A program made the translations under genes and the position numbers. Source: Leucoraja ocellata (taxonomy: Eukaryota). Taken from it: DNA of 64,000 bases. Positions within the stretch are counted from its first letter, which is position 1, and every line of letters begins with the position of its first letter. The notes beneath the pieces were generated by a model. It was not told where the DNA came from. It ran no database searches and worked only from the letters and a program-made list of their open reading frames with translations. This document shows positions 1 to 64,000 of this stretch, piece by piece. Where the stretch lies: positions 1,488,001 to 1,552,000 of the forward strand of contig JAWMAR010000460.1 of the NCBI GenBank assembly GCA_036785375.1, written 5' to 3'.

Positions 1-2163
1 ACTGAGAAAAAAAACCCTATGCTCTGTAAAATGGTGGTGTCTATGAGATGAAAAAAGAGAAAGGAAAAACAAAAGGATATGGTTCTAAAGCTTCCTCCAG
101 TGCTCCAGATGCTTTCAGTTACCATCGCAATTTTTTTTTAATTGGAATTTAGTGTATTTACGTTGGGAAGGTGGGAAAAAGATGGTTCTTTTTATAATAG
201 TTCCATATATTATAACATCAAAATCTATGTATCATCCAGATAGATATACATAAACTTTTATTGAAGTCATGGTACTTTGTATTAGTACAACATTTTATTG
301 GGAGTTTTGGCTCAAAACATATATTATCAAAACTGTTTGGAATTGAACATAGAAGACAATCTCAACTGGGAGCAGATTCTCATTTACACACTTCCCTTTC
401 TAAAGCTGCATTTCTCTCTCTTGGGTAATGCATTTATCATGATTTTTCCCTCTCCATGTTCTCGGGAATTAAATAAAATTAATGGCACAGGGGGCATTGG
501 GTTCATCATGTTTGTGATGCTTAATAAAAGACACAACTACCTCCCACTTTTTAGTAATAGAAAATCCTGAAGGTCACCACTTTCAACAAAACATCCACAC
601 ACGTTTTTAGTTGGGATGAGGTTTTTTGACCTTGACCCACACTTTCAGGCAAAGATTTTCAGATTAATTTGTGTATTTTCCTCTGCTCTTTTTACCACTA
701 CATGAAATCTTTAGCTCTTGGATTTTGGCCTTCAGTTATAGGAAATAGATCCATCTTACTTATTCTCTTTGAAACTGTTATAATTTCTGCATCTCAAAAT
801 AAGTTTATCCTCAGTCTGCTCACTTAGACGATGCTCATTGTGAATTGCTGACATTCTTCACTGCTGCAATACCTATATGCATTAGGATTCCCCTAACGTT
901 ATAATGTGTAAAGAATGATTCATTTCCCTCGGTTGTGAATTGCAATTCTTTTGACCTTTACCTATAAAGTAATTGCCTGTGCACTTTAGAACACCATAAG
1001 TGCAGCTGTAACCTGTGTAACTGGATGCGAGGGCACATTAAGAGTCATGAAGCAGGTATCTTCAGAAAACATTTGGGAAGGTAAAGGACAATTAGGAATG
1101 TAGCTCAATTGTTCATTGACATGAGACTTCAAGATTTGTTCAAAACTTCCATCCTAAAATATATATTTATCTTGGTTAAAAACATTTGCACTGATGTACT
1201 GTTTCTTTTTGCAGTCTATTTCTTTAACACATTTGCAGATTTTATCTGTAATGTATGGATAATCTATGTTTGAGTTATGTTTTTGTATGTTTGTCTGAGT
1301 CTATATGCCTTTAAAGCTGCTGCAAAGATTTTAATTGTTCCAAATACCTCACCATGTTTGACAATGAACTGGATTTAACTTGACTTCTGCAAATCTATTA
1401 ATCACCAAGATACATATAAACATTGAAGCAAAAGCCATTCTGTAGAATTCTGGAATAAAAGAAGATAATGCTCAAACTGTATAACAATGTTTCTCTCCTC
1501 ATAAGTATAATCAGATTTGTTAATCTACCATGTTTTCCGTTTTTAGTTTGGATGTCGGCACCAGTCAGGTGTAACTATTTAATTTGCTATCACTTCTCTT
1601 ACAGAGATGTTAGTTCTGATGACAAAGCATCGACTTGAAATGTTAGTGATGTCCCTATCCCTATAAACAGTGACTGATATCTTGAATCTTTCCACAATTT
1701 CTTGTTCTCATTTGATATGTTCTCCCCTATTGAGAGATCACATCTTGGGGGGGCCTTCTTTCCTTTGTTGCTTATGATTTCAACCCAAATTATTCCACAT
1801 TTCCATCCACTGCCTCTCAATCACACACAACACGGCTTTGATACTTTCCTTGATAATCAAATCTACGCCGCCTTCTTGCCCTTTTGAACTGTGGTTTTGG
1901 AATATCATGTAAACTTGAGCACTCAGCCCTGGTCACATTGTAACCATGTCTCCTTCGGTAGCTATTGGGTCATACTTAGACATGAATCTCTGTACTGTCA
2001 ATTCATCTGGCGATTGCAAATGCTATGTTCATTCAAATAAAGGCAGTAGAGCTTTGATATTTTGCAGTTTATACAAAATCAAGATTTGATACATGCTGTA
2101 GATTTTGATTTACAATTTTTACCCCAGCCTGTCACATTGCTTGTCAATGTCTCCCCCACTATC

Positions 2164-3292
2164 ATAGAAACATAGAAACATAGAAAATAGGTGCACGAGT
2201 AGGCTATTCGTCCCTTCGAGCCTGCACCGCCATTCAATATGATCATGGCTGATTACCCAACTCAGTATCCCGTACGTGCCTTCTCTCCATACCGCCTGAT
2301 CCCTCTAGCCACAAGGGCCACATCTAACTCCTTCTTAAATATAGCCAATGAACTGGCCTCAACTACCTTCTGTGGCAGAGAGTTCCAGAGATTCACCACT
2401 CTCTGCGTGAAAAATGTTTTTCTCATCTCGGTTCTAAAGGATTTCCCCTCTATCCTTAAGCTGTGACCCCTTGTCCTGGACTTCCCCAACATCGGGGATA
2501 ATCTTCTTGCATCTTTTATTTAATTCCCGAGAACATGGAGAGGGAAAAATCATGATATAGATAATCTTCTTGCATCTAGCCTGTCCAATCCCTTAAGAAT
2601 TTTGTAAGTTTCTATATGATCCCCCCACAATCTCCTAAATTCTAGCGAGTACAATCCGAGTCTATCCAGTCTTTCTTCATATGAAAGTCCTGACATCCCA
2701 GGAATCAGTCTGGTGAACCTTCTCTGCACTCCCTCTATGGCACTAATGTTCTTCCTCAGATTTGGAGACCAAAACTGTACGCAATACTCCAGGTGTGGTC
2801 TCACCAAGACCCTGTACAACTGCAGCAGAACCTCCCTGCTCCTATAATCAAATCCTTTTGCTATGAATGCTATGAATGCCAACATACCATTCACTTTCTT
2901 TACTGCCTGCTGCACCTGCATGTCTACTTTCAATGACTGTTGTACCATGACAACCAGTTCTCATTGAATCTCCCCGTTTCCTAATCGGCCACCATTTAGA
3001 TAATAGTCAGCTTTCCTGTTTTTGCCACCAAAGTGGATAACCTCACAGTTATCCACATTATACCGCATCTGCCATGCATTTTCCCACTCACCCAGCCTAC
3101 CCAAGTAACATTGCAGCCTCATAGCATCCTCCTCACAGCTAACACTGCCCCCCAGCTTCGTGTCATCCGCAAACTTGGAGATGTTGCATTCAATTCGCTC
3201 GTCCAAATCATTAATATATATTGTAAATAGCTGGGATCCCAGCACTGAGCCTTGCGGTACCCCACTAGTCACTGCCTGCCATTCGGAAAGGA
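2164..3292 (-). mobile_element. CR1 (HER1-like) LINE, 5'-truncated: RT C-terminal half plus 3' UTR
   Basis: ORFs 2961-3272 (SGVPQGSVLG...KFADDTKL) and 2550-2948 (RPHLEYCVQFWSP); (TTTCTATG)n-type tail seen as atagaaac repeats at 2164-2185. Confidence 0.95.
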
Positions 3293-4125
3293 CTTCTACT
3301 CCTATCCTGTACCGTAGCTCTCGTATTTCATCTTGACTTGTTAAATGTCCTATTTTGTACCCCTTCCTATCTTATGTTACCAAAAGTCTGATCTTGACCA
3401 CTTCCTGTTGTTCTGTATATTGATTTTAGAAAAAACGCTGCCACTTAGGGCTGTGATTTTTGGCCATCTTACTCAGTCCCCCTCCGCTGCGCAGGACAAG
3501 AGGATTTTTCACATCGATGAAAAATAAAAGAGTTATTAGTGTTTAAAATATTTTGAGATTCTCTCTCCTGAAGGCCACGCCCCTTCCAGAGGAACGATAA
3601 AACCTGGAAGTGTTGAGTGCCTCAGTCAGTCTCTGCAAGATGGGGGAGCAAGTGGGTCATGTCTCTCAGTCTGAGCTGTGAATAACACTGAACACATGTC
3701 TACTAAACTGTGAGTGGTTTTACTTAATATAGTTTGAAAATATAGTTTGGAAATGCTAAAGCTGTGTTGCATTTGGTTTGGAAATGTTAAAGCTGTGATG
3801 ACAAATTAAAGTTGCCTTACCTAATTAAAGTTACCTTGCCTAATTAATGTTGCCTTGCCCAATTAAAGTTGCCTTGCCTTTATATAATTAAAAGTCTAAT
3901 CTTGACCGCTTCCTGTTTGCGCCTTATATTGATTTTAGAAAAAACGCTACCATGTACGGCTGTGAATTTTGGCCATCTTACACAGAGTCCCCTCCGCTCA
4001 TCGGGTGTTGAGGTTTTTCCTGTTGATGAAAAATAAAAGAGTTATTAGTGTTTAAAAATGTTGAGATTCTCTCTCCTGTCAATCATGCCATGAAGGCCGC
4101 CCTTTCTGGTGGGAGGGGAAGGGAC

Positions 4126-4157
4126 TATAAAACCCAGAAGTGTGGGCGTGGCTCAGT
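4126..4157 (+). promoter_or_regulatory. TATA box plus initiator-like motif inside the Helitron-like element
   Basis: TATAAAA at 4126-4132; TCAGT with A at 4155 (29 nt downstream); same spacing in three other copies. Confidence 0.5.
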
Positions 4158-4202
4158 CTGAAAAATGGAGGAGGGAGAGGTCATGACTAGCTGTCTTTAG
4201 TA

Positions 4203-4322
4203 GCCTTGCACCCTGCTTGAAATGGTATGAAACTGCACTTGAATTTGGTGGCCTTGCACCCTGCTTGAAGTGGTAAGAAACTGCACTTGAATTTGGTGGC
4301 CTTGCACCCTGCTTGAAATGGA
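4203..4322. repeat. 48-bp tandem repeat (~2.5 copies)
   Basis: Unit gccttgcaccctgcttgaaatggtatgaaactgcacttgaatttggtg; explains the 16-aa repeat in the spurious ORFs. Confidence 0.9.
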
Positions 4323-5669
4323 ATTTCAAGGAAAAGCCTTGAATCAACTGCCAGCCCTCCAGCCGTGAGTGAGAGAGCTGCCAGCACAACAGGCTTGAGT
4401 GACTGAGCCTCCAGCCCAAGATTCCATTTGGCCCACAATGTGCATACCCGCCGTCTGGAAACCAGTCCCTTCAGCCCATAACACCCATACTTGCAATCCA
4501 GAAAGCCCCACCCCCCCCCCCCCCCCCCCCCCCCCTCACTGGCCACCAATATTGGAATTGGTGGAGAGGTGGAATATTGCGTTGGGGGACCAGCCCTCTC
4601 GTGTGATGCTGGTACCCAACGGGTCCCACTTAGTCTAGTTTAGATTAAAAACCTATCTATAAGCCAAGTTTTCCAATACAGCAGCTCATAGAACCAAGAG
4701 TAGAGGAGTTCATTCAGGTTTCAAGTATAGCAGTGCACAGCATAAGTTGCTGGCTTTTTCAAAGCACGTACACCAGGGAGTTTGGAATGGAGGGCTATAA
4801 TGAATCAGCATACTGTGAGGTAGTGCTAAGGAGGATATGAATGTGACAGTGGAATGGTTATAAAGCAGAAGTGAAGTTTTAACAGGAAGAAAACCTGTGA
4901 AGAGGTATTCGCAGAATTGTTTATCAAAGTAAATATGGTGATGGAACGTGGAGAAATATATGCGATCACTGTTCACACTTAATAGACCAACAGTTTAAAT
5001 TTATTGTCCAGATATGGCTACGGCAACCATAATCATGGTTGACCTGTGATTCTTTGTCACATTGCAAGATTGCAATATGACTCACTGGGTTAAAAAGAGA
5101 CAGGTAAAAAGGTAAATGATTGACAGGGAAGCTTTGAAAATCAATAAAATATAACAGCTTCTGCCAAAGTTCTAAGCTCAGATCTGCCCCAGAAATGAAT
5201 AATTGAAGTAATAAACTGAGGAAATAAAATGATTGGCAGCAATCTCAATTGTTTTCTAACATTACACAAATGTTCAGTAAATGAGTTGAAATTATATTAA
5301 AACATATTTCTTTGGCTTCCTTTCAAGATGTTGAATCTGTTCTCCCTATTATCGTGAATACATGAATTTAGCATGCCTAATTCAGATACTTCACAACACT
5401 CTTTATTCACCCAACATTTCAAGTTGGTTACAGCTCAGATGCACAGCTTTTTTTTACAAATAGCACATGGTGTTAACATGAGGAATTGTGCAAGAAAATA
5501 TTTTGCTTAAAATTTGGACCATTTCTAAAAGGAAGTTAAATTGAGGGCACAGTTAAAACCTATACATATTTATGCTAGTTTAGGTGAGGCATTGGCTTGG
5601 ACTATGATGAGAATGAAAATAAATATGTGTGTTTTGAGTGGGTAGATCGCTCTCACTGGGCCTCATATG

Positions 5670-5810
5670 TTCATAACTTCATGTTATCGGAGCAGAATTA
5701 GGCCATTTGACCTATCAGGTCTATTCCGCCATTCAATCATGGCATCTCTCTCTTCCCCTCTCAACCCCATTTTCCTGTCTTCTCTCCATAACCGCTAACA
5801 CCCATACTAT
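5670..5810 (-). mobile_element. Degenerate CR1-type 3' tail fragment
   Basis: ggccatt...ccgccattcaatcatggc...tctccataacc resembles the CR1 3' UTR at 2190-2300. Confidence 0.6.
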
Positions 5811-7684
5811 TCATACATCTTCCCATACTACTCAGTGGTCTGCACTTGCTGAATTCTTCCTGCATGAAATGCCATCAAGGCTCTTGACCAAAAGGGATTC
5901 TCCAATGGGTTATGGCACAGAGGATGTGTGGAATCTGATGTTCTCTGCTGAAAAGGGTGCAAGGTAGGTTGTGTGAGATGGGACTGTGCTCTGCACTTTA
6001 CTGATTCTAATCTGCACATCTGCTGCATAAGTTAGTGCAGAGAGAACATGCCAGGAGTGACAAGCAGAAATGAAGAGAGTGGCAGTAATCTGCCAGGCAT
6101 GTTTGACTGTAGACATTGGTAATAGCATTCATAAGTAATTATACCTGAACAAAAACACACCTAACATGACCATCACTGTAGCAAAAGGGTAGTAATTCTA
6201 CAATTAATTTCTCCTTCTTTAGAGTCACAATGGAAGCTCTAAACACCCTCCTGAATTTTTGACCAGCTAAAGGTTTGCCAACAGCTGGGTGGAGGTGGAA
6301 AATGGCCGATTTTCCCCTTACATTTTGCAGCCGTGCTGCATGACATGCAATAAATATGCAGCTGGCTATGCGCTCCAACAAGTTTTCTTGTTCAGAGAAA
6401 TGAGACCCTATTTCAACCAGTAACATTTGAAACAACATTGCACAATGAAGATGTATGCCAAACTATATCTTAACATTTCTAAGTGCTGGAACACTTTGTA
6501 TTTGGAGGCGCCAGATCTGATTTCCCAAATTTTGCAATTCGCACATAACAACAGTGCTTTTGCAATTTACTCACAACACATCAATGTTCACATGATTGTG
6601 TTCAAAATCAAAATGCTACTCAATCCAACTTCTAGGTATTTGGCTTACAAATGTTCAAGGAAACTAACACTGCTTGTTCTTCAAGCAAAAATATAGAGCA
6701 AATATATAGAAAGAAGCCAGCAGATTTCGGGTTTACACAGCTCACACAAATGTAACTTGATTAATATACTACACATCTGAACAGATGTTGTCCATTGACT
6801 ATGGCAATATTTAACATATAATGTTTGTAATATTACTGTACGTATCGGACAACTGATTAATAAATTAATCATGAGCACACTTAATTGACTTTGTGTTGGT
6901 GGTTGTACAACTTTCCAATCTACTGTCCTTTTATTGCACAGGTTGCTTCTTCATGTGCTAAAGGCATCACATTTGAACATCAACAAAATTATATCAACCA
7001 CCTTTAGGGCCAAGCAATTTTATCTCCAGATTCTCATTTCAATCCATGGTCTAATTTGAAGTTACTATCAATGATGTCAGGGTGGTGGTCATTGAGTGGG
7101 CACATTAAAAATGCCAGGGTAAACATTGAAATTGTGCTGCAGCACTAGGGGACCTAGGAGACATAGGAAGAAGATTGCTGCCCTTCCTGGCTCTCATGAC
7201 TGACTGAACAAAAAATTGAAAAGACTGTTTTACTTCCTAGGCATCTGCTGACATTGTTCTGTGATTTGTTCATGGAAGCCTTAGTTGATAAAATGTGTAA
7301 CATGGTTCTGATGAGCCGCTGTTTGAACACTGCCTGCTCCTTTCTCATCAAGAAGCAAAAAGCACATATTTATCCCTCCAGCAACTTTCAAGTCCTCAGT
7401 TCAATTGTTAATTTCTCGAATAACCAAACTGAAGTACTCCTCCCGCTATTACATGTTGATTACGTTCATGGGAAAACTGAGGAAACAGTTGGTTCGCTGC
7501 TCAACCATTTTCATCTTTCGTCTCTCCCTTTCTTGCCTGGGTTCCCAGAGTCACTGTTACCTGTTTTGCAAGCTCCTTTGAATTTCACTACCTTTATAAC
7601 AGCAAGTTCTAAAAAATATGTATCCTCTTCCTCCCTCTGCTGTTATTTTTGGATTAATACTCATTTGTATTAACATTTCTCCTA

Positions 7685-7975
7685 ATGCCCCTATCCCACT
7701 TAGGAAACCTGAACAGAAACCTCTGGATACTTTGCGCCCCACCCAAGGTTTCCATGCGGTTCCCAGAGATTCCCGGAGGTTTTTGTCAGTCTCCTAAATG
7801 GTCGAAAGTGGTTTCCGCTTCTTCTATGTTCCGGCGATTATTTAAAAAAATTCAAAACATGCCGCGACTAAAATAGGTTGCCGTTTTAAAAATCGGTAAT
7901 TTTTTATTCAAAGCCGGTTGCGATGCTAGTTGAAGGTGGTTGCCGGAAGTTGCAGGTAGTGGAAGGTAAGACCTC
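7685..7975 (+). mobile_element. PIF/Harbinger-like MITE, left part
   Basis: TAA then TIR TGCCCCT(A/G)TCCCACTTAGGAAACC; homologous to 40665-41029 and 60032-60112, which end in GGGGCA followed by TAA/TTA. Confidence 0.7.
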
Positions 7976-8044
7976 CTTGGTGGAATAAAACTGGGTGAAA
8001 AAAAGGTATTTTCTTACATCCAGAACATTTTCTTACATCTAGCT

Positions 8045-8150
8045 CCCCCCCCCCCCCCCCCACCCAACCCCCTCTACTTTCAGTCTGAAGAGATGTTTCA
8101 ACCCTAAATGTAACCCATCCTTTTCTCTCCAGAGATGCTGCTACTGACAT
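8045..8150 (+). mobile_element. Degenerate Penelope-derived short element (hammerhead-like remnant)
   Basis: cagtctgaagag...ccatcc...tccagagatgctgc. Confidence 0.6.
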
Positions 8151-8480
8151 TTACAAGTACTAGGTTAATGTGAATGATATTAATTTATTGCCAGCAATCT
8201 CACTTCATCAACACCATAACCATTTCAAAGATTGAAAGCTGCAATGTTGTATGTTTACAACTTTCACTGGTATTTGGAAATCATTAATTCCACACATTTA
8301 TTTCCAGAGGTTGGTTGAAATTAATCTTATGTATATTCCTTTGAAGCCATTAGATTATTATTTTAACTGTTTTTCAGTGATTTTAATTTATGTGTAGAAA
8401 TGGACATAGTCAATAAAAATATTTTTATTTATGTAGATCTACATTTTTTTGTAGTATTGAATTAGGGGTGATCTTATCAA

Positions 8481-8770
8481 AACATATAAGATCTCTAGGA
8501 GGCAATGACAAGGTAGATGTCAATGTGTTTCCACTGGTAGGGGAATCTCGAATGAGCAGATGTAGTTACAAGGTCAGGAGGCCTTATAAATTCCTTCTTT
8601 TTTCTGATAGAAGGGGCTAGTGGATTCAAGGGATATGGGGAGATGATGGGTATGGGTTATTGATTGGGGACGATCAGCCATGATCACAATGAATGGCGGT
8701 GCTGGCTCGAAGGGCCGAATGGCCTCCTCCTGCACCTATTTTCTATGTTTCTATGTTTCTGTTTCTATGA
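8481..8770 (+). mobile_element. CR1 LINE 3' end
   Basis: gatcagccatgatcac...ggcctcctcctgcacct followed by (tttctatg)n tail. Confidence 0.85.
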
Positions 8771-10873
8771 GGCAGTCACTTAACACAGGAATGACTTATC
8801 GAGGATGTAAAATCTCTACACCCCAGAGTTGTGGAAGCAAGACATTTAATGGTGAAATAATTACATTTTTGCAATATCATGGAACTTTGGAAATTGATAG
8901 GCTTGAGGAGTGGAAGCTTGGGACAGATCAGTCGTGAACATATTGAAGAGCAGGGCAAGCCTAACCTACTGCAAGTCGAATGACCTTTTGCAGCTTCATT
9001 TTCTTAAGCCCATTTTCAATTACTTCCGGCATTAGACTTGTTTTCGACCTGTAGAGTAGTACAGCATAGAACATGAATGAATCCGATTTGGATTCATACA
9101 TAGACCCAAATTTTGCAGAATAAGATCAAGCTCTATAGTCCAATATTTTGCAAGCTCTTCTGTGGTCATTGGCCTTTTTAATCTTGATTATTCTGTTACA
9201 TTTGAGAGAACCTTTATAAGATGGCACAGCCGGGTCCAGTCGCCGTTGTGGTAGCTCCGTAGAGATTGTGCATTTTTTTAACTTGTATGTACATTTTAAA
9301 TTTATTTCTTACTAGTAACACTTAGCACTAACAATGTACGATCGGAAAACACTCTTAAAACAAAAGTTTGGCGTAATCCAAGGCTTTTTAGACATGTTAC
9401 TCACCGATCCAGCATGGCCGGCAGAGGTCACAAGAGCCCACCGCGGCAACAACAATGGGAGCGAAGCTCTGGGAAAATGTCAGAGAAAACAGCAAGGTAA
9501 GCGCGGGGGAATTGGCTGAGAGCCCAAGTCTTCCGTCCACCTCAGCCCAGCATTCTTCTGGCTAACGTCCAGTCCCTGGATAACAAGTTGGATGACCTCA
9601 GGGCGAGGATCAGATTCCAGCGGGACATTAGAGACTGCAACATCTTCTGCCTGACCGAGACATGGCTGACCCCGCTGGTGCCAGATCAGGTCATCTGCCC
9701 AACTGAGTCCTTCACTGTTTGCCGTGCGGACAGAACAGAAGAATCCGGGAAATCAAAGGGTGGAGGGGTTTCCTTCATGACCAACAATAACAGGTACAAC
9801 CCTAGGAATATTAAGACACTTTCTCATTCCTGCTCGCCGGTCCTGGAGCATCTGAATATCTCATTCCGTCCACTTCACCTTCCTCGGGATTTCAGCTCAG
9901 TGATCATCACAGCCGTCTACATACCACCACATGCGGACACCGATGTGGCACTATCGGCCCTACACAATGTGTTATGTTGGCACTAAAACATGAACCCTGA
10001 TGCGGCTATGATGGTGGCTGAAGATTTTAATAAGGCAAATTTCAAAAAGGTCATGCCTAACTTCTGCCAACATATCACGTGTGTCACCAGGGGGGAAATA
10101 ACTTTGGACCACTGCTACATGCCATTGAGGAAAGGCTACAAGGCCGTTTCTCTCCCTCAGTTTGGAAAATCTGAACACATTGCCATTTTCCTGCAGTCGG
10201 AGTAGAAACAACGGACAGTACGGGAAGCGGCAATGAGGAGGAATGTAAAGCAGTGGGCTGACCATTCAGAGGCCACGCTGCATGATGTACTGAGCGATGT
10301 AAACTGGAATATGTTCCAAGCAAGTTACAGAGACCTCTGTGAGTTTGCGGAAACAATAGCCGATAACATCATTCCCACGGTAAGGGTTAGCATCTTTCCT
10401 AATCAAAAACCCTGGGTGGACAGGTCCATTCGCATTGCCTTGAATGCTCGCACCGCTGCTTACAACTCTGGCCTGGCATCCGGCAATATGGATGATTACA
10501 AGGCAGAGTCCTACAGACAGCGAAGGGTGGTGAAGGAGGCGAAAAGGAGGTACAGGGACAGGATGGAGCAGCCAGACAGACGCCTTTGGCAGGAGCTATG
10601 GACTATAACTAACTACCAGAGCAGCCCCTGCCCTCAACCACCTCTGGTGTCTGGATAACTGCCTGCTATTGAATGTCACAATAACTAAGGAGCTGATTGT
10701 GAACTTTAGAAGGCCTCAACATCCGAGGACGTACACGCCACTGGAGATAAATGGGACTACTGTGGATAGGATGAGCAGCTTTAAATACCTGGGTGTCCAC
10801 ATCACAAAGGATCTGACATGGACAACACACACTGCCGCACTGGTGAGTAAGGCAAAGCAACGCCTTTACAACC

Positions 10874-10948
10874 TCAGATTCAGATTCAGATTCAGATTCA
10901 ATTTTAATTGTCATTGTCAGTGTACAGTACAGAGACAACGAAATGCAT
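10874..10948 (-). mobile_element. Short 3'-tail insertion with (TGAATC)n tail, nested in the Rex1/Babar element
   Basis: 10907-10948 is the exact reverse complement of 54490-54531, the tail of the CORE-type SINE. Confidence 0.8.
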
Positions 10949-11336
10949 ATCAGGCAGCTGAGGAAATTCAGAGTCTCTCTGAGGATCCTTCAGTGCTTCT
11001 ACTCTGGGGCTGTAGAAAGCATCTTGTCCAGCAACATCTCAATCTGGTTTGGGAACAGCTCTGCCCAGACAGGAAGGCTCTGCAGAGAGTAGTGCGTTCA
11101 GCCAAACGCACTATGGGAACTACACTCACCCCCTGCAGGACATATACACCAGGAGGTGCTGATCCAGAGCCAGCAACATAATGAGGGACCCCTACCACCC
11201 CAGCAATGAACTTTTCCAGCTGCTATGATCAGTCAAGCCTCTGCTGTCACACTGTGAAAAAAGAGAGGATGAGACGGAGTTTCTACCCACAGGCCTTCAG
11301 GACCATAAACTCTTATCTCACCAGGGACTAATTTAC

Positions 11337-11368
11337 GTCTGAAGAAGGGTTTAGGCCCGAAACGTTAC
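11337..11368 (+). ncRNA. Minimal type-I hammerhead-like ribozyme motif
   Basis: CUGAAGA-A-GGGU(UUAG)GCCC-GAAACGUU; stem I only ~2 bp (GU/AC), so activity is uncertain. Confidence 0.55.
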
Positions 11369-11428
11369 CTATTTCCTTCGCTCCATAGATGCTGCTGCAC
11401 CCGCTGAGTTTCTCCAGCTTTTTTGTGT
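11337..11428 (+). mobile_element. 92-bp Penelope-derived element with 17-bp TSD
   Basis: accagggactaatttac at 11320-11336 and 11429-11445; body matches the PLE 3' terminus at 24980-25070. Confidence 0.9.
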
Positions 11429-12276
11429 ACCAGGGACTAATTTACTGTTGTGTTATGTCTAAATTAATTTTTTTTTCAAAAATGTAAATACTGGTTCTGT
11501 TATATTCTGTTCTGTTGTTCTGTTGTTTTTTCACAATCTGTAGGCATTGCCACTTTCATTTCACTGCACATCTTGTATGTGTATGTTACAAATAAAGTTG
11601 ACGACTTGACTTGAAAAGCACTTCTCCCATCGATAGTTATTCGGTAGTTCTCCTGCATGCTATTCTCCGATTTTAATTATCTTCCACAGTAAATTTATGT
11701 AAGTATTGCTTTATTTCAATTGTCCCTTTACTTCACCCACACATAAACCTCTGGGCCTCTGCACTATATGCAGTAAACAAGCAGTACTGTTCCCTTCAAC
11801 TAGCACAATATTGTCAAATGAAAAATAAATAGGAAAATAAATAATCTGTAAAGCAAGTTGCAGTTGCAATATCAAATAAATAATTCTGGTTCATTCTAAG
11901 GTCATGACAAATTAAAATATGATATTTGAAGAAGCCAGCGGTTTTTATCCATCAATGGCTCAGTAAATCAATGAGATGTATGAAAAGTTTGGATTTCTCA
12001 GCTCCATTGAGCATCTGTTCTCTGTTTGAAAATATAATGTCAGCCTTATTTGTTAATTTGTGGCAGAAATAACTGTTGACTTTAACTTTGAAAATATTTT
12101 AAACTATTCAGGAATTTAACAACTATAATTAATAGAAAATATCACAGTTCATCTACAGTATGAAAGTTGTGGGAATTTGCAAACCATCTGCACTTTGCAA
12201 TGGATTGTTCAGAATGGAGCATTAACGTGTTATCTCAATCCGTGTAATAGTCAAACTCAAAACATATACTTCAGAC

Positions 12277-12720
12277 CACTGGATAGACTCGGCTTGTACT
12301 CGCTAGAATTTAGAAAATTGAGGGGGGATCTTATAGAAACTTACACAATTTTTAAGGGGTGTGCAGGCTAGATGCAGGAAGATTGTTCCCGATGTTGGGG
12401 AAGTCCAGAACAAGGAGTCTCAGTTTAAGGATCAAGGGGAAATCTTTAGGGACTGAGATGAGAAAAACATTTTTTACACAGAGAGTGGTGAATCTCTGGA
12501 ATTCTCTGCCACAGAATGTAGTTGAGGCCAGTTCATTGGCTATATTTAAGAGGGAGTTAGATGTGGCCCTTATGGCTAAAGGGATTAGGGGGTATGGAGA
12601 GAAAGCAGGTACAGGATACTGAGTTGGATGATCAGCCATGATCATATTGAATGGCGGTGCAGGCTTGAGGGGCCGAATGGCCTATTCCTGCATCTATTTT
12701 CTATGTGTCTATGTTTCTAT
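12277..12720 (+). mobile_element. CR1 LINE 3' end
   Basis: LDRLGLYSLEFR...FFTQRVVNLWNSLP; (tttctatg)n tail. Confidence 0.95.
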
Positions 12721-13144
12721 AACTTCTTAATGTTGTATTGACAAAAAGGACAATATTATTTTGCAATATATTCTTTCCATTTTCATTGCAAATACTACAC
12801 CAAATAATTTACCCTTTATTGAAACCAGTTTCTTTATTGTCAACTGCAGATGGCTGTCTTATTTGATCACAGAATTTATCGTTAAGGAAATAATCATGAT
12901 TCAACAGAAGTGTAAAATTAGTTTTAGTTTATTCCTATCTGTAAACAAATCATTTTAAAATATGATTATACATACAAGCTGTCTGATTCAAATGATGAAA
13001 ATGTGTGTGTAAATAATGGCATACTAATAAATATTCTAAGGCATGTGATGGCAGTCTGGGATCTGGGCCATCAATGTCTGCATTATGATTGTTCACCATA
13101 ATACTGATGCAAGTGCCTAGCACTTCAATATTGGAAAGATTGAG

Positions 13145-13500
13145 ACACAAGGAACTGCAGATCTTGGAATCTTGATCAAAAAACAAAGTGTTGGAGCAAC
13201 TCAGTGGGCAGTATCTGAGTAGGAGTCGACGGACAATGGTTTGGGTCAAGAATCTTCTTCAGACCGATTAGATTAGGGGAAAGAAAGCTAAAAAGAGAGG
13301 TGGAAGTGAGACAAAACCTGAGAGATGATAGGTGGATACAGAAGTGGTAGGAGGGGTGATGATTGCAAATGAGTGGCTGATGGTTAGATTAAGTGACAAC
13401 GGCTAGAAGTGAAACAGGTGTCAGATAAAGAAATATAAGGAGGAGTGAAATGTAAGGGTGGAAGGAGGGATATGTGTGGAAGGGGCGAGTGGATATAAAA
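13145..13500 (-). mobile_element. Older Penelope-like element 3' region
   Basis: ggaactgcaga...cttcttcagac followed by a purine-rich tract; reverse complement of the architecture at 21630-22230. Confidence 0.65.
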
Positions 13501-14259
13501 TTTAAATTATATCTCCCAATCCCTACTTTTTATCTGCCTTCCTCAACACGAGTACATTTCTCTCACCATCTCCCACCATCTCGTCAAACTTTGCCTTACC
13601 TGCTCCATCGGTTCGGTCAGCTCCCATCCACGAGTCCCACATTTCTCCTTTATTGTCCACTTTTTCCTCTCGTCCCCAGAGCATGTTACCTTTTTCACAT
13701 TTGGGATTCTTCCACCCGACACTGACGATTCACCATCTGTAGGTCCTCCAAGTGCGCTGAACTCCAACCCAAAGGCACACACACACACAAAATTTGTAGC
13801 TGAGCCTCTGCCTGTGAATGGTGAATCCAGCAACGGTTTACCTTAATCTTCACTGGCTTCTTGCCCCTCTACCACATCGTGGCCAGGCTGCAGCGCAAAA
13901 GTGAAAGTCACAAGTGCAGAAAGGCAAAAAGAGATGGGATAAGAAGATATATGTCAACATCACATTCAGCTTGCAAAACAAAAGAAAAGAGGGAAGAGGT
14001 GGAAGTTAGCTGTACCAAGTCCGTTTTAGTTCGATAATTATTATAACCTAATTCTAGCTATGGACAGTGGTTGCTGCTGCAATTGTGACATTCTCTTTCT
14101 CCCGTTGGTTAGTTTATACAGATTGTGATCATGTGCCACCTTGTGCTACAAGAGAAAAGGAATTTGTTCATGAATATCCAGCATATATTTGATGTCCTCT
14201 TAGTTGGCAGTATGGATCAGATGTGAAATGTTATGTTGTGTGTGGTGCAATCTGGCATA

Positions 14260-15925
14260 TCTGTATAATTAAAAGTCTCACCTTGACTACTTCCTGTCTG
14301 CGCTGTATATTGATTTTAGAATAAACTGGACAAGTACTGCAAAACCTGGCGCCTAAAATCAAGCCCAGAAAAAACGGTCTCTTGTGTGTTCCACCTCCAT
14401 AATGCAGAAGCCACAAGAGAACCAAACATCTATCTGAGAAGGATAAAACTGAAGTATTCCCCCACTCCAACCTACCTCGGAGTGACCTTTGACAGGACCC
14501 TATCCTTCAAGGAACATCTCAAAAGAACAGCAGCTAAGGTGAAGTCCAGAAACAATCTCCTCAGTAAGCTTGCTGGCTCAAAGTGGGGGGGCAGCAGCCC
14601 CCACACTGCGCATTTCAGCACTAGCCCTTGCATTTTCTTCAGCCGAATATTGTGCCCCTGTTTGGTCCAGGTCATCCCACACACACCATGTGGACACTCA
14701 ACTGAACACAACAATGAGGATCATCACAGGAACAATCCGCTCAACACCACTCCCCTGGCTCCCTGTCCTATCCAACATAGCCCCTCCACACATCCGGCGA
14801 TGAGTCCTCACTCAAAGGATGCTCCAAAAGATCAAAAGCTCCCCTCACCTGCCAATTCACATGGACATCGTCAACCCACCCACTGCTCGACTTCCATCTA
14901 GACGACCAATTTGGAAGAACCCACCACCAGCTGATTTCATCATCCAATCAGCTTGGAAAAAGGGATGGGAGTCCAAGGACGTCCCAAATAAACATCTGTT
15001 GTCAGACCCCACCCTGGCACCAATCTCCCAAGGAAGCAGTGGACGACGCTGAATAGATTCAGGACTGGGCATTGCCCCTGCTTGGCCAGCCTTCACAAAT
15101 GGGCAGCAGTCCAACCCCACGGTGTGCTTGTGGAGAGTAGCAAACAATGCAACACATCATTGAAGCATGCCCTCAACAAAGACTCAAAGGAGGACCTTTC
15201 ACCCTTCATACAGCAGATCAAGAGGCAACTGCTTGGCTAAAGGACTTTGCATTCGCTAAATAAAAAAATAAATAAAACGCTACCCTGTATCGCTGTGATC
15301 TTTGGCCATCTTACTTACAGTCCTCCTCCGCCCTAGACAGCCTCGAGGATTTTTCCCATCGATGAAAAATAAAAAAATTATGAGTGTTTAAAAAACCTTG
15401 AGATCAGCTGATTGGTCCTCTCACCTGTCAATCACGGCAATTAAGGTAACGCCCCTTCCGAGGGGGGGGGGGGGCAGGGCTATAAACCCCAGATGCCTGG
15501 ACGTGAGTCAGTCACTCTGCAAGATCGCGAGGGAGAGGCCACAACTGTCATTCTAAGCTGTGAATCAACTGAACTGTGAGTCTGCAATGTACTTGCAATA
15601 AATGATTTGTTAGCCCTCAATGACAATGCCATGAGTTGTTTGGCCTGCTGCCCCACGTGTGCTTGAAAGTGCAATGCTTAGTTGGAAATGAAATGACAAT
15701 GCCATGAGTTGTTTGGCCTACTGCCCTGCCTGTGCTTAAAAGTGCAATGCTTAATTGGAAATGAAATGAAACCAAATGACAATGCCATGAGTTGTTTGGC
15801 CTACTGCCCTGCCTGTGCTTGAAAGTGCAATGCTTAATTGGAGATGAAATGAAATAAAATGACAATGCCATGAATTGTTTGGCCTGCTGCCCTGCCTGTG
15901 CTTGAAACTGCAATGCTTCATTAAG
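14260..15925 (+). mobile_element. Helitron-like element, 3' end missing, interrupted by a Vingi LINE
   Basis: A|TCTGTATAATTAAAAGTC 5' end; sequence resumes at 15276; TATA 15481 and Inr A 15510; ~73-84-bp repeats at 15618-15915. Confidence 0.75.
14326..15275 (+). mobile_element. Vingi/Ingi-clade LINE, 5'-truncated
   Basis: YLGVTFDRTLSFKEHL...RNNLLSKLAGSKWG; SAEYCAPVW; PLPWLPVLSNIAPPHIRR; C-terminal CxC...H...C knuckle; tail cattcgctaaataaa. Confidence 0.8.
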
Positions 15926-15931
15926 TCCGAC

Positions 15932-15977
15932 CGTGTGTGTGTTTGTGTGTGTGTGTGTATGTGTGTGTGTTTGTGTG
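15932..15977. repeat. (TG)n microsatellite
   Basis: Direct inspection. Confidence 0.95.
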
Positions 15978-16029
15978 GAAAGAGTGGTTTTGAGCCACAT
16001 GGGTACAATATGGCAAATGATAAGCAAAC

Positions 16030-16395
16030 ATTTCAGATGACACCACACGGTGGGATGGATCACAAACAATACAAGATGGAATACAGGAAGAAGATAGAAA
16101 ATTTAATAACATTGTGGAAGGACAATATACTTTCCCTCAATGGCAGCAAGATGATGGAGTTAGTTATTGACTTCAGAAAGCATGGTGCAGGGCATGCCCC
16201 ACTCATAAAATCATAAGTGATAGGAGTATTAGGCCCTTTGGCCCATCGGACTTACTTCACCATTCAATCATAGCTGATCTTTCTCTCATAACCCCATTCT
16301 CCTGCCTTGTCCCCATAACCTCTGACACCCGTACTAATCAAGAATTTTTCTAACTCTGCCTTAAATATATCCACTGACTTTGCCTCCCGATAACA
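16030..16395. mobile_element. Decayed Rex1-type RT fragment (+) followed by CR1-type 3' tail (-)
   Basis: EYRKKIENL...LSLN..KMMELVIDFRK; tcataagtgatagg...ccattcaatcatagctgatc. Confidence 0.6.
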
Positions 16396-16440
16396 ACTCA
16401 CACCAACCTTCTCCCTATAACCTCCATAATCAACATCAAT

Positions 16441-19400
16441 TAGCAATGCTACAAAATTTTGAGATTTTTAAATTCAAGTCTGCAATTTATCCCATCAGAT
16501 AAAGCATAAAAATAATTAATTTGACATCTAATTCACTTTCATATCTTCAGTATTAAAAAAGTTATGGGCATTTTCATACTCGGAAATTAGCATCTTCTTC
16601 CCTATTGCTTTTCCATTGACTTAATACAAAAGCTGTGATCGAGGACTGTCAAAGGCCCATAACTTTCTTAAAAATCAAGAGAACTGAATAAAATGTTCAG
16701 TTATTATAAATTGAAGCATTCTGAAACAAATATAAAACATCTTACTTGGATGACCTGAAATTAAAGCATATAATGACTTAATTACCTAATTGTAGTTAAT
16801 TACAAAATTGACCGTTGTGACGGAAATAGTAATAAACACCCAGACTGCCTTGAAAATTCAAAAATGTGATATTCTCAAGATCAGAACTTTAATATTATAT
16901 GCTGTAAGTCCATAAAAGATAGGTAAATAAATTACAATTTCTAGCAATAGACCATGACTTTATGGAGAAGATCAGTTGCTAGCTGGTACATTACCATATC
17001 ATAATCAGTAGCATTGTTATACTCCTCAGATTGTAACCAATAAGCAACTCTGTACACCTTGTTTTTCCTCAACTTTTCAATTTTGGCATTGTAAACTACA
17101 AGTTTTTGCTATTCAAACCATGCATGACATGCCTTTCTGGAACGGGAAAAATCCTCGGCACATATATGGCGGAGGGGGGCTCTGAGCAAGGTCGCCAAAA
17201 ATGACGGCCGTAAGTGGTGGCGTTATCTCGGAAATCGCAGCACAGATGGCCAAAACCGGTCAACATCAGGGGTATAAAGGTGGGGAAAGTCGTGTGGGGC
17301 TTTACGCCGATGACACATTACTATATCTCTCCGATCCAGAAGCCTCTGTTCTTCCCTTGTTAGATTTTATTAAATCATTTGGCAAGCTTTCTGGATACAC
17401 AGTCAACTGGAGTAAGAGTGAGTTCATGCCTTTATCAGACAATATAGATTCAGATTTTCTTGAGGCTCTACCATTTAAGATAGTATATGACCACTTTACA
17501 TATCTAGGACTCAAAATACCCCTAAACCCCAAACTTATATTCAAACTTAACTACACTGATATGATTACAAAGTTAAAACTGAACAGAGAGAAATGGAGGA
17601 TTTTACCCTTGTCTATAGTGGGGCGTATTAACGCTATCAAGATGGTGTCTCTTCCTAGATTCATATATTTATTCCAAAATCTTCTAATTTTTCTTACTTT
17701 ATCATTTTTTAAAAAATTGGATTCCATTATCCTTCCATTCATTTGGGGCTATAAAGCCCACCGTATATCAAAAGCACATTTTCAAAAGCCAAAATATGAG
17801 GGAGGCATGGGCCTTCCTATATTTAGGCACTACTATTGGGCAGCCAATGCTAGAGCTCTGATTTACTGACAATGGGGATTCCCAGATGAACCTTTGGATA
17901 ATAATAATAATACCCCTTCATGGCTAAACATTGAAAACACAGCAGTGAAAAATTCCTCCCTCTGTACTTTGCTTTTTTCCAAAACAGAATCCCCACATGT
18001 TGGTTGGTGAGAACTTCATTTTAAGAAATTCTATTCAAATTTTAAATCAGACAAGAAGTTTCAGTACATTGTCAAATGTCTCTATTTACACCCCCATATA
18101 TCACAACCACTCCTTTTTGCCATCACAGATGGATGGGGTGTTTGCTGTCTGGAGTGACAAGGGCCTTGCGACCCTCAGAGATCTATATATTGACAAAAAG
18201 TTTGCTTTGTTTAATCAGCTGAAATCAAAATTTAACCTTTCCAACTCTCATTTTTTTCGCTATCTCCAAATTAGGCACTACGTTAAAGTTCAAATTGCAA
18301 ATTTTCAAACCATGCCTGACAGTTGCCCACTCTATGAGCTTCTGCAGCTTCCTCCAGACTCCAAACATCTAATATCTCGCTTTGTGAGTCTATTCACCAC
18401 CTCTGTATCCACTACCCATCTGAAAGAAGCCTGGTCTACTGAGATGGAAGTCTACCGAATCTACCCTGCTATTTCTCCATTATGTGACAGATGCAAAAGT
18501 GCAGATGGTTCTTTAACACATATTTTCTGGCTCTGTCCTCATATACAAAGATACTGGTCTAAAATATTTAAGTGGTTTTCTGGGGTCTATGGAAAAGATA
18601 TTCTCCCTGATCCAGAACTGGCACTTTTTGGATGCTCAGAGACTGCTTCGTACTTCACGTCTGAAGAACAACAAGCACTGATGCTTCGTATGGTGGCAGC
18701 CAAGAAAATGATCCTAACAGACTGGAAATCATCTACACCCCCCTGTTTTGCAATGCATGACTGTGTAGCACCATGTGGATTGTACCAATACTGTTATGTC
18801 TGGCGGCTTGTATTTTTATTATTTTATTTATTTATTTATTTATTTTTCCTTCCTTTTTTTTCCTGTTGTCTTTTTCAGTTTTTATTTTTTTTTTGTTTGT
18901 TTTGTTCTGTATTGTTAAAAAATCGTATAAAATAATAAAAATATTAAAAACGAAAAATTAATGTAACTGAATGAAATTTTCAGTTATTATAGATTGAAGC
19001 ATTCTGAAACAAATATGAAACAATCTTACTTGGATGACCTGAAATTAAAGCTTATAATTAGTTAGTTACCTAATTGTAGCTAATTACAAAATTCAATTAC
19101 TAGATCTAAACATCTATCCATTTCTTAAGAAAAGGTTAACATTTTTTAATAGCCTAAGTGTCCAAATAATATTCACACAAGAATTCACAATATAACATGA
19201 TTTTTAAATCTCATTGTCATGAATTTATAGGCCAAATGGAAGGAATTTAGTGTTTAACTGCTGTAAATTAATGGACATTCAAATCATCTTGCGAGTAAGA
19301 TTTTGTGGAACTCGATCAATTGGAACATTGCGGTTTGCGGTGAATTTAAACCCTATATCGGCAGGAAAAACACTGCCGGTTCGTATATTTACATAATGAC

Positions 19401-19777
19401 ATTTTCGCCAATGACATTTTCTAATCCTAAGAAGCACGTTTATATGTAAAATAAACGACTTATCATATGTAATGTCCCGTACGTGAGATCCGTCCCGTTG
19501 TCGGCGTTGACGGCGTTAGAAGTAGATTTTTAATTTACTCTAGCGCTTAAATTGGCCCGCGGTTTAAAAAAAAAATTCCGAGAACGGCAGTCGGAATGAT
19601 TATTCAGCATCAGGTAGTAGCCTGAGGAAATTTATCTCAGACAGGCAGGAGAAAATGTCATTTTAATCCCGTCCCCCCCCCCCCCCCCCCCACACCCCCC
19701 TCAAAGGCGCCAAAGTTGCGCACACGGCCAGTGACAGAACTGCAACGCCGCTGAAGGTAAGTTTTGTAACATACCTA
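16441..19777. mobile_element. Composite putative non-autonomous DNA transposon with TAG...CTA imperfect TIRs, split by an L1
   Basis: TAGCAATGCTACAAAA vs reverse complement of right end TAGGTATGTTACAAAA (13/16); ~140-bp segment shared by ~16672-16810 and ~18955-19095. Confidence 0.55.
17262..18958 (+). mobile_element. L1-clade LINE (fish-type), 5'-truncated ORF2 plus 3' UTR
   Basis: LYADDTLLYL, SGYTVNWSKSE, YLGLKI, GRINAIKMVSLPR, GGMGLP; CDRC...HIFWLC knuckle; T-rich UTR and A-rich tail. Confidence 0.92.
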
Positions 19778-19779
19778 CT

Positions 19780-20050
19780 TTGACCCTCAGCGCCTGTGCC
19801 AACCAGAGATCCCCGCATATTAGCACTATACTACACACACTGGGGAATTTTATTTTACTTTTACCAAGCCAATTTACCCTGCAAGTCTTTGGAGTGTTGG
19901 AGGAAACTGAAGATCTCGGAGAAAACCCATGCAGTCACGTGGAGAACGTACAAACTCCGTACAGACACCACCCGTAGTCTGAATCCAACCCGGGTCTCTG
20001 GTGCTGCAAGTGCTGTAAGGCAGCAACTCTACCGCTGCGCCAGCGTGTCA
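19780..20050 (-). mobile_element. tRNA-derived SINE (HE1/V-SINE-like)
   Basis: Reverse complement of ggcgcagcggtagagttgctgccttacagc... head and gtttgtacgttctcc...gggttttctcc body. Confidence 0.85.
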
Positions 20051-21627
20051 TCTGTGCTGTACTCATGAAGTCCCTCAAGGAGCATCCTAATGAAAAAACT
20101 GAACCCCATTTCCAGACAATAAATTAATCTAATAGAAGCCAGGTATATCATCCCCACACAAGTTTTTAGAGCAACCAATTTAGCCCGTTCCACTGTCTGA
20201 ACGCTTCATTTCATCCAAATAGGGGGAAAATAACTGTAAAGAAGAAACTGGTGAAAAGGTAAAAAAAATACTGTAGAATATAAATTAAGTCTCTCATACA
20301 TTATAAAAGGTAAACTGTTATCTTCTGCCTGGTTCCAGGGCAAACAGTAGCTCTTATCTTTATTTATACAGCTGCACAACAATTACAGATGCTTTGCTAA
20401 GCATCTTTGAAGCCATCATATTTTGACACATTTGAATTATTATCAGTATGAAAAGGAGCATTTTTAATTAGAAAGCATTGATTTATTTTCAATATCATAC
20501 ACAAATAAATCTTAGCATGGGTTCACTGCATTTTTGTGGGCTGTATTCAGAAAGCCATTCAAATGCTGCCTCTGGGTCTTTCCATTCATTGTTATGAGGA
20601 AATTATTCCTAACGTTTGCTCAAAATGACAGTGGATTGGAATTTTTGATGCGCTGAGCAATAGCTGTCACCAGACAGAATATCCCATTCTTGCCGAAGAA
20701 TGTCAGCATTAACACAACTATTTTATACCAAAAAGCTTCACTAAAAGCTTCTATGCTTCACTGTGATTATGCTGTTTGCACATTGTATTGATTTGTCTTT
20801 AATAACAAATGCACAAAGTTATGAAGAGAAATTGGCTTTTATTTGGTATAATATAGTAAATACGTACAATTGTAAGATGCAAGGCAGCTTTGTTTGCTGC
20901 TTTCATTGAAACATACCAACTAATTTTTGGGGAAAATGGAAATAAACACACACACTAAAATTAAGTAATGGGCCATGACAATGGTAGTTAGTGAAATTGT
21001 AGATCTTTTCACTTCTATCCTCTTTAAAATATGTCTCAGTTGAACTGAAGCAAATACACCATTGCAAAATGCACTATCAAATGGCTTGCTTTAATTCAAC
21101 AGGGGCTCCTTTCCAGATAAGTGATCTGTGACTGCTGTTAAACTCTTATGATCCATGGCTGCTGGTTACCTTTTGTATCTTACTTTGGAAATTGTTGATG
21201 GTTCATGGAAACTATGGAGATCAGAGCCGCCCTCAACTGCGGGCAGTTCATCATCTAATACATATTCAAGAGGATTCTTCAATAGACTGGTGAGATTGTA
21301 GAGCTGCATCTACAACCTATTAAGTTTTGTACAGACCTAGTTCCTGTTGATTCACAGGGTGTATTGATCCAATCTAATAAAGCTATTAGTTCAGATTTAC
21401 CGCCTTCTTGCATATTATGAGGTTTTTTAACCATTTCATAGCATTTTCCGTTCATCTATTTGGTAGTGTACATATGATGATATTACATGTTGGTGATTCC
21501 ATGACTTGGCAAACACATGAAGATTTACAGACATGTATGGAGTCCCCTTATCTCCCCCTGACAGTTGTTCTCCAATGTTAGTAACTAGGATCCCTGGTAT
21601 TCCAAATCTAATCATTTGCCTTTCATT

Positions 21628-22232
21628 CACATTCCCATACTGACCTTCCAGTCTTGGGCCTCTGTTGCCAGAGTGAGGCCATCTGAAAAATTAAGGAATT
21701 GAACTTCATATTCCGTTTGGGTAGCTCACAACCTATTGGTATGAACATTGAATGCTCTAAGTTTATATAACATCGCCCACTTTTCTTCCCCCTCTCTGCC
21801 TAGTGCCTTTTCCCCCACCACAGTGAGCACCCACTATCCTGACCCCCCACCACCGCCACGCTCCCCCCCCCCATCCATCTACTTCTATCTATATTTCTCA
21901 CTCTGGCTACACATTTCGCTCGTCTTCTTTCCTTATCTAACACCCTTTTGTCTTCTTGCCTCCATTTTGTCTCCATTTATTCCCTTTTGTCTCCTTTACA
22001 TCTAAACTTTTTCTACCCATCTGTCAATCAAAACCCCTTCACCTGTATCCATCTATCACTTGCCAGTCTTTATCCCATCCCCACCCCTTTTACAACTTTC
22101 ACTCCACTACTACCATCAGTCAGATAAAGGGTCCCAACCCAAAACATCGCCTTTCCATGTCCTCCAGAGATGTTAGCTGACCTGCCGAGTTACTCCAGTT
22201 CTACACAAAATTCCAGCATCTGCAGTTCCAAG
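21628..22232 (+). mobile_element. Penelope-like element 3' part (decayed GIY-YIG C-terminus, pyrimidine tract, terminal module)
   Basis: cattcccatactgacct...catattccgtttgggtagc...atgaacattgaa similar to 24720-24868; terminal ccagcatctgcagttcc. Confidence 0.8.
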
Positions 22233-23069
22233 ATCTGCAGCCTCTGCCTCTTCAAAATCTTTACTGTCATGATCACATGCATCAAGTACAGCCATGTAAC
22301 TCACTAAGATCAGCACAGCCCCTGTTTGCAGCCTAGCCACAATGCTGTGTTGAAATAAAGGTACCTTTGCTTGGCAAAGGTCAATTTGCCAAATAAATGT
22401 CACAGTTTGAAAAGTTTTGTTAAAGCTTAGATCTCATCCACAGCCGATCAATGCAATCTCAAACTTCTGTACCAATTTGTGTTAAACAAGCACGCAACAA
22501 TCATTCTGCATGTAATACAGCTGGTGCCATAAGTTGTCTGAATGTCAGTTTTTTTTTGGATAGTTAATTCATCTCAAAAATCAATGTTATTTCCAACTTT
22601 TTTTTCTCTCCTGTTTTCATTAATTTTCTCCTATTCACATCTCTTCCAGACCGATCACTTGTGATTAACAAACCCACACAATTCCTTTTCTCCAGAGATG
22701 CTGCCTGATCAGCTGAGTTTCTCCTGCGTTTTGGGTCTATTTCCACACAATCTTCTCTCTGATGGTATTGTCACCTTATGGGCCATTCAGACTCTCCTGG
22801 TCGCCAGGCTATCAGAGGAATTTTATTTCCCACACCTGTTCCCTACTTTGGGAACTTCAAATGTGCTTATTTTTCAATTTTTTCTCAGTTCATTGATTCT
22901 GTTCACCCCTTCAAATATTCTGCCGAACCCACTGAATATTTCAGCATTCTATGTTAGTAAGTAAACATGTAGATTTTCGGACACGTTTGATCATGATGCT
23001 GGTGAAACCTGCTGATTAATAGCTCACAGTTGCTTATGAACTGGATCATTTGCAGCTTGATGATTAAAA

Positions 23070-23278
23070 TGGAAATGCAGATGCTGGAATATTGACCACA
23101 ACACAAAGAACTGGAGTAACTCACCGAATCACGCAGTTAGGTGATGTTTAGCGTCGCAATCCTTCTTCAGACACCTTCTTCAGTTTGAAGAAGGATCTCA
23201 ACTCAAAACATCACCCATCCATGTCCTCCATAGATGCTGCCTGACCTACTCAGTGCTCCAGCATTTTGTGTTTTGCCC
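23070..23278. mobile_element. Inverted (head-to-head) pair of PLE terminal modules
   Basis: ccttcttcagac ... tttgaagaagg at the centre; arms are mutually reverse-complementary. Confidence 0.7.
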
Positions 23279-23514
23279 AATTAAACTGTTCTCAATGAGC
23301 TTTTGCAACCAGAAGTGTTTCACTGTGATCAGTTTCTTAGTTTGTGTGAACCTTCACAGGTACAATATCTGGGAGATACATTATTTAATGACTTGAAAAC
23401 AATTGCTTTGAATGCTCAATGATCTGTTTCAACATTTACCAGCTCCTGTTCATAAGTATACAATTCAAGCTTGTCCCTGGCAAACACAATTACCGAGAGT
23501 TCTGACAAAGTGTC

Positions 23515-23935
23515 TTTAACAGTGCAGAGAAGATTCATGAGAATATTGCCAGGATTTGAGAGCCTATGCTATAGGCAGGCTAGGACTTTATTCCTTAGAG
23601 CACAGGGGGCTGAGGGCGTGAATATATAGAGGTGCATAAAATCATGAGTGGGATAGTATTTTACCCAAAGCAGGGAATCAAGAACCAGGGGACATAGATA
23701 TGTTGAGAATGGAAAGATTTAATAGGAACCTGAGGGGCAACTTATTCACGCAAGGGTGGTGGGTGTATGGAATGAGCTAACAAAAGGATGCGGTTGAGGC
23801 AGTTACATGGACAGGTACATGGAAGGCTTTAGAGGGATATGGGCCAAATGCTGACAGGTGGACCAGTGTAGAGGAGCATCTTGGTCGGCATGGGCAAGTT
23901 GGGATGAAGGACCTGTTTCCATGCTGTAAAGCCCC
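23515..23935 (+). mobile_element. Old CR1-type LINE 3' end
   Basis: gtgcagagaagattca...aggaacctgaggggcaac...ggcatgggcaagttggg. Confidence 0.7.
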
Positions 23936-23945
23936 TATCCCACAG

Positions 23946-24369
23946 GAGACGGGGAGAAAAGATGAGGTACGAAGGTAAGCTAGCCAAGAATATAAAGCAG
24001 AATAGTAAAAGCTTCTTTAGGTATGTGAAGAGGAAAAAAATAGTTAAGACCAAAGTTGGACACTTGAAGACTGAAAAAGGTGAATTTATTATGAAGGAAA
24101 TGGCAGATGAGTTGAACAGGTACTTTGCCTCTGTTTTCACTAAGGAGGACACAAACAATCTTCCTGATATAGTAGTGGCCAGAGGATCTGGGGTGACAGA
24201 GGAACTGAAGGAAATCCACATTAGGCAGGAAATGGTGTTGGATAGACTGATGGGACTGAAGGCTGATAAATCCCAGGGGACTGATGGTCTGCATCCCAGG
24301 GTACTTAAGGAAGTGGCTCTGGAAATCGTGGATGCATTGGTGATAAGTTTCCAATGTTCTATAGACTCA
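23946..24369 (+). mobile_element. CR1 ORF2 fragment (pre-RT region)
   Basis: LAKNIKQNSKSFFRYV...YFASVFT...DGLHPRVLKE. Confidence 0.9.
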
Positions 24370-25072
24370 GTGTTTAAGAAGGAACTGCAGATGCTGGAAA
24401 ATCGAAGGTACACAAAAATGCTGGAGAATCTCAGCAGGTGCAGCAGCATCTATGGAGCGAAGGAAATAGGCAACGTTTCGAGCCGAAACCCTTCTTCAAT
24501 TCAATGTTCATGCCCCCAGCACCTAATATTCTGCTTGAGGAGTCTGTATCCTGGGGACATGAACATTGAATTCTCCCAATTTTGTTAGCCCTTGCTGTCT
24601 CCTCCCCTTCCTCAGCCCTCGGGATCCTCCTCCTCCTTTTTACTTTCTTCTCCCCACTCCCCCCTCCCACCAACCCTCCCCCCCCCCCCCCCCCCCCCCC
24701 CCCATCTCCTCCCCCCATCACTCCCATTCCCAATCTGACCTCTCTGTCCTGGGTCTCCTCCATTGCCAGAGTGAGCAACACCGGAAATTGGAGGAACAGC
24801 ACCTCATATTCCGTCTGGGTTGCTTGCGTTCGGATGGCATGAACGTTGAATTCTCCCAGTTTTACTAGCCCTTGCTGTCTCCTCCCCTTCCTTAACCCTC
24901 GAGCTGTCTTCTCCCATCCCCCCGCCCTTGGGCTCCTCCTCCTCCCTTTTTCCTTCCTTCTCCCCCCCACCCCCCATCAGTCTGAAGAAGGGTTTCGGCC
25001 CGAATCGTCGCCTATTTCCTTCGCTCCATAGATGCTGCTGCACCCGCTGAGTTTCTCCAGCATTTTTGTGTA
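24370..25072 (+). mobile_element. Penelope-like element with an inverted terminal module and GIY-YIG C-terminus
   Basis: SDLSVLGLLHCQSEQHRKLEEQHLIFRLGCLRSDGMNVEF* (ends 24868); terminal module on - at 24370-24498 and on + at 24976-25072. Confidence 0.88.
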
Positions 25073-25074
25073 GC

Positions 25075-25432
25075 TATAGAAACATAGAAATTCTGCAATA
25101 TGATCATGGCTGATCATCCAACTCAGTTTCTTGTACTTGCCTTCTCTCCATACCCCCTGACCCCTTTAGCCACAAGGGCCACATCTAACTCCATCTTAAA
25201 TATAGCCAATGAACTTGCCTCAACTACCTTCTGTGGCAGAGAATTCCAGAGATTCACCACTCTCTGTGTGAAAAATGTTTTTCTCATCTCGGTCCTAAAA
25301 GATTTCCCCCTTATCCTTAAACTTTGACCCTTTGTTCTGGACTTCCCCAACATCGGGAACAACCTTCCTGCATCTAGCCTGTCCAAACACTTAAGAATTT
25401 TGTAAGTTTCTATAAGTTCCCCCTCAATCTTC
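25075..25432 (-). mobile_element. CR1 LINE 3' end
   Basis: ORF 25123-25491 FFTQRVVNLWNSLP; atagaaac tail. Confidence 0.92.
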
Positions 25433-26400
25433 TTTACATCAATGATTTGGATGAAGGGATTCAAAGTAACATTAGCAAATTTGCAGATCACACAAAGCTA
25501 GGTGGCAGTGTGAACTGTGAGGAGGATGCTATGAGAATGCAGGGTGACTTGGACAGGTTGGAGGAGTGGGCAGATGCATGGCCGATGAAGTTTAATGCGG
25601 ATAAATGTGAGGTTATCCACTTTGTGTGCAAAAACAAGAAGGCAGATTACTATCTAAATGGCGTCAATTTGGGAAAAGGGGAAGTACAATGGGATCTGGG
25701 GGTCCTTGTACATCAGTCTATGAAAGTAAGCATGGAGGTACAGTGGGCAGTTAAGAAAGCAAATGGCATGTTGGCCTTTGTTACAAGAGGAATCGAATAT
25801 AGGAGCAAAGAGGTCCTTCTGCAGTTGTACAGAACCCTAGTGAGACCACACCTGGAGTATTGTGTGCAGTTTTGGTCCCCTAATTTGAGGACGGACATTC
25901 TTGCTATTGAGGGAGTGCAGCGTAGGTTACAAGGTTATTTCCCGGGATGGCAGGACTGTCATATGCTGAGAGAATGGAGCAGCTGGGCTTGTACACTCTG
26001 GAGTTTAGAAGGATGAGAGGGTATCTCATTGAAACATAATATTGTTAAGGGCTTGGACGCGATAGAGGCAGGAAACATGTTCCCGATGTTGGGGGAGTCA
26101 AGAACCAGGGGCCACAGTTTAAGAATAAGGAGTAAGCCATTTTGAGCGGAGATGAGGAAACACTTTGTCTCACAGAGAGTGGTGGGTCTGTGGAATTATC
26201 TGCCTCAGAGGGCGGTGGAGGCTGGTTCTCTGGATGCTTTCAAGAGAGAGCTAGGTAGGGCTCTTAAAAATAGTGGAGTTGGGGGAAATGGGGAGAAGGC
26301 AGGAACTGAGTACTGATTGGGGATGATCAGCCATGATCACATTGAATGGCTTGAAGGGCCAAATGGCTTACTCCTGCACCTATTCTCTATTGTCTATTGT
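25433..26400 (+). mobile_element. CR1 LINE, RT to 3' end, (CTATTGT)n tail subfamily
   Basis: KFADHTKLGG, RPHLEYCVQFWSP. Confidence 0.95.
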
Positions 26401-26777
26401 CTTTTGAGACCTAAACAGCAACCTCAGGTGACCTTGCCCACCACCCAAGGTTTCCATGAGGTCACCAGAGGTTTTGGTCACTCTTCCTAATAGTCGAAAG
26501 TGGTTTCCGTATGATCGAGACTTTCTCTAGGTTGCAGCTATTTTTTCATCATGATTAAAATTGGCCTTGACTAAAAATAGGTTGCCGTTTTAAAAATCAA
26601 TAATTTTTTTGTCTCAGGTCTAGTCAAAGCCGGTGTTCTTCATAGTTGTGAAAGGTTTTCAACATATGCGTGGGAGATGGTAGGAGGTTGTAGGTCACCT
26701 TGACCTTGATTTTTTTTTGGGTGGAGGGCAAGGTCACTAGAGGTTGCTGTTTAGGTCTCCTAAGTGGGACAGGGGCT
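26401..26777. mobile_element. PIF/Harbinger-like MITE (related subfamily)
   Basis: Right TIR cctaagtgggacaggggct followed by TAA; internal inverted gagacctaaacagcaacc/ggttgctgtttaggtctc. Confidence 0.7.
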
Positions 26778-26788
26778 TAAGACTCTAT

Positions 26789-27645
26789 GCAAGATTCAAG
26801 ATTCAAGATACATTTAATTGTCACATGTGCCAGATGGCACAGTGAAATGAAATTCCCATACAGCCATACAATAAAAAAAAATAAAGAACACACACTATAG
26901 AATTTGACATAAAACATCCCAACACAGCAGAATCAAAGTTTCCCATTGTGTGGGAAGGCACCAAAGTCAGTCTCTTCCTCCACTGTTCGCCGTGGTCAGG
27001 GCCTCCCCAAGCCCTCCGCAGTTGCAGCTATGGGCGGCCCGATGTCCAGGACCGCTTGCCGGGGTGAAACAAGTCCGACGTTGGGGCTGCGGGACGTCCT
27101 CAGCGGCGTGGACACAGAGTCGGCCCCCTCCTACCGGAGTCGGCGGCTTCCAAAATCCGCAGGCCGCGCCGGGTGGAGACTGCTGCTGGCGGCCTTCTGC
27201 AAGGCGCCCCAGGTCTCCACGATGACGGTCAGCACCGCCCGCGTTGGAAGCTCTCTGCACCAGAGCTCCACGATGTTGGAGCAACGGCCCAACGTTCTGG
27301 AGCTCCAAACGGCGACCCAGGTAGGCATCGCCCACTCCGCGGTGACTCCAGCGCTGCGCCGCCGCTGTAGCAGCCCAGGTCTGGTTCGCGGTCCCCGGCA
27401 GGAAAGGCCGCTCCGATCCAGCTGGTAGGCCGCGAGGTGGGGGGCGAGGACGCGACTCGGAGAAATAGTCGTGTCCCCGCCAGGAAGAGACTGGGAAATG
27501 GTTTCCCCCTTACCCTGCTCCCCTCCCCCACATAGAAAAGTTAAAGTTTCCTCCAACACAAAACTTTAGACTAACTAAAAATTTTAAAAAAGATTGAAAT
27601 AACAGATAGGCTGTAGGCAGAGGCTGCTGCCAGTGCAGCGCCCCT
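26789..27645 (-). mobile_element. CpG-rich non-coding, non-autonomous retroelement with (TCTTGAA)n tail
   Basis: caagatt repeats at 26790-26810; 3' part homologous to 61756-61950; no credible ORF. Confidence 0.7.
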
Positions 27646-29529
27646 AGAGGATTCTATCCTTATGACTCTACCACTAGCCAAAACATTCACTCTGTTTCTT
27701 TATCCTCTGATGCTGTCTGACCTGACGTGTCTCCAGCATTTTCTGTATTTGTTTAATAAGTCTTCTTCTTTCATTGCGCATATTTTATCTATGTACCTGG
27801 TAATACACTTTACACTTGGACAACTTGCTGTCCATTTTTCACATTTCCTCCATAAATTATTATATCTAAGTAATTATGTATTTGTAACAAATCATTTCAG
27901 CACTACTTTTTGGCATAATATGCACAAACTTTTGATATTTTTTCATGAGTGGTATTAACATCTCTGATAGGCGATAGAAAGGGAACAGGTCTCAAAATCG
28001 TTGCACAAATTATATTTGACATTTTCAAAACCTTTATAACCTTGGTTGGATCCATACAACTTCCTTGGTTTTTACTGGTATGTCCAATGAACACATTTTC
28101 TTTGTCCCAAGTTTCACTACCTTTACTGATAGGAAGACTAGCTTCATGATAAGCTAAAATTATAGTTTTAAGTATTTCATCTTTTCAAGTTTAAAATATC
28201 TTGTTGCTTTTTGAATAAGTGTAGAATTATATTACATTTGGCTCCTTTTTGAAAACTCACGTAGTTGGCTGACTCTAATTCAAGCATTGTCTAAAGCATT
28301 AGGGCTGACCTGACTAGCAATAGAAAATGTTCTTGCTGATTTTACATTCATTATAACAATAGTTTATGTGAAGATAATGAGGATAATTCTTTTCCGGTGC
28401 ATTTCCTTAAAAAGTAATTTTTTTTTTCACACAATTCAAATGTTACTAAACACAAGAACAAATTCTCTCCTGTGGATTACAAATTTCCTGTTGTCATTCC
28501 AAAACTCTTTTGTCCATTTCTGTGACTTGATGTACAGCTTTTATTCTCTGCAAGCCCCAGGCATTGCCTTGCCCAATCTGGCCTGTTGACTTACTAATTA
28601 CTCTCTGCCACAGTGCCACATGATAAACCTCATCTGTTGTCTCTAAGTTTCTTGACGCAATCTTTCTCTCACCCATGAGTCTGCAATTACAATTAAAGTA
28701 TGTCTCTGCCTGTGGTGTGATTCGATGAAGCTCATAACCTTCAGTGAATGTACACTGTGAAGCAGTGCACACACTCAGAAGTATCTTGTCTTAGTTACAA
28801 TTACAATTAGTTACAACAACAAGAGTTACAATTAGATCAGTTACCAAAACAAAGTGTGAGTCGTTTACAACAATTACACTCACTAATGCCTCCGTATAAA
28901 GTTCCCCATTCATAATAAACACACCTACAAAGAAAAATTGAACTTGATTTGTATAATGTAAGAAAGCCAAGCGTTTACCAGATTGATTTTTATACTTCTT
29001 TTAGAAACACGCAATGCAAAAAAAGCAAATCTAGTGATGCAAGCTCATCAACATGGCAACTACAATTACCAGTCAGTATCACCCGTTACCACAAATTTCC
29101 TGATATGATCAGATAATAACTGTACTTCTCGATACATTTGATGTGTGTAAAGAGATCTATGACTTCACTAAGAAAATGCGGACCTCAGAAATGTTTGTGG
29201 CATCATGCAACTGGTTCAACACTTCTGATATTGACAGGAGTGTGTTTTCAGAGGACCACCTAGAAGTTGGAGAGCTTTCACTTTGCAGTGAACTTTGTAA
29301 TGTTATCAAAATAAACCCTGGCCAGGGGTCAGCCTGACTGACAGGCTTGGTTCCCAGTTGAGTAAGGAAGGTTTAGAGGAGGTTGAAGTGCCTGCAGCTG
29401 CTAAAAGAGATGAAGTTGGCTGGTTGTGGGTCATTGGGAGCCTATCTTGAAGAAAGTACTCCCATGGCAGAAATGCAGGAAGAGTCTGAAGACATGAAAT
29501 AGGTAGCGAATGAGAAATTAATTAGTGAT

Positions 29530-29615
29530 ATGGGTCTTGACACGAAACGTCATCTATCCATATTTTCCAGAGATGCTGCCTGGCCAGCAGAGTTATTGCA
29601 GCACTTGTGTTCTTC
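29530..29615 (+). mobile_element. PLE terminal-module fragment
   Basis: gggtcttgacacgaaacgtc...ccagagatgctgcctg. Confidence 0.65.
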
Positions 29616-30167
29616 AGTGATATAACGATGTTTATCTTTCATGAAAATGCTTTCCCATTTTTGAGGCAGGCGTGTTGATGCTTCTTTGCTGAATCGAAAT
29701 GTGTTTGTGGAGTGTTAAAAGCAGCGTTACTTACATCTGTTTCTCCAGTAATTTCAGTGCTTCTGCGGAAAGGCTGTAGTAATTGGTCAAAGGCATTCAC
29801 TAACACTGAGTTACCACCCCACCGGTTATTCCCGCTGCCACCTATTTGCACGCTAAAAGTTCCCACAAACAACAATGCACGAATGATCAGATGATGTGTT
29901 TCTGTGACATTCATTGATGTTTAAACATTATTTTACAATTGGGGATAAGTCTGCTGCTCTTCTTTATAATTGTGTCATAGCATCTTTGGTGTGAGCTGAG
30001 GACTCAGTTTAAAATTCCTAGCTGAAATACCATGCAAACAAAAATCATGTTAATTTTTAAGAGCAGGTTAAGTAATCACAATCAACAATTAACATCCGTT
30101 GCATCTGATATTTGCAAAACTCCAAACATTTGCTGGCTACTGATTGATATGATTCTAGTATACAGGC

Positions 30168-30269
30168 GATAGACACATAAAGCTGGGTTAACTCAGCGGG
30201 ACAGGCAGCATCACTTGAGAGAATGAATGGGTGATGTTTCGGGTCGAGGCCCTTCTTCAGACTGCTTTA
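30168..30269 (-). mobile_element. PLE-derived short element with 13-bp TSD and hammerhead-like core
   Basis: ctagtatacaggc at 30155-30167 and ctggtatacaggc at 30270-30282; minus strand CTGAAGA-AGGG...CCC-GAAAC. Confidence 0.8.
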
Positions 30270-31574
30270 CTGGTATACAGGCAGTACTGAACATCATTGT
30301 CTTAGCATGGCATCTAATATTATGTGTCAGGACCACCAACATAGCTACAATTTTACATTGAGCTGCTGTCTCTTAAAATTTCAAAGCCCAATTTCAAGGT
30401 CAGTGAATGCATCTTCAGATGGTATTTTTCAGTTAGTGAATCATTTGACCAAATGCCCAATGGCCACACTCCATGACTCATTCACCCCATCAATTGCTGT
30501 CAATCTGGACTTGCCTATCATTTATAAGCCCCACTGCACCCTCACAAATGTAGCGCCTAGCAGTCCCCAGGCCTTCCTCACAAAACAGGTACAAAACATT
30601 GTCTTCAATCATAGCAACTATATACCCAAGACACATGGCCAGTGAGGAAAAGAAACAGTTAAATTATCTTATTTTGTGTAGATGGCATGTCTGGCATCAT
30701 TGGAACAGATATTAATGTGCCTGTGGCCAGCGGCAAATGAAACCATAGAAGATAACAACTTCCTTTATTCCGTCTTCCACTTTCATCTCTCTCCCACTGA
30801 TTTGCAAGGCCGCACTTGGAGTAAGCATTTAGAGTAAGCATTTAACAATTTCTTCCCCTCACAAACCCTCACTGCATGAAACATATTTGTGGATTTCTCT
30901 GACTCTTGCAGGCCAGCATATAAAACTGACAGCTGTCTTTATCAAATTTGATCATATTTTTTAATTGACTGTTCTTGTCCAAAAATATGGAGGTCCGACT
31001 TTGGATTTGCAGCAGAATCTCAGCGACTACCATAACAACAAGCAATGTTTTTAAATATTTATGTGTTAAGTTAACAAGAAGATACGAGAAGGAGCTGAAC
31101 TCACAAGAAATATGAACACAAAATGTAATGTGTTTCTCCGAAACTGAGTGCTGGCTTAGAGAAACATGTCCTTAGAAACTCAGATAAGGATCTTTGATGC
31201 GCATGCAGTTGTCATTTCTAAGTTAACCTTTGCTTCAAAGATGCTGCAACCTACCAGAAAATCCACTTAATCAACATCTTGCAGTGAAATGTTTGTGCCA
31301 GCTATGAAGAATAAGTGCCAGGAATTGTCAAGCTATTCCTCATAAAGCATTGACAACCACTCAGCCATTACATGTTGTTATGAAAGGAAGCTGCAATAGT
31401 CGGCTGTGTTGAGAGCAAAGAAAGGATAGAATGTGAGGGCCTATTAAATGACAACTCATTGAAAAACATCCAGGAGACAGGCCGAGAATAAAATGGCTGG
31501 GTGTGGGAGTTAATTATAGCAATGATTATGAGAGCTGGTCGGGGTGGGTGGGTGGGGGGGGGGGGGGGGGTTTC

Positions 31575-33460
31575 ACAATCAGAAGTGTTTCACAATCAGA
31601 AGCCTTGGATGAACTTTGAGACCTGCACTCTCCTGCAGACCAGACACCGGGCATGCATGTCTGATGATACAGTGGTCTACAAGAAGTCCAGATATGATCT
31701 TGGTAAGGCCATCAAAAAGGCCAAAAGGGACTTCTGCTCCAAGCTGGAGGATGAGACAGATGATCAGCAGATGTGGTGGGGCCTGAAAGCAATCACTTCC
31801 TACAAGGCAAAATCAGGAGGTAGTAGCGTCACTCCCTAACGAATCAATGCGTTTTCCGCACGGTTTGATAGGGAGAACACTGATATGCCTTCTCGAGCCC
31901 CCATTCACTGTGATGGTATTTCAGTCCAGTCAGAGGCTGGCGTCAGAAAATTCTTCAGATGGGTGAACCCTCGAAAAGCACCTGGACCTGATGGTATACC
32001 CGGTCGTGTTCTAAAAACCTGTGCGGACTTACTGGCTGGAGTTTTTACGGACATTTTCAACCACTCACTTCTGAGGTCTGAGGTTCCCACCTGCTTTAAA
32101 AGGGCATTAATTATACCGGTGCCCAAGAAGAGCAAGGTGATGTGCCGCAACGACTATCGACCAGTGGCACTAACGCCGTTGGTGATGAACTGCTTTGATC
32201 ATGGCGCAAATCAACTCCTACCTCGACAAAAACCTGGACCCACTACAGATCAACGGTGGATGCGATCTCGCTGGCTCTCCTCTCCGCTCTGGACCACTTG
32301 GACAACAACAACTCATTTGTCAGACTGTTATTCATTGATTACAGCTCAGCATTTAATACAATCATCCCTTCCAAGCTGGTTATCGAACTCTCAGAATGGG
32401 GTCTCTGCGCATCCCTCTGCAATTGGATCCTCGACTTCCTCATTCAGACCACAGACTGTTCGAATTGGTGGAAAGGTGTCAACCTTAATAACAGCACGGG
32501 AGAACCTCAAGCTGCGTACTCAGCCCCCTGCTGTATTCACTCTATACTCATGACTAAGTAGCTGGTCATAGTGCGAACTCCATCATCACGTTCGCTGACA
32601 ACACCAGTGTTGTGGGACGTATCACTGATGGGGACAAGTCAGAGTATCGAAGAGAGATCGATCGACTGACCAAATAGTGCCAGCACCAGAACCTGGCCCT
32701 CAACACCAGCAAAACCAAGGAACTGATTGTGGACTTTGGAAGAGGTAGGATAGGGACCCACAGTCCCGTTTATATCAATGGTCGATGGTGAAAAGGGTTA
32801 AGAGCTTCAAATTCCTGGACGTGCACATCTCTGAAGATCTCTCCTGGTCCGAGAACACTGATGTAATCATAAAGAAAGCACATCAGCGCCTCTATTTCCT
32901 GAAAAGATTACGGAGAGTCGGTAAGTCAAGGAGGACTCTCTATAACTTCTACAGGTGCACAGTAGAGAGCATGCAGACCGGTTGTATCATGACTTGGTTC
33001 GGCAACTTCAGCGCCCAGGAATGGAAAAGACTACAAAAAGTAGTAAACCTGCCCAGTCCATCATCGGCTCTGACCTCCCTACCATCGAGGGGATCTATTG
33101 CAGTTGCTGCCTCAAAAAGGCTGGCAGCATCATCAAGGACCCACACAATCCTGGCCACACATTCATCTCCCCGCTACCTTCAGGTAGAAGGTACAGGAGC
33201 CTGAAGACTGCAACATCCAGGTTCAGAAACAGCTACTTTCCCACAGCCATCAGGCTATTAAACTCAACTCAAACAAAACTCAGAACATTAATAGCCCATT
33301 ATCTGTTTATTTGCACTTTATCTGTTTTATTTATTCATGTGTGTATATATTTATACAATGGTATATGGACACACTGATCTGTTCTGTATTCATGCCTTCT
33401 ATATTCTGTTGTGCTGAAGCAAAGCAAGAATTTCATTGTCCTATCTGGGACACATGAGAG
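31575..33460 (+). mobile_element. Rex1/Babar-type LINE, 5'-truncated, decayed RT
   Basis: KAPGPDGIPGRVLK, NDYRPVALT, LFIDYSSAFNTI, FADN, AHQRLYFL. Confidence 0.93.
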
Positions 33461-35882
33461 CCTTGGTTTCTGGGGAAACTATGAATTAACATTTCTGGAG
33501 AAAGAAGATAGTAAGACTGTTGGGGAAACTCTAGGCTAATGGATTGCAATTTTTATAAGCATCTGAAAACTCCAAGGAACATCAAACCCTGAAGGATAGA
33601 ATTATATAGAATAACATAAAACTAAAAATGCAGATATTAGTTAACCATAAACCTTATAAGACAGTAGGTTTAGATTCCCAACCATAAATAACCTAATAAT
33701 AATTTTAAATTTAGCTGGAGCATATAACTGTGCCATTGAGAACCATAGGCTGAGTTCAGAGTGTAGGGAGCTTGTCTCTGACATGGCAACTGTGCATTGG
33801 AAAGCAATAGTCAAGAAAGAGTTTCAGGATGAGATGCTTGCATTAAGTCCAGAGATGAAAAGTAAATATTCTGGGCTGAAGGGTCAGGTAAGCTTTCAAT
33901 CCACACCTTCAGTTTTACACTGGGCAGACACATTAATATCACACAAGAATCAGTTCACCATCTTAGATTTATTTTTTTCTTTATATTAATTTCATTACTT
34001 TATAGAAAGCAAATTAAATAAATATGCTATTTTAATCCCGTTTTAATTATTTAAATCTTTTGAAGTGTTTCTAAATCATCTTCAGAGACATTTAAAAGTA
34101 GGCCAACAGCCACATCAAAATACAATCATGTGGAAACTATTTACATAAAATAGCTTTCGTAAGTTGAGATGGCCTTATACTTGTGGATAGGTGGATATGA
34201 ATTCTACCCTTATCAGATGTGCCTACATCCCCATTAACAACAAACAACAGCAGAAGCAAGGACTTGAATTAAAGAGGTTATCATCTCATTAATATTGCTA
34301 CAACTTTCTCAATGATTTTCAACAACCAGCAAAAACTTCCCGAAACCAAGCTTCTGTGAAATCTACATAGGTAGAATGGATGCAATCTTCCTCTATGTAA
34401 GGACATTGTTCTACTGCCCAATTGTTCAGGGAGTCAATTCAGTAAAAAAATAATAATTAAATTACTCCTAAGATGCTCAAATACATATGGAAAAAAATCA
34501 ACCTCTTGAAATAGAATTGTTTATTATTCATGGATCTTCTCCTGTTTTGTTGAGACACCTACTTTGGACACTGAATTATTGAACTAGCCATTAAAAACTG
34601 ACAGTTTATCTTTCTGGAAGACAATATGTCAACACTATCCAAGAAATCTTTCTCTACCTTCTGATCTAAAGGACAGTTTCCTGAGTAAAGCAAAAGTCGG
34701 CATATCATCTCCATTCAAGTCAATACAGTAAACAGCAAGCCCCAAGTTCAAAACAGCTCTATTACAGATAGGGATGTTCTAATTGGTCAGACATTCATAA
34801 CCATTATGTATTGAATTTGAAATGATTGATAGAATGAAATCCTGAAAACAGTAAAAACATATTAATCAAGTTTATACATGTCAGGTCTGTGGAACCATGA
34901 TAAATGGCAGCCCACTGTTGATGGATGTTGAATCAGCCAATAAATTATTTGCAATAGTTTGTGTCCAGATATGCGCTGACCTTCAGTGTGTTCTTGACAA
35001 GCTCAGTTATCACATTCCAGCAGTCTGGCCCCTCCGCACATTAATACAACTCTCAGACTGTGGTGACTTTTTGGATCCATAAGAAAGGGTAGTCGGATGT
35101 GTCAGTGCTACAGCTGCGGTTGTGATCTGTCAGCACTACTGCTGTAGCCCATCTTCAGGGATGATTTCTGCCTGAACTTTAAGGGTTGGCTTTGAGGCTG
35201 GATGCAACTTCCACATCTTATCACATTGCAGTGGCAGAGAGCCCAGCTCACTGTTTAGTACCATTTTAAGTAATGAATAGTACTGAAACGATTGTTAAAA
35301 TAACACTGAATTAAAAAAAAAAATCTGTTGCTACATTTTATGGACATTTTTAGTTTCTGTGATTATCAATATGGAGATTTTAAAGAAATTATATGATTAT
35401 TCCAGCATTAACAGGCCTGAGATTTTTTTTTTTAGTTAAGTGGAAGAAAACGAATGAACCAGGTATTGTGCCTATCAATTAATCAAACAAAATGTTTATC
35501 ACAATGGTTATGTAAATAATAGTTGATGTGTCATGCAGTCATTATATATTTTATCCTTTGTGGTGAATTAGTTCTTGAATCAACATAATCTGTGAATGAT
35601 TTTTAATCATCTAAAAAAATGCATCTAGTATAAGCATCTGCCAGACATTCTGCTGTTGTTATCTGGGTGCCATCAACTTTCAGTCAAACTGCATGCTGAG
35701 ATATGCCATTATGGGGACGAATATTGGCAAGGCCAATCTTTTAAGCTACAAGTTTTTGACTTGCTTCCCAGATGAAAATTTGATATAGAAGTGCATAATT
35801 TTGCAAAGAAAGAAAGAAACTAAACAAAGTTAAAACAAAATATGATCAGCCCATTCGTAACTCATGTCTCATCATTAACATT

Positions 35883-35936
35883 GGGGTGGGAGATTGCAAC
35901 CTTCACGTGGTCCGCTCTGTTTCAACGAATGGAATC
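35883..35936 (+). ncRNA. Minimal HDV-like (double-pseudoknot) ribozyme
   Basis: P1 GGGGUGG/CCGCUCU with G1.U wobble; P2 GAUUGCA/UGGAAUC (6/7); P3 ACC/GGU; L3 UUCACGU; vestigial P4; C at 35926 followed by GAA. Confidence 0.75.
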
Positions 35937-36029
35937 AACCTGGTGTACATAATCAAATAAGATCAAATAGAACAAGTTGGCCTACAACTTTAGGCTGTGC
36001 ACACCATACGCAAGAAGAAGAAGAAGAAG
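35883..36029 (+). mobile_element. ~147-bp non-autonomous retroposon with ribozyme head and CATACGC(AAG)n tail
   Basis: tcattaa at 35872-35878 and 36031-36037; tail ccatacgc(aag)6; no tRNA A/B boxes. Confidence 0.75.
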
Positions 36030-36454
36030 CTCATTAAGCAAGACTGAAGTATTTCTCTAGATGAGTGCAGTGATGATGAGGGGGAAAAACCTTCTTCAAT
36101 GTAAATGATATGAGGTAGAAATGTTTTCTACTTGGCTAGTTGTGAGCTTTGAATCAGCACATTTGCTGTACATTTCTAAGTTGATTTTGTTTTCTATAAA
36201 ATGCTGGGATTTACCACAGTTAAATCCCAAAGTAGAAGTTAGAGTCATAGTCATAGGGAAACAGGCTTCTCAGTCCATCAATGCCACCATCAGCCACCTA
36301 TTTATTATAATTCTAGTTGAACAATGCCATTCTCCAAAGAATTCCTATCAACTTTAAAATGTTCTATTAATCTACCAGCCCATTTATCTTTAAGATGTGT
36401 AGGGAAATCAACCACCTAGAGGAAAATCATAGTCACAAGAAGAAGATAAAAATT

Positions 36455-36750
36455 CAGTGGCGCAGCCATTTTTTGCCTTACAGCGCTTGCAGTGCAAGAA
36501 ACCCGGGTTCAATCCTGACTACTGGTGCTGTCTGTATGGAGTTTTTACATTTTTCCCGTGACTTTGTGGGTTTTCTCCGAGATCTTCGGTTTCCTCCCAC
36601 ATTCCAAAGACCTACAGGTTTGTAGGTTAATTGGCTTTGTATAATTGCAAGTGTGTATAGGATAGTGTTAATGTGCAGGGATCGCTGGTCGGTGCGGACT
36701 TGGTGGGCCGAAGAGGCTGTTTCTGCACTGTATCTCTAAACTAAACTAAA
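36455..36750 (+). mobile_element. HE1/V-SINE-like tRNA SINE nested in an older antisense SINE (~36240-36840)
   Basis: B-box gggttcaatcc; V-domain-like body; (taaac)n tail. Confidence 0.85.
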
Positions 36751-37296
36751 TTCCACACAAGCAACATCTGAGGTCAACATTGAACACCGTTCGCTGGAGC
36801 TGTGAGGCAGCAGCTCCATTAGCCATGCCACTGTACTACTCTTAAAGGAAGTTTAAAGGAAACATATTTATTCCTCCAGAGTAATATTGTCATTGGTTTA
36901 AGCATATTTTATCCAAAAACCCATGAATCACCAAGTTTATCCATGGCAACTAACTTTGGATGCCCGTAGCACACAAATGAAAGGTGAAAAGTACTGCAGA
37001 AATTCAGATTATTTCTATCTGCTACATTCAAATAGTCCCTACTTAGTAAACTTTTCACCGCTAATTGCAAATGCACATCTGGAGTTAATAAGATTAAATA
37101 AATATGCCTAGATTGTCAAACCTACTGTTAAAATTCTAACAAAAAATTAGTGTGGATTTTGTGATCAACAATAAACAAACTCCGAGTAAGATGGCCAAAA
37201 ACCACAGCCATATGTGGTAGTGTTTTTTTTTTCTAAAATCAATGTAAAGTGCAAACAGGAAGTGGTCAAGATTAGACTTTTAATTATATAGAATGC

Positions 37297-37522
37297 AAGG
37301 CAACTTTAATTCGACAAGGCAACTTTAATTGGGCAAAGCAACATTAATTGGGCAAAGCAACTTTAATTGGGCATGGCGACTTTAATTGGGCATGGCGACT
37401 TTAATTGGGCATGGCGACTTTAATTGGGCATGGCGACTTTAATTGGGCACGGCAACTTTAATTGGGCACGGCAACTTTAATTGGGCACGGCAACTTTAAT
37501 TATGCAAGGCAACTTTAATTAG
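37297..37522. repeat. 19-bp minisatellite (~12 copies)
   Basis: gc(a/g)actttaattgggca(t/c)g. Confidence 0.95.
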
Positions 37523-38004
37523 GAAAGTCAGCTTTAGCATTTCCAAAGCACAGGCAACCCGGCTTTAACATTTCCAAAGCACAGGCAACATTTCCAAACT
37601 ATATTTTCAAACCACATTAAGGGCAATGACAGGTCAGTAAAACCGCACAGTTTAGTAGACATGTGTTCAGTATTATTCACAGACTGAGAATTTCCGCCTC
37701 TCGCTCCCCCATATTGCAGAGAACTGAGGCACCTCCACACTTCCGGTTTTTATAGTCTCTCCGGTAGGGGCATGGCCTTCAGGAGAGAGAATCTCAACAT
37801 TTTGTAAACACTTATAACTCTTTTATTTTTCATCGATGGGAAAGATCCTCAGCGCATGATTAGCAGAGGGGGATTCTGAGTAAGGCCCAAAAATCACAGC
37901 CGTACATGGTAGCTTTTTTTTCTAAAATCAATTTAAAGCGAAAACAGGAAGTGGTCAAGAATAGACATTTATATTATAGAGAAGGCAAGGCAACTTTAAT
38001 TAGG

Positions 38005-38291
38005 CTACACAGCTTTAGCATTTCCAAACCATAGGCAACACAGCTTTAGCATCTCCAAACCAAAGGCAACACAGCCTTAGTATTTCCAAACCAAAGGCAA
38101 CACAGCCTTAGCATTTCCAAACCAAATGTAACACAGCCTTAGCATTTTCAAACCAAAAGCAACACAGCCTTAGCATTTCCAAACCAAAGGCAACACAGCT
38201 TTAGCATTTCCAAACCAAAGGTAACACAGCTTTAGCATTTCTAAATCAAAGGCAACACAGCTTTAGCATTTCCAAACCAAAGGTAACACAG
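38005..38291. repeat. 31-bp minisatellite (~9 copies)
   Basis: caacacagc(c/t)ttagcatttccaaaccaaagg. Confidence 0.95.
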
Positions 38292-38334
38292 GGTCGAAAC
38301 CCTTCTTTAAACCCACACATTCAGCAGTCTTTCG

Positions 38335-38941
38335 CAGGGCAGGAAATCGCAATCAAAACATGGGGGGGACACAATTTATTCGCACCAAGCACGGATGCGC
38401 ACACACGTGCGCACACACACACGCGCGCCCGAGGCTTTGGAGGCTTCAGGCATGGGCCCTGTGGACAGTAATATCGGTAGCTCACCTAGTTAGTGACCGA
38501 CTCTGAACTCCAGCAACAGTAGCTTTGTCCGCCCCGAATCATGGGGCTTCAATCAGCCCATTCGTGAGGCCTTTCATCGCCCGGCGGAGGCTTCAATATC
38601 GGGAGCCTCGATCACCTCGACACAGCAATTTGACTGCGGGGCAGTGGAAGATCCCGCGGCCGATTTTATACTTCGCCAGGCTGGGTGATTCAAGCTCCGC
38701 TATACAATCTTTGCTGCACCAGGACGTCTCCCTCCTCCAATCACCGCGCTCTATCCTCGATCACCAGTCCCACCCCCACTGTCTCGCGGAAAGCGGAGGT
38801 TTTTAATAGATTTTCTTTTCACCGAGTTTTAAAATCCGGATTACAAAACATGGGGTGGATTGTCCCCCACCTTTCAAAACATGGGGGGACATGTCCCACC
38901 TGTCCACCCCCCCCCCCCCCCTCCCCGGATTTCTGCCATTG
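38335..38941. mobile_element. hAT-like non-autonomous DNA transposon
   Basis: Imperfect TIRs CAGGGCAGGAAATC / GATTTCTGCCATTG; 8-bp TSD gtctttcg at 38327-38334 and gtctttgg at 38942-38949. Confidence 0.7.
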
Positions 38942-38949
38942 GTCTTTGG

Positions 38950-40105
38950 AATGTAAAATCATTCTCGTAAAGTTCCTCTGGACCCTTTCCACACCAGCAC
39001 ATTCTTCCTCAGATATGGGGCCTAAAACAATATTAACAAATGCAGTTCCAAATCCAAATTCTAATTCCAATTGCCTTATAAAGCATCAGCATGACCCCCG
39101 TTTTTATATTCTAGTCCACACAAAATAAATGCTAGCATTGTATTTGCCTTCCGTACTACCAATTCGACTTGCAAATTGACCTTTTGGGAATCCTGCACCA
39201 GCACAAGTCCCTTTGCACGTCTGATTTCTGAATCTGCCTTCTACCATGCGGCATTAGCATTAACTTAATGAATGCAAATATTTTCCATCTGATACCATGG
39301 GGTCTAATCTTCTTTTGCAGCCTCACAAGCGGCACCTTGTCCAAGACCTTTTGAAAATCGAGGTAACAACATACACTGACTCTCCTATGTGTATCCTGCT
39401 ACTTACTTCCTCAAAGAATTCCAACAGGTTTGTCAGACAAGATCTCCCCTTCACAAAACCATGCTGCTTCAGCCTTCTTGAACAACAGAGTAATATTTGC
39501 AATTTTCCTAAACCACTCCTGAATAGTGATTCTTGAAAGAACACTACTAATGTCTCCACAATCTCGAAAGCCACCTCTTTCAGAACACTGGGGTCCAGGT
39601 GACGTCCACCTTCAGACCTGTCCGCTTCCCAAGCACATTCGCCTTAATAATAGCCACTCCACTAACTTCTATCCACTGACTCTTTTGAATTTCAGATACA
39701 TTGCAGGTGTCTTCCACTGTGAAGACAGATGCAAAAAAAAACTTATTTAATTCATCTGCCATTGCTTTATTCCCCATTATCACTGCTCCAGCATCATTTT
39801 TGAGCGGTCCAATGTTCATTCTTGCCTCTTTCTTACTCTTTATATATCTGAAAAACTTTTGTTATCCTCTTTTATATTACTGGCTAGCTTACTTGCATAT
39901 TTCATCTTTTCTTTAGCGGTGAAATCATCTTTTAGTTTAATGCTGCCTTTGACTTCTCTTGTCAGTCACAGTCGCCTTATTCTCCCTGGAATATTTCTTC
40001 CTCTTTGGAATGAAAAGATCCTACGTTTTCCAAATTATTCCCAGAAATTCCTGTCATTGCTATTCCACTGCCATTCCTGCTAGGGGCTCTTTCCAATCAA
40101 TATTG
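38950..40105 (-). mobile_element. Fragmented CR1 ORF2
   Basis: QHGFVKGRSCLTNLLEFFEEV; FFASVFTVED; ERVQRNFTRMI. Confidence 0.88.
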
Positions 40106-40109
40106 ACAA

Positions 40110-40520
40110 TAGATAGTGGCAAAGAAGAGATGTGAAAAGGGGACAAAAAGATGTCAGATAAGGGAAGAAGAGGAGTGAGGGATATGGGTGGAGGTGGACA
40201 GCAGGGAGGAGAACAGGGATGAAAAATCACTCAACCCCACTGCATCTACCTATCGCGACCTAAGGCAGGAACGGGGTACTGATTGTGGATGATTAGCCAT
40301 GATCACATTGAATGGCGGTGCTGGCTCGAAGGGCTGAATGGCCTACTCCTGCACCTATTGTCTATTGTCTGTTGTCTATCGCTTGCCAGGCTTCACCCCG
40401 CCCCTTTCTCTTGTTTCCAGCTTTCTCTCCACTACTTCATTAATTTGAAAAAGCATCTTGACCGGAAACGTTATCTGTCTTTTCCCTCCATAGATGCTTC
40501 CTGACCTTCTGATTACCTTG
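40110..40520. mobile_element. Old PLE remnant interrupted by a CR1 3' tail (~40262-40378)
   Basis: ctatcgc on both sides of the CR1 tail; gaaacgttatc...ccatagatgc. Confidence 0.6.
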
Positions 40521-40664
40521 TTTTTTTCTTCATTTGTTGGATACTTTAATTAAATTTGAAACCAAGAATAATTGCATTGTGCAATAAGTAAACACAACAT
40601 CTTAATCTGTTATAATGGGATTTAAACCCACATTATTGAGATGATTAGCTGGTGCCTCAGGTAA

Positions 40665-41029
40665 CGGAGACTTTGCGCCCCACCCAAGGTTTCCATGCAG
40701 TTCCCGGAGGTTTTTGTCAGTCTCCCTAATGGTCAAAAGTGGTTTCCGCTTCTTCTATGTTCCGGTGATTATTTACAAAAAATTAAAAACACGCTGCGCC
40801 TAAAAATTAGTAGCCGTTTTAAAAATCGGTAATTTTTTAGTCGAAGCCGGTTGCGATGCTAGTTGAAGGTGGTTGCCGGAAGTTGCAGGTAGTGGAAGGT
40901 CTTACCTACGGCAACCACCTTCAACTAGCATCACAACTGACAAAAACCTCCGGGAACCGCACGGAAACCTTGGGTGGGCGCAAAGTATCCAAAGGTTTCC
41001 GTTCAGGTTTCCTAAGTGGGACAGGGGCA
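40665..41029. mobile_element. PIF/Harbinger-like MITE, right TIR intact
   Basis: ggtttcctaagtgggacaggggca followed by TAA; strong similarity to 7725-7970. Confidence 0.75.
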
Positions 41030-41044
41030 TAACACTACCACTGG

Positions 41045-41270
41045 GGCAAGATAATGGTGCCGAGTATGGAGCCACTGCCTCACAGCACCAGTAAACCTAT
41101 AAACCCGCACATCTTTGGGATGTGGGAGGAAACCGGATCACCCAGAGGAAATCCATGCAGTCATAGGGAGAATATGCAAACTCCACACACACAGGGCCTG
41201 AGGACACGATCAAACCCTGGTCTCCAGTGCTATGAAGCAGCATCTCTACCAACTGCGCCACTATCTACCT
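41045..41270 (-). mobile_element. HE1-like SINE fragment with a short inverted head
   Basis: tgtgggaggaaaccgga...gcagtcatagggaga. Confidence 0.7.
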
Positions 41271-41329
41271 CTGTCTAACCAATGCACTACAATACACTCA
41301 CTTTGAGACTGAAGGGAAAATGGAACTCC

Positions 41330-41488
41330 CAAACTCAGCGGGACAGGCAGCATCTCTGGAGAGAAGGAATGGGTGACGTTTCGTGTCGCGACCCTTCTTC
41401 AGTCTGATGCTTCCTGTCCCGCTGACTTACTCTAGCATTTTGGGTCCACCTTTGATTTAAACCAGCATCTGCAGTTCTTTCCTACATA
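41330..41488. mobile_element. Inverted pair of PLE terminal modules; hammerhead-like core on - strand
   Basis: Minus strand CTGAAGA-AGGGTCGCGACAC-GAAACGTC; right arm ends ccagcatctgcagttc. Confidence 0.75.
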
Positions 41489-41499
41489 AATCATCCTCT

Positions 41500-41810
41500 A
41501 CGATAGTTCTCAACACTGGCAAGGATGAGTTTTCAGCCCCCTACTTTACTCCTTAAACACTTACGACTTTGCAGTCCATATCAACCCATATCAATCTTCA
41601 TGTTCACAGGCGATACCACTGTAATGGGCTGGACATCAAATAATGGAGCCGAGTACAGAAAGGAGATTGAGAACTTTGTAACTTGGTGCCAAGACCCCAA
41701 CCTCTTCCTCTCTGTCAGCAATGCAAAGGAGATTGGGATTATCCTCAAGAAGCAAAGCTGTACAAACACCATGGTATACATTAATGATGCCAAAGTAGAG
41801 ATCTATCTCC
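41500..41810 (+). mobile_element. Decayed Rex1-type RT fragment
   Basis: FTGDTTVMG...EYRKEIENFVTWCQ. Confidence 0.65.
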
Positions 41811-42689
41811 AGTTGCCTTATTGCCCTCCTGATTTCCTTTTTTTAGTGTGTTGCTCATTTCCCAAAACTCCTCCAGAGTACACTTGATCCTAGCTGCCTA
41901 TACCTACCCTATACCTCCTCCTTATTCATGACCAGAGCCTCAATTTCCCTCACCTGCTTCCTTACCTGAAATTAAAATGTAGGTAAATACTTAAATATGA
42001 TCGCCACTCTCATCGGAAATAGCTTTATGAATCACATATCAAATTACTTTCAAATCTGTGCTGTGAATAGTACAAAAAGAAAAATACCAATGTTTTACTA
42101 ATCGCCTGGAAGATTGTTGCAATTAATGGCCCAGAACCTGAAGTGTCATTTATTACTGGGTTTTGTTGATTCCAAATAAATCTGGGACAACCTCTGTACT
42201 CAAAATCTAAAATCTTAAACCTGCAAGCTACTCACGGATTCATAATTTCTGCCATTCTGAAAATTAATTGTAACTGTTGATATAATGAATGAAAAATCAG
42301 AAAACAAGGAAGGTCACCTGCTAAAAACCATGCACTTTTGCCTATAATAGATGCTTGACAAAGACTGGTCATTTTTTTATTATGTGGGAATTGTGTGGCA
42401 AAGTCAGCGTGTATTACCCATCTTTTAAGTGCCTTTGATAAAGAGGTGGTGAGTACCAAAGTCATGTAGTTTGAATACAGTGATCATTTTGCTGAAAGTC
42501 CACACAATGTTGGGGAGTTTCAGGACATAGACCTAGAGATAGTGATTAGTCAGGAGAATGTGAGATTAGGAGGGGGAACCAGCCATGGTAATAATCACAT
42601 ATGGCTGAAGTTCTTCCCTTCCTTGTTATAGATGCTAAGGGTTTAGGAAGTGCCAGTTTAGTTTGAGCAGCCTAGATGAGTGACTGGAG

Positions 42690-43385
42690 GAGGCTGTGAG
42701 GTGACCATATTGAAGAGTACAAGATCCTGAAGGGCATGAATAAAGGGAATGCTTACAGTCTTTTTCCCAGGGTATATAATTCTAAAACTAGAGTGCATAG
42801 ACTTAAGATAAGAGAAGAGAGGTTGAATTGGGGACACGGGGGCAACCTATGCACTCAAAGGGTAATCCACATTGGGAATGAGCTGCCAGGGGAGCTATAG
42901 AGGCAGATACAATTATGACATAGTTTAGAAATACGGAAACAGGCCATTCGGCCCACAGTCCATGCCGACTTATGATCACCCATATATCAGTTCTATCCTA
43001 CACATACAAGGGACAATTTAAAGGAGCCAATTAAACTACAAACCTGTACGTCTTTGAAATGTGGGAAGGAACTGGAGCACCCGGAGAGAACACACAAGTT
43101 CAAAGGGAGAATGTATAAATTTCATACAGACAGCACCCGTAGTCAGGATCGAACCCGAGTCTCTGGCAATGTAAAGCAGCGACTCTACTGCTGGGCCACT
43201 GTGTCACCGAATTTTAAAATACATTTGGAGAGAAACATGGTTAGGAAGAGTTTAGAGGGTTATAGGCCAAATTCAGACAAACAGGACTAGCGCAATATGC
43301 TAACATAATCAGCATGGACAAGGGGGGGGGGGGGGGGGGGATCTGTTTCAGTGCTGCATAGCCCCATGACTATGATTCTATGACA
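42690..43385. mobile_element. Old CR1 3' end (+) with nested HE1-like SINE (-, ~42920-43210)
   Basis: SINE body gaaatgtgggaaggaactggagcacccggag; CR1 tail ctatgattctatga. Confidence 0.75.
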
Positions 43386-44809
43386 GCAGTGCACTTCGTA
43401 ATGAGTTTCATACTGCAAAATGGTGCTCTGTTGGTGGAGGGTATAAATATTTTAGGAGGTTGATAAGGTGCCAATCGTAAGCTGCTTTGTTCTTGGTGTC
43501 CCTACTTTGATAAAAATAGTCTTCAAAACTAGTTTTTTAACCTACTCCCTGCATTTTAACAATTCACACTTTAATCTGAAAAATACATGCAGTAGAAACA
43601 ATAAATATAATGCAAAAAAGATTGATGGTATTTTGTCTGAAAATATGCGGTTTACTCCTAATTTCATGGTCTGCCAGTTTTATTTTCAGCACAAATACAG
43701 GGATGAAGCTAAGTAAGTAGATAACCCTGAATGTGCCACCTCCATCAAGTTTTGTATTTGCCTTCGGGCTCCATGTGGATGAAAGGAAATAGGTCTCAGT
43801 GGTGGTGAGATTTCAGTTAAATCTCAGAGCAGTTTTGATTGTTGCTCTCGAGTATGTGATATTGTCTTGTAGAAGATAGATGATAAAGTAAAAGCAGGAA
43901 AAATAACCAACAAGATCTGTCAGCCAAAAAGATGGGCATGCAGAGCGAGTGTGGTTTGCCACAGCATGTTAAAAATGTGCATCACTGTAAACTGACTGAT
44001 GTCTTTATGCAAAAGTTAGAAAAAATGATCCACCACTGTGCTAATTTAGTAGTCTTCAATTAGTTCATTAATAAAGTTCCCTGGAATTTTATTTGTGTTA
44101 ATCAACAGAGAACTGAAAGTTAACAGAAAGAAACAACACCTTTTGAATTGTGTAAGGAACGAGTTGAATACTATTAGATTTCTTAAAACCCCGACAAATC
44201 AATGTATTAATTGCTCCTCTTTTCCACCATGCAAACAATTTAGCTACGAATGTATGAAGAATCGTATTCTGACATCAATCTTGAATTATCTCTATTCATT
44301 GATAGCTGAACCTTTTGCTCTTCAGTTACAGTTCAATTGATATTTTAATATTGTTCTTAAGTAGAATGCAAAGTGCTGGAGGAACTCAACGGGTCAGGCG
44401 GCATCTGTGGAGGGATGTCTTCTCCACTGTATGGTGAGGCCCATTGCAAATTAGAAGAAACACACATCTTATTCTGCCTGTTTGGTTCATAACCTAAGCT
44501 GCCAATAAAATGAGGATCTTCCAGTTTACAGTATCTACCTGGAAGGGCTGTTTAGGTTGTGAGGGAGATGGAATAGGGACAGGTATTACACTTCCTAAGT
44601 GTATGGAGAGAGGTAGGTGGGGAGAAATGAATGGACCAGGCAGTTGCAAAGAGAATTGTCAATACTGAAATCTCTAACATTAATTACATTGGTGCCAAAC
44701 ACCATGAGAAAAAATCTAGTTCATGGTACTTCAAGCGGTGTTTCGTTGTTGTGTTGGATTTAGGGTTGTGCTAGTTGGTTCAAGAACCAGGTAGTTTAGG
44801 AAAGTAACT

Positions 44810-45243
44810 GTTTAGTTTAGAGATAAAACGTGAAAACAGACCCTTCGGCCCACCAAGTCTTCACCGACCAATGATCCCCGTACACCTGTCCTACACGCTA
44901 GTGACAATTTTTACCAATGCCAATTAAGCTACAAACAGTCTGAAGAAGGGTTTCAACCTGAAACGTTGCCTATTTCCTTCGCTCCATAGATGCTGCTGCA
45001 CCCGCTGAGTTTCTCCAGCTTATTTGTGTACCTTCGATTCTCCAGCATCTGCAGTTCCTTCTTAAAAGCTACAAACATGTATGTCTTTGGAATGTAGGAG
45101 GAAACCAGAGCACCCAGGGAAAACCCATGTGGCCATGGGGAGAACGTACAAACTGCATAAAGATGGTACCCTTGGTCAGGATCGAACCCAGGTCTCTGGC
45201 GCTGTGAGACAGCAACTCTTCCACTGCACCACCATGCCACCGT
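44810..45243 (-). mobile_element. HE1-like SINE interrupted by a PLE-derived insert
   Basis: tttagtttag tail; ggatcgaaccc (B-box reverse complement). Confidence 0.85.
44938..45065 (+). mobile_element. 128-bp PLE-derived element with 12-bp TSD, starting at the hammerhead-like core
   Basis: aagctacaaaca at 44926-44937 and 45066-45077; begins gtCTGAAGAAGGG...GAAACGTT. Confidence 0.9.
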
Positions 45244-45424
45244 GTTCCTGAACCTGGTGTTGTAGGGCTTCAGGCATTAGTATCCCTTGCTTGATGGTAG
45301 CTGTGAGAAGCAGGCATGGTCCAGATGGTTGGAATCCTTGATGATAGACATTGCATTCTTGAAACAACATTTCATAGAGTTGCATTCCAAGAAAGGGAGG
45401 GCTGTGCCCATGATGGAACAGGAT

Positions 45425-45930
45425 GAGTCATAGAGTCACAGAGTAATTCAACACAGAACCATGCCCTTCAGCACAACTCGTCTATGCCAACCAAGATGCT
45501 CCATCTAAGCTTGTTCTACTTACCTGCATTTAGTCCTTATCCCTCTAAAGCTTTCTTATCCATGTACCTGGCTAAAAGCTATACACTCTTTGCCACTCCA
45601 GGTGCTATCTGACCCATTGAATTTTAGCTTTAGTTTTAATTGCAGCATGATACAGGCCCTTTGGTCCACTGAGTCCACGTCACCCACCAATCACCCGTTC
45701 ACACTCATTCGGTATTTGACCCCTTTTCACATCCTACACACTTGGAGCAATTCACAAAGGCCAATTTACCTACATACCCACACGTCTATGGAATGTGGGT
45801 GGAAACCGGAGCAGCTGGAGGAAACCCATGCAGTCACAGGGAGAACTTGCAAATTCCACATAGACAGCAACCAAGGACAGGATCAAACCCAGATCTCTGG
45901 CACTGTGAGCAGTTCTACCACTGTGCTGCC
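45425..45930 (-). mobile_element. CR1-type tail (~45425-45580) and HE1-like SINE (~45625-45930)
   Basis: gagtcatagagtc tail; ggaaaccggagcagctggaggaaacccatgcagtcacaggg. Confidence 0.7.
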
Positions 45931-48730
45931 AGATCTTCCAATATTCTGTTTTTTTGGTACCGTATTCCAGCATTTCTTCACTATTGAGTACCATTCCCAA
46001 ATGCTGCTTTTTTTAAATGAAAATTAACAAAGGGCATTAAATCTTGACTTAGCCAGAAACATCAATATTCTGAGAATGATGAAATGAAAAGATAGCGAAG
46101 CTACAGGGGAAATAAATGCTATTCCCTCTACACTTGACCCTTAACTATTCCCTGAACAAGATTCCCTGAACAAGAGCAGGGCTGCCACCTGTAATACTAT
46201 GAATACCCTCATCAGTTTGTCAAAGCAATCTTTCCAATGCCATGCTCACTATCTGCTCTTCTCTTGCTTGGTCACTGCTGGGAGTTCTTGACTATCAGGA
46301 AGAATGCTGAAGTGGATTTATTCCAGCACAAATAAAAGTTATGTCCAAAGTTTGTGAATGAGAGGATATTGGGAGATAAGAGAGAGTGAATGTAATAAGG
46401 TGGACCTGATGTAACCATTTTACTGCCTTAAATGGTCTATTTGCTACCACAGGCCATGCCCTCTGTCATTGGTGCAATTGAAACAATATGCAAGTGAATC
46501 AATGGATGTGGGATTGTCTTCCACCATTCTACTATTGGATTCAATGTTTATGTACCATTTCCTCCTGTAAATGAAATAAACAGGAATGTGTTCATGTCTG
46601 GCAACTCACTGAAGGGATGTGCCTGCCAAGATTGAATGGCAAATAATGTGTGGACTGTAATATGCGGTGGTGAGGCTTACAACGGTAGGCAAGATATGGC
46701 AATGTTACATTTGTAGACTAATTGATAAAGGGTCTTGACTAGTGAATGATGGAAGTACGGAGTATATGTGAGATGTGTGAGATCAGTGCTGCGGGTTTCA
46801 CCACCTTCTCTGACCTCAATGTAGAAAGTTGGAGTGTCAATGTGTTTTGAACTTCACTCGAGGCACTGTTTTGCGATACAACCTGCTCCCACTTACATTC
46901 TGCAAAGTCCCATAGCTCTTGGGCCCATGCACAGAGGACTTTATTTCCTTTTCCCCAATTCAATGGACAAAGAATCCATAATCATAGTGGAAATCTGGGG
47001 TATGCACTGTTATCCATGCTGTCACCCATGTGGCTTCCACGAGCTGTTGTAAAAAAAAAAATGCACTTCCACTTTATCTGGTGCATGCTTCTCTCAGCGT
47101 TACTTAGTTTCAGCTAGTGCCACCATTTGTTAAATTGTGCTCTGTATTAAGGCAACAAATGATACAGCAAATGATGCAGTTAGTTCTGGCTGAATGCTGC
47201 TGTCATGATGACGAGGCAAAATAATTATTTTGTAAGCATCTTACATTTGGCCAAATAGGGGCTGATTGTGCATCACATTCCAAGTGTCGGTTTTCTAGCA
47301 TTAACTAATTTCTCTCCTGAAATATTGTTAGTGTCGCCTCACCATCCATTTTTATGATCTTGAGCAAACAGTGTAAGGCCAATGTAATTTTAAATGAATT
47401 TTAACTCAATTCTATTCAGGTCCAGTCCAGTCCAGTCAAGTTGTGTTTATTATCATATGCACAAGAATGGTGAAGTACTGGTGCTATGAAAACCTTGCTT
47501 AGAGCAGCATCATAAGCACATGGACTCAGGCAATATTAAAAACATAAATTATACATAAATCACATATAAATTACACATAAATTGTATAAGACAATATAAA
47601 GAAAAGAGTATGCACAAAATTTTCCATTTAATTTCTTGTATTTCTTGCATCAATGTAATGATCCATAATAAGCTACATGCACAATTTAATATTTAAGATA
47701 TCAGTACAAGAACAGTGTATGCTTCAAAACATGTCAAAGACAAAATTATAAACAGACCAAAATGCACAAAATAAAATGCTCAAATTTTTAATTCAGGTTG
47801 TATTAAACTATCGATGCTCGATTCCTCGATCAATATAAATATTACAGTACATGCACTAACATTATAACAGAGAACATAACTACGTAATTATGATATGATC
47901 CATTTTTGCATATTAACCAATTTACCAACTATCAGCTGCTGGGTCATTCCTGGATGATACCAATAAATGTGATTAAATACTAGTGTCAATACATTATATT
48001 ATGTCTCGGAAATACATTCCATTGACTTCATTTAGCTCTAGTAATTGTGAGTCAATTGTGCATCACAAGGAAGAGAATTTTCACTTGAAAATGTATAGTA
48101 TTGATGCTCAAGGAAGCAAATACATTGAGGATTAATCTCTTTCTTTTGCTTTCCTTTTTCATTTACAGCCACCCAGCATGTTGACAGAACCCCAATGTCC
48201 ACAATCTCAAAGGGATGGCAGCAATTATTTGGGATCGCCGTTACTTACTAGTCTAAACCAAGCTGACTTGGAAATAAACCTTCTGCCATTATTTGTTAAT
48301 TGGTGGGCCACAATATTAGAACTTCCCATCAAAAAGATTCACACTAGAGGATTACAAGATCTATATGGATTGCACCAGTTAAATAGAGGCTTGCCATTAT
48401 CTTTTCAAGGACAATTAGGAAAGAGCAATAAATGTTGGTCTTCCACATGAAACACCTATCCGTGGACTAAATAAAATGCAATATTATTCTAATATGAACT
48501 CAATTGTGTCATATCTTGAAGCTAGAATTTAAACATCCATCTCCTTTTTCAGGCTTAAAACAGCATTCACTGCCTTGGGGAATAAAATGCATTTCAATTT
48601 TATCCCCTAGACCTGACTGGTTCCAATGGATACTCTGCAGTATGTTCTCCAATTTTTTTGTAGTTTTCCTCCCCAGATGCTGGTATTTCAGTCTTGCAGA
48701 GAATTTCGTAAATAAACCATATATAGTGAA

Positions 48731-51700
48731 AACAATAGACAATAGACAATTGACAATAGGTGCAGGAGTAGGCCATTCGGCCCTTCGAGCCAGCACTGCC
48801 ATTCAATGTGATCAGGGCCGATCATCCCCAATCAGTAACCCGTTCCTGCCTCCTCCCCATACCCCCTGACTGCTATATTTAAGAGCCCTATCTAGCTCTC
48901 TCTTGAAAGTATCAAGAGAACTGGCCTCCACCACCCTCAGACGCAGAGAATTCCACAGACTCACACTATGTGAGAAAAAGTTTCCTTATCTCCATTCTAT
49001 ATGGCTTACTCCTTATTCTTAAACCGTGGCCCCCTGGTTCTGGACTCCCCCAACATCGGGAACATGTTTCCTGCCTCCAGCGTGTCCAAACTCTTAACAA
49101 TCTTATATGTTTCAATAAGATATCCTCTCATCCTTCTAAACTCCAGAGTGTACAAGCCCAGCCGTTCCATTCTCTCAGCATATGACAGTCCCGCCACCCC
49201 GGAAATTAACCTTGTAAACCTACGCTGCTAATCCCTCAATAGCAAGAATGTCCTTCCTCAAATTAGGGGACCAAAACTGCACGCAATACTCCAGGACCCT
49301 GTACAACAGAAGAATTACCTCTTTGCTCCTATACTACTATTATAAAGGCCAACATGCCATTCACTTTCTTCACTGCCTGCTGTACCTGCATGCTTAGACT
49401 GATGAACAAGGACCCCCAGATCCCGTTGTACTTCCCCTTTTCTCAACTTGACGCCATTTAGATAGTAATCTGCCTTCCTGTTTTTGATACCAAAGTGGAT
49501 AACCTCACATTTATCCACATTAAACTTAATCTGCCTTGCATCTGCCCACTCCCCCAACCTGTCCAAGTCACCCTGCATTCTCATAGCATCCTCCTCACAG
49601 TTCACACTGCCACCCAGCTTTGTGTCATCTGCAAATTTGCTAATGTTACTTTGAATCCCTTCATCCAAACCATTGATGTCTATTGTAATTAGATGTGGTC
49701 CCAGCACCGAGCCTTACGGTACTCCACTAGTCACTGCCTGTCATTCTGAAAGGGACCCGTTAATCCCTACTCTTTGTTTCCTGTCTGCCAACCACTTCTC
49801 TATCCATGTCAGAACTCTACCCCCAATACCATGTACCCTAATTTTGCCCACTAATCTCCTATGTGGGACCTTATCAAATGCTTTCTGAAAATCCAGGTAC
49901 ACTACACCCACTGGCTCTCCCTTTTCCTAGTTACATCTTCAAAAAATTCCAGAAGATTAAATGAGCATGATTTCCCCTTCGTAAATCCATGCTAGAGCCA
50001 CTTCCTTAAGTACCCTGGTAGGCAGACCATCAGGCCCTGGGGATTTAGCAGCCTTCAGTCCCATCAGTCTACCCAACACCATTTCCTGCCTAATGTGGAT
50101 TTCCCTCAGTTCCTCCGTCACCCCAGATCCTCTGGCCACCAGTACATCAGTAAGATTGTCTGTGTCCACCTTAGTGAAGATGGATCCAAAGTGCCTGTTC
50201 AACTCATCTGCCATTTCCTTGTTCCCCATAATAAATTCACTTTTTTCAGCCTTCAAGGGTCCAGCTTTGGTCTTTACTAATTTTTTCCTCTTCACATACC
50301 TAAAGAAGCTTTTACTATCCTCCTTTATATTCTTGGCTAGCTTATTCGTATCTCATCTTTTCTCCCCATATTGTCTTTTTAGCTATCTTCTGTTGCTCTT
50401 TAAACATTACCCAATTCGCTTGCTTCCCACTCATCTTTGCTACATTGTATTTCTTCTCTTTTATTTTTATACTGTTCCTGACGTTCCTTGTCAGCCATGG
50501 TCGCCTCTTACTCCCCTTGGAATATGTCTTCCTCCTAGGGATGAACTGATCCTGCACCTTCTGTATTATTCCTAAAAATTCCTGCCATTGTTGTTCCACT
50601 GTCATCTCTGCTAGTGTATCTTTCCAGTCAACTTTGGCCAGTTCTTCCCTCATGGCCCCATAGTCCCCTTTATTCAACTGTAACACTGACACCTCCGATC
50701 TACCCTTCTCCCACTCCAATTGTTGATTAAACCTGACCATATTATGGTCACCACCTCCTAATGGCTCATTAACCTCAAATTCCTTTATCAAATCCGGTTC
50801 ATTACATAACACTAAATCCAGAATTGCCTTCTCCCTGGTAGGCTCCAATACAAGCTGCTCTAAGAATCCATCACAAAGGCACTATACAAAGTCCCTTTCT
50901 TGGGGTCCAGTACCAACCTGATTTTCCCAGTCTACCTGCATGTTGAAATCTCCCATAACAACCATAGCATTACCTTCGCTACATGCCGATTTTACCTCCT
51001 GATTCAATTTGCGCCCTATGTCCAGGCCACTGTTTGGGGGCCTGTAGATAAGTCCCATTAGGGTCTATTTACCCTTACAATTCCTCAGCTCTATCCATAC
51101 TGACTCCACATCTCCAGTTTCAGTCACCCCTTGCAAGGGACTGAATTTCATTCCTCCCCAACAGAGCTACCCCACCCCCTCTGCCCACCTGTCTGTCTTT
51201 TCGATAGGAGGTATACCCTTGGATATTCGGTTCCCAGCCCTGGCCCTCTTGTAGTCATGTCTCTGTAATTCCCACAACATCATACTTGTCAATTTCTAAC
51301 TGAGCCTCAAGCTCGTCCACTTTATTCCTTATAATTTGCGCATTCATATACAGTACTTTGACCTCCGTATTCACTTCCCCCCTTGCACCACTCGCAATTG
51401 GCCTGACCTTACTCTTTTATCCCTTCTCGAACTTTCCTTCCCATTAATTTGAGAATCTTTTGTAATTTTTACTGTACTCCTGTACTCACTTCCTCTTCAA
51501 CTCCATCTTTATACTCCCAATTTGTCAATCCCTCGCCCCCCCCCCCCCTACTATTTTGTTTAAACCCACACGTGTAGCCCTAGCAAACCTGCCTGCCACA
51601 ATGTCAGTCCCCCTCCAGTTAAGGTGTAACCCGTCCCCTTTGTACAGGTCACCCCTACCCAGAAGAGATCCCAGTGGTCTATAAATCTAAATCCTTGCTC

Positions 51701-52565
51701 CCTGCATCAGCCCCTCAGCCACACATCCAGATCCCCTATCGCCCTGTTCCTGTCCTCACTAGCACGAGGTACTGGAAGCAATCCAGAGATAACCACTCTA
51801 GAAAACCTGCTTTTCAGTCTTCTTCCTAACTCTCTGAACTCCTTCCTCTTCTTCCTGATGTCATTTGTGCCTACGTGCACAACTACTGCCGGCTGTTCAC
51901 CTTCTCTCTCGAGGATGTTCTGAATTCGCTCGTGACATCCTGAACCCTGGCACCAGGGAGGCAACAGACCATCCTTGTGTCTCGTCTGCTGCCACAGAAT
52001 CTCCTGTCTGCTCCTAGGACAATGGAGTCACCCACCACTATGGCTCTGCCCGACACCGGTCGAGTCCCATCTCTAGGATTGGAGACACCGACATGTCCGC
52101 CGCTCAGACTGGAAGCATCGTCTCCCCCAACAGTTCCCAAGAGGGCTTACCTGTTTTCATTAGGCACAGCCTCCTGGGTCTCCTGCACTCCACAGTTGCC
52201 ACTCTTTCTCTCAGTCACACACCTTCATTCTTCCCGTAACCTCACTGTAGGTCCTGCCCAGGAAACTCATTTTCCCAGATGGCCTGAGGTGATCCAGCTG
52301 CTTCTCCAGTGCCTCAACACAGTCCTTCAGGAGCTGAAGCTGGACGCACTTGCCACAGTTGTAACAGCCAGAGGCTCCATCTGTGTCCCTGGGCACCCAC
52401 ATTCTGCAAGCATCACACTGTCTCATCTGTCCTGTCATGTGTTCACCACGTCCCGTCCTCTCCAGCTTTTTGCGTAGCTTCCTCTCTGAAGATTCTTGAA
52501 CCAAAGACTCACAAGGCCGCTCCCCTAGAAATTTACCAATTTACAAACCAAATTCGTCAGTTTTA
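48731..52565 (-). mobile_element. Near full-length decayed CR1 LINE: ORF1 (zinc finger plus SGNH esterase) and ORF2 (APE-RT)
   Basis: CDAC...CGKC (52211-52504); VVGDSIV, CLPGAR, VHVGTND (51707-52140); LDLVL...DH endonuclease (50342-50848); KFADDTKL (49315-49707); (attgtct)n tail. Confidence 0.93.
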
Positions 52566-53399
52566 AACAGTTTTTACCCTGTGACTTACTCATCTTTCCC
52601 ACGGGTAACGCACCACTCTCACCACATGATTTGTTTTTCCAATGCCACTGTGCATTACAAATAGTGAATTTGTAAATTTGCTAGTGCAAAATTTGCTAAT
52701 AGGGAATAAAACATAAAAACTATAAAATAAATAATACAATTAATCAATTTCCGGAACCAAACTGAACGTGAGCAAATAATTCAATGGCTTTGTGTTAACA
52801 CCTTTAACTTATTTTCCTTCATCCATCTATCCAATGTAATCCTGAGAACTAGCTTAGCTTTGGAAGGGAAGTGTGGAACTTCATAGCACTCTGATGTAGT
52901 TTCCTCTGCCCTGAATTCTAGATGTCCCATATTTGATAATGTCATCATGGCCTTTATTGTTCATGTAGCAACATTTTCCTAATTCACTTCTAGGAATTGA
53001 TAATGGTTGGGAAGACCAGCATTTATCCGGTAAGTGCCTTCAACTGAAATGTCAGCCATATTGCTTTGTATGGAGCTACATTTTCATTACAAGGTAAGGA
53101 ATGGCAAATTTTCATTCCACAGGATATCTGTGCACTAAAGTAGGCTTTTACAAAATCTAGCAGCTTTATAGTCACCAATGCCAATGTTTGTTTATAATCC
53201 AAATTTAGTTAATTACAAGACTAAGTGGGACCCGTTGGGTCCCATGTTCACACGGGAGGGCTGGTCCTCCAATGCAATATTCCAGCTATCCACCAATTCC
53301 AATATTTGTGGCCAGTGGGGGGGGGGGGGCTTTCTAGAGCACTAGTATGGGTGTTGTGGGCCAAAGGGACTGGTTTCCAGAGGGCTAGTATGGACATTG

Positions 53400-53592
53400 N
53401 NNNNNNNNNNNNNNNNNNNNNNNNNNNNNNNNNNNNNNNNNNNNNNNNNNNNNNNNNNNNNNNNNNNNNNNNNNNNNNNNNNNNNNNNNNNNNNNNNNNN
53501 NNNNNNNNNNNNNNNNNNNNNNNNNNNNNNNNNNNNNNNNNNNNNNNNNNNNNNNNNNNNNNNNNNNNNNNNNNNNNNNNNNNNNNNNNNNN
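53400..53592. other. Assembly gap
   Basis: Run of N. Confidence 1.
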
Positions 53593-53799
53593 GAAACTTT
53601 CTTGAATCTACTCACATGGCTGAGCTCGGCCTCACCACTGTGGAGCTTCCGCAGTCAGCGGTACTTCCGCAATCAGTGTGACCTCTGCACCTACCAGAAA
53701 TTACGCAATCAGCATGACCTCTGCACTCTTTGAAATTATGCAATCAGCGCGACTTGTCCACTAAGCGGAAGTCACTGACTGAGCGGGACCTTAGTACTA

Positions 53800-54064
53800 A
53801 ACACAGTCGGAGCTAACAAAGCATTTATTCCTTCCAAACACAATCAGCGCTAACAAAACATTTATTCCTTCCAAACACAGTCGGAGCTTACAAAGCATTT
53901 ATTCCTTCAAAATAAAGTCGGAGCTAACAATGCATTTATTCCTTCAAAATACAGTCGGAGCTAACAAAGCATTTATTTTTTCCAAACACAATCGGAGCTA
54001 ACAAAGCATTTATTCCTTCCAAACTCAGTCGGAGCTACAAAGCATTTCTTCCTTCCAAACACAG
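53800..54064. repeat. 37-bp minisatellite (~7 copies), followed by ~65-bp repeats to ~54625
   Basis: cagtcggagctaacaaagcatttattccttccaaaca. Confidence 0.9.
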
Positions 54065-54296
54065 GCGTACCTCATTGCGTTGCCGTTTCAAGCACAAGGT
54101 AAGCCAAACAACTCATTGCATTGTCATTTCATTTCAATTTTGCATTGCAGTTTCAAGCACAAGGCAGGCCAAACAAGTAATTGCATTGTCATTTTATTTC
54201 CAATTTGCATTGCAGTTTCAAGCACAGGGCAGGCCAAACAACTCAATGCATTGTTATTTAATTTCCATTTTGCATTGCAGTTTCGACAGATTGTAA

Positions 54297-54563
54297 GGCG
54301 ACAGATAGCACAATGGGCTAAGAGTTCGGCTGGCAACCGGAAGGTAGCCGGTTCAAATCCCGCTTGGAGTGCATACTGTCGTTGTGTCCTTGGGCAAGAC
54401 ACTTCACCCACCTTTGCCTGTAATGGAATGGCGGCAGGCGCGGGCACACCGCGACGCCCTGTGTCTCCCTTTCAAGGGAGATGCTAAAAATGCATTTCGT
54501 TGTCTCTGTACTGTACACTGACAATGACAATAAATTGAATCATTTCATTTCATTTCATTTCAT
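54297..54563 (+). mobile_element. tRNA-derived CORE-type SINE
   Basis: A-box TAGCACAATGG at 54306-54316; B-box GGTTCAAATCC at 54350-54360; CORE-like TGTGTCCTTGGGCAAGACACTTCACC at 54383-54408; (cattt)n tail. Confidence 0.85.
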
Positions 54564-55779
54564 AATTTCCATTTTGCATTGCAGTTTCAAGCACAGGGCA
54601 GGCCAAACAACTCATTGCATTGTCATTAAGGGATAACAAGTCATTTATTGCAAGTACATTGCAGACTCACAGTTCAGTTGATTCACAGCTTAGAATCACA
54701 GTTGTGGCCTCTCCCTCGCGATCTTCCAGAGTGACTGGCTCACATCCAGACATCTGGGTTGTATAGTCCTGCTCCCCCCAGAGGGGGCATTGCCTTCATT
54801 GTGGTGAATGACAGGCCAGAGGACCAATCAGCTGATCTCAAGATTTTTTAAACACTCATAACTTTTTTATTTTTTATCGATCGGAAAAATCCTCTGGGCT
54901 GCCTCGGCAGAGGAGGACTGTGAGTAAGATGGCCAAAAATCATAGCGAAATAGGGTAGCGTTTTTTCTAAAATCAATATACAGCGCAGACAGGAAGTGGT
55001 CAAGATGAGTCTTTTAGTTATATAGATGTTAATTAACTGAATTTAATTTTATTTTTAATTTGCTAACTGATCACAGTTGGAATTAACCAAGTCTTGAAAT
55101 TAATAACATAAATAACATAATTTTGTTCAGACCGAAAGGTCTGAATGACAATAAAGGATCTATCTATCTAATGTCAACCACCAGAATATTAGTTAAATCA
55201 CACTCTGCAGAAAGCAGATTTCCTTTATTTACCATTCAATATGTTAAAATGTTAAACAGTCACCATATTCTGATCTCTCGTAAAATAAAACCCAGGTTTT
55301 CAAATCTTTATTTGTAATGCTCCACAGCAAGTAAAATGGTCAGGACTGTGTTTTAATTTTTCTTTATATTCTGTAGAGAATGAAGCACAATATTTCTCCA
55401 TGTTTTTGACCATTTGTCTTAATGTTTTATATCAGAGCATCAATATCCAGGCTTTTATATTCTATGCCTCTCGTTTACACTTTTATTAGCTTTTGCTGCG
55501 GCTTCTATAATCTGTAGAATTGGTATTAATGATTCCTGGACATGTACCTTTAAAACCATTTGCTCTTTTAGAGATTTAAAGCTATTTTCATTCCAATTGT
55601 AAAGCTAACAACACATATTAACAAGCTTGCAGATCCTTCAGACACATTTTAGTCCAATGGCATGTTATGTGATTCTCATTCTCAAAAGGTAAACTATAAT
55701 TCTCAGATATTCTGAGAAAACTGAGTGGTAATATCATAGAATTAGAACACTCTTCCTACAATCATGAGCCCATAGTGAA

Positions 55780-55990
55780 AAAAAAGGAACTGCAGATACT
55801 GGTTTACAAAAGAAGACACAAAGTGCTGGAGTAAGTCAGCAGGTCAGGCAGCATCTCTGAAGAACGTGGGTAGGTGACATTTTGGGTTGCGACTGAAGAG
55901 GGGTCATGACCCGAAACATCGTCTATCCATGTTCTCCTGAGATACTCCCTTATCTGCTGAGTTATCCCAGGACGTTGTGTCTTCTTTTGA
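55780..55990. mobile_element. Inverted pair of PLE terminal modules; hammerhead-like core on + strand
   Basis: CTGAAGA (55893-55899) G GGGTC-AT-GACCC GAAAC; arms aaaagaagacac / gtgtcttctttt. Confidence 0.75.
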
Positions 55991-56489
55991 GCCAATAGTA
56001 GCTGTTCCCAAGCAGAAATCATGCAGATACTCACCTTTCAACGTGTTTGCTTTCTTACATAATTCAAATCCTTTTGCTGAGAAATTGAACTGGACATTTC
56101 TAAGCAAGATTCATCCTAGCACGATTGACATTAATTCAGTATCATTTGTGAACATTATATTGTCGGCATGCACAAGAGGTTGGACTAATAATATGCAGCC
56201 CACAATTTAGTACTATTCTTTTACTTTCATGGGTAATTTGATTGGGTATTAGAGCTAAGTACAACACTCAAAGCAAGATAAATCCAATTTGTATGCATCA
56301 GCCTCTCCCACTATTCGAATGATGATTTATTTTTAGCTTGATTTCATCTATCTGGCAGCTTGTAGTAACCGTGCATGACAAAAATCTATACATTTTAATT
56401 GCTTTCTTCTTAGTCATTGAGGGAAAGGAATGCAGGTGATCCATGCAGCTTTTAACTATTTTAATAAAAAGTACCCATATTGTATTGAT

Positions 56490-56643
56490 TGGTACACAAA
56501 AAAGCTGGAGAAACTCAGCGGGTGCAGCAGCATCTATGGAGCGAAGGAAATAGGCAACGTTTCGGGCCGAAACCCTTCTTCTGACTGATCGGGGGCGGGG
56601 GTGGGCGGGGACAAGAAAGGAAAAAGGAGAAGGAGCCCGAAGG
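56490..56643 (-). mobile_element. Young PLE 3' terminal fragment
   Basis: Reverse complement of ~24925-25072; core reads CAGAAGA (mutated). Confidence 0.85.
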
Positions 56644-57139
56644 TATCCTGGTATTGTGGCTGATCCTTCACAGCTTGGCAGGAGACAATCAAGTGTCTTC
56701 AACAAGTATTTGAGTTGCCACCTCCAGTGCAATGTTTCCTGCAGATAAAGCTCAGTCTAATTGGAGATGAGTGCTATCATAGTGTCTGTTGCACAAGTTT
56801 CACCAACTGCTGAGTAGTCATGTCAAGTATAGGGGATGACTGGGCTGGCATGAGCAGTTCAATCTTCACTTCTCCATCTTGACTCAATAAATCTCATTTG
56901 TTTACAAACATGTTTTTATCAGCTTTATATCCAAACAAAGATGATTTGTTCATAAGCATCAAGCGATTTATAGAATGTAGAACAGCAAAAGAACAGGCTC
57001 TTCGGCTCACATTGTCTGTTCCAAACATGTTGCCAAGACCATCTCTTATCTACCTACGCATAATCCATATCTTTCCATTCCCTGCATATCCATATGCCCA
57101 TCCAAATGCCTTTTAAATGCCACTATTGTGTCTACCTCT

Positions 57140-58240
57140 GGCACAATGGATTCAACACCATTGTTCCAGAGCTACTACAGTACAAACTCTCCAAGTTGAC
57201 TGTGCCTGAACTCGTCTGTCAGTGGATCACCAACTTCCTGACAGACAAAAAGCACCATGTGAAGCTGGGAAAACACATCTCAGACCCGCAGACCCTCAAC
57301 ATAGGAGCACCACAAGGCAATGTACTCTCCTCTCCTTTACTCTCTCTACACCAACGACTGCTCCTCCACAGACTTCTCTATCAAGCTTCTCAAGTTTGGG
57401 GACGACAAAACCCTGATGGACTGATCCAGGATGGGGAGGAATCTGCCTACAGACAGGAAGTGGCACAGCTGGCATCCTGATGCCTTTGTGACAACCTGGA
57501 GCTCAATGCTCTTAAGACATTGGAATTGATAGTAGACTTTAGGAGAAGTCCCTCTCCCCTCCCCCCACTCACCATCAACAACACCACAGTCACATCTGTG
57601 GAGTCTTTTAAGTTCCTCGGAACCAACATCTCCAAGGACCTTAAATGGGAGGCCACCATCGACTCCACATCCAAAAAGGCCCAACAGTGGATGTACTTCC
57701 TGCGGCAGCCGAGGAAACACAATCTGCCACAAGCAATGATGGTCCAATGCTATACTGCCATCGTACAGTCTGTCCTCACCTTCTCCATCATGGTCTGGTT
57801 TGGCTCAGCCACCAAGCATGACATAGTTCGATCAGCTGAGAAGGTTGTTGACTGCAACCTTCACTCCATTGACGAACTGTACACTGCAAGTGCCAGGAAG
57901 CGAGCGGGTAAGATCATCTCTGACCCCTCTCACCCTGGCCACAAACTCTTTGAAGCACTTCCCTCTGGAAGGCGACTCTGGACTGTCAAAGCCGCCACAG
58001 CCATGACATAAAAACAGTTTTTTTCTGCGAGCACTAGTACTATTCAGTAGCCTCCTTTTGCTCTGGTATTTTATTTCATTCACATGTTTAAACTATAATG
58101 TTTTATTCTTAATTTTTTAATGTTTTATGTTTTATTCTTAATTGTTTACCTGTGTCTTGTTACTTGTAAGTGGAGCACCACGGCAAATTCCTTGTATGTG
58201 TACATACTTGGCCAATAAACTTATTCATCCATTCATTCAT
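57140..58240 (+). mobile_element. Rex1/Babar-type LINE 3' part, preceded by an antisense CR1-type tail (~56970-57135)
   Basis: GAPQG, ELIVDFRR, FKFLGTNIS, SDPSHPGH.LF..LPSGRR; (attc)n tail. Confidence 0.9.
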
Positions 58241-59831
58241 TAATTACTGCCCTACCTTAGGGCCAAAATTCCCCTCAACAAATATTACAAGAAAAAAAGA
58301 ATATGGGTCTCTTTACGATTGTGGGGATTTTACTGTATTCATTTTGACTTTCCAGCATGACAGTCACCACACTTCAAAGCTACAAAGCTATTCATTTAAA
58401 AATTCTAAAAAATGACACCCCACACACAGCATTCCATTATAATCAGAGATTCTCCACACCTTCTCAAGGAGATGATCAATTGATAGAAGTTTCCACTTCA
58501 ATAGAAAATTGCAAGCCGTTTAATATGAATATATCTTATTGTTGGGTTAATAGCAGAGGCTAACTCAAAAAGTAAGCTGAAAAACCTATCATCATGCAGC
58601 CAAGATCTTACAATTGTGTTTAATTATTACGTTATGAAGTTTGGAAGCTCAATTCATTAGCTAGAAAATGTCACCAATTGTACCAGCAATATGAACATGA
58701 GTTGGCCATCATCTCCACATAACTTCTACAATCAATCGGATTGTCCATGGTGCTATATCAATTTCAATGATGTGCTTCTGTTCTATATTTCTTATACTCC
58801 TTCTCAGTAACCAATTTGCTTTCGCTTAAATATTTTAATTGGGCACACATAGCCTGTTTGGGAGAGAAAACCAAAAACTGCAGATGTTTGAAATATAAAA
58901 TAAAAATGAAAATTGCTGGAACTACTCAGCAGGTCAGGCCACATCAGGTGTAAGACCATTCATATGTATTTATATCTTGCAGATTAAATATCAACATCAG
59001 GTTAGAAAGGTCTGTATAGGGAGTACTGTGAACAATCCTTGTGTAGATAATTCAGACTCCCTCATTAGACTGGAGCACACTGATGCTGAGTTGCAGGTCC
59101 ATTACGATCTGCTGGCTTGTTAGCCAAGGGCACAACCCTGACTTCCAGGTCTGTATTTTGTGATGCAAAAATTGTAAACATACTGGAGACCAGATAGGTA
59201 TACACATAACCTTTAATTCTGTCTCTGGACTCACCAGTGGGTGATATTTCCTAATTTATTGATCTGAGAAGCCAGAAGCACTTCATACCAGTTGTGACTA
59301 GCCCATCCATGTGCCTTTAATCATTTGAATAGGGCTGCAACCATTCTAAAGGTAAGTTTATTTTTTCAACTTTTATTTTTGTGAATTAGAAGTTTCATGA
59401 CTTTTTAAATGAGACATTTAAAAGCAGTGACAACCCATTGGACAGAACGAGCTGTACGAGGTCACAAGGCAGTCTGTGGGCCATGTCTGTGCCTGTTGTC
59501 TGTGGATGAGCCACCACTCACAACTTCATAAGCCTCAGTGAAGCTCGTGGCTGCAATGGGAGTAGTGCAATAAGAGCTGAGCAACCACAAAAATGCATCA
59601 CAGTTTGAGTAAGTGCAGATAGTGACAGGACAATGTGAGCTGGTTTCAGGGTCATAGTTCAATTACTCAAAGATCAATTTCCAGAAGTTCTGAGTGGACG
59701 TCTCCCTCTATGCCAGAGGTTTTTCTAACTAGAAGTTTGCAAAATACCTTTCCCCCACCCCACCCACATCAATGTCCGGCACTCCCATTATCCTCATCAT
59801 GAACTGCTAGTTTTCCAAACCTCACAACCAC

Positions 59832-60031
59832 NNNNNNNNNNNNNNNNNNNNNNNNNNNNNNNNNNNNNNNNNNNNNNNNNNNNNNNNNNNNNNNNNNNNN
59901 NNNNNNNNNNNNNNNNNNNNNNNNNNNNNNNNNNNNNNNNNNNNNNNNNNNNNNNNNNNNNNNNNNNNNNNNNNNNNNNNNNNNNNNNNNNNNNNNNNNN
60001 NNNNNNNNNNNNNNNNNNNNNNNNNNNNNNN
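59832..60031. other. Assembly gap
   Basis: Run of N. Confidence 1.
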
Positions 60032-60293
60032 CCGGGAACTGCACGGAAACCTTGGGTGGGGCGCAAAGTCTCCAGAGGTTTCCGTTCAGGTTTCCTAAGT
60101 GGGACAGGGGCATTACATACCTTGGGTATGCAAGCAAAGAATTCCACTGTGACTTGTCACATGTGACAATAGAGTATGCATTCATTCAACTGTAAATTGT
60201 TTCCCATGTGTAGGATAGTCCTAGTGTAAGGTGATCGCAGACTCAGTGGGCCAAAGGGCCTATTTCCGCGCTGTATCTCGAAATCAAACTAAA
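60032..60293 (+). mobile_element. MITE right end (to 60112), Rex-type tail and HE1-like SINE 3' end
   Basis: gggacaggggca followed by TTA; ttgtcacatgtgacaatag; gtgggccaaagggcct...aaactaaa. Confidence 0.7.
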
Positions 60294-61755
60294 TGTAATA
60301 TATAAATAAATTTACTAAAAGAGGAGTTAAGTGTCCAAACTTTTCTTCAGAAATAATTCAAGCTTGTGGGGTTACATAGCAAGGCAGACGAAAATTAATC
60401 AAACACAAACCCAGCACTCACTCAGATCTGATCGAATGCCTAATAAGGAATGTCGTTAGCTATTTGATTGCTCAGTTTTCAAAACCAGTGTGAGATCCAA
60501 CATTATGAGATCCAAGAGTCTGCTGGGCTGAACAGAGCTCAGGTGATAAAAGATATAATTAACATATCCGTGGCAGATAAAATAAGTGAAGAAGAAGAAA
60601 GAGATAACACACTGAATCCTGGCTGATCACATGGTGGAACTGCTAAACAATCCTTCAGCAGTCCAGAAGAAGCTGTTAAGTTTTTCAAGAAATTCTGAGT
60701 AACATCATATCATCTGATAGGAACGAATTGCTGAAATGGAAATGGCACAGTACCAGAATACATTGCAGCAAGGACACATGCTTGCAGAAAGCAAATCAGC
60801 ACCAAGTCCTTCTCAACACAACAGATTAGTACATTAATAAAACTCAGTACAGACATAAAAGAGAAAAATAGGTTCTAACCTTGTGGCACAACAGTTTGTT
60901 TGCACAATCAAAATAAATAGTTTCTGTTTGGAACACTTTCCAAAAAGGTCGACCTTCACCTCAGATGCAAGTAATTATCAATTTTCCATTTCTGTTATGT
61001 CTTCAGAAAGTAGAAATAACAAACTAAATATTCAGGCACTAAAGCCAAGCACATTACACAATGACAATTGCAATTTTCTGTTGTAAATGTTGAGTAAAAT
61101 CAATCCACATTTAGTGTCATAGTCTGTCACTCATTCTTGAGTGAGACCATGACACCTAGTTTGTTGTGGTGTAATATACCAAAATTGCTAGCAACCTGCC
61201 CAGCAAATGCAAATGGCCTGACTTAGTAACTTCACGTGGAGTTCCGTAGTGACCTTGCTGAGATTGCCCAGCATTTAAACTGTTTCCTTTCCAATCTCGC
61301 ACCAGACCAGACAAGTTTCTTCCAAGTCTATTCCTTTGAATACAGTTCAGCAGATTGTGGGTACAATGGAAAAAATATGGTAAGCTTCATGGTTTGTTCT
61401 TTGTGCTTAGTTTAATAATTTAAACCATCCAAAAGCATTCGAATGTTTCTTTTCATTCATCTTACTTTTGTATTTAAAGAACATTTTTCTTTTGTTTCAG
61501 TTTATTAATGTTTCTTTTATTAGTATTCATTTTTCAAGTTACTGAATGGGCTTGTACTTGTGCTGCTCCCATTTTTGATTGTGTCAATAAAGTTCCTGTT
61601 ACTGCTCTGTTGTACGACCTTCTGAACCTGTAAGTCTGGCTTTATCAGTCTGGAGATGTAGGTTCAGGCAAATAAGGGATGTGGGTAACAAGCCCAAATG
61701 TTGAGCCTTTATTTGCTCAAATCAGAATAGGAGAATAATTGTTTGCACTATTGCC

Positions 61756-61950
61756 ATCTCAAGTTCAAGTTCAAGTTGATATTTATTGTCCCATGCACCA
61801 ATTGGTACAGTGACATTTGAGTTACCATACAACCATACAAATAAAAATAACACAATACACGATAGAGTTTAACATAAACATCCACCACAGTGGAATCAAC
61901 GTTTCCCACTGTGATGGAAGGCAATAAAGTTCAGTCATCTTCCTCTCTTT
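61756..61950 (-). mobile_element. 3' fragment of the same family as 26789-27645
   Basis: (caagtt)n tail; catacaaccatacaa...tttcccactgtg. Confidence 0.7.
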
Positions 61951-62031
61951 CCTTTTCTTAAGAATGATAGAAGTGGGTATGAAGACCAATTCTTTTAAAA
62001 TGAGGATATAAAAACAGAAATGTTTCAGCAA

Positions 62032-62126
62032 AGACAGACACAAAAGGCTGGTGTGACTCAGCTGGTCTGGCAGCATCTCTCGAGAGGAATAGGTGATGTT
62101 TTGGGTCGAGACACTTCTTCAAACTG
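62032..62126 (-). mobile_element. PLE-derived short element with 13-bp TSD
   Basis: aatgtttcagcaa at 62019-62031 and aatatttcagcaa at 62127-62139. Confidence 0.75.
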
Positions 62127-62577
62127 AATATTTCAGCAAGTCAGACACTGTCTGCAGATAGAAACAATTAACATCTTAGATCAATGACTGATCATTAGTA
62201 CTCTGATGAACTGTTATTTTCCTGGAACGTTGCATGTCCTAAGTTCGCTAGCCTTCGTGTCTTTCTTCACGATACATTATTCTAATTTTTAATTTTTATT
62301 TGACTTCCATCATTCACAGAATTTTCCTTTTGTTCTTTTGACACAGCGGCTGCCTTGACCAACTGCCAAATAAAAGCTTTATTTCAGATCATGTATGCTG
62401 CTTTTTCCGTACAAGAGGTCAGGGGAAGATATGTTAGTTATTAAAGAAAGTGCTGTTGAAACCGATGTACAAGGAAAAATATTTTAGCACTGAAATCCAT
62501 TTAACAGTGGGGATTGTTCAAGCCAGTGCAAACAATACCTGGAAGATGTACACAGCTGTGAGTGAATTCATTTCAGC

Positions 62578-62737
62578 AATTGAGGGCAAAATTAGGGCAC
62601 ATGGTATTGGGGGTAGAGTGCTGACATGGATAGAGAAGTGGTTGGCAGACAGGAAACAAAGAGTAGGGATTAATAGGTCCCTTTCAGAAAGGCAGGCAGT
62701 GACTAGTGGGGTACCGCAAGGATCGGTGCTGGGACCG
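62578..62737 (+). mobile_element. CR1 RT fragment
   Basis: WIEKWLADRKQRVGIN...TSGVPQGSVLGP. Confidence 0.9.
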
Positions 62738-63098
62738 TGGTACCCGGACGCGGCGCTGACAGACAAGAGGCCGAAGCAAAGAAGCGGAAGCCAAAGAACC
62801 GAATAGAAACGAGGCTGAAACGCCAATGAACCGAAAGAGTCCGAAGACGAAACGCCTACTAACCGAAAGGATGGGACGCTTAAATGCAAACTAACAGAAA
62901 GGGCGGGACGCCTAAAAGCCAACTACAAGTTCACTACAAATATTTCGGAGCCCCGCGCGATGTCGCGCACAACTACGTACCCCTCCACGCTTCTAAGTGG
63001 GACCGGCCTTGTGCGGCCATACGATGCCCGTACGCATCAACGCGACAACGAGGTCGCGTAATTTGCGTGCCAAGGACACGTAAGTGTAACAGGCCCTT
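62738..63098. mobile_element. Unclassified CpG-rich segment ending in a Harbinger-like TIR
   Basis: Recurrent ccgaa motifs at 62770-62870; taagtgtaacaggccct followed by TAA. Confidence 0.45.
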
Positions 63099-64000
63099 AA
63101 GTGATTTCAATTGCCTTCCCAATAACCTGGACTTTACCATGACCATCCCAGTACAATTAGTTAATGAAACTGCACTTTGGAAATTTGTGCGAGCAATTAG
63201 TAGAGTTGGCTCATGTCCTATTTGTATACCCAGCTCTGATGTCCTATGAGTAATCCAGCTCTGATACTTGTTCCCCATTTAAGTGCAAATAAACCTTCAA
63301 CACATCGGTAACATTCTCTATACTTGCCGTCCCAGACTGTTTCCATCTCTATATTTGCTCCTCCTTCAATCTACAGTCGGTTCTGTCAGTAAGCACAAAC
63401 ATAACTGACAATTTCAGAGTTTTTGAGTTCAATGCCATTCAGTTTGCACCATACGTGTGACATCTGATGAAATGGGAGGAGGAGAGGATGTTTTTTTTTG
63501 TCATTTCTCATTTCACTTAGCAAGGAACTGAAAAATGTCATCAGACATGGATGGATTTGAATGTTAGCCATCATCAGTAACCATGGTAACTCAATTACAT
63601 TAACATTCACAAGGCTCTCCCTGTCAATTGTGAAGTATTTAGACTCCCCAGTCTAAAGAAATTAAGAGTTCATTTGTCCTTAACTACATCAGCCATCAAT
63701 GACAAAAAAACATTCCATCATGATCGTGAAGAGTGAAAGCTCATACAACTCATCTTACTGACAGGTAGGTTTAGAGGGCTCTGAAAACATCACGCACACT
63801 ATGTTCAAACCGCGTGCATTGACAATGTGTATTTACGTAGTCTCTTTAACAGTGTGTAACTGCTTGAACTGCAGGTAGCTCACAATTGGAGTATATCAAA
63901 TGTGATGAGAGATGCTATGAAAAACTTATCAATGCCTCAAATGTTTTACAAATCAGAAACAGTGATCAAAGCTGGCTCTTGCATTATTCTCCAGCTCTGT

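Follow-up and report, generated by a model that had tools for sequence, protein, structure and literature searches.

The question raised by this locus is whether a family of mobile elements carries a Pol II promoter, and whether that promoter is aimed at the tandem arrays lying in front of it. The sequence comes from Leucoraja ocellata (contig JAWMAR010000460.1, positions 1,488,001–1,552,000, forward strand), and the window, to which all coordinates refer, is this whole stretch of 64,000 nt. Its copies A to D belong to a single high-copy, non-autonomous family of canonical Helitrons. Copy A (3370..4638, plus strand) is complete and has two tandem 5' modules, A1 and A2, the latter (3879..4196) starting at an internal 5' terminus. 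Copy B (14260..15922, plus strand) is interrupted by LINE-like sequence inserted at about 14326–15270. Copy C (37179..38291, minus strand) consists of a 31-mer array (x9.4), module C1 with its 5' end at 37982, further 31-mers, a 19-mer array (x12.7) and the truncated module C2 (37292–37179). Copy D (53216..55026, minus strand) retains both ends and contains an assembly gap at 53400–53592.

The Helitron identity was borne out when the 5' TC, the 3' hairpin with CTAG and insertion between A and T were each tested. Copies A, B and D and modules C1 and C2 start with TC, the internal terminus of A2 reads TT, and the TC is directly preceded by A in copies A, B and D. The 3' end, for which CTAG or CTRR was sought, is CTAG followed by T in copy A and CTTG, one change from CTAG, followed by T in copy D; no 3' end was found in copies B and C. 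A hairpin lies 11 nt before the terminus in both complete copies, with a perfect stem of 7–8 bp in D (53216..53243, minus strand; z -2.34) and 7 bp with one mismatch in A (4611..4638, plus strand; z -1.38, weak taken alone). Both of the two copies with both ends, A and D, are inserted between A and T. Canonical Helitrons insert with no target-site duplication, and none is present at these two insertions. The flanks of D are the two arms of a single palindrome, with a clean insertion at its centre; an apparent 8-nt target duplication there was rejected because the palindromic target accounts for the match. Helentron/HINE-type elements have sub-terminal inverted repeats and insert between T and T. 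That class was rejected, since the targets are A and T and there are no sub-terminal inverted repeats; nor does any inverted repeat link the element ends in A or D.

Matching contigs number 35,982 in run X5 and 26,157 in run X6 (public runs, kind unrecorded). Loose ends occur before 3373 (85 reads) and before 3881 (49 reads; 100 and 104 contigs), and the sequences beyond them terminate in ATC and agree with one another at just 0.40–0.53. The flanks at both 5' ends of copy A, external and internal, are therefore varied. This read and contig evidence concerns 5' ends, and that for the 3' end comes from the window copies only. A Pfam scan of 40 of the 47 window ORFs of at least 120 aa (four crossing N gaps and three mostly overlapping scanned ORFs were left out) gave a Helitron domain in none and matches in seven, to RVT_1 or ALKBH8_N only, and no autonomous copy was seen in the window. 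Rfam gave no match within the window, and the 5' and 3' end patterns found no locus in viral, metagenome and prokaryote collections. A distant relative at 17269–17141 has the sub-terminal block in common with the family and diverges before the promoter.

All five modules are homologous, and each has a TATA-like box followed by an initiator (Inr). A TATA box about 30 nt before the initiator is the rule for a core promoter. The TATA/Inr coordinate pairs first noted proved exact: on the plus strand GATAAAA to TCAGT in A1 (3596..3626; Inr A 3624), TATAAAA 4126 and Inr A 4155 in A2, and TATAAA 15481 and Inr A 15510 in B; on the minus strand TATAAAA 37754 and Inr A 37725 in C1, and TATACAA 54765 and Inr A 54736 in D. 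The distance from TATA start to Inr A is 28 nt in A1 and 29 nt in the other four. YCAGT is found in all five modules and TATAAA in three, the boxes of A1 and D having decayed privately. At position 3596 of A1, T makes up 98.5–99.7% of contig depth (X1, X5, X6) and is found in 42/42 RNA reads, so the G of A1 is a private change.

The spacing itself carries less weight than was claimed for it. The spacers had been said to differ between copies; they are homologous, agreeing at 85% of positions within a pair and at 67% across lineages, and different spacers of the same length were for this reason rejected as evidence of selection. Since one module gave rise to all five sites, the 29-nt spacing mostly reflects shared ancestry. 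When 29-nt windows along the module were used as a control, with length counted as kept in at least 4/5 copies, 33% of 273 windows kept their length too, which makes conserved spacing a weak sign of function. The loose pattern TATA-N23-YCAGT occurs four times in the window, where 1.28 would be expected (100 simulations reached at most 7), and the strict TATA-Inr pattern twice against 0.08 expected, but these matches count as one event because all are copies of one repeat. Among 5 copies in only 3 lineages, lineage-level changes affect 0/11 TATA/Inr columns and 31/95 neighbouring columns (p=0.018); the TATA/Inr columns compared with the spacer alone give p=0.09, and in their retention they show no advantage over the 5' terminus (p=0.43). 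All 3 lineages have the promoter in the same position, about 220–270 nt inside the 5' end.

The case for a Pol II promoter layout is nevertheless stronger than first stated, owing to a canonical composite upstream. CCAAT motifs had been noted in two copies; they are there, in B and D, on the opposite strand to the promoter, as ATTGG at -70 (B) and -63 (D) from the TATA start. Both are parts of DECA-CCAAT composites (15411..15434, minus strand, in B; 54805..54828, plus strand, in D) with the geometry GAnnGAC-11bp-CCAAT, which the available text of bioRxiv 10.64898/2026.02.16.706105 describes for TALE (PBX/PREP), NF-Y and Sp2. In zebrafish blastulae TALE and NF-Y cooperate at sites of this kind, according to the available text of PMC6023610. 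Two matches to the composite occur in the window, where 0.13 would be expected; both lie at the promoter position, and the B and D composites are predicted PBX/PREP, NF-Y and Sp2 sites of a type known from early-embryo genes. Upstream sites are absent in some lineages: A2 has DECA alone (4076–4085, opposite strand) and lacks the CCAAT block, and A1 and C1 have neither, leaving 3/5 modules without CCAAT. GC boxes had also been reported, and here the exact CGCCCC holds for 2/5 modules and the GCCC core for 5/5, including A1 (3578–3583, plus strand) and B (15450). The ETS-like CCGGAAGT placed upstream in copy C in fact sits inside the TATA-Inr spacer. The order in B and D is DECA-CCAAT, GC box, TATA, Inr and candidate splice donor.

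The candidate donor GTGAGT is found in A1 (3710..3715, plus strand, +87 from the Inr), B (15576) and D (54670), and no loose read end falls at the GTGAGT cut among the 24 rows listed (1,903 further rows). ORFs from the first three ATGs past each Inr span 2–42 codons, and no coding exon follows. AATAAA occurs 88 nt downstream in B (15597) and D (54649) and is absent within 400 nt of the Inr in A1, A2 and C1. Core promoter motifs, donor and AATAAA together lie in 15450..15602 of B and 54644..54765 of D. Arrays begin about 40–135 nt beyond the Inr: 31-mer remnants and a 19-mer array (x4) after A1 (3745..3879, up to the internal 5' end), a 48-mer (x2.6) and a 30-mer array (x2.4) after A2 (4196..4419), 73–83-mers (x3.9) in B (15619..15922, plus strand), and 65-mers (with an insertion at about 54290–54541), 37-mers (x7.2) and 36-mers in D (53668..54627, minus strand). 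C1 faces 31-mers first and 19-mers after. The promoters thus do face tandem arrays as noted, but not all of these are different, the B 75-mer being homologous to the D 65-mer and the 31-mers of A1 to those of C.

Transcription was assessed in a single polyA RNA run, about 6% of it read and of unrecorded strandedness, in which 8 of 1,757 reads were at least 99% alike. The search of public runs listed no RNA run with a match, and this one was included as belonging to the same study. The minus:plus ratio of first mates is 0.67 upstream of A1 and 2.68 from the A1 Inr through the arrays; it is 0.71 upstream of A2, 1.79 past the A2 Inr and 0.66 in the 3' part. By point counts, halved for mates, these flips have p of about 1e-3 to 1e-7. 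In both modules tested (A1 and A2) the flip lies near the TATA box and begins upstream of the Inr, and the strand ratio over the TATA box equals that downstream (13:29 vs 30:60, p=0.84). It arises from loss of the other strand without gain past the Inr, presumed-sense depth per DNA depth being flat (95, 104, 91, 80 and 102 per million). Because of this loss and the onset before the Inr, the flip was rejected as proof of a start site. Neither a pile-up of read starts nor a rise at the Inr was seen in this run, and the claim that the promoter is aimed at the arrays to yield repeat ncRNA accordingly found no start site to support it.

We somewhat favor the reading that the block is a promoter plus first exon which the Helitron inherited, and that loss of the Rep-helicase gene left it facing minisatellites. 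The family ancestor would have combined DECA-CCAAT, a GC box, TATA and Inr with a first exon, short and non-coding and bearing a candidate donor, the whole serving as promoter of the Rep-helicase gene of an autonomous element and tuned to the germ line or early embryo. An internal deletion would then have taken out that gene and minisatellites would have expanded in its place; the 5' module would have been duplicated in tandem, and the DECA-CCAAT composite would have shifted as one unit. The arrays most likely occupy the lost coding region, so the promoter would face them by position and not by design. It is possible, though we think it rather unlikely, that promoter, first exon and donor instead come from a host gene whose sequence the Helitron captured and multiplied, as happened with the NUBPL promoter in HelibatN3. 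The layout of TATA, DECA-CCAAT and AATAAA would be compatible with such a capture, as it would with an LTR piece. DECA-CCAAT is known from host promoters, the relative at 17269–17141 shares the sub-terminal block and diverges before the promoter, and the Helitrons of one bat took the promoters of 15 genes, in 4,690 copies total (available text of PMC4224331 and PMC4778049). However, the block adjoins the 5' terminus in every lineage, which is where an element's own promoter would be expected, and the short ORFs past the Inr leave no coding exon.

Less probable still is a cassette that selection maintains for turning the arrays into repeat-rich transcripts, or one that today serves widely as a source of host start sites. 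TATA and Inr are kept in all lineages and the strand flip is positional around A1 and A2, but the nature of that flip, the missing start pile-up, the private mutation of 2/5 TATA boxes and the loss of CCAAT from 3/5 modules argue against it. Acquisition of the block by the Helitron from an LTR (U3-R) is very unlikely: the TATA, Inr and AATAAA of B and D would fit, and there is precedent for LTR promoters bound by NF-Y, human LTR12 among them (available text of PMC11802806), yet A1, A2 and C1 have no nearby AATAAA and LTR ends were not noticed in the sequence. Chance look-alike motifs in a single ancestral sequence, spread by transposition, are most improbable. The five sites do amount to one event and a loose TATA-Inr pattern is to be expected in a window of this size, but chance would also have to place, in the correct order and inside about 110 nt, a 10-base composite with the spacing known from the literature, then GC box, TATA and Inr.

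On the reading of an inherited Helitron promoter, the majority of copies are probably silent relics. By analogy with HelibatN3, intact copies of the B/D type may still be firing and able to give a host gene a first exon. An unlikely reading is that this Helitron has spread complete promoters of the TALE/NF-Y/Sp2 type, together with a first exon, by the thousand over the genomes of this fish group, and that they are active in the germ line or when the genome is activated, yielding minisatellite RNAs and providing host genes with start sites. Should the copies be silent, the family would be a commonplace relic of a genome rich in repeats. At high copy it offers a natural series, from modules with DECA and CCAAT through those with DECA alone to those with neither, in which the rules of TALE/NF-Y promoters can be tested, and it allows one to ask whether Helitrons beyond bats provide start sites.

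Promoter-carrying Helitrons are a known kind, and among the papers listed by our literature search none described this family or a Helitron DECA-CCAAT promoter; Repbase and Dfam lay outside that search and may already catalogue the family. In the available text of the literature consulted, vertebrate Helitron promoters are either presumed (Xenopus) or captured from hosts (bats), and this family adds an exact, testable layout. In the available text of PMC12001565, covering two families, an autonomous Xenopus Helitron is presumed to have its promoter at the 5' end and has minisatellites at its flanks. Heli1Xen1 shares with the window family a TC and TA-rich start, a hairpin and a CTAG end, and the non-autonomous copies of Heli2Xen and zebrafish Helitron-N1_DR are likewise filled with minisatellites; their repeat unit, compared by description, is 166 bp as against 19–83 bp here, and neither TATA-Inr nor DECA-CCAAT anatomy was found in that text. 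The host DECA-CCAAT elements of bioRxiv 10.64898/2026.02.16.706105 and PMC6023610 (eLife), which in the available text are promoters and enhancers, share order and spacing with 2/5 modules; "transposable" is absent from the main text of the former and "transpos" from the latter. HelibatN3 of Myotis bats, which carries the NUBPL promoter, first exon and splice donor (available text of PMC4778049 and PMC4224331), is likewise a high-copy, non-autonomous canonical Helitron that spreads a Pol II promoter and, along with it, a splice donor, the donor being a candidate here. HelibatN3 differs in its proven capture from a named host gene, tested activity and demonstrated chimeric transcripts, whereas the promoter of the window family is possibly the element's own and is followed by minisatellites and no coding exon. 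LTR12, in the available text of PMC11802806, resembles the family as a mobile element spreading CCAAT promoters of the germ-cell and early-embryo kind. LTR12 is a retroviral LTR and the window family a rolling-circle DNA element; if its promoters are indeed scattered as proposed, they would be a Helitron equivalent of the LTR12 promoters that NF-Y drives in primates.

The window (G+C about 40%, three N gaps) is repeat-rich DNA of vertebrate type in which the Pfam-matching ORFs are fragments (four RVT_1, three ALKBH8_N); its SINEs and LINEs are in a style that suggests a cartilaginous fish, probably a skate or ray. A profile built on the 5' modules of the Helitron copies A to D and run over the window recovered eight pieces: A1 (3371–3737), A2 (3879–4196), B in two parts (14257–14326 and 15272–15620), C1 (37982–37626), the truncated C2, D (55028–54626), and a distant relative at 17269–17141. 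Module B is split by a LINE-like insertion (14326–15270, plus strand) with an A-rich tail and an ORF that gave no Pfam match, lying within a TTTTAG/AAAA tract of the copy B 5' end. The TATA boxes and YCAGT initiator-like motifs (Inr) of the original prediction were confirmed in all five promoter-bearing modules, with spacings of 29, 29, 29, 29 and 28 nt. These modules are homologous (72–89% pairwise identity, in three lineages, B/D, A2 and A1/C1), and the five TATA/Inr sites therefore represent one ancestral site.

Copy A runs from TC, preceded by A, at 3370 to CTAG, followed by T, at 4638, and copy D from TC, preceded by A, at 55026 to CTTG, followed by T, at 53216. In both, a hairpin ends 11 nt before the 3' end (z −2.34 in D, −1.38 in A), and a search at these two copies found no inverted repeats joining the element ends. 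The flanks of copy D are the two 15-bp arms of an A+T-rich palindrome (55044–55030 and 53215–53201), with the element at its centre, so the insertion was clean. The Helitron assignment is thus upheld, these features being the canonical ones in the consulted section of PMC12001565. No Rep-helicase was found in the 40 of 47 window ORFs scanned. Two public runs of unrecorded kind, mapped to 3340–4500, recruited 35,982 (X5) and 26,157 (X6) contigs. At loose ends before 3373 and 3881 the flanks varied (agreement 0.40–0.53), so that both copy A modules are real element starts elsewhere. The internal 5' ends of A2, C1 and C2 come directly after a 19-mer repeat at an identical junction, which points to a single tandem duplication of the module, probably copied afterwards as a unit. 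Roughly 30 nt in from the 5' end (3402–3409 in A1), all five modules carry an invariant CTTCCTGT, which we take to be a reverse ETS-like site.

Some other repeats lie nearby. The piece at 17269–16440 (minus) shares about 130 nt with the Helitron sub-terminal block and diverges beyond; it could be an older relative or belong to a different family of DNA transposons. With a related non-coding piece (~19790–18960, minus) it flanks an L1-like fragment (17270–18950). An insertion in the 65-mer array of D (54290–54541, minus), part of which matches 10895–10948, looks SINE-like. Just upstream of copy C, an unrelated repeat-like piece (38900–38350, minus) has its own ATTGG, TATAAAA (38670) and repeated GTCCCCCCATGTTTTG motif.

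The two CCAAT sites of the original prediction are present, but as halves of composites that it missed: in B (15411–15433) and D (54806–54828) the reverse CCAAT, a predicted NF-Y site, is joined over 11 bp to GAnnGAC, the predicted TALE (PBX/PREP) site DECA. This geometry has only these two matches in the entire window, against 0.13 expected. It is ascribed to PBX/PREP, NF-Y and Sp2 in the part consulted of bioRxiv 10.64898/2026.02.16.706105; the relevant passage of a review writes TALE-10bp-CCAAT with its counting base unstated (PMC11802806), and an excerpt of PMC6023610 has TALE and NF-Y acting at DECA-CCAAT-type sites at the zebrafish blastula stage. Module A2 keeps DECA without the 12-nt block bearing CCAAT, and A1 and C1 have neither; stepwise loss is the simpler reading, in a direction that we infer. 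There are seven TGANTGACAG sites in the window (0.89 expected), four of them outside the family (5117, 22021, 29335 and 61124), all four without an exact CCAAT partner. Downstream of DECA/CCAAT follow a GC-rich box, TATA, Inr, GTGAGT (+67 in B and D, +87 in A1), AATAAA (+88 in B and D) and the minisatellite arrays, and the first three ATGs past each Inr open ORFs of 2–42 codons. The predicted promoter thus has a real layout, of greater specificity than the original prediction gave it.

The TATA-Inr spacer, originally said to differ between copies, is in fact homologous, with 67% identity between lineages. The 28–29 nt spacing is kept in all five modules, but 33% of 273 29-nt windows along the module likewise keep their length in at least four of five copies. 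Counting as lineage-level changes those common to at least two copies, or columns with three states, none of 11 TATAAA and YCAGT columns had changed, compared with 31 of 95 for all promoter-proximal non-motif columns (p=0.018), 5 of 20 for the spacer (p=0.09) and 8 of 102 for the 5' terminus (p=0.43). Indels cluster to either side of the stretch from TATA to Inr, which itself contains one. The pattern fits a promoter maintained in the lineages being copied, but comes from a sample of five copies with downstream columns dependent on the alignment. The TATA boxes of A1 and D are mutated, the change in A1 being private, and the promoter decays after insertion, consistent with the tendency of self-expressed zebrafish transposons to be younger, as stated in the portion consulted of PMC9341512. 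A minor variant (joint 4143–3617) that would shorten the spacing to 26 nt is present in all four runs and may be a mapping artefact; 6 RNA reads carry it, and in X5 and X6 it accounts for less than 1% of the contig depth at that place.

About 6% of one polyA RNA run (X11) gave 1,757 reads over the copy A region, only 8 of them at least 99% alike, so the reads derive from other copies, perhaps of another species. The minus/plus first-mate ratio was 0.67 upstream and 2.68 downstream of A1, and 0.71 upstream and 1.79 downstream of A2, with 0.66 in the 3' part; for a reverse-stranded library, these ratios would mean that sense RNA predominates from the promoter region across the arrays. When scaled by contig depth, however, sense coverage stays level and it is the antisense signal that falls, and the strand flip starts upstream of the Inr. 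No molecule starts were tabulated over the region in this portion of the run, and no splicing was seen among the 24 loose ends listed (there are 1,903 more). The ratios could be explained by a few host transcripts.

In an autonomous Helitron, the gene requires a promoter located between it and the 5' end of the element. The best explanation, held with moderate confidence, is that the block would be the promoter and first exon of an ancestral autonomous Helitron, retained when the gene was deleted, the arrays presumably expanding upon its loss. The main rival, for which we allow a minority chance, is capture from a host gene in the manner of HelibatN3, as the consulted parts of PMC4778049 and PMC4224331 describe it. 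It is unlikely that the block is kept by selection to transcribe the arrays or to supply start sites to the host. Derivation of the block from an LTR piece is improbable, and chance origin of the motifs more improbable still. No description of this family or its DECA-CCAAT grammar was found among the papers listed by literature searches. As a kind, Helitrons that bear promoters and are filled with minisatellites are already known; in Xenopus, according to the part consulted of PMC12001565, one autonomous Helitron has a presumed promoter between 5' end and gene and another is bounded by minisatellites.
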